Positions 1-64,000 of a DNA stretch of 64,000 nucleotides are shown here, one piece after another. The first letter of the stretch is position 1, and the number at the start of each line of letters is the position of its first letter. A model generated the notes under the pieces. That model saw only the letters and a program-made list of their open reading frames with translations. It was not told the origin of the DNA and made no database searches. This DNA is from Atractiella rhizophila (lineage: Eukaryota). The position numbers and the translations under genes are program-made. The stretch lies in assembly GCA_021432655.1 (NCBI GenBank), contig MU271255.1:1-64000 (forward strand), given 5' to 3'.

Positions 1-2506
1 GATACCAGCACCGAAAGGGATTGTAGCCAAGATCGGTACGATCCAATGGACCGATTTCCTGGTAGTAAAGGCGAAGATGAATAAGCCAACGGGCAAGATA
101 ACCCCTAGGCATAGTGAGTTGTCTCTCTTTCTTGATAGAAATAATGAATCTCACCTCCTATCATCAGACCAGGCAATCTGGCCTCTGGTGCAATGATGCC
201 GGTTGGAGAAGCGTCACATTTCCTCGCATAGCTCTTGTTCAACCACAGGTTGATGAAGATTCCACTGAAAGTTCCTGCTAAAAGACCAAGGTACCCGAGT
301 CCACCGATGCCAGGGGACCAACCTCTCTCCTGCTGGAACACAATTGGGAACGCGGTGAAACACAAGTACAATATGCCTTTCGAATCATGTCAGCTCACTG
401 TGATATTGAGTCCAAATACAAGGCATACCGTATACCAAAGCTGCATAGAGAGCAAAGAGCAGAACGATAACGTCGAGAAGCAGCATCTTGAACGGCCTTA
501 CGAGGGAGATCTGGAGCTTGTGGCCCAAAGATTCCGGAGGCTTGTCCTTATCGTAAATCGAGACGTAGTAAACGATATCACCCGCCTCTTCATCCAGCGC
601 ATCCAGCCCGTCCTTCTCCTTCTCCTTCTCCTTGTCGATAGAAAGCCTGGCTGCCACCTTCAGGTCCTTCGCCTTCCTACCCGCATTCGCTTTCTCCATC
701 AACTTCGCCGCTCTCTCTCTCAAAATCGCCGGCGCATACGTTTCCGGTACGAGGAGGAAGTTAGCCATAAACATGACGGCCGAGAACCCAAACATGATCC
801 AAAAGTTAGCTCTCCACCCCACCGTCTGTCCCACGAATCCTGCAACGATAGGGCCCAAGACGGGACCCGAGAAGGGGGCCATGGCGAAGAAGGACATGGC
901 GAGGGAACGGTCGCGGGGGATGAACATGTCGCTGATCACCCCGCCCGAGTTGGTGAGGGGGGCGGAACCGAACATGCCGGCGAAGAAACGACAGTAGAGG
1001 AGCGTCTCGATGTTTTTGGCGAGTGCGCAGCCGATGTGGAAGAATGTGAAGGGGGCGTAGGTGGCGAGGAAGAGTTTGCGGCGTCCAAAGAGCTCGGAGA
1101 GTGGTGCCTGTTCCCAGTTGTCAGGTTCACGTCAATGACGGGAGCAGCGTGGATGCGCACCCAAACAAGCGGCCCAAGGGCGAATCCCAAAACGTAAAGG
1201 GCTGTAGTACAAGATTGAGTAACGACATGAGGAGAAGAGAGAAAAAAAGCCATACAAAGACCAGCAGTGAGTAGTTCTCTGCTCACTCCAAAATATGAAA
1301 GCATAGCCGATATCGCACCCGCAAACGCGCTCGAACTATAAGCGATACAAAGTGTTGCGAGAGCCGTCATCATGCTGCGAGACTCCAAGTCAGATAATTA
1401 GCGTCGCAGAGAAGAGGGAGGTCATACGTGATGGTGTATTTTTTGGCGGTTGAGAACTCGAGTGGGTTCTGTTTTTGAGGATCGTTTGGTGCGAAGGAGA
1501 CGACGTAGGGAGATGCTTTGGTCCCTAAGCCGGGATATACTAGTTCCCCTGGATGTGGCTGTCAGTATTGGTGGTGACGTTCTTAATGAGCAGGAAGCTG
1601 GGATAACTTGACTGTCTACTGATGACCGTCTCAGTGAAAATGAAACATGTCGATTATTTCCCCTGCGTTCATAATGGAAGGTCTTTAACATCAAAGCTAG
1701 AGTGTGTTCACAGGCAACATGTTTATTGATTTTGAATTTCGAAACGCGAAAATCCAAATGTGGCTTCGAACAGTAAACTTGCAGCTGTCGCAATGAACAG
1801 CAACAATGTTGAAAATTATTTGGACAATTTCTACGACTTCTCCCACATCAGATATTGGACTGGTAGTGAGAAAAACTTCTTAGCGAGTCGCCAAACAATG
1901 GAAAAAGTGTAAACCTCCAACGAAGGATCATGTTCCCACTAACCACGAGAAGAGAGGAACGAATGAAATGACGATCCGTTCCAAACCTTCTATGCACACG
2001 TTCCCCAGTTATGGAGTGAAGGTAAAGGTGCTAAACACCTTGAGAAATCAGCGATGGTCGCGGATGTACCATTTTTTTACTGCTACAGCAAACAACGCTC
2101 CTTATGCATTGTGAAAAGCTTGCCACTGCACTAATCGACGGAAAGAAAGCTTGTGTCTTTGCTTGATAGCTTGCAAAAGATTGAGAGAGGACAGAAGTCA
2201 AAACAGTAGCCCATCCTCACCACTCCTACTTAAAATGAGGAAACGCCACAAGTTATGCACTGTCCGTTACTGCGTTCACAAAACTCTCCCAACATTCCAC
2301 CTCCCAAGAAACCACCATACCGACACACGAAAAGAACCAAAAAAAAGGAGCTCACCAGTCGGCATCCTCCTCACCCTCTCGCCCTCCTCCGCCTCCTCTC
2401 CAGGCTGCAACCGATCACGTCTGCCACTGAATCCTCCCGTCTCTTGCCTTGCGAGACTGATCGCCTCCGAAGCGTTGGACGTGCGTCTCTGTCCGCTTGC
2501 CATCAT
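1..2506 (-). CDS. MFS drug:H+ antiporter (DHA1-like), multi-exon, 3' end runs off the window
   Basis: Exons translate to YPGLGTKASPYVVSFAPNDPQKQNPLEFS, ALATLCIAYSSSAFAGAI, GSAPLTNSGGVISDMF..RDRSLAMSFFAMAPFSGPVLGPIVAGFVG..WRANFW, VPETYAPAILRERA, YLCFTAFPIVFQQERGWSPGIGGL and PEARL, which are typical fungal DHA1 motifs. The first exon (2506-~2356, MMASGQRR..) is tentative. Confidence 0.85.
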
Positions 2507-3271
2507 CCTTCAAAACAACCGTCGATACTTCGATGCTCAATACACAATATTTTCTCGTAGCGGCTAACAAGCAAGCAAGCGAGGGGCGCTACTGTAAAGT
2601 AAAGTATGCAGGAATTCGTAGCTGATTTTCGACGGAGAACGGTGAGAGTGAGATCGGTGAGTTGAGAAGGAGAAAAGGAGGGGAAGAGTTAAATAAGTTT
2701 TTGACAGGGAAGAGAAGTGGAGGCACATTGCGTTGAGATGGTAGGTTATAAGAGTCTGGAAAGATGCCATGCCGGCACGATCGGCACTCGCACAAGACGT
2801 GACAAGAGCATTCGCGCGTCGAGTAGTCAGCCAGCCACGGAAGGGGAGATACAGACCGGTGGACTCGAGTCTTGTCGTGTGTTTGCGTAACGCAGCCTGG
2901 AATATCTGCTGTCCTGAGATCGAAATAGAAAGGTGTTGACGGCGCTGGAGGAGGAGCCACAGAGGGGGACCGGAATAGCGGGGAGGAAAAATATTCGTGC
3001 AAGGTCGGCTTTGTGGGTCGGGCCGAGTGTTGTCGGTATAACCTACGTGTGGTATTAGTGCCACATCTGTGAAAGATCTACACTACAACATGTCCATTCA
3101 CACTACAACACACTAACCAGTATCTAACCCAACAAGCAACCAGAACCAACGACACTCCTTCTCAACACAGAGCTCAGCAATCGGTGCAGGCACCTCCACC
3201 CTCTTTAAACACAAGCAACACACCCAACAGCCAACCAGGCACCACTAAACCAACCAACCCTCACCATCACC

Positions 3272-4597
3272 ATGTCGCGCGACCGTCTCGCCGCCATGCG
3301 CGCCGGGAACCAGGGGCAACCGCCCTCCAACTCCTACAATAATAATAACACGTTCAGCAATAGTAACAACGGATACGGAAACGACGACGAGCCCTCGTAT
3401 CCGCCAATGAGGCAGGCGCAGCCTGCTGGTCTTCCTTCTGGGCCGCGTGCTGGCGGAGGGGGGTTGCCTAGTGGGCCGAGAGGGGGAGGGGGCGCGAGGA
3501 GACAGGATAGTTATGGTGGTGGAGGGGGGTATCAGATGGAGGAGAGGGGAGGAGGAGGAGGTGGTGGTGGTGGGGGTGGGAGAGGGAACCAGGCGGGTGG
3601 GAGGAAGGCGAAGAGGGGGAGTGGGTATTCGCTTGACGAGAGGGGGGAGGTGAGGAACGACATGGAGGGTTTCTTTCGTTCCGTGCGTCCTTCTTTCATC
3701 AAATTATATGAAGGAGTAAGATGATGGACGGGAATGATGGCAGATAAGCGACATCCAATCCACGCTCAAAGACCTCTCTTCCTCCCTCCGCACCCTCTCC
3801 TCCATCCAACAAGAGCTCTCCACGCTCCCCTCCACCTCTCCCGACTACCCCCAAGTCCAAACCCAACAAACGACGCTCACTTCCACCATCCGCACCTCCA
3901 TCCAACGCGTCAAATCCGCCCTGACCTCCCTCACCTCCGAAACCAAATCCCTCGCCCGCATCCCCGGCACCATAACCCAATCCGACGTCGACCTCCGTCT
4001 CTCCCAGCTCAAAGCCCAACAATCCCGCCTGCTCTCGTTGGTCGAAGAGTTCGGGACGATCGAGAGGACGGGCAGGGAGGGCGAGAAGAGGAAGCTGGAG
4101 AGACAGATCAAGATCGTCGATCCTTCCCTCGACGATTACGCCGTCAAACAGCGCGTGGAAGAGGCGCTCAGGACAGGGAATGACGGTGTGTTCGCGCAGG
4201 CGCTCTCGAGTCGTCAGAACGCTGCTCGCGGTGCGTTGGACGAAGTCAAGCGGCGACAAGAGGAGATCCTACAGATCGAACGGACGCTCGTCGAGCTCGC
4301 CGAGCTCTTCAACGACCTGAGTATAAGGGTGGAACAGCAAGACGAAGTGATCATTGCGATCGAGAAGCAGACGGAGACGGCGGCGGTGGATATGCAGCAG
4401 GGGGTGGGGGAGATGGAGAAGGCGGTCAAGAGCGCGAGGGGGGCGAGGAAGAAGAGGATTTGGTGTTTTGTCATCTTTTTGATCATCCTCATCATCGTCG
4501 GGGTCGTCGTCGCTATCAAAATCGTTAGTGTGAGTCTTTCTCCTCTTCTTTCGTTCTTGCGTGACAGGTTTATCTGCTGCAGAATAATAAGAAATGA
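3272..4597 (+). CDS. Plasma-membrane syntaxin (Sso1/2-like Qa-SNARE)
   Basis: Exons 3272-3682, 3744-4529 and 4583-4597 are joined by GT-AG introns in frame. It has the N-terminal MSRDRLAAMRA, a SNARE motif ARGALDEVKRRQEEILQIERTLVELAELFNDLSIRVEQQDE, and ARKKRIWC followed by a C-terminal TM helix. Confidence 0.93.
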
Positions 4598-4915
4598 TCT
4601 CTCGGATCTTTCACGACCAGTACATCTCTCCTTCAGGTTTTGGTTCTATCGGAATGGATGTCGATGACTTCTTGGACCAGATGCTTTCGCTTCGTTGGTT
4701 TGAACGGACTCTTTCACTGATCTAGCAGCCTCTTCTTATCGCATTCGTCTGCACCATTGTACCTCTCAACATCCTTTTCCTTGGCTCCGAGCATCTTCAG
4801 ATTGAGTGGTTGAAGTATGTGGTACGAATGTTCATAGGTATTTATGGTGATATACATATCTTTTTCGCTCCCAACAACCAAGCGCAAGAAAAAAAAGAAT
4901 AGAAAGAAGAAGTGA

Positions 4916-6058
4916 TCACTCATATTCGGTATCATATCTCACCCCCATACTAGCCTTCACCTCCATCCCCAACCTCTCCATCTTCGCTCTCTCCACTCTC
5001 TCCCTCTCGATCCTCCTCAACTGTTCCAACTCCTCCCGACTCCTAAAACTATCCTCATCCTTCCTCTCCCTCCTAAAACTCTTCCTCAACGCCTCCTCGT
5101 CCGCCCTCGCATCGTACGTCTCCGACGTAGACACGAGCGACTCGCCCATTCGGAGAGCGGAGAGTTGGGCAGAGTGAGAGGCGAGAGAGTAATATTTGGA
5201 GTGTGGGAGGGTGGCGGTGTTGTAGTCTTCGACGAAGGTGCGGAAGAGCTCTTTTTCTTTGGATTTTGGGAGTGTTTCGGGGTTGATGAAGCGTTCCTCA
5301 ACCAACCAGAGCCTGAATTCCGCTTCTTTCTCAAATATGTCTGTTCCACCGTATCGTTTAGTCAACTCTCACGGCCGACATATTACTGAACAGAAAGAGG
5401 CTAGAAAGGAAAGAGGCAGACGAACCAGATTCAGAAATAACCCCATACTTTCCCCACTCCACTCCGCCACCCCCTCCTCCTTCCTTCTTCCTCCTCTTCT
5501 CCTCCTTCCTCGCCTTCTTCTCCCTCTTCCTCTCCTTCCTTGCGGCACGCTCCGCAGAAGTTTCATCCCGTCGTTTGTCCCTCTTCTCTTTCTTTAGCCG
5601 ACGATGTGAGGTGGAAGATAGGGAGGAAGAGCGCGAGCGCCTTTCTGCCCGTTCCCGTTTGGTTCAATGCGAGGGCACGTCGAAGAGAGATGAGGAAAGA
5701 CAGACCTGGAGATCGGGAGCGTTTCCTCTTCCTTTCTCTGTCCCTCGAGCGGGAGCGGGACATCTGCCTCCTCTTCTCTGTCCGCCTCTCCCTGGAACGA
5801 GAACGAGAGCGTCTTCTTCCCTCTCGCTCCCTGTGGCTGTGACGTTCACGCGACCCTAATATGCATGAACCACCGTTCTCAATCTGTATGGAATGACGTA
5901 CGCTCCAGGTCCGTTCTGCTCTCTCTGTCCTTCTCACGTTCTACGCTCCTCCTCCTTCCCCTACCCTCGCTTTCACGGTGATCCTTTTTCCGTTCTCCCC
6001 AGTCTCCATCTCTGTCTTTGCCACGATAAGATGTCCCGGGACTGGGACCTCTTCCCAT
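4916..6058 (-). CDS. Conserved RS/K/E-rich nuclear protein (WGKYG..EF..WL.EE..F..FVEDYNTATLPH.KYY family); intact source copy
   Basis: Four exons by eye, starting at ATG 6058. It contains RS dipeptide runs, a K-rich segment, EWGKYGVISESDIFEKEAEFRLWLVEERFINPE..FVEDYNTATLPHSKYY and C-terminal MGVRY. Confidence 0.8.
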
Positions 6059-6746
6059 TTCGCTCAGGTCAAAACTGGCTAAGTTGTTTTTGGGTTTGTG
6101 GACGGAGTTGCGGACGCTACCCTGTGTTTTGTTTGTTTGGCTCTTAAGATCATTGACAGCAACACATCAATCAATATGCAATTTACCTGTGTAGTACTCC
6201 TGGAGCTCCCTCCATTCAGGCCTGATCAGGGCCAACATGTCATCTGAACATTCTCCCGAACACTCGTACATCGAGGGATCAACTGGCTCTTCCCTCCCTG
6301 TCCTCCGCGAGCCCACCTACTCTCTCCGCGGCTTCAATCAATATTTCTCTTCCTCAGGACAATTCGTGAAGTAGCTCGACTTGCTATGGTTGTGTGTGGG
6401 AAGCCAGGTGTATTGAACCACGGGATCTAAGCACGGACGTGCCCACTAACCAACTTGACCAATCTAGGTCAGTCCCCTTGCTCTGTTTGAATCGATTTGT
6501 TCATTAATCAAAGAAGGTCGTTTCTCCATGCCCAACACAAACCAGACGGTCGTCCTGAGGTCCGAGTTCTCCACATCATGTATAAAGGAGGCATCGTCCT
6601 TCAATCCCCCAACTACAAAACGATACATCGATCTTGCCTTCCACCTTGATTCTCCCACAAACTATTCGTCAAGGCAGTCTCACAGCTCACAGCTTGGACC
6701 TCTGCTCATTCTCATCAAGCTTCGTCACAGTTTCGATCCCCTCAAG

Positions 6747-8542
6747 ATGAGGAGGGTAAGGAGGAGGGTAGATCCTGGTGATGACAGCACCCATGCAAGA
6801 TTTCATCTCCACCTTCGGCTTTCTTCTCCTCTAACAGGGGTTATGGGTTCTAGTTTGCTGTCCCTTCTCGAAGAATGACGGAGGAGCAAACAGCTGGCCT
6901 TTGCCATGGCTCTCAAGAACCAAAATCGAGGGCACTTGTCCATGTCATCACCCCTATTGATGTCCCCGATTCGATTCGCCTCTCCATTCTCCCCTCTTTC
7001 CTATCTCGCCTACCCCTATCAATTCACATGCTCCAGATTTCGTTTGTCTTATTCCCATTTTTGAGCAGGTTGAACTTTGAAGAGATGTCATCAAAATTGT
7101 CTCATTTATCACTTGAACGGGTCAATAATGCGGTCAACAAGGATGGTGCAATTAATCTTCACATTATCATCAACAGCGAAAGTGTGTCAGTAACATTAGT
7201 GGAGGTTGAAGGGCATACGTTGACTGTCAAAAGAGATGTCAAATCGGCGGTCAACCCACTTGCTTCATATGGTTATTCATATACCTGCACATTTCCTTTC
7301 TTTCGCGAGAATGCCATATTTGCCCCCATTGCCTCATACTCCGAACCAGAAGGCTTCACCCCCATCAGTGACGACGAATCGCCAACCCTCCAATCCCTCC
7401 GGACAGCTAGCATCATCCAACTCTCTGTCCCACTTCCAGATGTTATTCCATGCAACATCTTACGCTTGCCTGTGGAGCTCCTCTCTCGTATATTCAGTTT
7501 TCTCGACGACACTTCTAAGCTCTCCGACGTATGCGAGCTCTGGAGAACCGTTTCAGCTCCTTATTGGGATGAACCTCGTTCTTTGGTGCGAAAGTATGAG
7601 TGGTTGAAACGCTATCCAGGTGCTGGACGATTGTGGAATCACCTGCCGCTTAAGGAAAGCATGGATGTTAGGATGGTGAAGGAGGTCATTGTAGGCTCGC
7701 CGAATGTCACGACAGTGGAGGTGGACGCATTTTGGAATGAAGAGGACGCAAAGATTGTGTTGGATGCAATCGAAGGCTTGAAACGGGCGGATGACGTCAG
7801 GTTTTGGAGGGGTTCGAGAAAGTGGAGGAAGGAGGAGATCGAGAACTTTTTGCAGAGGATGGGTGGCAGGATCAGATGGCTCGAAGTTCACGACGTGGAA
7901 GAGTCTCCCGCTTCCGCCTCAGCAGGCCTTCACTTATCCTCTCGCCTCGAAGTCCTATGGCTTCAACAGTACCCGCCTCTCCCATCACTCTCACTCCCAC
8001 ACACCCTCAAGTGCCTCGCACTCTCCAATATGTGTCCACTCCCTTCCTCCATCTCAGAGTCCCCTCTGCCGCCTCTTCTGGAATGGCTCTCGATCGAGCT
8101 CGCCCCCTTCTCCGCTGAAGGGAAGACCTCCATCCTGCCAACTCCGGTCCACTTATCGCACCTCAGGCACCTCACTCGCCTGATCCTCGACGGGGGCGAA
8201 GAAACGTCAAACCTCGTTTCCCGCGAGTTCTTCAGCCCCCTCAAAAACGCAACGCAGATAAGTGAGATAACACTCATGTACTGTGTGGTGGACGCGTCTG
8301 ACTGCTCAGATTTCATCCACTGGTTCTTTGGGGATTGGCTGGTGAGGGGGATTGAAAAGGGGGACCGAGTTGATGGAGCGGGGATAGGGAAACATCTTGA
8401 GGTTCGTTTATTCTTTGGAGAGTGGAGCGAGGTGGATATTGTGATTGCGAGGAGTACGATGGAAAAGTATCCAATGAGCAAGCTGTCAAATATGTGGGGC
8501 AAGACATCAGGTATTTGGGAGCCTGGGGAGGGCAAGGAGTAG
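6747..8542 (+). CDS. F-box/LRR-like protein, array copy F1 (intact)
   Basis: Exon1 6747-6794, GC-AG intron 6795-6853, exon2 6854-8542. F-box motif LRLPVELLSRIFSFL..LSDVCELWRTVS is followed by LxxLxL repeats. Confidence 0.85.
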
Positions 8543-9514
8543 TGTAGAAGGCACAATTCGACCCAGGCTACACCTCTGAAACTACTGGATCAGACTCCCG
8601 ACTCTCGCATCGCTCTCATCACCCCACGGCGGCAGGACATACCTGCGAACGCACAGAATTTGCCAGGGGGACTCAACCACTTGTTTTGCTAGCCAAGTCC
8701 AACGCTTAGATTGAGAGCCAGGACAATGCCACTTGCGCTGAGACATCAAGTCCGTTACTCTCATGTTCAAACAAGATTAGATTTGTTGAATAAATGTTCT
8801 TTTGACAGCAACCGTGAATAAAAATGACTTTGTATGATCATTGCGAAGCCGAGTCCCGGAATTGACAGACGGGAAGGTGGCAAGATTAGGAGGCGAGGAA
8901 CAAAGTGTGAAAGTTCATATCCACCTTGCATATTTGCACAACTATAATGCGAATGAAGTCCTCTGCACCTTGAATAGCAGAATACAAGTTGCAAGTATCT
9001 TGGTGCATTTGAGACAACTGTTGGACCGATTTACGGACGAAAATGAGAACGAGAGCCGTTTCACATACAATCCCCAAAGCTTCCGTTCGATCGTTTGCTT
9101 CTTCAATGTCTATTCTACAGCCTCTATCTTCGTCCACATCTACGTCTGAAGGAGAACGAGGACCTCGACTCGATGCGCTCTGGAGTCGCATGGCATTATT
9201 GCTGTTGCACCATCCAGGAGTGGCTCATCAATAACGAATGGAGCAGATTAAGGAGCTCGTTTGAATCGAACAATGACGTGGACTGGCTGTAAAGCAGTCT
9301 AGTTAGATATTGAACGAAAAGCCAAGATTTGAGGATGCACCCTTGAACCGTGCATGTCGACATCGCTGCGATGGTCAGGTTCCTCCTCTCTAAGTCGGTT
9401 CAATGATCGTCAGTTTTTATTGCTGACTTGAGATACCAAAATTTTATGACTTCTGCCTAATATGCAGACTAAAACGGACCGTACACAGACGAAATCCCGT
9501 CTAACGAGCCTCAC

Positions 9515-9900
9515 TCACTTCTTCTTCTTGGTGGTCTTATCAATAACCTCCAACATCAGACCTTGGCCAACAACACTCATACCAGCACCATAAACTCGAA
9601 GAGACGACGTACTAGGTGCGAGACTCTGCTTGAGCTACTCTACCCTCTCGGCATCAGCAAGCATGAGGGTGTAAAGGTATTTTGAGCATCGGATCGTGAA
9701 CTTGGTGACGGGTTGAGCGGAATCGAGTGCTTTGGATTTCTTAGTGGGAGACGTGACTGAAGGTTGTTTCCTTTGTGTCGGGATGTGTACGCTTTATCCG
9801 AGCGGCTGCATTGTGGCGTCAGCCTTTGTGTGTGTTGAGTGGGGGGAGGAAAGGAAGGTGGCCCTTGGCAGTAGGAGCATGTACTCGGATTCCCATACCT
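9515..9900 (-). pseudogene. RPL38: Ribosomal protein eL38 pseudogene (intron-containing), copy 1
   Basis: Reads [31 protein letters not shown], intron, then GLMLEVIDKTTKKKK*. This matches the eL38 signature KFKVRCSRYLYTL..KAEKLKQSLP. Nonsense TAG at 9635-9637. Confidence 0.85.
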
Positions 9901-11614
9901 ATAAAACGTCAAACAGGGGCTGCTTGAGGGCTTTAATTCACCTTCATCACCAATCTGCTGTCAAAACCGATAAGAGAGCAGAAGACTTACAGGGTAACCT
10001 GGAGCAGCACGCGCACAATCTTCAAAAGGTAGCCATACTGTTTACTCCTGATTACTTCTCCTGCATTAACCAGCTTGTCATCCGCATGATGACCACGAAG
10101 CTTGGAAGTCGATGATCGGTGGAGGAGGAATGCAGCGGCTAACTTTGCAGAGTGCGGAACAGCGATTGATGACGTCGTTCAAGTCGGTGTCGAAGGCAAC
10201 GATGCGCTACCCCTTGTTCGGCATCCAGCTCTTTCCCTGATTGTACCCGTTGTCCAGCTACTGCTAGTCGCAGCCCACCATCCACTGAACGCCATGACGC
10301 GCCACCTTGACTGGCCCAATTGCTGCCTGTTCCACGACAGCCATTCCTCTCCTTCCTCCAACCCAAAGCTCCTCACTGGCATCCCCTCCCTCCCGATCCC
10401 AAAGCCCCCATCCCGCACAAGCACTCTCCGACACCTCTCCAAGCCACAACCCCTCCACGCACAAGTTTCATCTCCACCTCCGCCTTCTCTCTGCCGCTGC
10501 CTTCGCTTTCGGTTTTACAGACCAGTACCTGACGCACCGTGGAGCTCCTAACGCGTGTTCGAAGCACACCTACTCGTGCCGCACAAAGTGAATACGCATC
10601 ATGACCATCTTCTCTCTCTTTCCTCCTCCCGTTGTGTCCGGACCGATAGAGCGGTTGAAGCAGTTCGATAGAGAGGTGGTTAGCAAATGCAAAAGGGAGG
10701 ACGAGGAGGACAGAGAGGGTGACCAGTTGCTCGGGGTGGGTTTGGTGATGGAGAAAGCGTAGGAAGCGGGCGCGGATGTTGCGTTTCACGGCGTATACAT
10801 GTCCTGAGGAGGAAGAAGCGAGGACGAAGCGGCGGGAGCGGTGGATGAGGGAGGGGAGGAAGACGTAAGTGACGGAGGAATGTAGTATAGTATCTCTGTG
10901 TTTAGAGTGGTTGACAGGGTAGCTGAAGGAGGAAAAAGGGAAGAATGAAACAGGTGCACTTTGGTGGTTCTCATTTGTGAGTTATTCACGCTCCAATATC
11001 TTTGGCGCACCGCTTCTCTCGCAAAACCCAAACTGACATTATCTCCTCCATTTAAGGCCTACCTCAGCTCCATCGAACAACTCCGAGCCTCTCCTGTTGT
11101 CATCCACGAGCGGTCATCTGTCGCTTTCATCATCATGTTCCTTGCGCCTCGAAAAATAACTCACGTCGTCTCTACAGCGTGGGAAAGGGAACGGAGAAGT
11201 ATCAATCCATGACATTCACGACTGTAACTGCAAGGACGGACGCCTTCGCTTCAATCAGGACAAGCATTGTTTGATTCCAACTTGTCGAGGTCCAACTTCC
11301 ATGGATGCCTGAGCGTCATTTTGATTCCAACTCGTTTAGCAGTAACGGCCTTCAGACGATCCCCACATCCTCAGCTTGAATGCTTTCATTCATTCACAGA
11401 GGGTTAATTCTGTTTTCCCAGCACGACGTCCTCCTCGACATCTGAGTTCTCCGCATCAAATAGAGTATAAAGTCGTACAACGCAGGTCCCCCCCAACAGC
11501 TTCTGCTTGATTCTCCGACGAATTATTCATAAAGGTGGTTTCACAGCACACATTTGGGGACCTCAGTTCAACTTTTTGTTTTATCAATCCTCATCGTGTT
11601 TCGATCACATCAAG

Positions 11615-13380
11615 ATGCGAACGGTGAGGATGAAGTTGGCACCGGCTGATGACGCGACGCAGGCATGATTTGATATCCAACTGTGGTTGTCTTATTCTCA
11701 TCTAACGCGAGTTACGGGTTCTAGTCTGATCACTCTTCTCCAGAGCAGCAAACGTCTGGCCTTTGCCACACCTCTCCGATACCAACCTCGACGGCATTAG
11801 TCCATGTTATCACCCCGCACGACTCCAGCAATTCCATCCACCTCTCCATTCTTCCCTCTTTCCTATCTAGCCTACCTCTTTCAATTCACACGCTCCGGAT
11901 TTCGTTTAATTTATCTCATCCATTGAAGGCAGATTGGGAACCTGCAGAGATGGCCTCAAAATTGTCTTGTTTATCACTTGAAGGTGTCGAAAATGCAATT
12001 GACAAGGATGGTGCACTCAATCTTCACACTATCATCAACACCGAAAGTGTTTCAGTAACCCTTTTGGATGTTGGAGCGCATGCGTCAGTTGTTGACAGGG
12101 ATGTCAACGCAGAGGTCGACTCGCTTGCTTCATATGGCTATCCATATACTCGCAAATTTCCCTTCTTTCGCGAGAATGCCATGATTTCCCCCATCGCCTC
12201 ATACTCCGAACATGAAAAACGCTTCCTCCCCATCAGTGACGACGAATCGTCAACCCTCCCATCCCTCCCTCCAGACAGCATCATCCAACTCTCTGTCCCA
12301 CCTCCAGATGTTATTTCATACTCCAACTCACGCTTGCCTGTGGAGCTTCTCTCTCTCGTATTTAGTTTCTGCGATGACGCTTCCACTGTCTTCAATGTAT
12401 CCAAGCTCTGGAGGGAAGTTTCAGCTCCTTATTGGCGTGAACCTGAGTCTATACTGGGAAAATGTATTCGGTGGAAACAGTATCCTGGTGCAGGACGTCT
12501 GTGGGACAGACTGTCGTTTAACCACTGGATCCAAGTTGGGTTGCTGAAAGAGTTCATCGTGGGCACGCCGAATGTTACTAAAGTGGTGATGGACACATTT
12601 TGGGATGAGGAGGAGGCGAAGATTGTGTTGGATGCAATCGAAGGCTTGAAACAGGTGAATGATGTCACGTTTGGAAAGGGTTCGAGAAAGTGGAGAAAGG
12701 AGGAAATCGAGAGCTTTGTGTGGAGGATGGGTGACAGGATCAGACGGCTCGATGTTTTCAACGTGGACTACTCTCCCGATTCAGCGTCAGCAGGGCTTCA
12801 CTTATCTTCTTGCCTCGAATACCTGCGCATTTTCCGGTACCCGCCTCTATCATCGCTCTCCCTCCCATGGACCCTCAAATCCCTCACACTCTACAGGATG
12901 TGTCCACTCCCATCCTCTATTTCAGACTACCCTCTCCCACCTCTTCTAGAAGGTTTGATGGTCGTGCTTGCCCCCTTCTATACTGATGCAAAGACCTCCA
13001 TCCTACCCACTCCGCTCGACTTATCACACCTCACACACCTCACTCAGCTGATGCTCGACGGGGGCGACGAAACGTCAAACCTCGTTTCCCGCGAGTTCTT
13101 CAGCACCCTCACAAATGCAACGGCGATACGCTATATGACGCTCTGGTACTGTGTGGTGGATTCATTCGACTTCCCAGACTTCATCCGCTGGTTCTTTGGG
13201 CATCGGCGGATGAGCGGACTTGAGAAGGTTCACGAAGTGAACCTGGTACTTGTTGTTCGGTTGTTCTTTGGAGAGTGGCACGAGGAGGACATCGCCTCTG
13301 CAAGGATGACCATGGGGGAGTACACAAGGAGCAAGAGCTCAGGTGTTTGGGAGGCTGGGGAGCTGGAGAAGCACCGGTAG
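11615..13380 (+). CDS. F-box/LRR-like protein, array copy F2 (intact)
   Basis: Exon1 11615-11662, GC-AG intron 11663-11724, exon2 11725-13380 open throughout. F-box SRLPVELLSLVFSF..VSKLWREVS. Confidence 0.85.
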
Positions 13381-13429
13381 TGATAGGAGGCATTGTTCCA
13401 TTCAAGCTCCAAATACGAGGTGGCTGGGT

Positions 13430-14490
13430 CTAGCTTTTCTGCGTGCTTCTACACAACATAGAATGAGTCCGCTAATCTCGTCATCCTTTCTGAAGACCTA
13501 CTGTCCTCCCCTTCGCAGAACTCGTTCACATTCTGTTCAGAGTTCGAAGACAAACCCTCCTCCGTCGACGTCACTCTCAACCCTCGACGACTCCATCACA
13601 TTCAATGCCTCCTCCACCCCATTCTTCCTTGCTCCCTCCTCCTGCCATGCAGCTAGACTAGCGGGATATAATACGATACACTGCTTTGCCTCGCCTATGT
13701 GATTCTGTTATCTTAGATGGAAGAGTGCTTTGAGAGAATTGCAGATTCTCTTTTGTAAAGGGGTAGCTGGACTAGGAGAGCTGAAAGAGCGGAGGATGTT
13801 GGACGTTCTTTTGGAGAGGATGAAGGAGAGAATCAGAGACAGAGCGGCGTAAGTCCAGTGCGCGTGCGCCGTTGCTACTCCGTGCATCTGTAGGCAGTTG
13901 CTGCAATCAAACGATCTGAATAGTAGAACGTTAATACCATCGCAAAGAAAGGGGAGGAACTAAGTCTTACCTCGATAGATGAACCTTTGTGACCACAGCA
14001 TTCTTTCCCGTTCCAGGATCCCACGAGAGCGTAATACTCTTCTTCCTCCTACTCAAAATCTCATATCTTACGATCTGTTCTAAGACCTCATAGCTTTCCC
14101 TCCGCAAGCGAGCCAATTCGAGAGCATAGTGGTTGTTGAGAGCAATGGAACTCGTCCTCTGTTGGCTTACTCTCCACCTCACTCCCACCTATTTGAGCTT
14201 TTCTCCACTGCCTCCTTACTCCCTTTAGCCGTAGCCACACATAGGCATCTTGGAGTGCGCTGTGTGCTCGCTCATTGCTTGAGCGTGAAAGGTGACAGTT
14301 CGGAGGAGCATGGCGACAGAAGAACCTTTCTAGCCGGCAGGAGGTGTGCAGCGCTGGAGTCAGGAGTAGAGTACCCGAAGGAGTCCGAAGGAGAAGATGG
14401 AAGCCGGAGGAAGGTCGAGGCGAGGCGGGATGGGAGACGGCTAACTCGGATGTGGCGGAGGATCAACTACGTCATTTCAACTCGCCATCC
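13430..14490 (-). pseudogene. Decayed passenger gene X, copy a (unknown function)
   Basis: Peptide fragments YALELARLRRES.., FSPSSSPK and RKNGVEE recur at 25430-26400 and 33130-34260, with stops and frameshifts and a shared intron. Confidence 0.55.
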
Positions 14491-14529
14491 ATGATCGAGA
14501 ACTTCCAAACGGTGGAATTTGAGTGAGCA

Positions 14530-15600
14530 CTTTTCAGCGGCACTCCTTCCTCTGCTTTCCTTGGTTCCAACTTTGTTCAACTAGGTCCACCATTCGCCCC
14601 CCCAATGCGCTTCGTCGACCCTCCTAACCGCAACGTGTTCCCCTCGAGGCATTCCCTTCGTCCCTCACAACCATGGCTCCTCTTCATCCCTCCCACCTCC
14701 GGCACGGGATCCCAAACCACTCCCCCCCGCGCAAGTACAAACCACTCTCCTACTCCCCACCGAGCACTCTCTCCATATTGCACTCAAATTTCATCTCCAC
14801 CATCCACCTTCTCCGTCACTTCCCCGTCGCCGTCTCCTTCACTTTCGCTTTCTTTGACTTACCACCACCCTCCATACCGCAGCGGCCGTGGGTCCCGTTC
14901 GAAGTATCGCTCAGGAGCAAATGCCGTATCCTCCCCATCGTTCCGCTGCGTCCTCCTTCGCAGTATTCAATATTTCATCCGAACAGATCGGCTGGAGGAG
15001 TCCGGCGGACAGCTCTATTCGGAAGATACCGCAGAGGGAAGATAAGGAGGGACGAGAAGGGAGATGGGTTCGTCGGAGTGAGTTCGTGACAAGAGGTAGA
15101 AGATCTGTTTCAAGCTACTTGCACATCCTGAGAAGGGGAAGGTGACGACCGGAGCGGGGGCAGTGGTGGAGAGGAGTGGAAAACATCCCACCACGTACCG
15201 TCTCTCTGCTCGTTCGCCAACCGTTCAACGGGGTTCTATGGATAACATTCCATGGACGACCTCCCCCACTCTACCATCCTGTCCGCCCAAATCCCGTCCG
15301 TCCCCACTTCCTTCTGCTTCGACAAACTAGCTAGGAATGCGTCCAATCTCCATCTTTCCACTTCGACATCATCTCTGCGGCTGCCCTCGCCTGCTCGCAG
15401 GAACCACGTGGGATATTCGATAAAGGGCACGCTTCTTCACTCTTTAATGCCTTTGTTAGGAGTGAGTGGTCATTGTCAAGATTCGGGGGTGAAGGAGGAG
15501 GGACTTGATAGGAACCAGGAGTAGACGTAGAGATGAAGAGCTGATGTCGAGGAATAAGAGGAGGAGAGAATACGGAAGGATTGATGAAGGGTCTTGAGGA
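14530..15600 (+). pseudogene. Decayed passenger gene Y, copy a (unknown function)
   Basis: Homologous to 26440-27480, 34300-35400 and partly 10290-10600 (PKPLSPAQV, EDLF..AY, HP..T.SLLF, GTTW motifs); broken frames. Confidence 0.5.
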
Positions 15601-17855
15601 GGGGAAGAGTCGAGATGATAAGAAACATGGGAGAGAGTCCATCCAGCATCGTGCTGAACGAGGGCTCCCAGCGAAGGTGACGTGAAGTCATAACATTGAG
15701 CGGAGGACTGTGATGGATAAGGAGATGGAAGCGGGTGGTTATGCTAATCGACCATGTGGTGGGTCTTTCTTACTTTCACGCTCTGTTGTCTTCACCACGC
15801 TGATTCTTTGCGATGCGATGGTGCAGCATGGCCGACTCTGCCGCGTATTCGAAAGGGAACGACTCGCACCTTCGTGTCAGCATTGCGGGGAGCCCAGAGA
15901 ATAATCATCTATGTGGCTAAGGCGAGTGCATCAAACGCCGAAACCAAAGTTTGTACCCCTTCCTTCTGAGGACAAGGGGAGCTCGATTGACGACAGTGGC
16001 TGGACTTAGACTCTCGGTAAACCGATCATCTGAAGGCGATTCGAACTGCTTCCCTTCAAGATTCGAGCATTACTCTTGTATCACGGATATCGACTCGCTA
16101 AACTGCTCCGTCCTCCAACAATCCTATCAAAGGGATGCACTTCCTGCCATCGTTGGTTTAGTGCCATGCAATCGCTTCATCATTTTCACTTTAGAGAAAC
16201 GTATATATTAATTCCATTCGACCGACCACATACTTCCTTCCTTGTTGTGAGGAAGACGATGACTTTGAAGGCACCTCGATCGAATGACATCCATCCTCCT
16301 CTCTTTCGACCGCCCTGTGAGACGCGGCAATAGTAATGCTTCAAAACCCTTTAGCGTCTTCTTGCTCACTGCCTTAACAGATGGAAGAGGGAAGAGGAAG
16401 GAGAATTTCCGTCTCGGTTCGAGGTGCAGAGGTGAATGAAGGAGGGTGAGGGGTGTAGGGAGAAGACAAAAGTATGAAGGATGCAGAGCTGTAGCGATAC
16501 GTAGCTGAGGGCGAAGCGAAGGAAGGGAAAGGGGAGAGTGAAGGAGGATCAATTCTCTGGATATCATTCGTACTCCGCATGCGCTCTGATATGTGCACAC
16601 TTCTCTCAAAACCGAACCCTGAACTAGTGCTCTCCCACTTCAAGACTTCACGCCAGAACGACTACAAGTCTCTCGACTCACTCATCTGTCCTTTTGTCCT
16701 CCTCGAGTAGACCGTCTATCCGCAAGGGAATGACGGCAACGAACAATTTATTCGAGTGGTCTTACAGCGCCGGAAGGGAAGGCAGGGGTATCAAACCATG
16801 ATTGATGGCTGTGGGTATGGCTGCCTGCCTTTCAAACAGAACAAGCATTATTTTGATTCTATGTGTATCAGCAACATGTTCGTCCGATCCCCACATACCC
16901 CGCTTGCGAGCGAGCGGGTCGGGGGCTATATTTTGGACCAAAAATTGAGCTGGCGGCTGTGAGAAGGCTGCTTCAGATGGAGAGTCAACAGTGAGATTGT
17001 GCGCACTTATGAATACTTACCTCTGCATACACTCCATCGCCACATAGTTCAACTCTCGCTTCAGTCGAAACCAACCTCTTCTGTACCTCTTGCAGCCTCA
17101 CGTCTACTATCCAACTTACTTTGACAAGGGAATGGTGGTTGTTCCTTCGATCTGATGCTCTTGAACCTCTCTTCCGATTTGTCTCTTGCTCCATATGCCA
17201 GCCATTAGCACACATGTGAGGACATCGAAGATCTTGGGAGCAGGTTCGCTATGAGGTCTGTTTAATCCATGATCATTTATCATGGACTAGATATTAGAAC
17301 ATAACTTCCCAAAAAAGCCATGACGAATCTGAATAGTACAAGAGCAGAAACTGCAGAAAAGCTTGTAGACAATAAAAAAAGGTTGAAGAATTAGATAAAC
17401 CGAAGTGCTAAAGTGAGCCGGAGAGGGAAGACAAACCTGCAATGATAACCCCCTCTGCGAGCTGTTGTAACACTCCAATTTTGCCAATGGGGAACGGTTA
17501 ATTCTTCGCCCTTCTGGTCAATGTCCGAATGAGCTATCCATTCATTATCAACAGGACCAGTTTCCCCCAGCGTGCAGGAGGTGGACTCAACAACATCTTG
17601 TTGGGAAGCGCAAAGCATTCCTCAGACATCTTGCTCCCACACCTCCTCCCGGACCCTCACCGCCGCCTTTGTCACCATGCACCCCCTTGAGATTTGAGCC
17701 CTCTCTGTGCCGTCCTTCAGCTGTCGTGTTCTCGAAAAATAGAGGCTTGTTTCCGGAGGATGAGAGATGAACGCTAGACGGGATGGAGACAGTTGAACCG
17801 AGACGGGAAGGAAACCGTTCAGCGAGCGCAAGAGGACGAAGCAGATCGCAATGTC

Positions 17856-18938
17856 ATCGGTATCATATCTCACTGTCTTAGCATTAACATCCATCCCCCA
17901 CCCATCCATCTTCCCTCTCTATCCTCCTCAGCTGTTCCAACTCCTTCCGCACTCTGAAAAATACCTTCCTCCTTTCTCCCCCTACTGAAACTCTTCCTCA
18001 ACGCCTCGTCATCCCCTTTCGCGTCGTACATCTCCACATAGAGGAGTGACACCCTCATTTATACCGCTGAGAGTTTGGCGGAGTACTTTGCGAGAGAGTA
18101 GTATTTGGAGGGTGGGAGAGAGTGGCGGTATTGTAGTCTTCGACGAAAGCGCGGAAGAGCTCTTTTTCTTTGGATTTTGGGAGTGTCTTGGGGTCGATGA
18201 GTTCTTCGGCTAGCCAGAGCCTGAGTTTTGCTTCCTTCTCGAATATATCTGTTCCACCTACAACGTCTGTCAATTCTCACCACCGATCATTGATGGGCCA
18301 GAAGAAGGTAGAAAGGAACGGAAGAAGACGAACCAGATTCAGAAATAACCCCATGGTCCCCACTCCACTCCCCCACCACTCCCTCCTTCTTCCTCCTCTT
18401 CTCCTTCCGAGCCTTCTTCTCCCTCTTCTTCTCCTTCCTCGCTGCATGCTCAGCAGATGTCTCGTCCCGACGTTTTCCTCCTTCTCTTTCTTTAGTCGAC
18501 GATGTGAGGCGGAAGAGGGGGAGTAAGAGCACGAGCAACTGTCTGCGCGTTCACGTTTGGTTCAATACGAGGATACATTGAACAAAGGTGAGGAAAGACA
18601 AACCTGGACATCGGGAGCGTTTCTTCTTCCTGTCTCTGTCTCTAGAACGGGAGCGGGACGCCTCTCTTCGCCTCTGCCCATCTCTGGAACGAGAACGTGA
18701 GCGTCTTCTTCCCTCGCGCTCCATGTGACGTTCACGCGACCCTAACACGCATGAACTACTGTTTTCAATCTGTATGGAATAACGTACGTTCCGTTCTGCT
18801 CTCTCTATCCCTCTCACGCTCTACGCTACGGCTGCCATCTCTTCCCTCACGGTCACGGTGATCCTTTTTCCGCTCTTCCCAATCTCTGTCCCTGTCTCTG
18901 CCATGGTAAGATGTCCCAGGACTGGGATCTCTTCCCAT
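17856..18938 (-). pseudogene. Duplicate of the RS/KE-rich gene (frameshifted)
   Basis: Collinear with 4916-6058 including introns (DIFEKEAKLRLWLAEE..FVEDYNTATL), with frameshifts near 18110 and 17950. Confidence 0.85.
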
Positions 18939-19574
18939 TTCGCGCAGGTTGAGACTCTTTTGTTTTGTCGTTTGTGGACTGAATTGCGGACACGACGATG
19001 TGTTTCGTTCGTTCTTCAAGCTTGACGGCAAAATGTCAATCAACGAGCAATTTAATTGCTCAGGGCCAACTTGTCATCTGAACATTCTTCCGAACACTCG
19101 CACGTCGATGGATCAACTTCCTCTTCACGTGGCTACACTAGTACTCTCTCCGTGGCGGAAGGAAAGCTGTTGCTGTCAATATCTCTCTTCCTCCTCAGAA
19201 CAAGTTGTGGAGTAGCTCGACTTGCTATGGTCGTGTGTGGGAAGCCAGTCTTGAACCACGAGATCGAGGTGCGGACGTGCCCATCCACCCACTGAACAAC
19301 TTGACCAATCTAGGTCAGTTCGCTTGCTCTGAATTCGTTTGTTCATTAATCAAACAAGGTCGTTTCTCCATGCCCAACACGAACCAGACGGTCGTCCTGC
19401 TGCAGTCCGATCATGGATAAAAAGGCAATGTCCTTCAATCCCCTACAAAACGATACATCGATCTTGCCTTTCACCCTGATTCTCCACAAACTATTCTTCA
19501 AGGCATCTCACAGCTCACAGTTTGGACCTCAGCTCATTCTCATCAAGCTTCGTCACATTTTCGATCCCATTAAG

Positions 19575-20655
19575 ATGAGGAGTGTAAGGAGGAGGTTAAC
19601 CCCTACTTATGACGCCACCAAGGCAAGATTTTGTCTCCAACTTCGGTTTTCTTCTTCTCATCTAACAGGTTATGGGTTCTAGTTTGCTGCCTCTTCCCAA
19701 ACAATGATGGATCAACAAACAGCAGGCCTTTGTCATGGGTCTCAGGAACCTAACTCGAAGGCACTTGTCCACCTCATCACCCCAAGCGATAAGCCCGATT
19801 CGATTCATCTCTCCATTCTTCCCTCTTTCCTATCTTGCCTACTTCCATCAATTCACACGCTCCGGATTTCGCTTTTGTTATCTCTCCCATTGTACTGGAA
19901 TTGGGAACCGCAAGCAATATCCTCAAAATTGTCTAATTTATCACTTGAACGGTTCAAAAATGTGGTCAACAAGGATGGCGTAATCCACCTTTGCATTGCC
20001 ATCAACCGTGAAAACATCAAGGTAACCCTTTTGGATGTTGAAGAGGATACGTTGGCTCTCAAAAGAGAGTGTGTGTGGTTTTATAACCCGCCATTCACTC
20101 GCACGTTTCCTCTCCTTCGAGAGAATGCCATATTCGCCCTTATAGCCTCATACCGCAAACAAAAAGGCTTCGTCCCCATCAGTGACGACGAATCATCATT
20201 CCTCCCATCCCTCCACACAGCTAGCATCATCCAACACTCAGACCCACCTCCAGATATTATTCCATGCTCCATCTCGCGCCTGCCCACCGAGATCCTCTCT
20301 CTAATATTCAGTTTCTCCAATGCTTCCACCATCTCTGACGTATCCAAGCTCTGGAGGGAAATTTCAGCTCCTTATTTGGGCGAACCTGATTCTGTGATGG
20401 GAAAGTATGAGTGGTTGAAACGCTATCCTGGTGCGGGACGCCTGTGGAACAGACTGACGTTTGACGAAAGCATGGATGTTGAGATGGTGAAGGAGGTCAT
20501 CGCAGGCTCACCCAATGTCACGGAAGTGGTGATGTATGCAGTTTGGAGTGAAGAGGAGGCGAAGATTGTGTTGAATGCAATCGAAGGCTTGCAATGGCTG
20601 GATGACGTAACCTTTTGGGGTTGGGGTTCGAGAAACTGGAGGAAGGAGGAGATCG
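19575..20655 (+). pseudogene. F-box/LRR copy F3, 3'-truncated; ORF continues into antisense RS-gene sequence to 20825
   Basis: Exon1 19575-19622, GC-AG intron 19623-19682. Matches the family up to WRKEEI, then switches at ~20656 to sequence equivalent to ~5262 onward. Confidence 0.85.
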
Positions 20656-21443
20656 ACTTGGGGAGTGTCTCGGGGTTGATGAAGCGTTCCTCGACCAACC
20701 AGAGCCTGAATTCCGCTTCCTTCTCGAATATGTCTGTTCCCCCGTATCGTTTAGTCAATTCTCACGCCCAACATTTTACAGAACAGAAAGGGGCTGGGAG
20801 GAAAACGAACCAGATTCAGAAATAACCCCATACTTTCCCCACTCCGCTCCGCCACCCCCTCCTCCTTCCTTCTTCTTCCGCTTCTCCTCCTTCCAAGCCT
20901 TCTTCTCCCTCTTCCTTTCCTTCCTCGCCGCACGCTCCGCAGAAGTTTCATCCCGCCGCTTTCCCTTCTTCTCTTTCTTTAGTCGACGATGTGAGGTGGA
21001 AGAGAGGGAGGAAGAGCGTGAGCGCCGTTCTGCCCGTTCCCGTTTTTTTCAATACGAGCATACATTAAACAGAGGTGAGGAAAGACAAACCTGGAGATCG
21101 AGAGCGTTTCCTCTTCCTATCTCTGTCCCGCGAGCGGGACCGGGACATCTCCCTCCTCTTCTCTGTCCGCCTCTCCCTGGAACGAGAACGTGAGCGTCTT
21201 CTTCCCTCCCGCTCCCTGTAGCTGTGACATTCACGCGACCCTAATACGCATAAACTACCGTTCTCAATGTGTATAGAATGTCGTACGCTCCAGGTCCATT
21301 CTGCTCTCTCTGTCCTTCTCACGTTCTAAGCTCCTCCTCCTTCCCCTCCCCTCACTTTCACGGTGATCCTTGTTCCGCTCTCCCCTGTCTCCATCTCTGT
21401 CTCTGTCACGATAAGATATCCCGGGACTGGGATCTCTTCCCAT
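20656..21443 (-). pseudogene. Third copy of the RS/KE-rich gene, 3'-truncated
   Basis: Near-identical to 5262-6058; ends at the junction with F3. Confidence 0.85.
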
Positions 21444-22133
21444 TTCGCTCAGGTCAAAACTTCCCAAGTTGTTTTTAGGTTTGTGGACGGAGTTGCGGAC
21501 GCTACCCTGTGTTTTGTTTGTTTGGCTCTTAAGATCATTGACAGCAACACATCAATCAACATGCAATTTACCTACGTAGTAGCTCCTGGAGCTCCCTCCA
21601 TTCAGGCCTGATCAGGGCCAACATCTCATCTGAACATTCTCCCGAACACTCGTACATCGAGGGATCAACTGGCTCTTCCCTCCCTGTCCTCCGCGAGCCC
21701 ACCTACTCTCTCCGCGGCTTCAATCAATATTTCTCTTCCTCAGGACAATTCGTGAAGTAGCTCGACTTGCTATGGTTGTGTGTGGGAAGCCAGGAGTATT
21801 GAACCACGGGATCTAAGTACGGACGTGCCCACTAACCAACTTGACCAATCTAGGTCAGTCCCCTTGCTCTGTTTGAATCGATTTGTTCATTAATCAAAGA
21901 AGGTCGTTTCTCCATCCAACACGAACCATACCGCCGTCCTGCTGAAGTCCGAGTTCTCCACATCATGTATAAAGCAGGCAACGTCCTTCAATCCCCCAAC
22001 TGCAAAACGATACATCGATCTTGCCTTTCGCCTTGATTATCCCACCAACTATTGGTCAAGGCAGTCTCACAGCTCACAGTTTGGACCTCGGCTCATTCTC
22101 GTCAAGCTTCGTCACAGTTTCGATCCTGTCAAG

Positions 22134-23902
22134 ACGAGGAGTGCAAGGAGGAGGTTAACCCCTGCTGATGACACCATCCAGGCATGATTTCATCTCCAAC
22201 TTCGGCTTTCTTCTCATCTAACATGGGTTATGGGTTGTAGTTTGCTTCCTCTTCTCAAACAATGACGGAGGAGCAAACATCTAGCCCATACCAGGACTCT
22301 CAGGAACCAACCTCGAGCGCACTTGTCCATGTCATCACCCCAGCGAGCTATGCCGACTTGATTCACCTCTCCATTCTCCCCTCTTTCCTATCTCGCCTAC
22401 CTCCATCAATTCACATGCTCCAGATTTCGTTTGCCTTACCCCGATCATTGAGCAGGTGGAACTTTAAAGAGATGTCATCAAAATTGTCTCATTTATCACT
22501 TGAATGGGTAGAGAATGCGGTCAACAAGGATGGTGCAATTAATCTTCACATTATCATCAGGAGCGGAAGTGTGTCAGTAACCCTTTTGGATGTGAAGGGC
22601 ATACGTTGACTGTCAAAAGAGATGTCAAATCAGCGGTCAACCCACTTGATGGTGATTCATATACCCGCACATTTCCTTTCTTTCGCGAGAATGCCATATT
22701 CGCCCCCATTGCCTCATACTCCGGGCGTGAAGGCCTTTTCCTCCCCATTGGTGAGGATAAATCGTCATTGCCCCCATCCCTAATCATCCAACTCTCTGTC
22801 CCACCTCCAGATGTGATTCCGTGCACCATCTCGCGCTTACCTATCGAGCTCCTCTCTCTCATATTCAGTTTCTACCCCGACGACCCTTTCATCCTCTCTA
22901 AAGTGTGCCAGCTCTGGAGAACCGTTTCAGCTCCTTATTGGGGTGAACCTGGTTCTGTGGTGGAAAAGTATGAGCGGTTGAAACGCTATCCTGGTGCCGG
23001 ACGACTGTGGGACAGGCTGAGGTTTGACCAAAGCATGGATGTTGAGATGGTGAAGGAGGTCATCGCAGGCTCACCGAATGTCACGGAAGTGTGGGTAGGT
23101 GCAGTTTGGAATGAAGAGGAGGCGAAGATTGTGTTGAATGTAATCGAAGGTTTGAAACGGGTGGATGACGTCATGTTTGCACGGCGGTGGGGTTCGAGAA
23201 AGTGGAGGAAGGAGGAGATCGAGAACTTTGTGCAGAGGATGGGTGACAGGATCAGACGGCTCAATGTTTACGACGTGGAAGAGTCTCCCGCTTCAGCCTC
23301 AGCAGGTCTTCACCTATCTTCTCGCCTCGAATACCTCCGCCTTTACGAGTACCCACCTCTCCCATCGCTCTCCTCTCCCAAGCACACTCAAGCACCTCAT
23401 ACTCTCCAATATGTGTCCACTTCCTTCCTCCATCTCAGACTGCCCTCTGCCGCCTCTTCTGGAGCATGTGCACATCGAGCTGGCCCCCTTCTCTGCCAAT
23501 GGAAAGACGACCATCCTACCCACTCCACTCGACTTCTCACACCTCACACAGCTCACCGAGCTGTTCCTCGACGGGGGCGAAGAAACGTCAAACCTTGTTT
23601 CTCCTCCGTTCTTCAGCAGCCTCATGAATGCAACGGGCATACAGCGGATAATACTCCAGTACTGTGTGGTGTACTCGTTCGACTTCCCAGACTTCATCCG
23701 CTGGTTCTTTGGAGATTGGCGGGTGAGGGGAGGTGAGAAGGGGGATCGGGAAGATGGGAGCAAGATAGGGGATTATCTTGAGATGGGTTTATTCTTTGGA
23801 GAGTGGAGCGAGGAGGAGATCGTGATTGCGAGGAGTACGATGGAAGAGTACCCAAGGACCAAGGGGTCAGGCATTTGGGAGCCTGGGGAGGGGGAGGAAT
23901 GA
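22134..23902 (+). pseudogene. F-box/LRR copy F4 (start ATG>ACG, -1 frameshift ~22592, +1 frameshift ~23373)
   Basis: The family peptide is split over ORFs 22262-22609, 22606-23736 and 23165-23902. GC-AG intron 22182-22240. Confidence 0.85.
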
Positions 23903-24650
23903 TGTGGAAGGCACAGTCTGATTCAGGCTGCACCTGTAGAGCTACTGGATCAGACTCCGGACTCTCACGTCGCTCTGAGCAGCCCATGATTGATGGAGGT
24001 GGCCGTGAACATGAAAGAGTTCGTGAGTGGAACTTATGCACTCGTTTTTGCTAGCCAGGTAAATGCTTAGATTTCAAGTTGGGAGGATACCACTAGGGCA
24101 TCCCGACGTTCAAATGATTGTTAACTAACTCGTTGACAAAACATACAATAAAGGGTCTTTCGCTGAGGGGAAGTCCTCTGGACTGTGAATAATACTATCT
24201 ACAGGAGAAAGCAAAAGAAGAGGCTTCTCATAAGTCCAGTCAAGTCCAAAGCTGGCCATTTAGCGCCGCCGTCAGCGCATTGGAGCTGAACTCATTCACA
24301 CTCAGCTCAGAACTTTGAATTCAAACCCTCCTCTGGTGACTTCCTCAACACGTCCCTCCCAACCCACAACACCTTCAGCACATTCGTCACCTCTTCCACC
24401 CCATTTTTTCTTCCCCTCGCCTCCGCTAGGGTCGAATGGTTGATGAAGGGGAGAATCGGAGAGGAGGGATGGTCCGCAGCGGTGGCTGCTCTACTTCATC
24501 TGCATCTGTAGGCAATTGTCAATCTAATCTTCTGAATGGTAGAACATAAAATACTATTGTAAAGAAAGAAAGGAGGCAGGCTTACCTCGATTGATCATAC
24601 TCTGTGCCAGACACAGCACCACAGTTGCCTTTCCGATTCCAGGTTCCCAT
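23900..24650 (+). repeat. F-box 3' flank plus gene X remnant, duplicated at ~25045-25960 (3' flank also at 32130-32480)
   Basis: Shared blocks such as gctactggatcagactccggactc, caagtccaaagctggccatttagc and ggcaattgtcaatctaatcttctgaatggtagaacataaaatac. Confidence 0.85.
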
Positions 24651-25063
24651 CGACCATCCTACCCACTCCACTCGACTTATCACACCTCACACACCTCAGC
24701 TATCTGTTCCTTGATGGCGGCGAAGAAACGTCAAACCTCGTTTCCCGCGAGTTCTTCGGCCCCCTCAAAAACGCAACGCAGATAAGTGAGATAACACTCT
24801 GGTACTGTGTGGTGGACTCGTTCGACTTCCCGGACTTCATCCGCTGGTTCTTTGGGGATTGGTGGGTAAGGGGAGCTGAGAAGGGGGATCGGGTTGATGG
24901 AGAGGAGGTAGGGGGGCATCTTGAGGTTCGTTTATTCTTTGCAGATTGGATCGAGGAGGAGATTGTGATTGCACGGAGTACGATGGAAGAGTACACAAGG
25001 AGCGGGGAGTCAGGCATTTGGGAGCCTGGGGAGGGGAGGAATAGTGTAGAAGGCACATTCTGA
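24651..25063 (+). pseudogene. F-box/LRR copy F5, 3' fragment only
   Basis: TILPTPLDLSHLTHLSYLFLDGGEETSNLVSREFF...GIWEPGEG begins abruptly after gene X sequence; 1-nt deletion before the normal stop. Confidence 0.85.
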
Positions 25064-25429
25064 TTCAGGGTCCGGACGTCTGGAGCTACTGGATCAGACT
25101 CCGGACTCACATCGCTCCTAGCACCCCATGATTGATGGAGGTGGTCGTGAACATGAAAGAGTTCGCGAGGGGGGCTTGGGCACTCATTTCGCTAGCCAGG
25201 CAAATGCTTAGTTTACAAGTTGGGAGGATACCACTAAGGCAGCCCGACATTCAAATGATTGTTAACTAACTCATTGACAAAGTGTACAATAAAGGCCTTT
25301 TGCTGAGAGGAAGTCCTTTGGACTGTGAATAATACGATCTACAGGAGAAAGCAAAGAAGGGGCCTCTCATAAGTCCAGTCAAGTCCAAAGCTGGCCATTT
25401 AGCTCCACCTTCAGCGCATTGGAGATGAA

Positions 25430-26400
25430 CTCATTCACACTCAGCTCATCAGAACTTCGATTCAAACCCTCCTCCGGTGACTTCCTCAACATGTCCCTCC
25501 CAACCCCAACACCTTCAGCACATTCATCCCTCTTCCACCCCACTTTTTCCTCCGCCCGCCTCTATCCACGTCGCTAAGGTCGAATGGTTGAGGGGCAGGA
25601 TACAATACAATACACCAATCCGCCACCCCTTTTGAGCTTCTGTTTCTTTTCGACGGAACAGGTGCTTTAGAAGAATTCTAGGTCCGCTTCTGCAAGCCTG
25701 AATGGAACGGTTGTTGATAAAGCTGCTGGACTAGGAGACGCAAATGAGCGGGGGACGCTGGATGCCTTTGGAGAGGATGAAGGGGAGAATCGGAGAGGAG
25801 AGATGGTCCACAGCGGTGGCTGCTCTACTTCATCTGCATCTGAAGGCAATTGTCAATCTAATCTTCTGAATGGTAGAACATAAAATACCATCGTAAAGAA
25901 GAAAGGAGGCAGGCTTACTTCGATTGATGACTCTCCGAGCCAGCCACACCACCACAGCAGTCTTTCGGATTCCTATGACAGCAGATTATTCATTGCACTC
26001 CTACACAAAATCCTAACCACCATCCCTTCTAAGGGCCACATCCAGCTTTCCCTTCGCCGCAAGTGAGGCAATTTGACTGCATTCTTATTAACAACATCAA
26101 ACCCATCCTCCGCCGCCTCCTTACCCCCTCTAGCCTCTAGCCACACGTGGGGATCATGCAGTGCGCTGTGTTGTCGCTGGCTCGCTTGAGAGAAAGGCGA
26201 GGCGTGTGGAGGAGAATGGCGACTCAAGACCATTTGGTGCGGCGCTGGAATCAGGCGTACAATGCGGGGAAGGAGCTCGAAGGAGCGAAATAGGGATGGA
26301 AGCCGGAGGAAGATCGAGGAGGAGGGGGTGAAATGGAGCGGCTAACTCGAATGCGGCAAAGAGAATCGATTACGTCACTCAACGGGAAGTCAAGGTCGAG
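25430..26400 (-). pseudogene. Decayed passenger gene X, copy b
   Basis: LRRRESWMWPLEGMVVRILCRSAMNNLLS, homologous to 13967-14188 and 33719-33961. Confidence 0.55.
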
Positions 26401-26439
26401 GTCAATAACGTGGGAGTGCCAAACGATGGTATTCGGGTA

Positions 26440-27480
26440 TGGTCTGTTCTTTTCAACGGCACTCCGTTTCATCTTTCATGCCACTTTATCCGGCTAGGCT
26501 TACCATCCGCTCCTCACACTGGCAAAGCACCATTCGAACCGCAATCCGTACACAGCGAATGGATTCCCCTCCTCTCCTTCCACAGCCCACACCTCTTCAT
26601 CCCTTGCAAACCACTCTCGCCTGCACAAGTACGACCACTCTTCGCCTCCTCACCAAGCACCACCGCCCACAACACTTACATCTCCACCTCGGCCCTCTCT
26701 GCCTCTGCTGTCGCCTTCACGTAGCACACCTAATGTACCACGCAGGTTCCGAACCCACGTTCGAAATGGACCCGCTCGGGCTACCCAAAAGTGAAGACCG
26801 CATCAACTCTCCCCCCACTTCCCGCCACTTCCTCCTTTCGCTTTATCCAGATATAGCGGCTGGAGCAGCCCCGCGCATAGGTCGGTTCGGAGGACGCATC
26901 AGAGGGAGGACGGAGACCGAAATGGGTTGGTCGAAGGGGTTTCGCAGCCTAGAGGTATGGGAGGTGGTGGGAGATGATGATTTGTTTTACAGTGATGCCT
27001 TTTCTGAAGAGGAGAAGGGTGAGCGCAGTAGGGTGGTAGGGAGCACTGGAGAGGGGTCAAAAACGCACCCACTACAGACCGCATGTCTGCTCTTCCTCCT
27101 GCAGGGCATCACGTAACAATGCAACAGGTTCTCTGGCAAGAATTTGGCGTGGCATTGACGACCTCCATCCTCTCAACTGTCCTCTACATTGCAAATCCTG
27201 TCCCTCCGCTCTGCTCCCCCGCTCGTTCCGCTTCGCCTGCGCCATTCAGCTCCTATTTTCCTCGCTGGCTCACCGGCACCACTTGGGATAGTCGGAAGGA
27301 CACACTTCCCCATTCTCTAATATCTTCGTTAGGGGTGATGACGGGAAGGACTACGGAATGGGAGAGAAGGAGGAGAATGGATGGAAAGCTGGAGGAGAGA
27401 TGGAGATGGAGAACTGATGTCTTGGAAAATAGAAGGAAGATGGGCATCGCGCTGGAAAGAACTCGGGATGTGGTGTGACA
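26440..27480 (+). pseudogene. Decayed passenger gene Y, copy b
   Basis: KPLSPAQVR, DDLFYSDAF, HPLQTACLLF and LTGTTWD fragments in shifting frames. Confidence 0.5.
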
Positions 27481-28279
27481 AGGGAGAGCGGGTGCTGCTT
27501 CAGGGCTCCTAGAGACCTGATATGACGAAACTAGGACTGAGTGGATCGCTGGTTCCCTAGCATGGGGATATGGAACCGGTCGAGTTTCGCAAATCGACCT
27601 CGTCGTGCGTCTTCCATGCGTCTTCCATGCGATGCGATGGAGCACGACCAGGGATGCTGACATTGTTGAAGTTCTGGTGCCTCATCCAAAGGGGACGATC
27701 GCCGCCTTCTTAGCTGCCCACTAAATATTCAGATCTGTGGCGAGGTGAGAGTATCGAACGATGAAACCACAGTTGTACGCCTTCCTTTCCTGAGACAGGC
27801 CGAGATTGATGATGGAGATTGAATTCAGGCACTGGCCAAATTGACCATCCGAAGGCGATTCGAGAGACGGCACACCGTATCCTTCGCCCCTTCAAGCTTC
27901 GAGCGCATACCATCGTATGTCCACGCACCATACGTTTCCATGCGCCAACCTCACTAGAGCGGAGACCTCGCCTGCCGGGTCAGGTATAGTGCCTGCCAAT
28001 AGCCTCTCACTATCATTGCCACTATTACGAGGTTATAGAACGCTTCCTTTTCTCCGCCAACTCGCTTTTATCGCCCCCCTTTCGGCCCACTTGCCAAAGT
28101 GTCGTCTCTCGTGGGATTGCAGTCTTCTTGTCACGTCTGCATTGCTGTTGCTCTGCTAATAGATGAGTTCGGAGACTGATGTTGCATGTATTAGGAACAA
28201 CTTTTGACAACTGTACTGCTCCCTATAGTGCTCTCTCCTATTATCCTCTGCAACCACCGACATCAATCCACGTATTAAG

Positions 28280-29190
28280 CAAACAACAAAATGTCGTGCC
28301 ACTCATGCCTTTGCCCACGGCCTCCGTTCAACCAACGACCCTCTGCGACATGCGCAACAGGTCCCAAGCCGAAACGCAGACATATCAGAAGCTAGCTACA
28401 CCTACACTTGCCTCTCCAAACCACCTCTTCAAACCAATCGATTCTCCCAGATCCAACGAGGACGCCGCGCTCCAGACTGAATCCTTTCGGCTTGGAAGTA
28501 GATGAGGTTCGGTCAGCGCCGCCAACCTTGCTGAACTCGTTCCTCCTTACAAACCGTCTGGAGGGTGAGTGCCGGATCAGAGTTAGAGGGTTCCGAGGAT
28601 CCATGAGAAGGGAGACCCGACCCATGGCTCGAATGGGAAGGCGGAGAATGAGGCGGAATCCTTCATTGTGGAGGGGAGGAACGGGTATCTTGGTTCTCAA
28701 CCTGTAGGAGGATTCGATACGATGGTAGGAGGCAGAGCTACCTTGGAATCTGCTGACAGCGGCACTCTTCGTCCCTCTACGTACTTGCAAAGGACAGAGA
28801 CTGGAATCACGACGTGTACACGATGACGACCAAGATTTTTCCAAGTAACCTGACGAAGAAGCGGCTTGAGATCTGTAATGGGTTTTGTAATAAGGGTATC
28901 GATAAGGAAGGGAAACCGAAGAGTGGGTGTACGCTCTTTGGAGACTTCTTTGGAGAGGTGGATGGAAAAGGATTCCGCGAAATGACTTTGGAATGGCGTT
29001 CAAAAATAGATTAGCACATGGAAATACCTTAGTATGTCAACATCATCCTCACTCCTATCCCTATGTCCTACGAACCAATGCTGACTTTTCGCATGTGTCA
29101 GATTGGATCATCTCTATTGTCGTCTTCATCGTCGCCATCGGACTATTCATCATCTCCGAAGGAGACATCGTGAATGCCCTCACATAGTTC
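28280..29190 (+). pseudogene. Degenerate gene remnant with a hydrophobic C-terminal segment
   Basis: Coding-like frames interrupted by stops; GTATGT..CTGAC..CAG intron near 29033-29101; WIISIVVFIVAIGLFII. Confidence 0.3.
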
Positions 29191-30300
29191 GGGAACAGGC
29201 TAAAACAGTTCGTTCTCCTTCTTCCTTCGCAAGAATCTCGAGTAATTGCTGATTGTTCCCAGCTTCCACGATAATAATATACTCATTCAGCTTTCAGATG
29301 ACCACATTGTTTCCTGATTTGATGGGAAGATGAAGATGCCTTTGGAGCCACCTCGATCTAGCGACATCCTCTCCTTTGACGAACAATCTTTCTTGAGACA
29401 GAAAGGACAAAATGCGTTAGAATCCTTTGTAGTCTTATGCTCACTCGCTGAAGAAAGGGAAAAGGGAAGGGAAGGAGAATTATGGATGAGAACGTCAGTC
29501 TGGGCATGTAAGGCACTCGAATTTGGAGCTGAAAGAAAGAGGATGAGGGATGGGGAGGAGGGGCACGGAAGCTATGGAGGATGCAAAGCGGTTAGGGATC
29601 TGTGACTGATGTGTGGCATAATGGGAGAAAGTGGACCGTGAAGGAGAAGGAATTCCCTAGATGACATTCGTGAGTTATTCACTCTCTAATATCTTGCATG
29701 CACACTTCTCTCAAACCGAAACCCGAACTGACTTGCCTCCTCCATTCAAGGCTCACTCCTACCGCTAAACGATTGTGAGCCTTTCAAATTGGTCGCCTCT
29801 GCTTTTGTCTTCCACAAGCACCCCATCTATCCACGAGGGAACGTTCATCATCATGTTCCTTGCCCCCTCGAACAATTTCGGAACTATCTCACCTTGTCTC
29901 TGCCGCGTGGGAAAGGGAAGGAGGAGTATCAACCATGATATTCACGACTGCAACTGCATTCCCTTCAGTGAGGGCAAGCATTGTTTGATTCCAGTTTGTC
30001 GAGGTGCAACTTCTGTTCCCCCACTTCCTCCACTTGAATGGCTTCCTTCATTCACAGAGGGCCAATTCTGTACGGCTAATACGAACCAGCTGTCGCCGTC
30101 CGAGTTTTCCGAATCATATCAGGGCACACTACTAGGCTACGTTCGTACCCCAACAACGAAAGGATCAGTGGGTCGTGCCATTCTCCTTGATCTTCCCACA
30201 AGCTGTTCACCTAGGTAGTCTCACAGCTCACAGTTTGGGATCTCAGTTCATGTCGTCACGATTCCTCGCGAATGGCTCTCGCATTTCCGGTCTTGTCAGG

Positions 30301-32128
30301 ATGGGAAGGAAGATGACGCAGCTGATGAGGAGGATGCTGGGAATGGCGAGGAGGAGGATGACGCCTGCGAATGATGCGGTTCAGGTATGATTCCATCTTC
30401 ACCCTTGGCGTTCTTTCTCATCTGACGTTCGTCATGGATGGAAACTAGTCTGCTATCTTTCCTCAAAAGATGATGGAGCAGCAAACATCTAGCTCACATG
30501 AGGACTCTCAAGAACCAGACTCGAGGGGACTTGTCCATGTCATTACCCCAAGCGATGAGCTCAATTCGATTCACCTCTCCATTCTTCCCTCTTTCCTATC
30601 TCACCTACCTGTGTCAATCCACACCCTCCAGATTTCATTCACCTTGTCACAATCATTGGGGAGGCGGAACCTTGCAGAGATGTCACAAAAACTGTCTCAT
30701 TTATCATTTGGATGGGTCAATAATGCGGTCGACAAGGATGGCGCAATCAATCTTCACCTTACCATCGACAGCGATATCTCAGTAACCTTTTTGGATGCTG
30801 AAGAGCATGCGTCGACTATCGAAAGAGATGTCAAATCAGAGGTCAACTCGCTTACTTCGTCTGGCGATCCATATATTCGCACATTTCCTTTCTTTCGCGA
30901 GAATGCCATATTCGCCGCCATTGCCTCATACTCTGAACATGAAGAATGCTTCCTCCCCATGTGTGAGGATGAGTCGTCATCCCTCCCATCCCTCAGTACA
31001 GCTAGCATCATCCAACTCTCTGTCCCACCTCCAGGTGTTATTCCATGCTCCATCTCGCGTTTACCTGTGGAGCTCCTCTCTCTCATATTCAGTTTCATCG
31101 ACGACACTTCCATTCTTGGAGTTGTCCCTGACGCGTGCAAGCTCTGGAGGGAAGTTTCAGCTCCTTATTGGGGCGAACCTGGCACAGTGACAGAGAAGTA
31201 TGAGCGGTTGAAACTCTATCCTGGTGCAGGACGAATGTGGGACAGACTGACGTTTGACGAAAGTATGGATGTTGGGATGGTGAAGCAGGTCATTGCTGGC
31301 TCGCCGAACGTCACGGAAGTTTGGATGGATGCATTTTGGAATGAAGAGGAGGCGAATACTGTGTTAAATGCAATCGCAGGCTTGAAACGTGTGGATGTCA
31401 TCAGGTTTGGAGATTGGGGTTTGAGAAAGTGGAGGAAGGAGGAGATTGAGAAATTTATACGGAGGACGGGTGACAGGATCAGACGGCTCGAAGTTAACGA
31501 CGTGGAGGACTCTCTTGTTTCAGCCTCAGAAGGCCTTCACTTATCTTCTCGCCTCAGATCCTTAGACCTCTACCAGTACCCGCCTCTCCCATTGATCTCC
31601 CTCCCACGCACACTGAAGCGCCTCAAACTCACCAATATGTGTCCGCTCCCTTCCTCCATCTCGGAGTGCCCTCTACCACCGCTTCTAGAATGGCTCAACA
31701 TCGAGCTCGCTCCGTTCTCCCCTAGCGAAAAGACCTCCATCCTACCCACTCCGCTCCACTTATCACACCTCACGCACCTTACTCGCCTGATCCTCGATGG
31801 TGGTGAAGAAACCTCAAACCTCATTTCCCCTGAGTTCTTCAGCACCCTCAAAAATGCAACGGCGATACATGATATAACACTCTGGTACTGTGTGGTGGAC
31901 TCGTTCGACTTCCCAGACTTCATCCGCTGGTTCTTTTGGAATTGGCAGGTGAGCGGAGCTGAGAAGGCAGATCCGCCTGATAGAGAGGTCATAGGGTGGC
32001 ATCTTCAGGTTCGTTTATTCTTTGGAGACTGGAGCAAGGAGGAGATTGTGATTGCGCGGAGTACGATGGAAGAGTACACAAGGAGCGAGGAGTCAGGCAT
32101 TTGGGAGCCTGGGGAGGGGGAGGAATAG
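30301..32128 (+). CDS. F-box/LRR-like protein, array copy F6 (intact)
   Basis: Exon1 30301-30384, GT-AG intron 30385-30448, exon2 30449-32128. F-box ISRLPVELLSLIFSFI..ACKLWREVS. Confidence 0.87.
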
Positions 32129-32659
32129 TGTAGAAGGCACATTCTGATTCAGGCTCCAGACCTCTGGAGCGACTGGATCCGACTCCCGACTCTCACATCG
32201 CTCCTAGCACCCAATGATTGATGGAGGTGGCCATGAACTGGAAAGGACTTGTGAGGGGGCACTCGTGCACTCGTTTCGGTAGCTAGGTGAATGCTTAGAT
32301 TTCAAGTTGTGAGGATAAGGATACCACTAGGGCATCCTGACATGCAAAATGATGTTAACTAACTAACTCGTTGACAAAATGTACAATAAAAGCAATTTTC
32401 ACCGAGAACAAATCCTTTGCACTGTGAATAGAAAAGTACGATACGATCTGCAGCCGAAAACAAAAGAAGAGCCGTGTCATATATCCAATCAAATCCACAG
32501 TTTGCAATTTAGTTCCCGTCATCTTCGTCCACATTCGAGTCTCCAGTTCATCAGCTCCTGTATCGCCTTTTGAGCGAGCAGGTTGAGAAGCTCTCTCGGA
32601 GTGAACGGTTGAGTGGATGAGCCGGAAAAGCATTCTAGTCAGTTGTTTAAACAGTGTCA

Positions 32660-33084
32660 TGGGAAGACTCACCCTCACACACCGCATTGAACTAGGCGAA
32701 GCCACATACTTGTTCGCTGCAAAGGTCACGTCCTTTCCAAATCTACATCTTCTGTACCTTCATATTATCACTTTCCACTATAGAACTTGTATCGATGAAC
32801 GGGATGCGGTCGCTCTTCCTTATCCTGTGCACTACGTTGTTAGTCCTCTCTTTGCATTGGTTCTTGCGCGGTATTGGCTGTGAACACACCCGTAGTGACA
32901 GGGAGGATCTTGCGAGAAGGTTCGCAATCGGTCTGTTCAGTTGATCGTCAGTTTCACCGTCCAGACATGAGAGTCGACACAAAGCCCCAAACAATTTGAA
33001 TAGTACAAAGCCGCACCGTGGAAAAGCAATGGAAAGATGGAGGAACAGAAGTGCGACAAGGAGCGGGAGAGGGAGGATGAACAT
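32660..33084 (-). pseudogene. Possible small secreted-protein remnant
   Basis: Signal-peptide-like MFILPLPLLVALLFLHLSIAFP followed by intron-like segments and stops; weak similarity to ~17000-17140. Confidence 0.3.
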
Positions 33085-33129
33085 GGATCGGTAACTCTCC
33101 ACTCTGGCTCCCGCCTACTGATGTTTTAC

Positions 33130-34260
33130 CAATGTGGACCAGCTTATCTGCGTGCTTCGGCTCAACATAGAATGAGCGTCCTAATCTCGTCATCTTTTCC
33201 GGTGACAAGGAAAAAACTTACCCCTCGGCGCGTTAGAGGTGAACTTATTCAATCTGCATTCTAGTCAGAATTCGATTTCAAACTTCTCTGGCGACTTCCT
33301 CAACATGTCCCTCCCACCCCCAACACTTTCATCACATTCATCACCTCCTCCGCCCATTCCTCCCTCCTCCTGTCACGCTGCTACGGCTGAATGATCGAGG
33401 CACACGTAACGCAATACACTGATCTGCTGCGCCGTTGTGCCTCTGTTGTCTCAGATGGCAGAGGTGCTTTGGGAATGTTTTAGATCTCCTTCTAAAAGTT
33501 GATCATTCTCAGTGGCTGAACTGGGAAAGAGGGTGGATGCTGGATGCCATTTGGAGAGGATGAAGGGGAGAATCGGAGAGAACGGATGGTCCGCAAGTGT
33601 TGGCGTAGGCCGAGTGTGCACTTCGGTCTCTAGTCTACTTCAGCTGTAGGCAATTGTCAATCTAATCTTCTGAATGGTAGAACATAAAATACCATCGTAG
33701 AGAAGAAAGGAGGCAGGCTTACCTTGATTGGTGTCTCTGTGCCAGACACTCCACCACAGTAGGTTCCCATGACAGCAGATTATTCATTGCACTCCTACAC
33801 AAAATCCTAACCACCCCTTCTAAGTGCCACATCCAGCTTTCCCTCCGCCGCAAGCGAGCCAATTCGAGAGCATAGTACTTATCGACAACATGAAACTCAT
33901 CCGCCGCCGTCTTACTCTCCACCTCGCTCCACCTCTTCGAGCTTTCGGCACGTTCCGCCACCTCCTAACTCCCTTTGGCCTCTAGCCACATGTGGACGTC
34001 ATGAACTAAGCCATATTATCACTGCCTCGCTTGAGAAAAGAAGAGTGAAGCGCATGTGATGACAAAAGAACCCCCTTCTTCAGTCTGGATCGAAGTTGGA
34101 GTCAGGTGTACGGGGAGGAGATTAAAGAAGTAGAGATGGGAAGTCAGAGGAAGATCCAGGCGGGAGGATGGGGAGATGAATGGAGCGGCTAACTTGAACG
34201 CGGGCGAAGAGAATCGATGACGTCACTCAACGGGAAGTCAAGGTCGGGTACATGGGAGCG
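33130..34260 (-). pseudogene. Decayed passenger gene X, copy c
   Basis: DEFHVVDKYYALELARLRRRESWMWHLEGVVRILCRSAMNNLLSWEP. Confidence 0.55.
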
Positions 34261-34299
34261 CCAGTAAAATGATAGAATTCGGGATATATTACGGGCTGT

Positions 34300-35400
34300 T
34301 CTTTCAACGGCACTTCCTTCTCCTCTTTCTTTCACTGCGTGACAACTTTGTCCACCATCCGCTCCCACAACACGCCACTCGACCGTCAAAACCGCAACTG
34401 GTCCCTTCGCCGCTGTTCTCCTCGTCTCCTTACTACCCAGACTCTTCTTCATCCACTCCCTCCTCGCGATCCCAAACCACTCTCACCCACGCAAGTACGA
34501 ATCGCTCTTCGACTCCTCATCCGACCATCCACCTCTCCACTCAAATTAGATCTCCTTCTCCGTCTTGACTGTCGCTTTCACCTTCGCTCTGACGTATCTT
34601 CATGCAATGTACCGCACAGGCTCCAAATGCGCATTCGAAGCGGATCTACTCGCGCAGCACAAGGGCGAATGCGATGCCTTTCTTCCTCTTCTCGCCTTCC
34701 TCCTCCTTTGACGTATCCCGATAAAATAGCTGGAGTCCCCGGACAGATCGGTTCGGAGAATGACAGGAGGATAAGAGGGGCAGGGGAGGAAGATCATTTG
34801 GTAGACGCGGGGGTCGTTGGTGCGAAGGGGCTGCTGCGGGGAGAGGATTTGTTTGAGCTGCTTGCATATCTGAGGAGGCGAGGGGGCGGCGGAGAGGGTT
34901 GTACACCACATCCGCCAACTACCACGTCTCTGCTCTTCGGCCAGCAGGACATCATATAACCATTCATTGGGTTCTCTACAGGAAATAGCATGAAGGATCT
35001 TCCTCCCCTCAAGCATCCGATACATCCAATCCTGTCCCTCCCCTCTGCTCCGCCTCCTTCCACTTTGAAAACGGGGCGAGGAACGTGTCGATCGACCCAT
35101 CTTTTGCCTTTGCCATTTGCCTCTGCCACTTCTCTACTCGGCCCGTTGGAGCCACTTGGAGACATATAGGGAAGGGGCTTTCTTCCTCATTCTCTAATGC
35201 CATTGTTAGGAGTGTAGACGAGCAAGAATCTGGAAAGGAGGAGGAGGAGAAAAGGATGGGAAGAGGTCTGGGAGTGGAGATAGAGAGCTGGCGGAGAGGA
35301 AGAGGAAATGAAGGAGGAGGATGAGGAAGGGTTGAAGTAGGTCTGGAGGAGGGAATGGAGCCGAGAAGGGAGGTGGCGTGGAGAGCGCCGGTGGAGCGAC
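34300..35400 (+). pseudogene. Decayed passenger gene Y, copy c
   Basis: DPKPLSPTQVR, YPDKIAGVPGQIG, EDLFELLAY, HPPTTTSLLFGQQ and VGATW. Confidence 0.5.
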
Positions 35401-36500
35401 GTTGCTGCTTCTTTCGGAACGAGGACTACTGGTGAAGAAGATGAGATAAGGGTTTTGGTTACCGAATGAGGAATAGAGAGAGCGAACCAGGAAGGTAGCG
35501 GTAAGCGACCATGTTGTCCGTCCTCCCTACGTTCACACACTCTCCACAACGCTGATTCCCTGCGATGTGATGGAGCAGGACAGAGGACGCGTTGCTATTG
35601 AAGCTTTCCTTATCCAAAGCAGAACGACTCGCATAAGCAGTGCTGACTACCGACAGAATGTTCACATCTATGGTAAAGTGAGATCATTAAAAGACGACTG
35701 GTTGTATACTTCCTTGCCTAAGACAAGGGGAGATTGACGATGTGGCTAGACTTAGACTGCGGACAACTGGCGATTCGAAAGACGAAGCACCTTGCTGACC
35801 TTCACATTCCAAGCGTCGCTTGTATATCATTGTATATCGATGCAAAAACAGTCCAATGCGCCAACGATCCTATCAGAACTCAGGACTTCCCTCCCACACT
35901 AGGTTTAGTGCCATGGCTTCATCATGGTTGCTGTGGGGCATTGCACCTGCCTCATTTCGAACAGCCACTTCCCGGCGTGATGCGCAGAAGGAACTTCGAT
36001 GTCACCGTGATCGAACCTTCCTCCTCTACTTCAACCAACGACCACCCTTTGAGGCGGAAACAGACCTGCCTGAGCATCCTTACGAGTTTTTTTGATCACT
36101 TGCTTAAGACAGCGAAGACGGAAGTGTGGGAATGAGAACGATGAGAATATCCGTCTTAGCATATATGGCACTAGAGTTCGGATGTGAATGAAGGAGGATG
36201 AGAGATGGAGTGAGGGCACGGAAGTGATGGGTGGTACCATTTTGATTCCCACTTGTTAACATTGTCTGATCCCCACATGCTCTGCTTGAGTCCCATCGTT
36301 CATTCACAGAGGGTTAATTCTACACGACCTCCTCCTTCAGTCCGCGTTCTCCATATCAAATAAAGGCATACAACGCACATCCGTCCCCAACAACAGTGTG
36401 AGGAAATGTTTTTCTAGGTCGTCTCACAGCTCACAGTTTCGGACTGGAGAACCCATTGCAACTTTTCGTCAATCTTGTTCAAAGTTTCGATCCTGTCAGG

Positions 36501-38294
36501 ATGGGAATGAAAATGAGATGGGCAAGGATGAGGGTGGCGCCTGCCGATGATGCGACCCACGCATGTTTCATCTCCACCTTTGATATTCTTTTTTTTCCTA
36601 ACATGGGTCATGGGTTCCAGTCAGCTACCTCTTCTCAAATGATGATGGAACGGCAAACATCTAGCGCACGCCAGGGCTCTCAGGCACCAGACTCAATGGC
36701 ACTTGTCCATGCCATCACCCCAGGCTACAGGTCCTCGATCCACGTGTCCATTCTTCCCTCTTTCCTATCTCGCCTACCTCTGTCAATTCACACGCTCCGG
36801 ATTTCGTATATCTTACCTCGTCGAATGGACGAGTACTGGGAGCCTGGACAGGTGTCCTCAAAATTGTCTTATTTGTCACTTGAACGGGTTAAACACGCCG
36901 TCAACAAGGACGGTGCAATCAGTCTTCACATCAGCATCGACAGCGAAAGTGTTTCAGTAACCGTTTTGGATGTTGGAGGGCATGCGTCGGCTGTCAACAG
37001 GGATGTCAAATCAGAGGTCGACCCGTTTGCTGCCTCTGGCGACTCATATACTCACACACTTCTTTTCCTTCGCGAGAATGGCATATTCGCCCCATTGCTT
37101 CGTACTCCGAACATGTGGAACGCTTCCTCCCCATCAGTGAAGACAAATCATTACCCCTCCCATCTCTCGCGGCCGCTAGCATCATCCAAATCTCTGTCCC
37201 ACCTCCAGCTGCGATTCCATGCTCCATCTCGCGTTTGCCTGTAGAGCTCCTCTCTGATATTCAGTTTCTCTTGCAAGATTTTCATTGTTGCTAATGTATG
37301 CGAGCTCTGGAGGGAAGTTTCTGCTCCTTATTGGGACAAACCTCATTCTGTGGTGGAAAAGTATGAGTGGTTGAAACGGTATCCTAGTGCCGGACGACTG
37401 TGGAACAGACTGAGGATTAACAAAAGCATAGATGTTGGGATGGTGAAAGAGGTTGTCATAGGCTCCCCGAATGTCACGAGGGTGTGGGTGGATATGTTTT
37501 GGAATGAAGAGGAGGCGAACGTTGTGTTGAATGCAATCGAAGGCAAACAGCTGGATAATGTCACCTTTGGAACTGGTTCGAGAAAGTGGAGGAAGGAGGA
37601 GATCGAGAACTTTGTGCGGAGGATGGGTGACAGGATCAGACAGCTCGAAGTTTATGATGTGGAGGACTCGCCTACTTCAGCCTCTGCAGGTCTTCACTTA
37701 TCATCTCGCCTCGAATACCTAAAACTGGGAAAGTACCCGCGTCTGCCATCGCTGTCCCTCCCACACACCCTTGAGCACCTCGAACTCTGGAATATGTGTC
37801 CCCTCCCTTCGTCCATCTCCAACTACCCTCTGCCGCCTCGTCTGAAAGAGCTCACAGTCATGCTTGCCCCCTTCTCCGCCGACGGAAAGACCTCCATCCT
37901 TCCTGCTCCATTGGACCTATCACACCTCACATGCCTCAGCGAGCTGATTCTCGACGGGGGCGAAGAAACGACAAACCTCGTTTCTCGCCATTTCTTCAGC
38001 ACCCTCAAAAATGCAACGGTGATTGAGTCGATAACACTCCAATACTGTGTGGTTTACTCGTTCGACTTCTCAGACTTCATCCGCTGGTTCTTTGACCGTT
38101 GTCGGATGAGCGGAGTGGAGCTGGTGTATCGGCCTAATAGAAAGTGGGCAGAGGCACATCTTGAGCTTCGTTTGTTCTTTGGAGACTGGAGCGAGGAGGA
38201 GATTGTGATTGCACGGAGGACGATGGGAGATTGCACAACGGGCAAAAGGAAGCTGCATTCAGGTGTTTGGAAGCCTGGGGAGGGGGACAAGTAG
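36501..38294 (+). pseudogene. F-box/LRR copy F7 (-1 at ~37090 and -2 at ~37255)
   Basis: Exon1 36501-36560, GC-AG intron 36561-36620. The family peptide lies in ORFs 36456-37244 and 37350-38294 (same frame), with an out-of-frame stretch between that ends in TAG at 37242-37244. Confidence 0.85.
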
Positions 38295-38996
38295 TCGTAA
38301 AGGCACAACGGGGCTTGAGGTCAGACTCCTGCCTCGTCGCTCTCACTCCCAGTACTTGACGACTCTTTGTAGACACGACAGAACCCCCTTCTCCCGCCAT
38401 GTTTATATTGCGACGATTTGCATTGGAGCAGAGACCAGCCATCAACTGCTGCACAGGTCAAGAGAAGTGACACCTTGCCACGAATCCGAAATGAGGCATC
38501 ATTCACCGCTGGCATCACGGGTTAAAGGGATGAGGACCCTTGTTCTTCTTAGGATCGAGTCCAAAGGATTAAAGGTAGCGCGCATGTAAGAGATTTTAAA
38601 TGTATGTCGTTCAAAAAACAACTGTGATCGGACGGAAGGACGAGATGCCTGAAGGTTCTTACTGTTGCCTTGCATCTGAGTTGAAGAATGAAGAGTGGTG
38701 CATTGAACTCGGACTGAGCTGGCGACACTCGCCTTACTAGCAGGGAAGCTCCTAGTAATAATACTTCCATGCAAGGTTCCTCAAATCTGCTCTGCCGCTA
38801 AGTTGGAGCGATATCAGAACTCTTCCCGGATTGAGTCATTGTTTGGTGAGAGATTAAGCAAAGTAAAGCTTTGGGACTTGCGCCGGGTGCGCTCGATAAA
38901 ACGACCACAGCGTCTTCGATAACAGCACTTCGGTGCGAAACATGTGATGAATCGATGTACATAGTTGCATACATACATAATCCCGTCCAACGAGCC

Positions 38997-39395
38997 TCAC
39001 AACACACTCCTCTTGGTGCACTTATCGTTCCTCCCCAATCGTTCCCATCACTCCAACTCTGGCCAACACTGCAAACTCGAGAGAGGACTTACCCAGATGG
39101 AGACTCTGCTTGAGCTTCTCTGCCTTCTCGCCATCAGCAAGCACGAGTGTGTAAAGGTATTTTGAGTATCGGATCTTGGACTTGGTGATCGACGGAATCG
39201 AAGACTTTGGATTTCTAGGTGGAGGGGGGACTGAGGGTCTGGCGCTTGCAGGGGATATGTACGTTTTATGCGAGGGGCTGCATTGTGAAGTTAGCCGTTA
39301 TCGGAGTAGGTGATGGGGAAGGAGGGAAGAGGCCCTTGCCATACTTTCATCGAGCAATATCAAGGAGCATGTACTGGCAAATTTCAGATTCCTGT
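38997..39395 (-). pseudogene. RPL38: Ribosomal protein eL38 pseudogene, copy 2
   Basis: LLDIAR*KYGK (cf. FLEIARRKDAK), ARIKRT and TKSKIRYSKYLYTLVLADGEKAEKLKQSL; collinear with 9490-9900. Confidence 0.85.
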
Positions 39396-39499
39396 ACGCA
39401 CAAATGGCAAACACGAACAGCTTCATGTCCTTAATTCTATGGCTGGCGGTTGGCTCGAGCTCAACTTAACTTTAATTCCTGGTTTCACTCAGGTTTCAC

Positions 39500-41100
39500 A
39501 ATTTGTTTGATTAATACTGAACTGTTCCTGAACTATGTCTTTGGTTACCGATACCATCATGCTACCAACATAAATAACAATGAGTCATCCTTTCAACGGT
39601 TGATGCTTCCTGAGTTTTCCGCACAAAACAGAAATTTTTTCTGTTTTGTGCAGGCGGAAAAGGATTGGCAAGTCAGGCAAGTCCTCTCCTTATTCCGCCC
39701 CATTGGTAGGAAGGAGGTCCATGAAGCCCTAGAAAGAGTCCTTTGGCTTGTTAGGTGGCTGTCAGGCAGTGAGGAGGTGGTGAGCCCTCAATAGGTGGAT
39801 TTTCCAGACTCCAAGAATGCTCTCTGGGCACTCAAAGAAGCAATCTGATATGTAAACGAAACGATTGAATTGGAACCTAGCTAGACCACCCCCCTTTTTC
39901 AGAATTGTCGTGCAAGTGTCAGGGACGTATAAATCACCCACAACCCCAACAATGTTTGCACTACGAAAATATGTCCCTGCGATAATGATTTCATGGTGTT
40001 GAAGAGTAGTTTGGCACTCATTGGTGGAGCGTCGGAGGACGATTGCCGGAGGCTTGTGGACGCGTTGGGGAGACTTTGGATGGCCATGGGAGGACGTTGG
40101 GGTAGCATTGGAGAACTATTTTGGATTGTGGAGGGTGTGGTGGTCGGTTTGGAAGCATTGCGGAGGAGTTGTTCCATGATTGTGTAACGAGCAGTCTGCT
40201 CTGCAAGCATTACAACGTAATCGCCCCATCCTCTCCAAAGGAGATTCCCATGGTTCTTCAGATGCAAATCATTGTGCAACATCATACCATTGCATGCATT
40301 ATAAGGTGCCACAACCTTCCAGCTCCACCCCTTCACCACCTAGGTTCAATCTTTCCATCCTCTTCATCGCTCTTACCTCCCTCCCCAATCTTCCCCGTCC
40401 TTCCTCTCCCACATTGATAGTTAAGGCCTTTCGTCGCTTGCTCTCATCCATAATGCGCTACCTAAATACAAACATGGTCAGTTTACTCTGCAGATTGAGT
40501 CTCAGGCAATCTGCTATTAAGGTTGTTTCTCTTCTTTGAAAGATCTGGTAACCCTGTTTAATGAGAAAGAGGTGAGTGAAAGTGGTTGAGAAATCATTCC
40601 AGGTCATTGTGTGGAGAGTATCTAAGCCGTCAATAAACAAGATTTTCAAATGAGTACAGGTGCAAAGGCTTAGCAGATCAATGAAAGCAGCTTCGTCTGT
40701 TGATCATGTCGGCCAGACAATGCGTCAACAAGATCAAATGATTGAGCAGGACTGTTGACATGTGTCATCGATCATACAGGATCCAGAGTCAGATTCTTGA
40801 GAAGATCAGAGAGCAGAAAGTAATAAGTGCTTGGTTGCAAGCTCCAAACTGCAGAGTGACACGTTTTTGGCAGTAGAGCAGTTCTGCCGGCATCCAACAT
40901 TGCTCAGCGCAGTGAATTGACGTGACACTTGAACACAAATCAATTATTGAAGTCACCACCCACCCTTGGCTGATTTGGCAACGATAGATGCACTTTTTTT
41001 GCCCAATTCCACCTTCAATAGTCAAGATAAAACATTCCCACATAATATAAGGATTATCCCTCTCCCCGTATAAGCCAAAACCCAAGTTGAATTACTCAGA
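39500..41100 (-). pseudogene. Degenerate P-loop NTPase-like gene remnant
   Basis: Walker-A-like FILTIEGGIGQKK (ORF 40789-41085) upstream of Walker-B-like KILFIDGLD (ORF 40458-40649); many stops. Confidence 0.35.
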
Positions 41101-41492
41101 ATTGTCAAAAAACATGTTGAAAAAACTGTGTCCCAAAAGTGAAAATTCGGTGACCAGGAGTAAAAAGCACGTCCAGAGTGGGAAAAATCGCTTAAACTGA
41201 CTCCCTATACCCTAACACAACAGAAGAAGTTTGACACACGGAGGAAAGGCAAGAGCCATCAAATTGTCGAGTTTGTCGTTTCCACCTTGTCAAGTTTGTG
41301 GTTGTTTGGATTCTGACATTACATCTCTGACTGCCTCTGTTCTGCTTTCTTCAGGCACGAAGGAGAATGACACAAGTTTGTCAACCAGTGAGGGAGTGTT
41401 AGGAGGAAATGCAGAAATTAGGTAAGTTTTTTGCTAGTCGCTTGCATGAATTGGTTGAAGGAGAGTCCTTAACTTACTGTGGACTGGGTGTC

Positions 41493-41862
41493 TGTCAGGT
41501 TTGCATCTTACGCAAATCGGCGCCCATTCGCCGGATTGCGTCTCCTATCACCCATTTGCGTTCCCTGCGAATCGGCGCCCGTCACCACTCTGCGTCTCCC
41601 GTCACCTATTTGCACCTACATCACCACCTAGCCCAATTGTGCCTATCCTCTTCTTATTAACTCCGCGTAATCCCACTGTCACTTCCCCTTTTTAGTTCTC
41701 TTACATGTTTCATCTGCTCTCCTCTATGCTCTGTGGCAGTGTTATTCTGCTTGTATATATAGATCTGAGAGTAGTGGAGGTGACCTTAGAGTATTCTCTT
41801 AGGTTTATCTCCACTACAGACGCATCGCCCGTTGGTGCCCGCACATAATGTCAGCCCTAACT
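41493..41862. mobile_element. Solo LTR (370 bp) with 5-bp target-site duplication GTGTC
   Basis: Begins TGTCAGG and ends CCTAACT (imperfect inverted terminus, final A>T). GTGTC at 41488-41492 and 41863-41867. Internal TATATATA at ~41755 and a 55-bp tandem repeat at 41515-41615. Confidence 0.7.
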
Positions 41863-42384
41863 GTGTCAGTGTGATGGCAGTTGTTATCAGTATGAAGGGA
41901 CTCTCTGGATATCGCTTCATTCATGCAAGCTTGTTCCTAGTTTTTATTGAGATGGTGATACCTCCTACCTGGATTGATAACAGAAGCTTTCAGGCTATGC
42001 TTGCCACGAAACAGAACACTCAGCATCCTCTCTATCACTAACACCTCTCGATTTGTAGTTGAAATCTCACAGAATGGGCATGCACTTCTGTGTTGTGCCT
42101 TTCCTGCTCTTTTTGCAATGACGTCAACCACAACTTCAGACCTTCAAACGACTGTGGCAGAAAAGACTGAAGTGAGTCATGAGCGAAAGATCTTTTCCGC
42201 CCTTCCAACAAATTGTAGAATGCGAAGTGAGGTCATCGCTTGTTTTTACAACCACTTCGCCATTCCCTCTTAGCAGCTCAGCTCACTCGAGTGTGTTTTC
42301 ACGCGTCCTAAAAGCGCAAAAACTTCATACGGCACCTCCCAACAGCTCTTCCTCTTCTTCACAAAATTCACGCAGTTCAAGACA

Positions 42385-44391
42385 ATGGCGGATATGGTAG
42401 GAAATGACGGCGGAAGTGGAGGGCAAGGTGGAATGACGTCCTCGGAGTCTCTGGAGAATTTGTTTGTGGGAGGCATGTCTGGTGCTTCGGGAAATAATTG
42501 GGGAGAGAGGGGATTGGCAAGTGGTCTAAGAGAAGGAGAAAGGGGAGAAGGGATAGGAAGCCAAGTAAGGGAGGATGGTGCGGTCTCGGGTTCGCACACG
42601 TCGGGACACGGCGGCGTGGAATCAGGAGCAGGAAATCCGGAAAACGCGTCGGATCGAGCGTTCTTCGACTCTTTACAACGCTTAGCTAAGGAAGGACGAC
42701 TTCAAGGCATCCTGAACGCGTCAGGTTGGGCGAATACTCCCGAATCGGCGTCGCAGGTAGCCACCACCAAGTTCTTGGATTCTATCGGCAACCTCGCCCA
42801 AAACCTCACCAGTTCGGTTACGAAGGAGAAAGAAAAGGAGGGAGGAATGTCTGTGATAGACGGGACGGCAAGAGTTTCTGGCGCTTGTCCTCCAGTGAGT
42901 GTTTCGTTTATAATCGGGATAATGATGCTTGGAGTTTTGGGCGTCCGCCAGTTAGCTGGCAGTGTGCGAGCAGCTCTGGTTAGCCAGACTGCAGAGGCTG
43001 CTCCGTCAGCTTGCGTTGCGTTTGCGTTAGAGTGGTTAGCTTGGGATAAATCACACAACTGTGTAGGCAGTTGTGATGCGTTGCGTCACTGGTTAGCCAG
43101 TTCTTGCAGTTGCGTCGACAGCTGCATTGCGTTGCAGTACTAGTCGGCCAGGTTTTCTCGCAGTTCTACTGAAAACTGCTTTTTGGCGTTACTGGTTAGC
43201 CAGTTAGTACAGCTGGGTTAGCAGCTACCTGCGTTCTGTTACAGGCAGCTAGGTTGTGTTAGGGAACTGCATTTGTCCCAGTTTTGTTTCAATACAGTTG
43301 TGTTGTAGGCGGTCATGGGGTGTTGCATATCACACCAAGCTTGGGGGGGTGGTGGCTGAGAATGAAGCTGATGAAACGTGCGGTGGAATAGTGGCTGCAT
43401 GTCAAGCTGTATGAACACGCGAAGAAGAACCCGCATGCATTCCTCGAAATGGCCGCCTATTCGCCAGGATTCAACAAGACGCGTACCCCCAACATGTCGG
43501 ACAAAGTCGCAATCGATCTCAACCTGGGCACCACAGTTTACGCTACCAACTCGGTGGAACATATCCTGAAGAACTTCAAAGGGAAGGACAAGCTGCTCTC
43601 CTTTGACGAATGGTACGGGGCGGCGAAGGTTCTTTTGAGAATCTTCCGAGAGGCGGAGGACAAGCATGAAGGAGCGGCGGCGTGTTGGGAAAGATACATC
43701 GACCTGGTGGAGGGTATCTACTATGGGGAGGGGAGAGGAGCGGCAGAGAATTGGCCGGTAATCCGCGACGCAGATATCAGGCACAGGAATCAACACACCG
43801 TTTCAGGAAAGGATCTGGGGAACGGATCGAGAGCGTGGCCTGATATCAGTAACGTGGCGGTGTTCGAGTCGCTGTATCAGTCGGTGGTACGAGAATCGCT
43901 TCATTCGATGGTCTCAAGACCAACCGCGGCACCCTTCCCTTCTCCCTCGAATCGTGCACCGTCCCAGAGAAACGGCCAGCCCTTTCGGAGCGGCTCCACG
44001 TCTCCCTACGAGAGACGTCAATCGGTGGCGGGTAGCGTCACCTTTAGCTGTTGCATCCAGTGCGGAAAGGATAAAGTGGTCTGCGGTAGTAGGACATGTA
44101 GGTCGAGGGTAGTGGACAGCAGTTACATTACTGAGCTCAAGAATAGGGCAGTGGTGCAAGGAAACGACCACAGTCGTGGGAAAACCTATCAAGAAACAAT
44201 CCCTTCCTCGCTCCGCCCTCCTCGACCCTCAAGGACGTGTCGCATGCTCTCAATTCAACATCAGCCATTGCAACTTCAACACCAACTGCAAGTACAACCA
44301 CTCGTGCACCATCTGTGGAGAAGCTCATTCAGCCCGACAATGTCCTTCCGTTGAAACTCGGCGCGGTAGCGCCACTTCCTCCTCATCCTGA
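42385..44391 (+). pseudogene. Gag-like ORF1 of the YR retrotransposon (intron 42895-43391; +1 frameshift ~44147)
   Basis: Phase-0 GTGAGT..GCTGAT..TAG splice joins ..ACPP|WLHVK.. in frame. C-terminal CSQFNISHCNFNTNCKYNHSCTICGEAHSARQCP zinc finger lies in the +1 frame. Confidence 0.7.
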
Positions 44392-46311
44392 ACGAATTCT
44401 TCCTTGGCCGCCGTTGACGCTCTCGAGCGAAGACTTCGTGCGTGCGAAGGAATTGGTGACGCCTCTCAATACGCCGGTGTGGGTTAATGGTTTAACGGTT
44501 TCAGGACTCCTGGATCGGTTTCAGGACTCCTGGATCAGTTCCAGGACGTGGTTTCTACTCTGGATCACGGTTTCAAAGTAGACGGACTCAACTCCCCTCC
44601 TCCCTTCACCTTTACTCCGACAATCATCCCTCAGCTGTGCAATACCAGACTCGATGAATACGCTGCAGAGGAGGTGCTCTTAGAGCGGTACGCAGGTCCG
44701 TTTACGAAGGAGCAAGTCGAGGAGTTATTAGGTTCCCCCTTTCAGTCGTCGCCCTTGGCAGTCATTCCCAAGGCAGAGCCAGGAGAATTTCGTCTGATTC
44801 AAGATCTATCCTTTCCCAAGGACAGGAAAGTCCCCTGGTGGTTGTGGAAAAGGTGGAAGAAAGACAGGAAGGATTATTATGCAAGGAAGAAAGACGTGTT
44901 GAAGAAGGAAGGGAAGTTGTTTGGAAAGGTGGTGGATTGGGCGGAGTTGGAAGATAAAGAAAGGTTAGATGAGGGAGAGGAGCGGGCGATAGGGGCAGGA
45001 CAAGATGGAGGCCCCCTGTCGGTGAATGCAAGGGCGGAGACAGAGAAGTACGAGTGCGGATGGGATTCGTTCAAGGACATGGCGGCAGCAGTTCTGGAGG
45101 CCCCCCCTGGCACACAGGCAGCGGTCGTGGACGTCAAGTCCGCCTTTCGCCTCATCCCCTCTCATCCATCAGTTCGTTGCTGGCTAGTCGTTCAGATTCG
45201 ACCGGGTCATTTCTACATCGACAAGTGCGGATGCTTCGGTTTGGCGCCAATGCCAATGATCTATGGACGGGTAGGGGATGCGCTGGTGGCGCTCGCACAA
45301 TTCCACGGTTACGGCCCCATCAAGAAGTGGGTGGACGACAAAGCAATTTTTCGTTTCCCGCCTTACAAATACGACCTAGCGGGCTTCTTCAACGGCATGG
45401 TCTCTTACGGTGTGGCGTGGAAAAAGGCAAAATGCAAGGATTTCGCATTTCGCTGCCCGTACGTGGGGTTCGATTGGGACCTTTCGCTAAAGACAGTAGA
45501 GTTGAAGGCGGAGAAGTATGAGAAGATCTTAGGAATGGTGCGAGAATGGTTGGAGGACGGGTTTGTGTGCACGGCAAAGGATGTAGAGCGCATGCATGGA
45601 CGCCTGGTGCATCTCACGTACATCATCCCTCAAGGCAAACCGTACTTGGCAAGTCTAATCGCGTTTCAAAAGGAATGGGGCTTCCAACCTTCGGTGCCCC
45701 GCTCGCTCAACAAGTCAGTTCGCGCAGATTTGGAAGTCTGGAGCTTTTTCCTCCTGCACGCCCCCATTCGTCAACTAATCCCTTCCTTTGCCCCGGTCGA
45801 CATCTCATGGATCGGAGACGCGTCTACATCGTTCGGGATGGCAGCTATTATTGGCGAATGTGCGGCGCTATGGGTATGGAAGGGAGGACCGGTGGAGAAT
45901 ACGTGGATTGGGTGGGGAGAAATGCTGGCGGTGGAATTGGGGTTGAGGTTATTAGATTGGATGTTGGAGCAGGGTCTTCTCCGCTTGGGCCCTCACGAAC
46001 GCACGATACTCGTCCAATCAGACAATTCCGGAGTTGTCGGCGCAGTCAATCGAGGAAGGTCGCAGAACGTTCCAATCAACGAGTCGTTGAAACGAGTTTA
46101 CGAGTTGCAATTCGCCAGGGGTATTACACTTCATTCACAGCACATTGCAGGTAAGATTAATCGTTCAGATGCTTTGTCGCGAGGCGCCTTTTCGCATTTT
46201 CGCCAAGATTTTCCTCATTGCAGGATGGTAGAGATTATGGTTCCTCAAGAAATTTCAAAATTTGTGGGTTTGTGGGCAAAGCCATACAAGGCTTCATTCG
46301 ACCTTATGTAA
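44237..46311 (+). pseudogene. RT-RNase H ORF of the YR retrotransposon, frameshifted by a 20-bp tandem duplication
   Basis: RT motifs VTPLN..GLLD, FQSSPLAVIPK, FRLIQDLSFP, VDVKSAFRLIP, FGL and KWVDD. RNase H motifs IGDASTSFG, IGWGEMLAVELG, SDNSGVVGA and NRSDALSRG. Confidence 0.92.
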
Positions 46312-46327
46312 CCAATAGCATGTCCTA

Positions 46328-46410
46328 CCAATTTAGTTTTCGTTTTCTCAGTCTTCAGTTCATAGGTTCGTATCAATTTAGCTTTCCGTTTTCTCAGTCT
46401 TCAGTTCATT
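46328..46410. repeat. ~45-bp tandem duplication in the RT-YR spacer
   Basis: caatttag(t/c)ttt(c)cgttttctcagtcttcagttcat occurs twice. Confidence 0.8.
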
Positions 46411-46633
46411 AGTTTGGTCGCATGGGCTTCATCAAACTATCATCAGCAAGGCAGATTAGCAAGTCACTTTGTAGTTAGTGGTGATACATCAATATCTCAA
46501 TTATCAATGTTGACATTACTTATACATAATTTGCTAGTTCAGGGAAGAGAGTCATATTCTAGCGGAGCTGGGGAACAGACAGGGTGACGTATTAAAAGTC
46601 CAGAAGTTCAAGTTTACTCGATCCATTGCCACC

Positions 46634-47824
46634 ATGCCTTCTTACCAGGACTTTGTCCAACAGGCACAACAATCGGCTTATGTTCGTCTACTGTCTTACG
46701 ATCCACAGCTTTTGTTTCCGAAGGTCAAAGCGCAAGATAGAATTTTGCAATGGAAACCGGATCAACACATCCAATCGGTCTACAGCCACCCTAGACTTCA
46801 AAACCTGGTTGCCCTCGCGTCTGCAGCTTCCCTGGACGAATCGACGCGTAAATCATACGGTTCAGGATTAGCAAAGTACCTAGAATACTGCAAGAAGATG
46901 AAGTTGCCTCGAAACGAAAACTTCCCGGCGTCGAAGGGCGTGATTTTAGGTTTTGGTTTATGGACGTGCTTAAAGGAAGATGGAGGAGTGGAAGGAGAAG
47001 GGCCTAAGAAGTTAGTTACGCCGCAGACAGCACAGAAGTACGTCACTGCACTCCATTCGTGGCATACACACCATGGATTGCCATTCGCACTTTCCTCTAA
47101 GGAAGATTGGGATTATTTTCATTACCTTATGCGCGGTGCAAAGAAGTTGCGAGGAGAAGAGCTCAAGGCTCCTCGTCCCCCAGTTACGTTACATATGCTC
47201 CGCGCTTTACACACTGGGTTGGACTTTCGCAACTCGTTCGACTCCTGTTGTTGGGCGGTTGCAACATCTACCTTTTTTGGTCTGATGAGACTGGGAGAAG
47301 CCACCGTGCCCAGCAAACCGGAGTATACGCGACACCCAGAGAAATACATCCCTCTTCGTAACACGACTTGGAATTCCGACAATTCAGGTGTTGGGTTTCT
47401 GAAGCTGTCCCTTCCACACGATAAGACGAAGAATCGGGTTTTGCGACCAGGAGAGAACCCAAACGTTTTCCTGCCACGACAAGCGGACTTGAAACTGTGT
47501 CCTGTGGAAGCCTTAGCCCACCACCGATCGATCACCCCGTTGCAACCAGACAATTTTTTGTTTTCATACATTGACCGCAAGACGCTTCACGTGCAACCGA
47601 TGACGAGACAAGCCTTTCTGAAACGCGTCAACGAAATTTGGGAAGCCGCAGGTTTGGAACGTGATGTATCAGGACACAGTTTTCGAATTGGAGGAGCCTC
47701 CTTTTTCTTGGGACAAGGGATCTCTCCTCTTACAGTACAATGGGCAGGCAGGTGGAAATAACTGGCATTCACCTTTTATATTCGAGCTTATGAAGATATC
47801 ATTCCAAAGTCTTTGGCAATTTGA
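46634..47824 (+). pseudogene. Tyrosine recombinase, nonsense codon at 47759-47761 before the catalytic Tyr
   Basis: STRKSYGSGL, FFGLMRLGE (R), LPHDKT (K), SGHSFRIGGAS (HxxR) and AGRWK*LAFTFYIR. Confidence 0.92.
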
Positions 47825-48297
47825 GTATGTAGGATCACTTAACTCACATCTGAGGGACTTACTGATTAGGTGTGGTAATGCGTTAGAATGTGGTTATTTT
47901 GTGTTACACTGAACAATGAAAATGTTTTCTCCTTCCGCCAGGTTGTGGGGTGTGCCGCAAGCAGCAGGCTGTCGGTTCGTCGAACCCTTAGTGGGGTGCG
48001 CCTGCTTTCCTTGCGTCTCCCTTCAGGTAGCGTAGCTTAGCGTTCGGAGCTCGTTTTTGTGCAGGTTTCGTGCTTGCTTTGCAGCGCTTAGCTTGCATTC
48101 CGCGCGCCTCTTCACGTCGTACGAGGCACGTGCTGCCGACCTCCGACCGCTCGGCTCCGCTCCACCCAACTTGGCCGAAGAGTAATGCGCGTTTTCAATA
48201 GTTAGAGTGAGCTGAAGAACAGATTTGTTGGAATCCATATTATTTCCCTTTGTCCTGCGATATTCCTGGCGGTATCTGTATTGTCGCCAAGATCATC

Positions 48298-49327
48298 ATG
48301 ACCAGCGCTTCCACTCCTCCCACAGTACTCACGTCTAAAGTCCTCCTCTTCGACCTTGTTCGTCTCCTCTTCCATCTCGCTCTCCAACTACAGTAGTATC
48401 TTAGCAGAAAACAGATGGGGACCGTGACGGATTGGCACTCCCACATCTCCTCCACCCTCACTTCGTCCTCAGTACTCCCTTCCACCGTCTCCCCCTCCTC
48501 CTTCGCCCTCCGCTGGCGCGAAGGCTTCTTCACCCTCGCGCATTCCATCGCGGCTGATCCTACCGTGGGGTCGTTGGACGACATTGATGACATGCATACA
48601 CGAGCATTGGAGGTGGTGCTGAGAGAGGAAGGTGTCGACTTGTCGGAGGAGATGAAGAAGGAGCTAGTTAGAGCTTGGCATGGTCAGAAGGGGTGGGAGG
48701 GAAGCGCTGATGGGCTAGAACGCATCAGGAAAGGGGGGTATATCGTGTAGGTTGCTTGGTAATCAAAAGATCACTGACCAAGGTCGCGAGGAAGAGCCGT
48801 GTTGGCAAATGGATCAACGAGGTACCAAATTGATGTCGTGCGTCGTCGATTCTTCCTATTCGAGAACCCAACCGTCTGAACGTGTACTGAACAACGCAAC
48901 GACTAGGCTAGAGCAGGTGAACTGGAATTCGATATGCTCTTCTCGTCACAACTTCTGCAATCCGTCAAGGTCCGCCTTTTGCGTCTTCCATTCCTACGAT
49001 TAGAAAAGGAGAGAGTGACTGCGTGAACAGCCGAGAAAGGAGATGTACCTCCGCGCGCTTGAACTCCTCAACGTGAAACCAGAGGAGGCGACGATGGTTG
49101 CTGCCCATGCCTACGACTTGGATGCTGCAAAATCAGTGTTTGTGTTCCACCTACTTGCCGTATTGAAATCCTTCATACGACAATACGATGGGGACAGGGG
49201 TATGAGCACAGTGTACATTGAGCGAGAGACGGAGGATGTAGGATTGTTGCGGGAGGAGATTAGGGAAAAAGTAAACATGTTTGTGGAGGGTGGCTTGGTG
49301 GCATTGGCAGAGCTTCTAAATTGCTGA
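48298..49327 (+). CDS. HAD-superfamily hydrolase (haloacid dehalogenase type II-like), multi-exon
   Basis: KVLLFDL|MGTVTDW motif I, LVRAWH, VLANGS, MYLRALELLNVKPEEATMVAAHAYDLDAAK and GMSTVYIER. Confidence 0.9.
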
Positions 49328-49379
49328 GAGGGAACATGGACCTAGGGTCTGAGATGATGAGAAAACGTAGCATTACATC

Positions 49380-50228
49380 TTACATCTGATAAACCGGACC
49401 TCCCCTACAAGAGTTTGGAGGCACTGGACTGTTAGGGTCGATGAGGGGATTAATGACATATCCGACTTTCTTGTAATCTTGGTGATTGGCGTAAAAGTTT
49501 TTGAAGTACTCGAGTTGCTGTTACGTCACGAAGGCTGTCAGACAAGGTACTAGAAACATGAGAACAAACACACCTCCCGTTGCTCATCGGTCAAACCGCT
49601 AAAGGAATTCCGTCAGTGGAAGTATGGCAAGGGAGAAAGTGAGAGCGCACCGAGTATCGTGTGTCTGGTGTTCTTCGACTCGCGAACATCCAGTTACAAA
49701 AGCTCGAGCGTAGTCGTGCCCTATAACCAGCAAATTAATTTCAGAGGGCTCTTGCTTTCCGGCACCGCCTCCAGTTCGACTTACCAGCGAAGTGGGAGTA
49801 TCCGCCTGGACCAATTTATTAGGTCAGCTTCTGTTTTGCGAGAACAATGGGAGGATCACGCACCTTCAGGACCCCAAGTCCCAGGTTTCGCAGACATGTC
49901 AAACACCCATCCATCCAATCCCACCAGGATGGGCTTCGTCGGGTCAGTTCCATCGTACTTCGCCAATTCCTCAGGTGTATACCTCTTCAGTTTCGACTTT
50001 TCTAAGATCTATCATCCCCAAATTAGCAGTTTTCTTTAAAAGGAGAGGCAGAAGAAAGCGAACCTCTTCGGCAGCCTTGACTTTCGTGGAAACGAAGGCT
50101 GGTACATTGTCGGATTTGAGGAACTCTACGACTGGAACTGGATCCACGATCCCGCGCGAGATTAGCTGGGATAGAAGGATGGAAATAGCGCCTATGAAGA
50201 GGGAAAGACGGAAGATTGCACGAAACAT
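49380..50228 (-). CDS. Membrane-anchored cytochrome b5-like heme/steroid-binding (MAPR family) protein, six exons
   Basis: N-terminal hydrophobic anchor, then RYTPEELAKYDGTDPTKPILVGLDGWVFDMS..WGPEG|GYSHFA|GHDYARAFVTGC..THDTR|GLTDEQRE|..FYANHQDYKKVGYV. Confidence 0.88.
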
Positions 50229-51360
50229 GATGGTCGTAAAAGTTGCAGCGCTGGCTGCACTGCAAGCAAGAACTTTGACACGGACACGTGGCAGTTGGGC
50301 TCGAAGTACGTACATAAGTCGAGTGAAAGAAGGAAGTACTTATTCCTTCTTCTCCTTCCAAGGGACAGATCCATTCAGAAATTCTACAGCTTCAAGCTTC
50401 AAGAGCTTTGGTAAAATCCTTTATTGTCGTAAATTCAGTGCTTTGTGAGTTGACCTACACTGTCAATTCTCTCGGACTTTACCGCGTTTTGTGATTTCTT
50501 TATTTCTTCACGGATCTCTTTTAATGGGGTGTCCATTGAAGGCATCAGTGTTGTCAGGTCCTAAGATACGCTACAACTCTTAGAAAGCTGTGGGAATACG
50601 ATGGAAGTGTCCCCCTCCACCTTACTACTGTATTCCACACAAGCTCTGAATTGATGAGAGACATCCCTACATTCAAGAAGGTGAGAATTCTTGATAATTC
50701 TCACACTTTCATATTTTATTATGACCTTGGGATATGACCGTCGTTACGAGTTCTTGATGGGCGGAGCACTCTTTCTTAATACTTAGTATCTGTTGGAATT
50801 CTATTCGTTCTGGAGCTCAAGGTGTGTTACTTCTGATTACGTACTGACAAATTGACAAGGCAAGTGTCAGCTTATATTTTAACACAAGAACTCTTGAGTT
50901 ACCCCAGTGTCCAATTTCCTCTTCGGAAAGCGAACGAAGTTGGATATATTTGACAGCTATGAGCAGCCCAGATTGGAGTTTGCCTTTGAGATCTTGGTTC
51001 TAAATGTTGTGACTTTCATAATCGACAATCAGGCAAGGAAGGTGCCTGTTGTAATTTGCATCCTATACTCAAGTTGTTCGTTATCTCAGTTGTTCCATGC
51101 TGTCGAACAGAGAAGCGTCTCTGTTTTGCTGGATAGCTTTGCATTTGGCATAACAAAGTGACTCCAACTTTGGGCATCTCTACATAAGCAGGTGATGTTG
51201 ACCAACTTCTTTTAACTTGCAGCGAACCGGATCAGCCGGCTGTGGCCCAAACAATCAACACCATCTGCCTTTAGACCTTGTTCCTCAGCCAGTGTCCTTT
51301 TAACAGACCAACAGCTCTTGGACAGCTTCAGGTGACAACTTCCATCTCGTCTCTCACAAA

Positions 51361-52576
51361 ATGTCGCAGAAGGTGGCACTCGTGACCGGATGTAAGTGCT
51401 TTCGTTGCCCAATCAAGGTGAAGAAATCAACAACTTATATGGTACAAAGGTTCGGAAGGTGGAATGGGGTATTGGTTTTGTGTTGAGCTAGCCAAGAAAG
51501 GGTACAGAGTCTACGCCACGTCGAGGCGGATAGAGTCGATGAAAGGTCTGAAAGAGGCAGGGTGTAAGGTCTGTCATCAACGTCTCGGCTAAAGTTCCGT
51601 TCAAAGCTGATAGGCCTTAGGTACACGAAATGGATGTCACTTCGAAGGAGGCTATCGAGAGAGTTCACGAAATCATCAAAATAGAGAGCGGAAGGCTAGA
51701 TCTCTTCGTCCAAAATGCCGGACTCACTGCAGGTATCGGTCCGTTGCTGACGCTAGACGTCGACAAAGGTATGTCGCTACATTCTCACGGAGACTGAGGT
51801 TGACTCACCGCAATGGAGGAATGAAAACATTCGAAGCAAATTTCTGGGGACCCGTCCGCTGCGTTCAGCAGTTCGCGCCACTCATGATTGAGACGTTCAA
51901 AAAGGACGGATCCAAGATCAAAACTCGCATCATCCAAGTGGGATCCGTCTGGGGAGAATTCGGAGTGAGCTCATCTCCTCTGCCTCTCGTGTCAGCTGAC
52001 ACAGCTCAAAGGCGCCGTTCACTACGATGTACAACTCTAGTAAAGCGGCAGTCCACAACATGGCTCATGTGTGAGTTGTTTGCCGAATCTATCATGGAAA
52101 TCTAAGGAGGGATGGGACAGCATGCGAATCGAGCTCGATGCTCTCGGCGTGTCAACACACCTTTTGATACCCGGCACGGTTGCGACGAAAATATTTGCGT
52201 CTGCAGAATACAACTATGACGAGGATACCACTGCCATCTATTACCCGAAGTTAGCAGAGATCAGGAGCACTTTCGAAAAGAATTTGAACCACGAAGCATC
52301 AATGGCACCCGAAGGCAAGTGTCGTCGTCTCTTGTTCAGCATGTGCTCATGATGCCCTTTCTTGCCAGAATTTGCGAAGGGAGTGGTCAAAACAATGACT
52401 GCAAAATCTTGCCCTAAAGTATTCTATGCCGGATCGTAAGTACTTACCGCTTCTTCTCCATAACTGGCTTAGTTATCATTAGTGACGTTTGGGTCTTTCA
52501 ATACGTCCTCCCTCGACTCCCGCTCTTTCTTGTCGACTGGTTCTCCCATAAATTATATGGCACCTACCTGATCTAA
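51361..52576 (+). CDS. Short-chain dehydrogenase/reductase (Ayr1-like), multi-exon
   Basis: KVALVTG|CSEGGMG..GYRVYATSRRIESMKGL, GRLDLFVQNAG, FEANFWG, YNSSKAAV and MRIELDALGV. Confidence 0.88.
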
Positions 52577-52778
52577 TTCCTTCCTTCCTCTTTAATCACC
52601 TCAATAAATGCACTTTATAGCACTTTGCTCGTTCTCACTTCGTATGATTCAGTTTACTTGCCTGTTCTAGTCTCGTTCTTCTTTACATCTTGACGTCTTT
52701 TACATTCTGGTCAGTTTCACAACATTGAATTCAATTTTACAAGTGCGTTTAATCTCAATGCTAGTCAGATTGACTCCC

Positions 52779-53843
52779 TCAAACCATCCCTCCGTTAATC
52801 CTCAAATTCTGTCCATTGACCCACCTCCCTCCATCCGTGACCAAATACTTGACTAGGCCAGCGACGTCGTCGGGCTTCGCGAGGTCTTTGAGGGGGTTCG
52901 CATTCTTTATCCCGTCGATCACCGCCTGAGGTTTGCCCTTCGTGAAGAGTTCGGTGTCTGTGGGCCCAGGAGAGATGATGTTGGTGGTGATCTTTCGCGA
53001 CGTGAACGAGGGCTCGCGAGACAGGACGCGGCCGATTTGCTCGATCGCCCCTGTGGTTGTTGGTTTTTGTTAGATTTTCATTGGGAGTGAGAATGGGATG
53101 ACGGACCTTTAGTCGCCATATAGAGGAGGTAGCCGGGAGTAAACGTCCAGGCGGCTGTCAGGCTGGAAGGAACCTTAGCTTTACGTTGGGGGTGGAGAGA
53201 TGAATCTTACGAGGTTGAGAAGAGGATGATCTTTCCACCATCTCGAATGTGGGGTCCCAAGCTCTACTCTCACTGTCAACTCTGATTCTTCAGGAAGGTC
53301 GACCTGACTAACCTGCACCAAAAGCAAGGGGCCCTTGACGTTGGTGTCGAACATGTGATTATAGTTTTCCTCCGTCACCTTCTCCAGTTCAATCATGGGC
53401 ATGACACCCGCATTGAGCACCACGAAATCGATCCCTCCAAGTTCCTTGACCTTGGACGAGATGGAGGAGATAACATCTGCTGAACCCACATCTCCCTGAA
53501 GGAGAGCGTGGGGAGGATTGGAGGCGGGGAGGGAGGAGAGGAGGGACTCGGCTGCAGAGGTGTTCGAGTTGTAATTTAGCAGAATTGTCGCTCCTTGGGC
53601 GGCGAGGGTGCGTGAAATCTATGAACCGTTGTCAAGTCTCGCAGAAGAAAGGGCAATAATGGGCTTACAGCTGCTCCAATCCCCCTGAAGGATGGTGTTG
53701 ATTCAGTCGATACTAACAGTACTCGTGGAAATTGCTTACCTCGATCCACCGGTTACTGTGTAATACAATTAGAGATAGATTTTGAGTAAAAACTAGAAGG
53801 AAGACATACCAAGCGCAATCTTGCCAGCAAGAACGGTCGACAT
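52779..53843 (-). CDS. Short-chain dehydrogenase/reductase (classical, FabG-like), multi-exon
   Basis: LAGKIAL|VTGGS|RGIGAA, IDFVVLNAG, FDTNVKGP, YMATK|GAIEQ, ISPGPTDTELF and WVNGQNLRINGG. Confidence 0.92.
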
Positions 53844-54395
53844 TTCGGTGTTATCAACTTCAGAATGGTCGTTGTGAGAGTGCGAAGTCCTCTTGAGGTG
53901 TTTGAATACGTTGACCATTAATTCCTTCGTCTCAGTTCTTGCATTCCCTTCAACTTCCACCTCTCTTTTATATCTTTTGAGGACCTATCGCTTTGCGTCG
54001 GAGTCCCCGATACCACCGATTCTCAGCCTTCCAGCGAGTATCGCACGTCACAAAGCCATCGTCAAGTAATACCGATTGCATGCTTTCCCTATCGTACGCC
54101 CGGTGTGTCCTGTTGCGACTTCCCGCGAGCCCCTTCTCCTTCCTTCAAGCCTTAACATCTTTGGTTAGTTGCAAGTGAAGCCCAGGGTGAGTACGTCATA
54201 GCCTGGAAAAAATGCCTATTTGGGTTTGCACCAGGACACCGGCCTTTGCCACAACAGACAACCGGAGCATTCGGAGCAACAAAAAAACGTGCCCAATTTA
54301 GAGAACAGCATCACGTCGACCACCACTTTTTGCGGCCAGGCTCTGCCTGCTGCTCTGCCTGGCTCATCACCACAAAACAGATATCTGTACACGAA

Positions 54396-57300
54396 ATGGT
54401 CGCAGCGCCTTCCCCCGTGCAGGCAACAAGACCACTCCCATCGAACCAGCCGCCGAAAAGGAGGTCAAGCAGCCTCTTGGTAGCGAGGCATGGCACAACT
54501 GGCACCCATAACACTCATCCCGGCATCTCTCATCAAGGACTCGGGTTCGCAAGGACAATTACGGGAGGAACTCATGGAGGAGTGAAGAGGAAGGGGGTTT
54601 TGGGCTTTTGGGACGCTTGTCTTAAACATCTTAATTTTTATCGGTATGCCTACTTCCCCTTTCTGTGTGATCACCAATTTTATTCATGTTACGAATAGTG
54701 TACATTTGATCGCCTTCACCATCACTCCACTCCTCGCAGCGACCATCTTCTACCTTGTCGATACTGAGCGGAAATGGGACTTCGTCGACTGTTTATTCAG
54801 TATGTTCCCCACAATCATCTCCTTCACGTCATGTTGCAGCGCTGAAGCGTGAAGAATAGTGTGTGTCTCAGCCGTTACAGTGACGGGGTTGACCACCATC
54901 GAGCTCTCCTTGATCACGCGTGTGCAACAGGCCATCCTCTACGTATTTATTTCAATTCCATCTTCAATCTCCGAGCAACTAAACGAGTCAATAGGTGTTG
55001 ATGGGTCTCGGATCAACTGTCAGCATCTCCTCTCTTCGTATTGCACCAGTGGTATTGATGACAGGGTTCACAGTCCGGCGTTTCCATCGTCTTCATCATC
55101 ATTCGACGGTATCGTATCTCCCTCTCACTGCACGGCATGACCTGATGGAACATTGACAAGGAATTATTTCCGCCGTCGGTTTGCCCACATCATCCAATCG
55201 AACGCCGTGATCCGGAAACGGATCGTGGACCTTGAGATTGCAGAGGTTGTGCCCCACCTCCTACAAACCCTAGAGCTAACGTGTGTATGGGCGGTCGGGG
55301 TATAGGACATACAACGGAGTCGAAAACCATGGTACAAGCGACCATTCCAAGTCAACTCTCACCATCCGAGTCCAGCCAGCTCTTCTGCCGCCTCTTCAGC
55401 TTCAGAAGCTAACGGCGGAAGGAGGAAACAGCTGAAGAAAGACCTCATTCGAAAGCTGGACATCCCGGTGTTGGTGAATAGGATGAACGTCGGTGGGGTG
55501 TTGAGCGAGATGCAGACGGACGCGGAGGAGAAACAGGACGAGAAGAGGAAGGCGGAAGGCGAGGCAGTGGAGGTGGGTACCAGTGATGGAAGTGAAAAAG
55601 AGAAACGAGAGAGCGGGGAAAATGAAAGTGGAGAGAAGAAGTTGGAGAAGAGGTCTTTGCATCCGAGTCGCACGCTCTCGTTTGTTTCCCCTCTTGCACC
55701 TTTGCTGAGTCTTACAAGTGATGCGTAGGATTCAAATTGCGGAAGAGCCAAAAGGACTTCAGCTAGACTTCCCGAGGTCCTCCCCAGTCGCTCAACATCT
55801 GTCAAGCTTTCTCGATTCTCCTCGAGCTCAAATTCCACACGAATCGCCTGAGGCGCTGACTGATTCTCCAAAGATCTTATTCCATCCAGCCCTCCACTCT
55901 CCACACGAGCACGATCACCTTCCCACACCGAGTAGAAGGCGAACGAACTCAGACCCTCTCTTACGTGCCTCCTCATTACATCCCTCCATCTCCATCTCAC
56001 AGCTGCACCCACTCCATCCCAAAGTAGGTCCAGATGCGGAGACTCTACGATTTTTGCGCACGCGCACGGTCGCAGCTGATGGAGAAGATGAGATCGAGGA
56101 CCACATCTCCGAGCTTCAACCCAACCTCGTTGGGAGGATGGGGAGGCGTGGGCTGGGCGGAGTTGGTGGAGTAGAAGGGGGTCGGGGTATGCCGCGCACA
56201 CAGACCGTCGAATTTTCGTTACCCCAACGACCCCTTGGAGGCGGAGGGTTGCGACAGCGACATTTTACGGGAGCAGGTGCTGGAGCGGGAACTGGGCCGA
56301 GGAGGAATAGCACGCTCCCTCCCGCTTCTAATGTCGGTCAGGTGGGAAGCACGGGAAGGCGTCCCAGCGTTTCTACGGGTGGGCTGGAGAGGAATTATAC
56401 GCTCAGTCATGATCCTAATTCGGCCATGCATCGAGATTTTGGTGGTTTCCCAAATCCTGTGATAGCCGCTGTCGGATTCGTTCATCGTCATGTCATACCG
56501 AAGACGGTGGAGAGGAAGCTCACCATGCCCAAGACAACGACGCTGCTCAGTGCTGCCAATGGGGAGATAGGAACTCATGTACAGCTCCCGAACGGAGAGA
56601 CGAAGGAGGTTAATTACATATCGTTTGACGCGCTGGTAGGAAGGAATAGCAAGTTCTATGATCTAACCGATGAGCAGGAAGAGGAGTGAGTGCTGTTCCT
56701 CTTCTCTGCAGTCTCAGACAACTTTGTTAACGAACGCCTAGGTTGGGAGGGGTAGAATATCGCGTAATTCGATCTCCACAAGACGGCAACGTGTGCTGAC
56801 AGTATTTGTAGGCGTTATCTGTTCTCCTCAAAATCGTAGCTTGTTATTGGATTGGTTGTCAACTGTTATCTGTCGTCATCGTCGCACCATACTTCTCCGC
56901 CGCGAGCCAATACGCGGATGTCTTCAAGGCAAATCGCGTCAATGCAGTGTGGTTTACGTTTTTTCAGACCTCAACTGCCTTCACGTACGCCGTTCCTTCC
57001 CTGTTATGGGCTCTGCTAACTTCGCGCAGGAATTGTGGGATGTCCCTTGTCGGTAGGCATTTTGCACAACCCCAATGCCCTGCCTGAAGCGGGGCCATAG
57101 ACACGAGCTTGACGCAGTTCCAAGAGGCATATCCACTTTTGATCATGACAATATTCCTTATTCTGGCTGGCAACACCGCCTTCCCGATCTTCCTTCGTCT
57201 GACCATGTATGCATCTCCGTTTTACCATGAACCACTTACGGACTAAGGTTGTTCTCACAACCGCAGCTGGACACTTTCCAAACTATTCCGCAAAGGGACG

Positions 57301-58787
57301 AAAAACAGAGAAACACTCCAGTTCCTTCTTGAACACCCCCGACGCTGCTTCATATACCTTTTCCCTGCTCAGTAAGGAATTTTCACCCTCCTCGAATGAA
57401 CTACGAAGCTAATCGAAACTGATCAGTCAAACATATTTCCTCATATTCGTACTCTTTGTGCTTAATTGCACCGATTGGATAGCCTTCTTGGTGCTGGACC
57501 TTGGTAATCCAGTCATTGAAGATATACCTGTCGGTCCGGTACGTTTCTGCGTTCAGTGGCAACATGGCGCCTAAGTCTGGTTGCAGCGAATCCTTGACGG
57601 ACTCGTCCAAGCTTCAGCCGTACGAAGCGCAGGCTTTAACATTATCAATCTTGGAGCGTCCGCACCTGCATTGCAGGTATTGTATGTGATCATGATGTGA
57701 GTTCCACCATGCACTAGTATCTGTTGCTAATCGATGGAGTTAGGTACATTGCTGGTGAGCTTTTCATATACTCAACAAGCCACGCCTGACTATCTATGAC
57801 AGTCTATCCCATTGCCTTATCTATCAGGTACCTTCAATCTATCTCTTATCATGACAGAGTGACCGACTTAACAGAGCAACGAACGTGTATGAAGAGAAGT
57901 CTATGGGTGTTTACCACGAGGAGGAAAACGAAACGACCTATGAAGCCAACTTCTACCAACGGCCCGGCAAGGCGACTTCTTACATCGCCCATCACGCTCG
58001 GAAGCAACTCGTGAGCCCAATTTCATCCTATCATTTTTGGACACTGACGGAAGACGTCAGAGTTTTGATCTGTGGTGGCTTTTTGCTGCACTGTGGCTGA
58101 TCGCAATCGTCGAGGTGCGATTTTCTTGATGAGTGAGAAAGCTCGCTGACTGTGAAACCAGAGAGACGAGATCGAGGACCCTACCAGCAACCAATATTTC
58201 AATTGTGAGTATTTTATCGCGATCCCAGACTATTTTTAATTGAGGATTCTAGTGTTTACAATAATGGTGAGTCTTTGGAGCATGAAGAGAAACAAAGGCT
58301 CATCACGATACAGTTTGACCTCATCAGTGCATATGGAACTGTTGGGCTGTCTCTTGGACTGCCCTTCCGCAACACATCTCTAGCAGGAGCTTTCAGACCA
58401 TTATCCAAACTCATCCTTTGTGCCGTGATGATGTAAGACTTTAATGTCACCATTGCCAGCTCCTCAGCTAACATTCGTTAAAGTCGAGGGCGACATCGCG
58501 GACTCCCTGTCGCAGTGGATCGTGCCGTTGTCCTACCGTGGGAGCTGGAACATCGTGGAGTAACGAGCAACGACGACATGCCCGCTACCAACTCTTTCAC
58601 CGCAGTCAACACCGCTGTCTCCAACCTTGACGAAGAGCCTCCGTCAGAAGAACCCCATGGTCTTTCAGCGGAACCGATGACGAGACTGTCTACAGTCGAA
58701 GAGGCCATCAGCCCTCGCACTACGAGGACCAGCCCTCCAAATTCACCTTTTCCGAGTCCCAGTCCGATGAAAACCAAGCAGGCATGA
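54396..58787 (+). CDS. Trk-family potassium transporter, many exons
   Basis: LNFYR, VSAVTVTGLTT, YISFDALVGRNSKFYDLTDEQEEE|LGGVEYR, AGNTAFPIFLR, RSAGF, ISAYGTVGLSLG and RGRHRGLPVAVDRAVVLP. Confidence 0.93.
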
Positions 58788-59451
58788 CTTGATTTACGCA
58801 CTAATGTTTGATCCTTTAGTCCTCACGATACATAGATGCATTCCGTTCCCCATTTTGAGGCTCCACATTGTACAAAGTACCGATTCGAAGTGACACTGAG
58901 GGCAAATTGGTGGTAGTTGACTTAGATTTCTTAATGCAGGCAATTCTCTCCAGGTTCGATAGTTCAGAAATAATGGTTGCGTTAATTGATTGCGATGCTG
59001 GAACTAAACCAAAAGAGAAGAGAAAATCCAGAGTGTCCTTGTGATTGAAAGTGAAAAGACAATCCGAGTATAAAATCTACTACAGGTATCATTACTAGAT
59101 CATTATCGTAGGTAGACGTTACTGAAAAGTAGGTAGTAACAAGTGGGTATATCGTGAATATCATAGGATGGTAAATATTTAAAGCTTTCCGAGACTCAAC
59201 AGGCAGTGCATTCAGTTGTCAAACTTCAAACGTTCAAACACAAAATGGCAAGGCAAGAAAGGGGATTCACAGAACGCAAAGACGCAATCTCAATCTCGAA
59301 ACCAATCAAACTCGAGGCTGAACAGATTCTGAAACTGAGAAGCAGACAGGTCGAACTCTAATAACCAAAATTTAAAACTGACTTCATATCCAATCCCAGC
59401 ACCACCTGATTGTTTTTTTTTTCACAAGGACGACGACAAGACAAGTCAATG

Positions 59452-59617
59452 TCAACGTTCGAGGAACCCCTTCCGTTCCTCATCCCTGGGACCAGCGACA
59501 GCAAAAGCTTCCTGGCCCCTTTGCTTCTTCACGAGCTTCTCCAGTCCTCTGACGGCTGCTTCAAGCTCCTTATCTCAAATCGACTTTCCTCGTTGTCAGC
59601 CTATTGAGTGTGATCTG
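59452..59617 (-). repeat. Diverged duplicate of the last ~55 codons of the RING gene, directly downstream of its stop
   Basis: QITLNRL..GKSI*DKELEAAVRGLEKLVKKQRGQ..RNGRGFLER* versus QITLDRL..GKSIRDRELGAAVRGLEDLVKKQRGQ..RNGRGFLER*. Confidence 0.85.
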
Positions 59618-59630
59618 AGGGCCGTCAACG

Positions 59631-62287
59631 TTAACGTTCGAGGAACCCTCTTCCGTTCCTCGCCCGCGGACCAGCGAAAGTTCCCTGGCCTCTCTGCTTC
59701 TTGACAAGATCCTCCAATCCCCTAACAGCTGCTCCCAGCTCCCTATCACGAATCGACTTTCCCTCATAACCCTTCTCCTTCAACCTATCGAGGGTGATCT
59801 GAATCTCGTTCATAGAATAGAACGACGGGTTCCTAAACATCTCGATCGCCCTCTCGACCAGTTCTCCGGGCGCACTCTCGTCATCGTCCGCCACGCTCGA
59901 CGCTGAGTCCGACGATATCGAGAACGGGTTCTCCATGTCCTGCAGCTCCTTATCCTTCGACTTGTAGAACGAGATCTCCGGTGAGAGGATCTCCGTCGGC
60001 GGGGGAGCGTTCAGAGGGGACGACGGGCGCTTCAAAGGTGTCGTTTTGCTCCTCGCCGGCGTCACATTCTCTCTCGTCGGTGCCTTCGCCGGCGTCGTAC
60101 TGCTCCTGGGGGGCTGCTGCTTGGCGGAGGTCCTGATGTCAGCCATTGAAGGACGGACAGGGGTTGTGGATCCCGACTTGGGGGTGGTGTGACCAGATTT
60201 GGTGGGAGAGGTGTTCCTCGACGCCTGTTTCTTCTGCATCATCTCGAAATACCTCCTCCTCTTCTCCGCCACCTCCCTCGCCACCTTCGCCGGGTCCTCC
60301 TCTTCGCTTTCTCTCCCATTCCTCCCCCGACTCCCGTATGGCGCCGGATCCACGGATTCGTAGTCCGAACGCATCGTCGTCGAGCGCGAATGTGAGCGAG
60401 AATGCGAATGCGAATGAGACTGCGGCTGTGAGTCCTCGTACGAGCTCGGTTCCTGCCAGGCGGGATAGTCCTCAAAAACCATCTCGTTCTTCGCCGGTTC
60501 ATTGAACTCATAGCCGCCCATATTGACGACTTTCTGAGGGGACGTGCTCCTCTTATTCCTCGCACTCATCCCCATCCCTACACCCTGAGCTGTGGTGGCG
60601 TACCTGGCGCTCCCATTCCTCGGCAACTGCAACTGAAACGGGCTCAAACTCTCCTCTTCCTCCCTCACCTCTCCCCTAGCACCAGCAGCAGCCTCCTCCA
60701 ACTTAGCCGCATCCGACAACCTCGAAAACAAGCTCTTAGACTGTCCCCCCGGTTTTCCGCTCATAACGATCGGCGCGCCTGTCCTGCTCCTCCCGCTCTG
60801 CACTTTCGAATTCATACTCGAAGACGACGGGGGCGAGGCACCATTAGGCAGGGGAACATTAGCGTACGGTCTGAGCTGGTCGAGCGCTGCTGCCTGCTTC
60901 AAATGCTGCTGATGTTTCTGCTGCTGCTGCTTAGCGAACAAGCTCCCGGCAGCAGCGACGGCGGCGGAAGGAGGGGCGATGGGTTCTTGAGTGCGCATGG
61001 ACGCGATCCGGGACACGATCATGTCCACCTGCGTAGGGGTGACCTGCCCTCCGCTCGAGTTCGCGCTCGCACTCGCAGTCGAGGTCCGGCTTCCGGATGG
61101 CGGGGAGGGAGCGCGAGATGGCACGACGGGGACGTTCGAGTAGGGGTAGCGCGCTGTGCTCGCACCTGAGGCGCCGGTGGAGGAGGAGCGGGAGCGGGAG
61201 AGGAAGTTGCCGGAGAGAGGTGGCGAGACGCCTTTCCCCGCGGAAGGTGGGGTGGTACGACTGCTGCTGAGTGCGGACGGAGGGGTTGTCCGGGAGGATG
61301 AGGTGATGGATGCTGGTGTGGAAAAGTATTGGTGGGTCGGGGAGACGGTGTATGACGAAGAGGACGATGCGCTCTTGGTCGGACTGATGGAGGAGGCGGA
61401 CTGAGTGCCATACGCCGGTCGACCCCAGTTAGATCCCCGGTTCATCGTTGTTGAGGTAGAATTTGACCGAGTGGAGGAGAACCAGCCTCCGCTTGAACTT
61501 GCGCTCCGTGTCAAGGATGGATTAGAACCGATCGCGGATGTAGAGTCGGCCCTCGGCCTGGCTCCCCATGAGGACCCCCGCTGATGTTGCGCCGGAGGTT
61601 GATTTTGGGTTTGATTTTGGGTTTGTGCGGAGGAAGCGAGAGAGTTGAGACGTGAGGCTAGCTGGGAGGAGGACACGCCGTTGGACTGAGCGGATGGGTA
61701 GGGTTGGCGCGATGAGGAGGCGACGGGAGCCTTCGATCCGCCAGCTTTGAGTTGTAAGTTGAAAGGAACGGAGTCCATCGTCAGTGGCATGTTGCTGTTC
61801 GATTCGAGTAGGTTCAGTCGAATCACGATTGAGTCACAAAATGAAATCGTCAGATGGTTGCGATAGGAAGGAAGGAAGAGACGAACCAAGTGGGACAGAC
61901 GGCGTCTTGTCCAGATTCTGATAATCGTGCCCAGAGGCAAGTTTCGTGAAACAAGTCACCGCACGCGAGTTTGATGACGGGTACGATCCTGTTGCTCGAC
62001 TTCGAGAGGGCCTCTCCGCACAAGGGACACTCTGTGAGCGCCATCAGCGATCGATGTCCAGATCTTGGGGAGGTGGAGATGGATGGGGATCCGGATGACG
62101 CATGGGGATGGATGGACAGGGATGACGTACGGTACGCGTTTGGACTTCGCAGGTTGAGCCTCTGCGCCCTCACCTGGGATCTGTTCAGCGCCTGCTGGCT
62201 GTTCTGGGCGGAGGAGGATGCGTGGGAGGGGTACGAGGCAGCTGGTGTGGGCGACGATGCGCGCTTGAAAGAGGAAAAGATGCCCAT
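59631..62287 (-). CDS. RING-finger protein with a long Ser/Pro-rich disordered region
   Basis: CPLC..CGDLFHETC..CPT(C) in the first exon; intron ~61888-61838; long open second exon to TAA at 59631. Confidence 0.75.
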
Positions 62288-64000
62288 GCTCCCTTCTTCG
62301 CCTTGGAATAAACGTTGAAAATTCTGCTCAGACTCGGGGCTGGAATCGTGCTGAGTATTATGTGAATGACGACGTAAGGCGAAGAAGGAGATGCGAAAAA
62401 AAAGATGTGGTCGCTGACGCTGGGAGCGGTCAAAGGGAGTGGCTGTGCAAGATAAGATTTTTTTTCACCCAAATTCTCGACTTGCGGCCTTCGAACCAAC
62501 CAAAAATCTGAGTCGATCTGAGATCCACACACGTTGACTTGGGCGCCGTTTTATTCTCCAGCTTCTCTCTGTCTTATCTATCTCTCTTTTTATTATCTAA
62601 TTATCTGTCCTCCGACACCAGCCTCGCCGTCTTCCAATCGCAACCAAAGCCTTTATGCACCCTTTTATGCTAGAGGAGGGTGGCAAACTTGTTCCCGAAG
62701 GTGCTAGAAGGACGAAAGAGGGAAAGAACGAGGGTGCGTCAGCATGTAGGATGATGTGCGTCGGGCAAAGAGGGCAGCATCACTGCTGCATTACAATTCT
62801 AATACCCTCTGCAATAGGCTGCAGCCCCTTCCCTGCCGAATGCGAGGCTGAGAGCTGAAGTACTCGAGTCCTGCGGCGAAAGCTAAAAGACATACCTTCA
62901 TCAAATGTTAGTCAGAGCTTGACTGTATGCCGTGAAGGCCGCGGTTCAGCGATGACCTTAGCCAGAACGGTGTAGGGATATCTGAATCCTTTCAGGATGG
63001 TGAAAGCTGAAAGATTTAGAGTCTCACCGAATCTCCTGAAGCTATGTCTCAATTCATTCCGCGGGACATATCATTTGAGGACACCTTAGACTGCTTGCTG
63101 TGACCACTTTCCTCGGCCACCTTTGGATCTTCAACCCTCCTGAACGCATTTCTGTCTTGTCTAATTATAATTCCCATATGAATTCTGAATTCATCAAAGA
63201 ATCTCGGTTGAAGGGATGGACTGGGAGAGTCCCTCACAGCATTTCCGGATCGTCCATCGAACCGCACAGGTAGTGCTCGGGCATGGATCATCGAGGAGCT
63301 CCAACTTCATCCTCTAGTGTCGTGCACCGCATGTATTGAAGGAAGTTATGGCATTAAGAAGTTCTGTAAATTGGTTCATGCCCAGTGCTATCAAAATAAG
63401 TCTATTCCATACAAAGCTCTGGTCACGTGGCTGCGACATGAAAATGTTCCTCAATGTGCAACTGCAGAACTTCCTGTCGCGAATCTTCCACCGTGCCGTC
63501 TTCTGCGTATTCATATTGTTTGCTAAATAGTTACTTCCGCATTCATTTCTGGAAGGTTGGATGTGTTATTTGAACTCTGCTGAGGACTATCAACAAGAAT
63601 CGAGGACGCCATCTCTCTATGACCCCACGGGGATAGTGTCTCCAATGCCGCCCTAGCCCTAGCCCAATGTGCAGACGCAGAAACACCAGAGGTATACGTG
63701 GAAACGCTATACACTGGCAAGAGAAGATGCACAAACCATGACTCATATCCAGCCTATATGCATGGATCGTTGCAGATATGTGAAGATCTCCCAGGCCGTA
63801 TTATTACAGCATGGAAAACAAGCCTCTGTTTTCGTATACTTCCATGCACAAAGGGGATGGTATTCCTCAAGTGCGCGTTGACACAACAACACCGCAATTT
63901 TCATTCGAGTGAGTAAAAGAAGGGGATACCATGACACGGCGACAGGACGCGCCGCATAAATTGTATGAGCATTATCCAATCGCTATTACGAGAATTCCAG

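What the first reader, a model, noticed from the sequence alone, without database searches (positions are those of the whole stretch)
6747..38294. Seven-copy F-box/LRR array with hypervariable exposed LRR positions: candidate non-self recognition ubiquitin-ligase system
Seen: seven paralogues (F1, F2, F6 intact) share near-invariant scaffolds (WRKEEIE, GLHLSS, PPLPSLSLP, MCPLPSSIS, DGGEETSNL), but the x positions of each LxxLxL strand differ between copies. Examples: LEVLWLQQY/LEYLRIFRY/LEYLRLYEY/LRSLDLYQY/LEYLKLGKY; LKCLALSNM/LKSLTLYRM/LKHLILSNM/LKRLKLTNM/LEHLELWNM; LEWLSIEL/LEGLMVVL/LEHVHIEL/LEWLNIEL/LKELTVML; ISEITLMYC/IRYMTLWYC/IQRIILQYC/IHDITLWYC/IESITLQYC; VTTVEVD/VTKVVMD/VTEVVMY/VTEVWVG/VTEVWMD/VTRVWVD. 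Known: those positions form the concave ligand face of LRRs, F-boxes recruit Skp1-Cul1, and this diversification pattern marks plant NLR LRRs, nematode F-box families and S-locus F-box arrays. Inference: a repertoire of SCF adaptors that target foreign or selfish proteins (virus, endosymbiont, transposon, allorecognition or drive factors) in a basidiomycete.
Basis: partly seen in the sequence, partly recalled or inferred. Interest (0 to 1): 0.88.

Follow-up and report, generated by a model that had tools for sequence, protein, structure and literature searches.

The report
Fast-evolving fungal F-box/LRR receptor array
A root-associated fungus carries a tandem cluster of seven related genes for ubiquitin-ligase adaptors whose predicted ligand-binding surface changes unusually fast, the pattern seen in immune-type receptor families of plants and nematodes.

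Summary
Seven + strand paralogues lie at 6747-38294: three open (F1, F2, F6), two frameshifted (F4, F7), two partial (F3, F5). F6 is 100% identical to a named Atractiella rhizophila hypothetical protein, so the window is from that basidiomycete. All 50 listed homologues come from this species.

Each protein has a 190-residue beta-rich N-terminal domain without a recognisable fold, an F-box-like motif, and an RNI/FBXL-type LRR solenoid (Z 17-18 to FBXL2, FBXL17, RanGAP).

My own codon-model code gives M1a vs M2a 2dlnL 85 (6% of sites, omega about 6). The signal survives M7/M8, M8a/M8, site-rate variation, multi-nucleotide changes, partitions and null simulations. Nine of the 13 best sites are among 45 beta-strand x positions defined beforehand, against 4 of 510 elsewhere. 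The same positions are the most variable in 35 paralogues from elsewhere in the genome.

So a diversifying SCF-adaptor repertoire is well supported. What it recognises, whether it binds Skp1, and whether it is expressed were not tested; "non-self recognition" stays an inference. It is a fungal counterpart of the nematode and plant F-box expansions: a new variant of a known kind.

The parts
6747..8542 (+). F1, open copy. Exon 1 is 6747-6794 (MRRVRRRV...). The putative GC-AG intron is 6795-6853. Exon 2 is 6854-8542. The protein is 578 aa if spliced, or 555 aa from the ATG at 6875.
   Evidence: Not in the protein database (best hit 70% identity).
6929..7426 (+). F1 N-terminal beta-rich domain (residues 19-184 counted from the ATG at 6875). 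It is family-specific and has no recognisable fold. It carries a second variable patch (sites 28, 30, 58-69, 171, 176).
7457..7612 (+). F1 F-box-like motif (residues 195-246). L198, P199, E201 and W223 are invariant in the 38-sequence alignment.
7622..8464 (+). F1 LRR solenoid (residues 250-530), about 10 strand/helix repeats.
7718..8278 (+). Span holding the selected beta-strand x positions of F1: codons 282, 362, 364, 404, 406, 435, 463, 464, 468 (posterior >=0.95) and 382 (0.91).
11615..13380 (+). F2, open copy. Exon 1 is 11615-11662. The putative GC-AG intron is 11663-11724. Exon 2 is 11725-13380 (567 aa). There is no ATG at the start of exon 2; the next in-frame Met is at 11950.
19575..20656 (+). 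F3, partial copy. It ends after WRKEEI, where the next tandem unit begins (18173-20656 is homologous to 20655-23222).
22262..23902 (+). F4, full-length pseudogene. It has a 1-base deletion near 22592 and a 1-base insertion near 23372. The exon-1 ATG is changed to ACG.
24654..25063 (+). F5, a 3' fragment of about 130 codons. It is a partial tandem duplicate of the F4 3' end plus flank (23508-24443 matches 24651-25591 at 86%).
30250..32128 (+). F6, open copy. Exon 1 is 30250-30384. The GT-AG intron is 30385-30448. Exon 2 is 30449-32128. It equals the annotated 604-aa protein P0007 (Atractiella rhizophila BT69DRAFT_1331540).
36501..38294 (+). F7, full-length pseudogene. It has a 1-base deletion near 37090 and a 2-base deletion near 37250.
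4926..6746 (.). Upstream flank co-duplicated with the F1, F3 and F4 units (77-86% identical). No Pfam domain was found in its ORFs.

Best explanation
The region is a tandem array of a family of F-box/LRR proteins found only in Atractiella among the sequences searched.

Architecture. Each protein has a short basic first exon, a 190-residue beta-rich domain peculiar to the family, an F-box-like three-helix motif, and an RNI/FBXL-type leucine-rich-repeat solenoid of about ten repeats.

Shown here:
- The array grows and decays by unequal crossing-over. Whole and partial units are duplicated with their flanks, and four of the seven copies are dead.
- The open copies are kept open by selection.
- About a third of codons are under strong purifying selection.
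- About 6% of codons are under diversifying selection (omega about 5-6). Most of these lie at the x positions of LxxLxL beta strands in repeats 2 and 5-9, the face with which LRR proteins bind ligands.

Inferred, not shown:
- The F-box docks on Skp1-Cul1, and the LRR face (perhaps with the variable N-terminal loops) captures a protein for ubiquitination.
- Each paralogue therefore has its own specificity.
- The pressure to change comes from targets that themselves change quickly: proteins of viruses, transposons, other microbes or selfish elements.
For: Array. Seven copies are present, with unit boundaries falling inside genes.

Family. All 50 of 50 listed homologues are A. rhizophila proteins. 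Only 66 representatives reach E<=0.001 among 1.84 billion. The one distant representative I could name (P0081, 30% identical) is also A. rhizophila.

F-box.
- PF12937 scores 26.0 bits in F1 (cut-off 24.3) and matches 27 of 38 family members at E<=0.01.
- Six of the 11 distant relatives scanned (P0081-P0107) pass the cut-off.
- All 16 PDB profile hits are F-box domains.
- L198, P199, E201 and W223 are invariant.

LRR.
- The AF2 model has pLDDT about 90 over residues 250-480.
- All Foldseek matches listed are LRR proteins, including COI1, FBXL17, TIR1 and D3.
- VIA gives Z 17.8 to Rna1p, 17.7 to FBXL2 and 17.4-17.6 to FBXL17, with about 270 residues aligned at rmsd 3.3-4.3.

Selection (likelihood-ratio tests, 2dlnL).
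- M1a vs M2a: 85.4.
- M7 vs M8: 89.3.
- M8a vs M8: 85.0.
- With gamma site rates: 29.4.
- With multi-nucleotide changes allowed: 39.8.
- LRR region alone on its own tree: 24.7.
- Three open copies alone: 15.6.
- Six null simulations under M1a: at most 3.25.

Place of the selected sites. They number 9 of 45 a-priori x positions against 4 of 510 elsewhere. The same columns are the most variable in 35 other paralogues.

Open frames. The chance of keeping a frame free of stops under neutrality is 2e-3 to 5e-6 per copy.

F-box and scaffold. Regional dN/dS is 0.46 for the F-box, 0.34 for the core L positions and 0.33 for the rest of the LRR.
Against: - No Skp1 binding test could be made.
- No expression data exist for any copy. 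Only F6 has an annotated gene model.
- F-box scores are marginal in F6 (22.8 bits) and F2 (15.4 bits), and the F-box part of the model has pLDDT of only 51-79.
- No Pfam LRR model matches.
- The a-priori x class as a whole has dN/dS 0.84 over five copies, not above 1.
- The codon analysis rests on seven sequences, four of them pseudogenes. It uses my own implementation with naive empirical Bayes posteriors.
- No formal recombination test was run. Three segment trees agree on the F2+F7 grouping, but the third segment moves F4 from beside F1 to F6 with weak support (46%).
- Sites 499-506 lie in a gapped loop of low confidence and may be alignment artefacts.
- I had no model coordinates, so 'concave face' is read from DSSP strands and the LRR motif, not measured.
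- No target or partner gene is visible in the array.
Confidence: 0.6

Rival explanations
1. These are ordinary SCF adaptors for the fungus's own regulatory proteins. The fast change reflects sub- and neofunctionalisation after duplication, as proposed for the F-box expansions of mushroom-forming fungi, with no conflict with foreign or selfish elements.
For: F-box, BTB and RING families are reported as expanded and fast-evolving in Agaricomycetes and are linked there to development (passages of PMC10282164). The array sits between housekeeping genes (syntaxin, RPL38). Duplications are old (pairwise dS 0.23-0.48).
Against: A site class with omega of 5-6, repeated at the same strand positions in many paralogues, together with a high death rate of copies (4 of 7), is not what stable endogenous substrates predict. 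The family has no detectable relative outside one species.
Confidence: 0.2
2. The copies are antidote-type or incompatibility-type F-box genes: parts of toxin-antidote, drive or allorecognition systems. A rapidly evolving F-box protein degrades a linked toxin or a partner's essential protein, as in Caenorhabditis KSS/KSL and neib-1.
For: Passages of PMC12680543 describe species-specific, clustered, fast-evolving F-box plus solenoid proteins that became antidotes. They also describe an F-box gene causing hybrid incompatibility. The architecture and evolutionary mode here are alike.
Against: No conserved second gene is co-duplicated with the units. None of the ORFs of 80 aa or more between the copies has a Pfam match (142 ORFs were scanned, array and near flanks together). 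The repeated intergenic segments show no three-base periodicity. No population or cross data exist.
Confidence: 0.1
3. The proteins are LRR proteins whose F-box-like motif no longer binds Skp1. They act by binding alone (as scaffold or inhibitor, like ribonuclease inhibitor or RanGAP), not through ubiquitination.
For: The top structural matches include Rna1p/RanGAP and ribonuclease inhibitor. Pfam F-box scores lie near or below the cut-off in the window copies.
Against: The LP, E and W positions of the motif are invariant in 38 sequences, and the region is under purifying selection. Six of 11 distant relatives pass the Pfam cut-off. All 16 PDB sequence hits are F-box domains.
Confidence: 0.07
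4. The family is decaying and functionless, and the variability is only relaxed constraint.
For: Four of seven copies are broken. Overall omega is 0.73 under M0. F1 and F2 carry no gene model in the database.
Against: Three frames of about 555 codons stay open at dS 0.3-0.4 (P 2e-3 to 5e-6 each). Between 35 and 43% of codons have omega about 0.1. A neutral class cannot explain the data (M8a vs M8 2dlnL 85).
Confidence: 0.03

Closest known systems
FBXL-type F-box/LRR proteins (Skp2, FBXL2, FBXL17, yeast Dia2 and Grr1-like, plant TIR1/COI1/D3)
   Same: An F-box is followed directly by an RNI-like LRR solenoid. The best structural matches have Z 17-18 (FBXL2 6o60_C, FBXL17 6w66_B and 8uah_B). The weak sequence matches of the motif are to Dia2, Skp2, FBXL5 and FBXL2.
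   Different: These proteins are conserved, mostly single-copy regulators. The present family is confined to one species in the databases. It has at least 50 paralogues, an extra 190-residue N-terminal domain and positively selected strand positions. No Pfam LRR model matches it.
Nematode F-box expansions (FTH/FBA2 families; KSL/KSS family of Caenorhabditis)
   Same: Both are tandem clusters of largely species-specific genes. The F-box is under purifying selection and the substrate-recognition part under positive selection. An immune-like role has been proposed (Thomas 2006 as quoted in passages of PMC8120010; PMC12680543).
   Different: The kingdom differs, and so do the recognition domains, except that KSL proteins also have a solenoid. 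In nematodes some substrates and Skp1 binding are shown by experiment; here nothing is.
Plant NLR and receptor LRR domains with hypervariable xxLxLxx positions
   Same: Diversifying selection falls on solvent-exposed strand positions. Evolution is by birth and death in tandem arrays. (That this is the plant pattern is recalled knowledge, not a call.)
   Different: No nucleotide-binding domain is present (no NB-ARC or NACHT match). The output module would be an F-box, not an oligomerising ATPase.
Fungal NLR-like (STAND) repertoires
   Same: Both are proposed fungal non-self receptors with variable repeat domains (PMC10197012 passages; PMC4986451 listing only).
   Different: By that review, fungal NLRs mostly use WD40, ANK or TPR repeats rather than LRR. 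They diversify partly by shuffling of near-identical internal repeats. Here the repeats within a protein are dissimilar, and variation is between paralogues.
S-locus F-box (SLF/SFB) arrays
   Same: Both are clusters of F-box paralogues acting as a collaborative recognition repertoire.
   Different: SLF proteins carry FBA domains and are linked to an S-RNase. Neither was found here.

Membership tests
F-box (Pfam PF12937 / PF00646) | Match to the family model at or above the curated cut-off | tested here: met
   F1 scores 26.0 bits against a cut-off of 24.3. F6 (22.8) and F2 (15.4) fall below it. 27 of 38 family members match PF12937 at E<=0.01. Six of 11 distant relatives score 24.4-31.5 bits.
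F-box (Pfam PF12937 / PF00646) | Conserved L-P ... hydrophobic ... W core residues in a three-helix unit of about 45 residues | tested here: met
   L198, P199, E201 and W223 are invariant, and L203, F207 and V219 are at least 90% conserved in 38 sequences. Helices span 200-211, 213-227 and 237-246 in the model. That these are the Skp1-contact positions is recalled knowledge.
F-box (Pfam PF12937 / PF00646) | Binding to Skp1 | not testable with these tools
Leucine-rich repeat proteins, RNI/FBXL-like | Match to a Pfam LRR model | tested here: not met
   No LRR family appears at E<=1 for F1, F2 or F6, and none at E<=0.01 in 38 members.
Leucine-rich repeat proteins, RNI/FBXL-like | Curved solenoid of strand/helix repeats | tested here: met
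   Ten strands spaced 20-43 residues apart alternate with helices, at pLDDT about 90. VIA gives Z 17.8, 17.7 and 17.6 to Rna1p, FBXL2 and FBXL17. All matches listed by Foldseek and by VIA are LRR-type solenoid proteins.
Leucine-rich repeat proteins, RNI/FBXL-like | LxxLxL motif on each strand with conserved hydrophobic positions | tested here: met
   Nine motifs have their fourth position at 257, 281, 307, 336, 361, 381, 405, 436 and 465, all inside DSSP strands. Core positions have entropy 0.78 bits and dN/dS 0.34.
NLR / STAND receptors | NB-ARC or NACHT nucleotide-binding domain | tested here: not met
   No such Pfam match appears in F1, F2, F6 or in 38 members.
S-locus F-box system | FBA domain and a linked T2 RNase gene | tested here: not met
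   No FBA match. No RNase family appears among the 154 window ORFs scanned.
Family under diversifying selection (site-model criterion) | A site class with omega>1 is favoured over neutral models, and the selected sites cluster on the binding surface | tested here: met
   likelihood-ratio tests; 9 of 45 against 4 of 510. The code is my own, and only seven sequences were used.

The most novel reading that the evidence does not exclude
Fungi have a ubiquitin-ligase-based innate recognition repertoire. A species-specific, birth-and-death family of F-box proteins has a hypervariable LRR face, helped by a variable N-terminal domain of new fold. It reads out foreign or selfish proteins (mycovirus, transposon, bacterial or competitor effectors) and sends them straight to degradation. 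This would be an immune logic distinct from fungal NLRs, which by the review read here mostly lack LRRs, and convergent with what has been proposed for nematodes and plants.
Probability: 0.25. Interest if true: 0.85.

Novelty: new variant of a known kind. Interest (0 to 1): 0.62.

Why it matters
F-box expansions in basidiomycetes have been noted only as fast-evolving gene counts. Here the change can be placed on the predicted ligand face and separated from mere relaxation.

That gives fungal immunity research a concrete candidate receptor family outside the NLRs. There are three open genes to express and a defined set of about ten specificity positions to swap. The question is simple and testable: which proteins does each paralogue bind and degrade?

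It also adds a third kingdom to the recurring pattern of 'ubiquitin-ligase adaptors as conflict genes'. In six full-text searches I found no paper describing this for a fungus. The library lacks most subscription journals, so this is not proof of absence.

Tried and rejected
- Whole-genome access: none is held for this window.
- N-terminal domain: Pfam found nothing, and the ESM Atlas gave no usable hit. The domain-only AF2 model reached pLDDT of only 59.6. VIA against 48,161 chains gave a best Z of 3.4, to fungal galectins, which is not meaningful. The fold is therefore unassigned, not shown to be new.
- Expression: no RNA holder is listed for 6000-14000.
- Laying contigs of three runs on 6000-25999 at 90% likeness. 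Intergenic contigs are identical (X1, X2) or nearly so (X3). The gene parts collect contigs of paralogues at 90-95%, so differences, joints and depth there could not be read as alleles or copy number. One X3 joint (18178 to 20661, shorter side 28 letters) would remove the F3 unit but is too short to trust.
- Transposon carriage of the units: no transposon-type domain in the ORFs between the copies.
- A co-duplicated second gene: the repeated intergenic segments (13432-14798, 25408-26781, 33141-34555) show no codon periodicity.
- Telomere in the window: none.
- Species check with the flanking syntaxin ORF found only Agaricomycete and unnamed proteins at 33-42% identity. That gene, like F1 and F2, is simply absent from the database. 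The species was settled by F6 = P0007.
- Earlier findings of this scan: three look-ups returned nothing.
- No complex prediction was sent, for lack of a Skp1 sequence.

Full report
1. What is there

Stop-to-stop frames, BLASTN of the F1 unit against the window and a MAFFT alignment show seven + strand paralogues, 76-86% identical in DNA.
- F1 (6747-8542) and F6 (30250-32128) are open.
- F2 (11615-13380) is open, but its second exon has no ATG.
- F4 (22262-23902) has a 1-base deletion near 22592 and a 1-base insertion near 23372.
- F7 (36501-38294) has a 1-base deletion near 37090 and a 2-base deletion near 37250.
- F3 (19575-20656) stops after WRKEEI, at the point where the next tandem unit starts (18173-20656 is homologous to 20655-23222).
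- F5 (24654-25063) is a 130-codon tail. It belongs to a partial duplicate of the F4 3' end plus flank (23508-24443 matches 24651-25591 at 86%).

2. Organism and gene structure

F6 is 100% identical over 552 residues to P0007, 'hypothetical protein BT69DRAFT_1331540 [Atractiella rhizophila]'. The window is therefore from that Pucciniomycotina root endophyte.

P0007 (604 aa) maps as exon 1 at 30250-30384, a GT-AG intron at 30385-30448, and exon 2 at 30449-32128.

That of F2 starts at 11615. In F1, F2, F3, F4 and F7 the donor dinucleotide is GC, not GT. With that intron spliced, F1 is 578 aa and F2 is 567 aa. Without it, F1 can start at 6875 and F2 only at 11950. Database paralogues show both kinds of model: MRRVRRRV...Q|S... 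and MTEEQ.... F1 and F2 themselves are not in the protein database (best identity 70% and 68%).

3. Family

All 50 of 50 proteins listed for F1 are A. rhizophila hypothetical proteins at 40-72% identity. Four contig lengths hold four or five members each, which suggests further arrays.

An exhaustive HMMER search with F6 finds 66 representatives at E<=0.001 among 1.84 billion. The distant ones (26-31% identity) match only residues of about 175-540, the F-box plus LRR part. The one I could name, P0081, is again A. rhizophila; the cluster look-up for the others was unavailable.

A FastTree of 43 full-length members places the window copies among paralogues from other contigs: F4 with P0005, F1 with P0010, F2 with P0013. 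The arrays are therefore old and related by block duplication.

4. Domains

Pfam gives only F-box-like PF12937.
- F1 scores 26.0 bits (cut-off 24.3), F6 22.8 and F2 15.4.
- 27 of 38 aligned members match at E<=0.01.
- Six of 11 distant relatives score above the cut-off.

A profile of the 38-sequence alignment hits 16 PDB sequences at E<=1. All of them are F-box domains: Dia2, Skp2, FBH1, Fbw7, FBXL5, FBXL2 and FBXO42. L198, P199, E201 and W223 are invariant.

The AF2 model of F1 has mean pLDDT 73 and about 90 over residues 250-480. It shows:
- a beta-rich N-terminal domain (19-184);
- three F-box helices (200-246);
- ten strand/helix repeats (256-530).

All Foldseek matches listed are LRR proteins, at E of only about 1e-3. 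VIA-align gives Z 17.8 (Rna1p), 17.7 (FBXL2), 17.4-17.6 (FBXL17) and 17.1 (NLRC4 LRR), with about 270 residues aligned.

The N-terminal domain stays unassigned.

5. Selection

Pairwise Nei-Gojobori dN/dS is 0.53-0.62 between the full-length copies, with dS of 0.27-0.43.

I wrote a GY94-F3x4 likelihood program and ran it on the seven-copy codon alignment projected on F1's frame. The results:

| Model | lnL | Notes |
|---|---|---|
| M0 | -6824.75 | omega 0.73 |
| M1a | -6742.38 | |
| M2a | -6699.66 | 6.4% of sites at omega 6.3 |
| M7 | -6744.53 | |
| M8a | -6742.42 | |
| M8 | -6699.90 | |

| Comparison | 2dlnL |
|---|---|
| M1a vs M2a | 85.4 |
| M7 vs M8 | 89.3 |
| M8a vs M8 | 85.0 |

The test stays significant under every variation tried:

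| Variation | 2dlnL |
|---|---|
| Three-class gamma site rates | 29.4 (p 4e-7) |
| Double and triple nucleotide changes allowed | 39.8 (p 2e-9) |
| Five full-length copies | 90.5 |
| LRR region on its own tree | 24.7 |
| N-terminal half on its own tree | 32.1 |
| Three open copies | 15.6 |

Six data sets simulated under the fitted M1a gave at most 3.25.

All three segment trees group F2 with F7. The first two also agree on the rest; in the third, F4 moves from beside F1 to F6 with weak support (46%). All are star-like. No formal recombination test was run.

6. Where the selected sites lie

Thirteen sites have posterior >=0.95: 30, 176, 282, 362, 364, 404, 406, 435, 463, 464, 468, 503 and 506.

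Before looking at them as a class, I defined the x positions of xxLxLxx for nine repeats whose motif lies in a DSSP strand. This gives 45 sites.
- Nine of the 13 selected sites fall in the class, against 4 of 510 elsewhere (Fisher p 3.8e-8).
- Class dN/dS is 0.84 over five copies and 1.17 over the open copies. The rest of the LRR has 0.33-0.35 and the core L positions 0.34. Not every x position is selected.
- In 35 database paralogues the class has 2.20 bits of entropy, against 1.02 in the rest of the LRR and 0.78 at the core. Site 464 is the most variable column of the protein, and 362 is the third.

Sites 499-506 sit in a gapped loop of low confidence and should be discounted. The N-terminal domain has its own variable patch (28, 30, 58-69, 171, 176).

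7. Not decay

Keeping each open frame free of stops at a neutral lineage divergence of 0.10-0.20 has probability 2e-3 to 5e-6. Between 35 and 43% of codons have omega of about 0.1.

8. Surroundings

None of the ORFs of 80 aa or more between the copies has a Pfam match; 142 ORFs were scanned, array and near flanks together. The repeated intergenic segments lack codon periodicity.

The flanks hold an MFS transporter (388-1131, - strand), a syntaxin (3738-4664, +) and RPL38 (39025-39297, -). A diverged piece of the RPL38 region is copied behind F1 (9485-9870).

No partner gene, transposon domain or telomere is in the array.

9. Reading

Shown by computation:
- the architecture;
- confinement of the family to one species in the databases searched;
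- birth-and-death array dynamics;
- a purified scaffold and F-box;
- diversifying selection on strand x positions.

Inferred from what F-box/LRR proteins do elsewhere:
- Skp1-Cul1 recruitment;
- substrate capture on the concave face;
- one specificity per paralogue.

Speculative: that the targets are foreign or selfish proteins.

The nearest described parallels are the nematode F-box families. There, positive selection lies in the substrate domain and purifying selection in the F-box (Thomas 2006 as quoted in PMC8120010, passages read). The clustered, species-specific KSL F-box/solenoid proteins are another parallel; some of them became toxin antidotes (PMC12680543, passages read).

For fungi I found only statements that F-box, BTB and RING families are expanded and fast-evolving in Agaricomycetes (PMC10282164, passages). 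A review of fungal immunity does not contain the word 'ubiquitin' (PMC10197012, term search). Six literature searches listed no fungal study of this kind.

10. Verdict

This is a new variant of a known kind, of good but not exceptional interest until binding, expression and a target are shown.

Noticed in passing
window 6795-6853, 11663-11724, and the homologous places in F3, F4 and F7: The short 5' intron of the family has a GC donor in five of six copies and GT only in F6, the one copy with an annotated gene model. Either these are GC-AG introns or those copies start at the downstream ATG.
   Followed up: partly
window 44488-47761: A 607-aa ORF without a Pfam match is followed by a 407-aa ORF with a weak phage-integrase (tyrosine recombinase) match (22.1 bits, below the cut-off of 27.1). 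This may be a tyrosine-recombinase mobile element (DIRS- or Crypton-like) 6 kb beyond the array.
   Followed up: partly
window 9485-9870 and 38971-39341: A 73%-identical copy of part of the RPL38 region (gene at 39025-39297, - strand) lies behind F1. The F1 and F7 units therefore once shared their downstream flank.
   Followed up: partly
run X2 contigs laid near window 20587 and 24458: Single contigs that match family sequence at 90% or more run on into TTAGGG-type telomere repeats. Some paralogue elsewhere in the genome may therefore abut a chromosome end. The window itself has no such repeat.
   Followed up: partly
database proteins P0061 and P0091: P0061 (1169 aa) joins TPR_12/TPR_10 repeats, the kind common in fungal NLR-like proteins, to the LRR part of this family. 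P0091 (692 aa) adds two C-terminal SH3 domains to an F-box/LRR relative. These may be real fusions or merged gene models.
   Followed up: no
window 3738-4664 (+), and F1 and F2: The syntaxin ORF finds no Atractiella protein in the database (best 33-42%, Agaricomycetes), and F1 and F2 are likewise missing, although F6 is present. The deposited annotation of this contig seems incomplete.
   Followed up: partly
window 61850-62464 (-): An ORF has a weak RING-finger match (zf-RING_2, 25.6 bits, just below the cut-off of 27.3). This may be another ubiquitin-ligase gene in the window, unrelated to the array.
   Followed up: no
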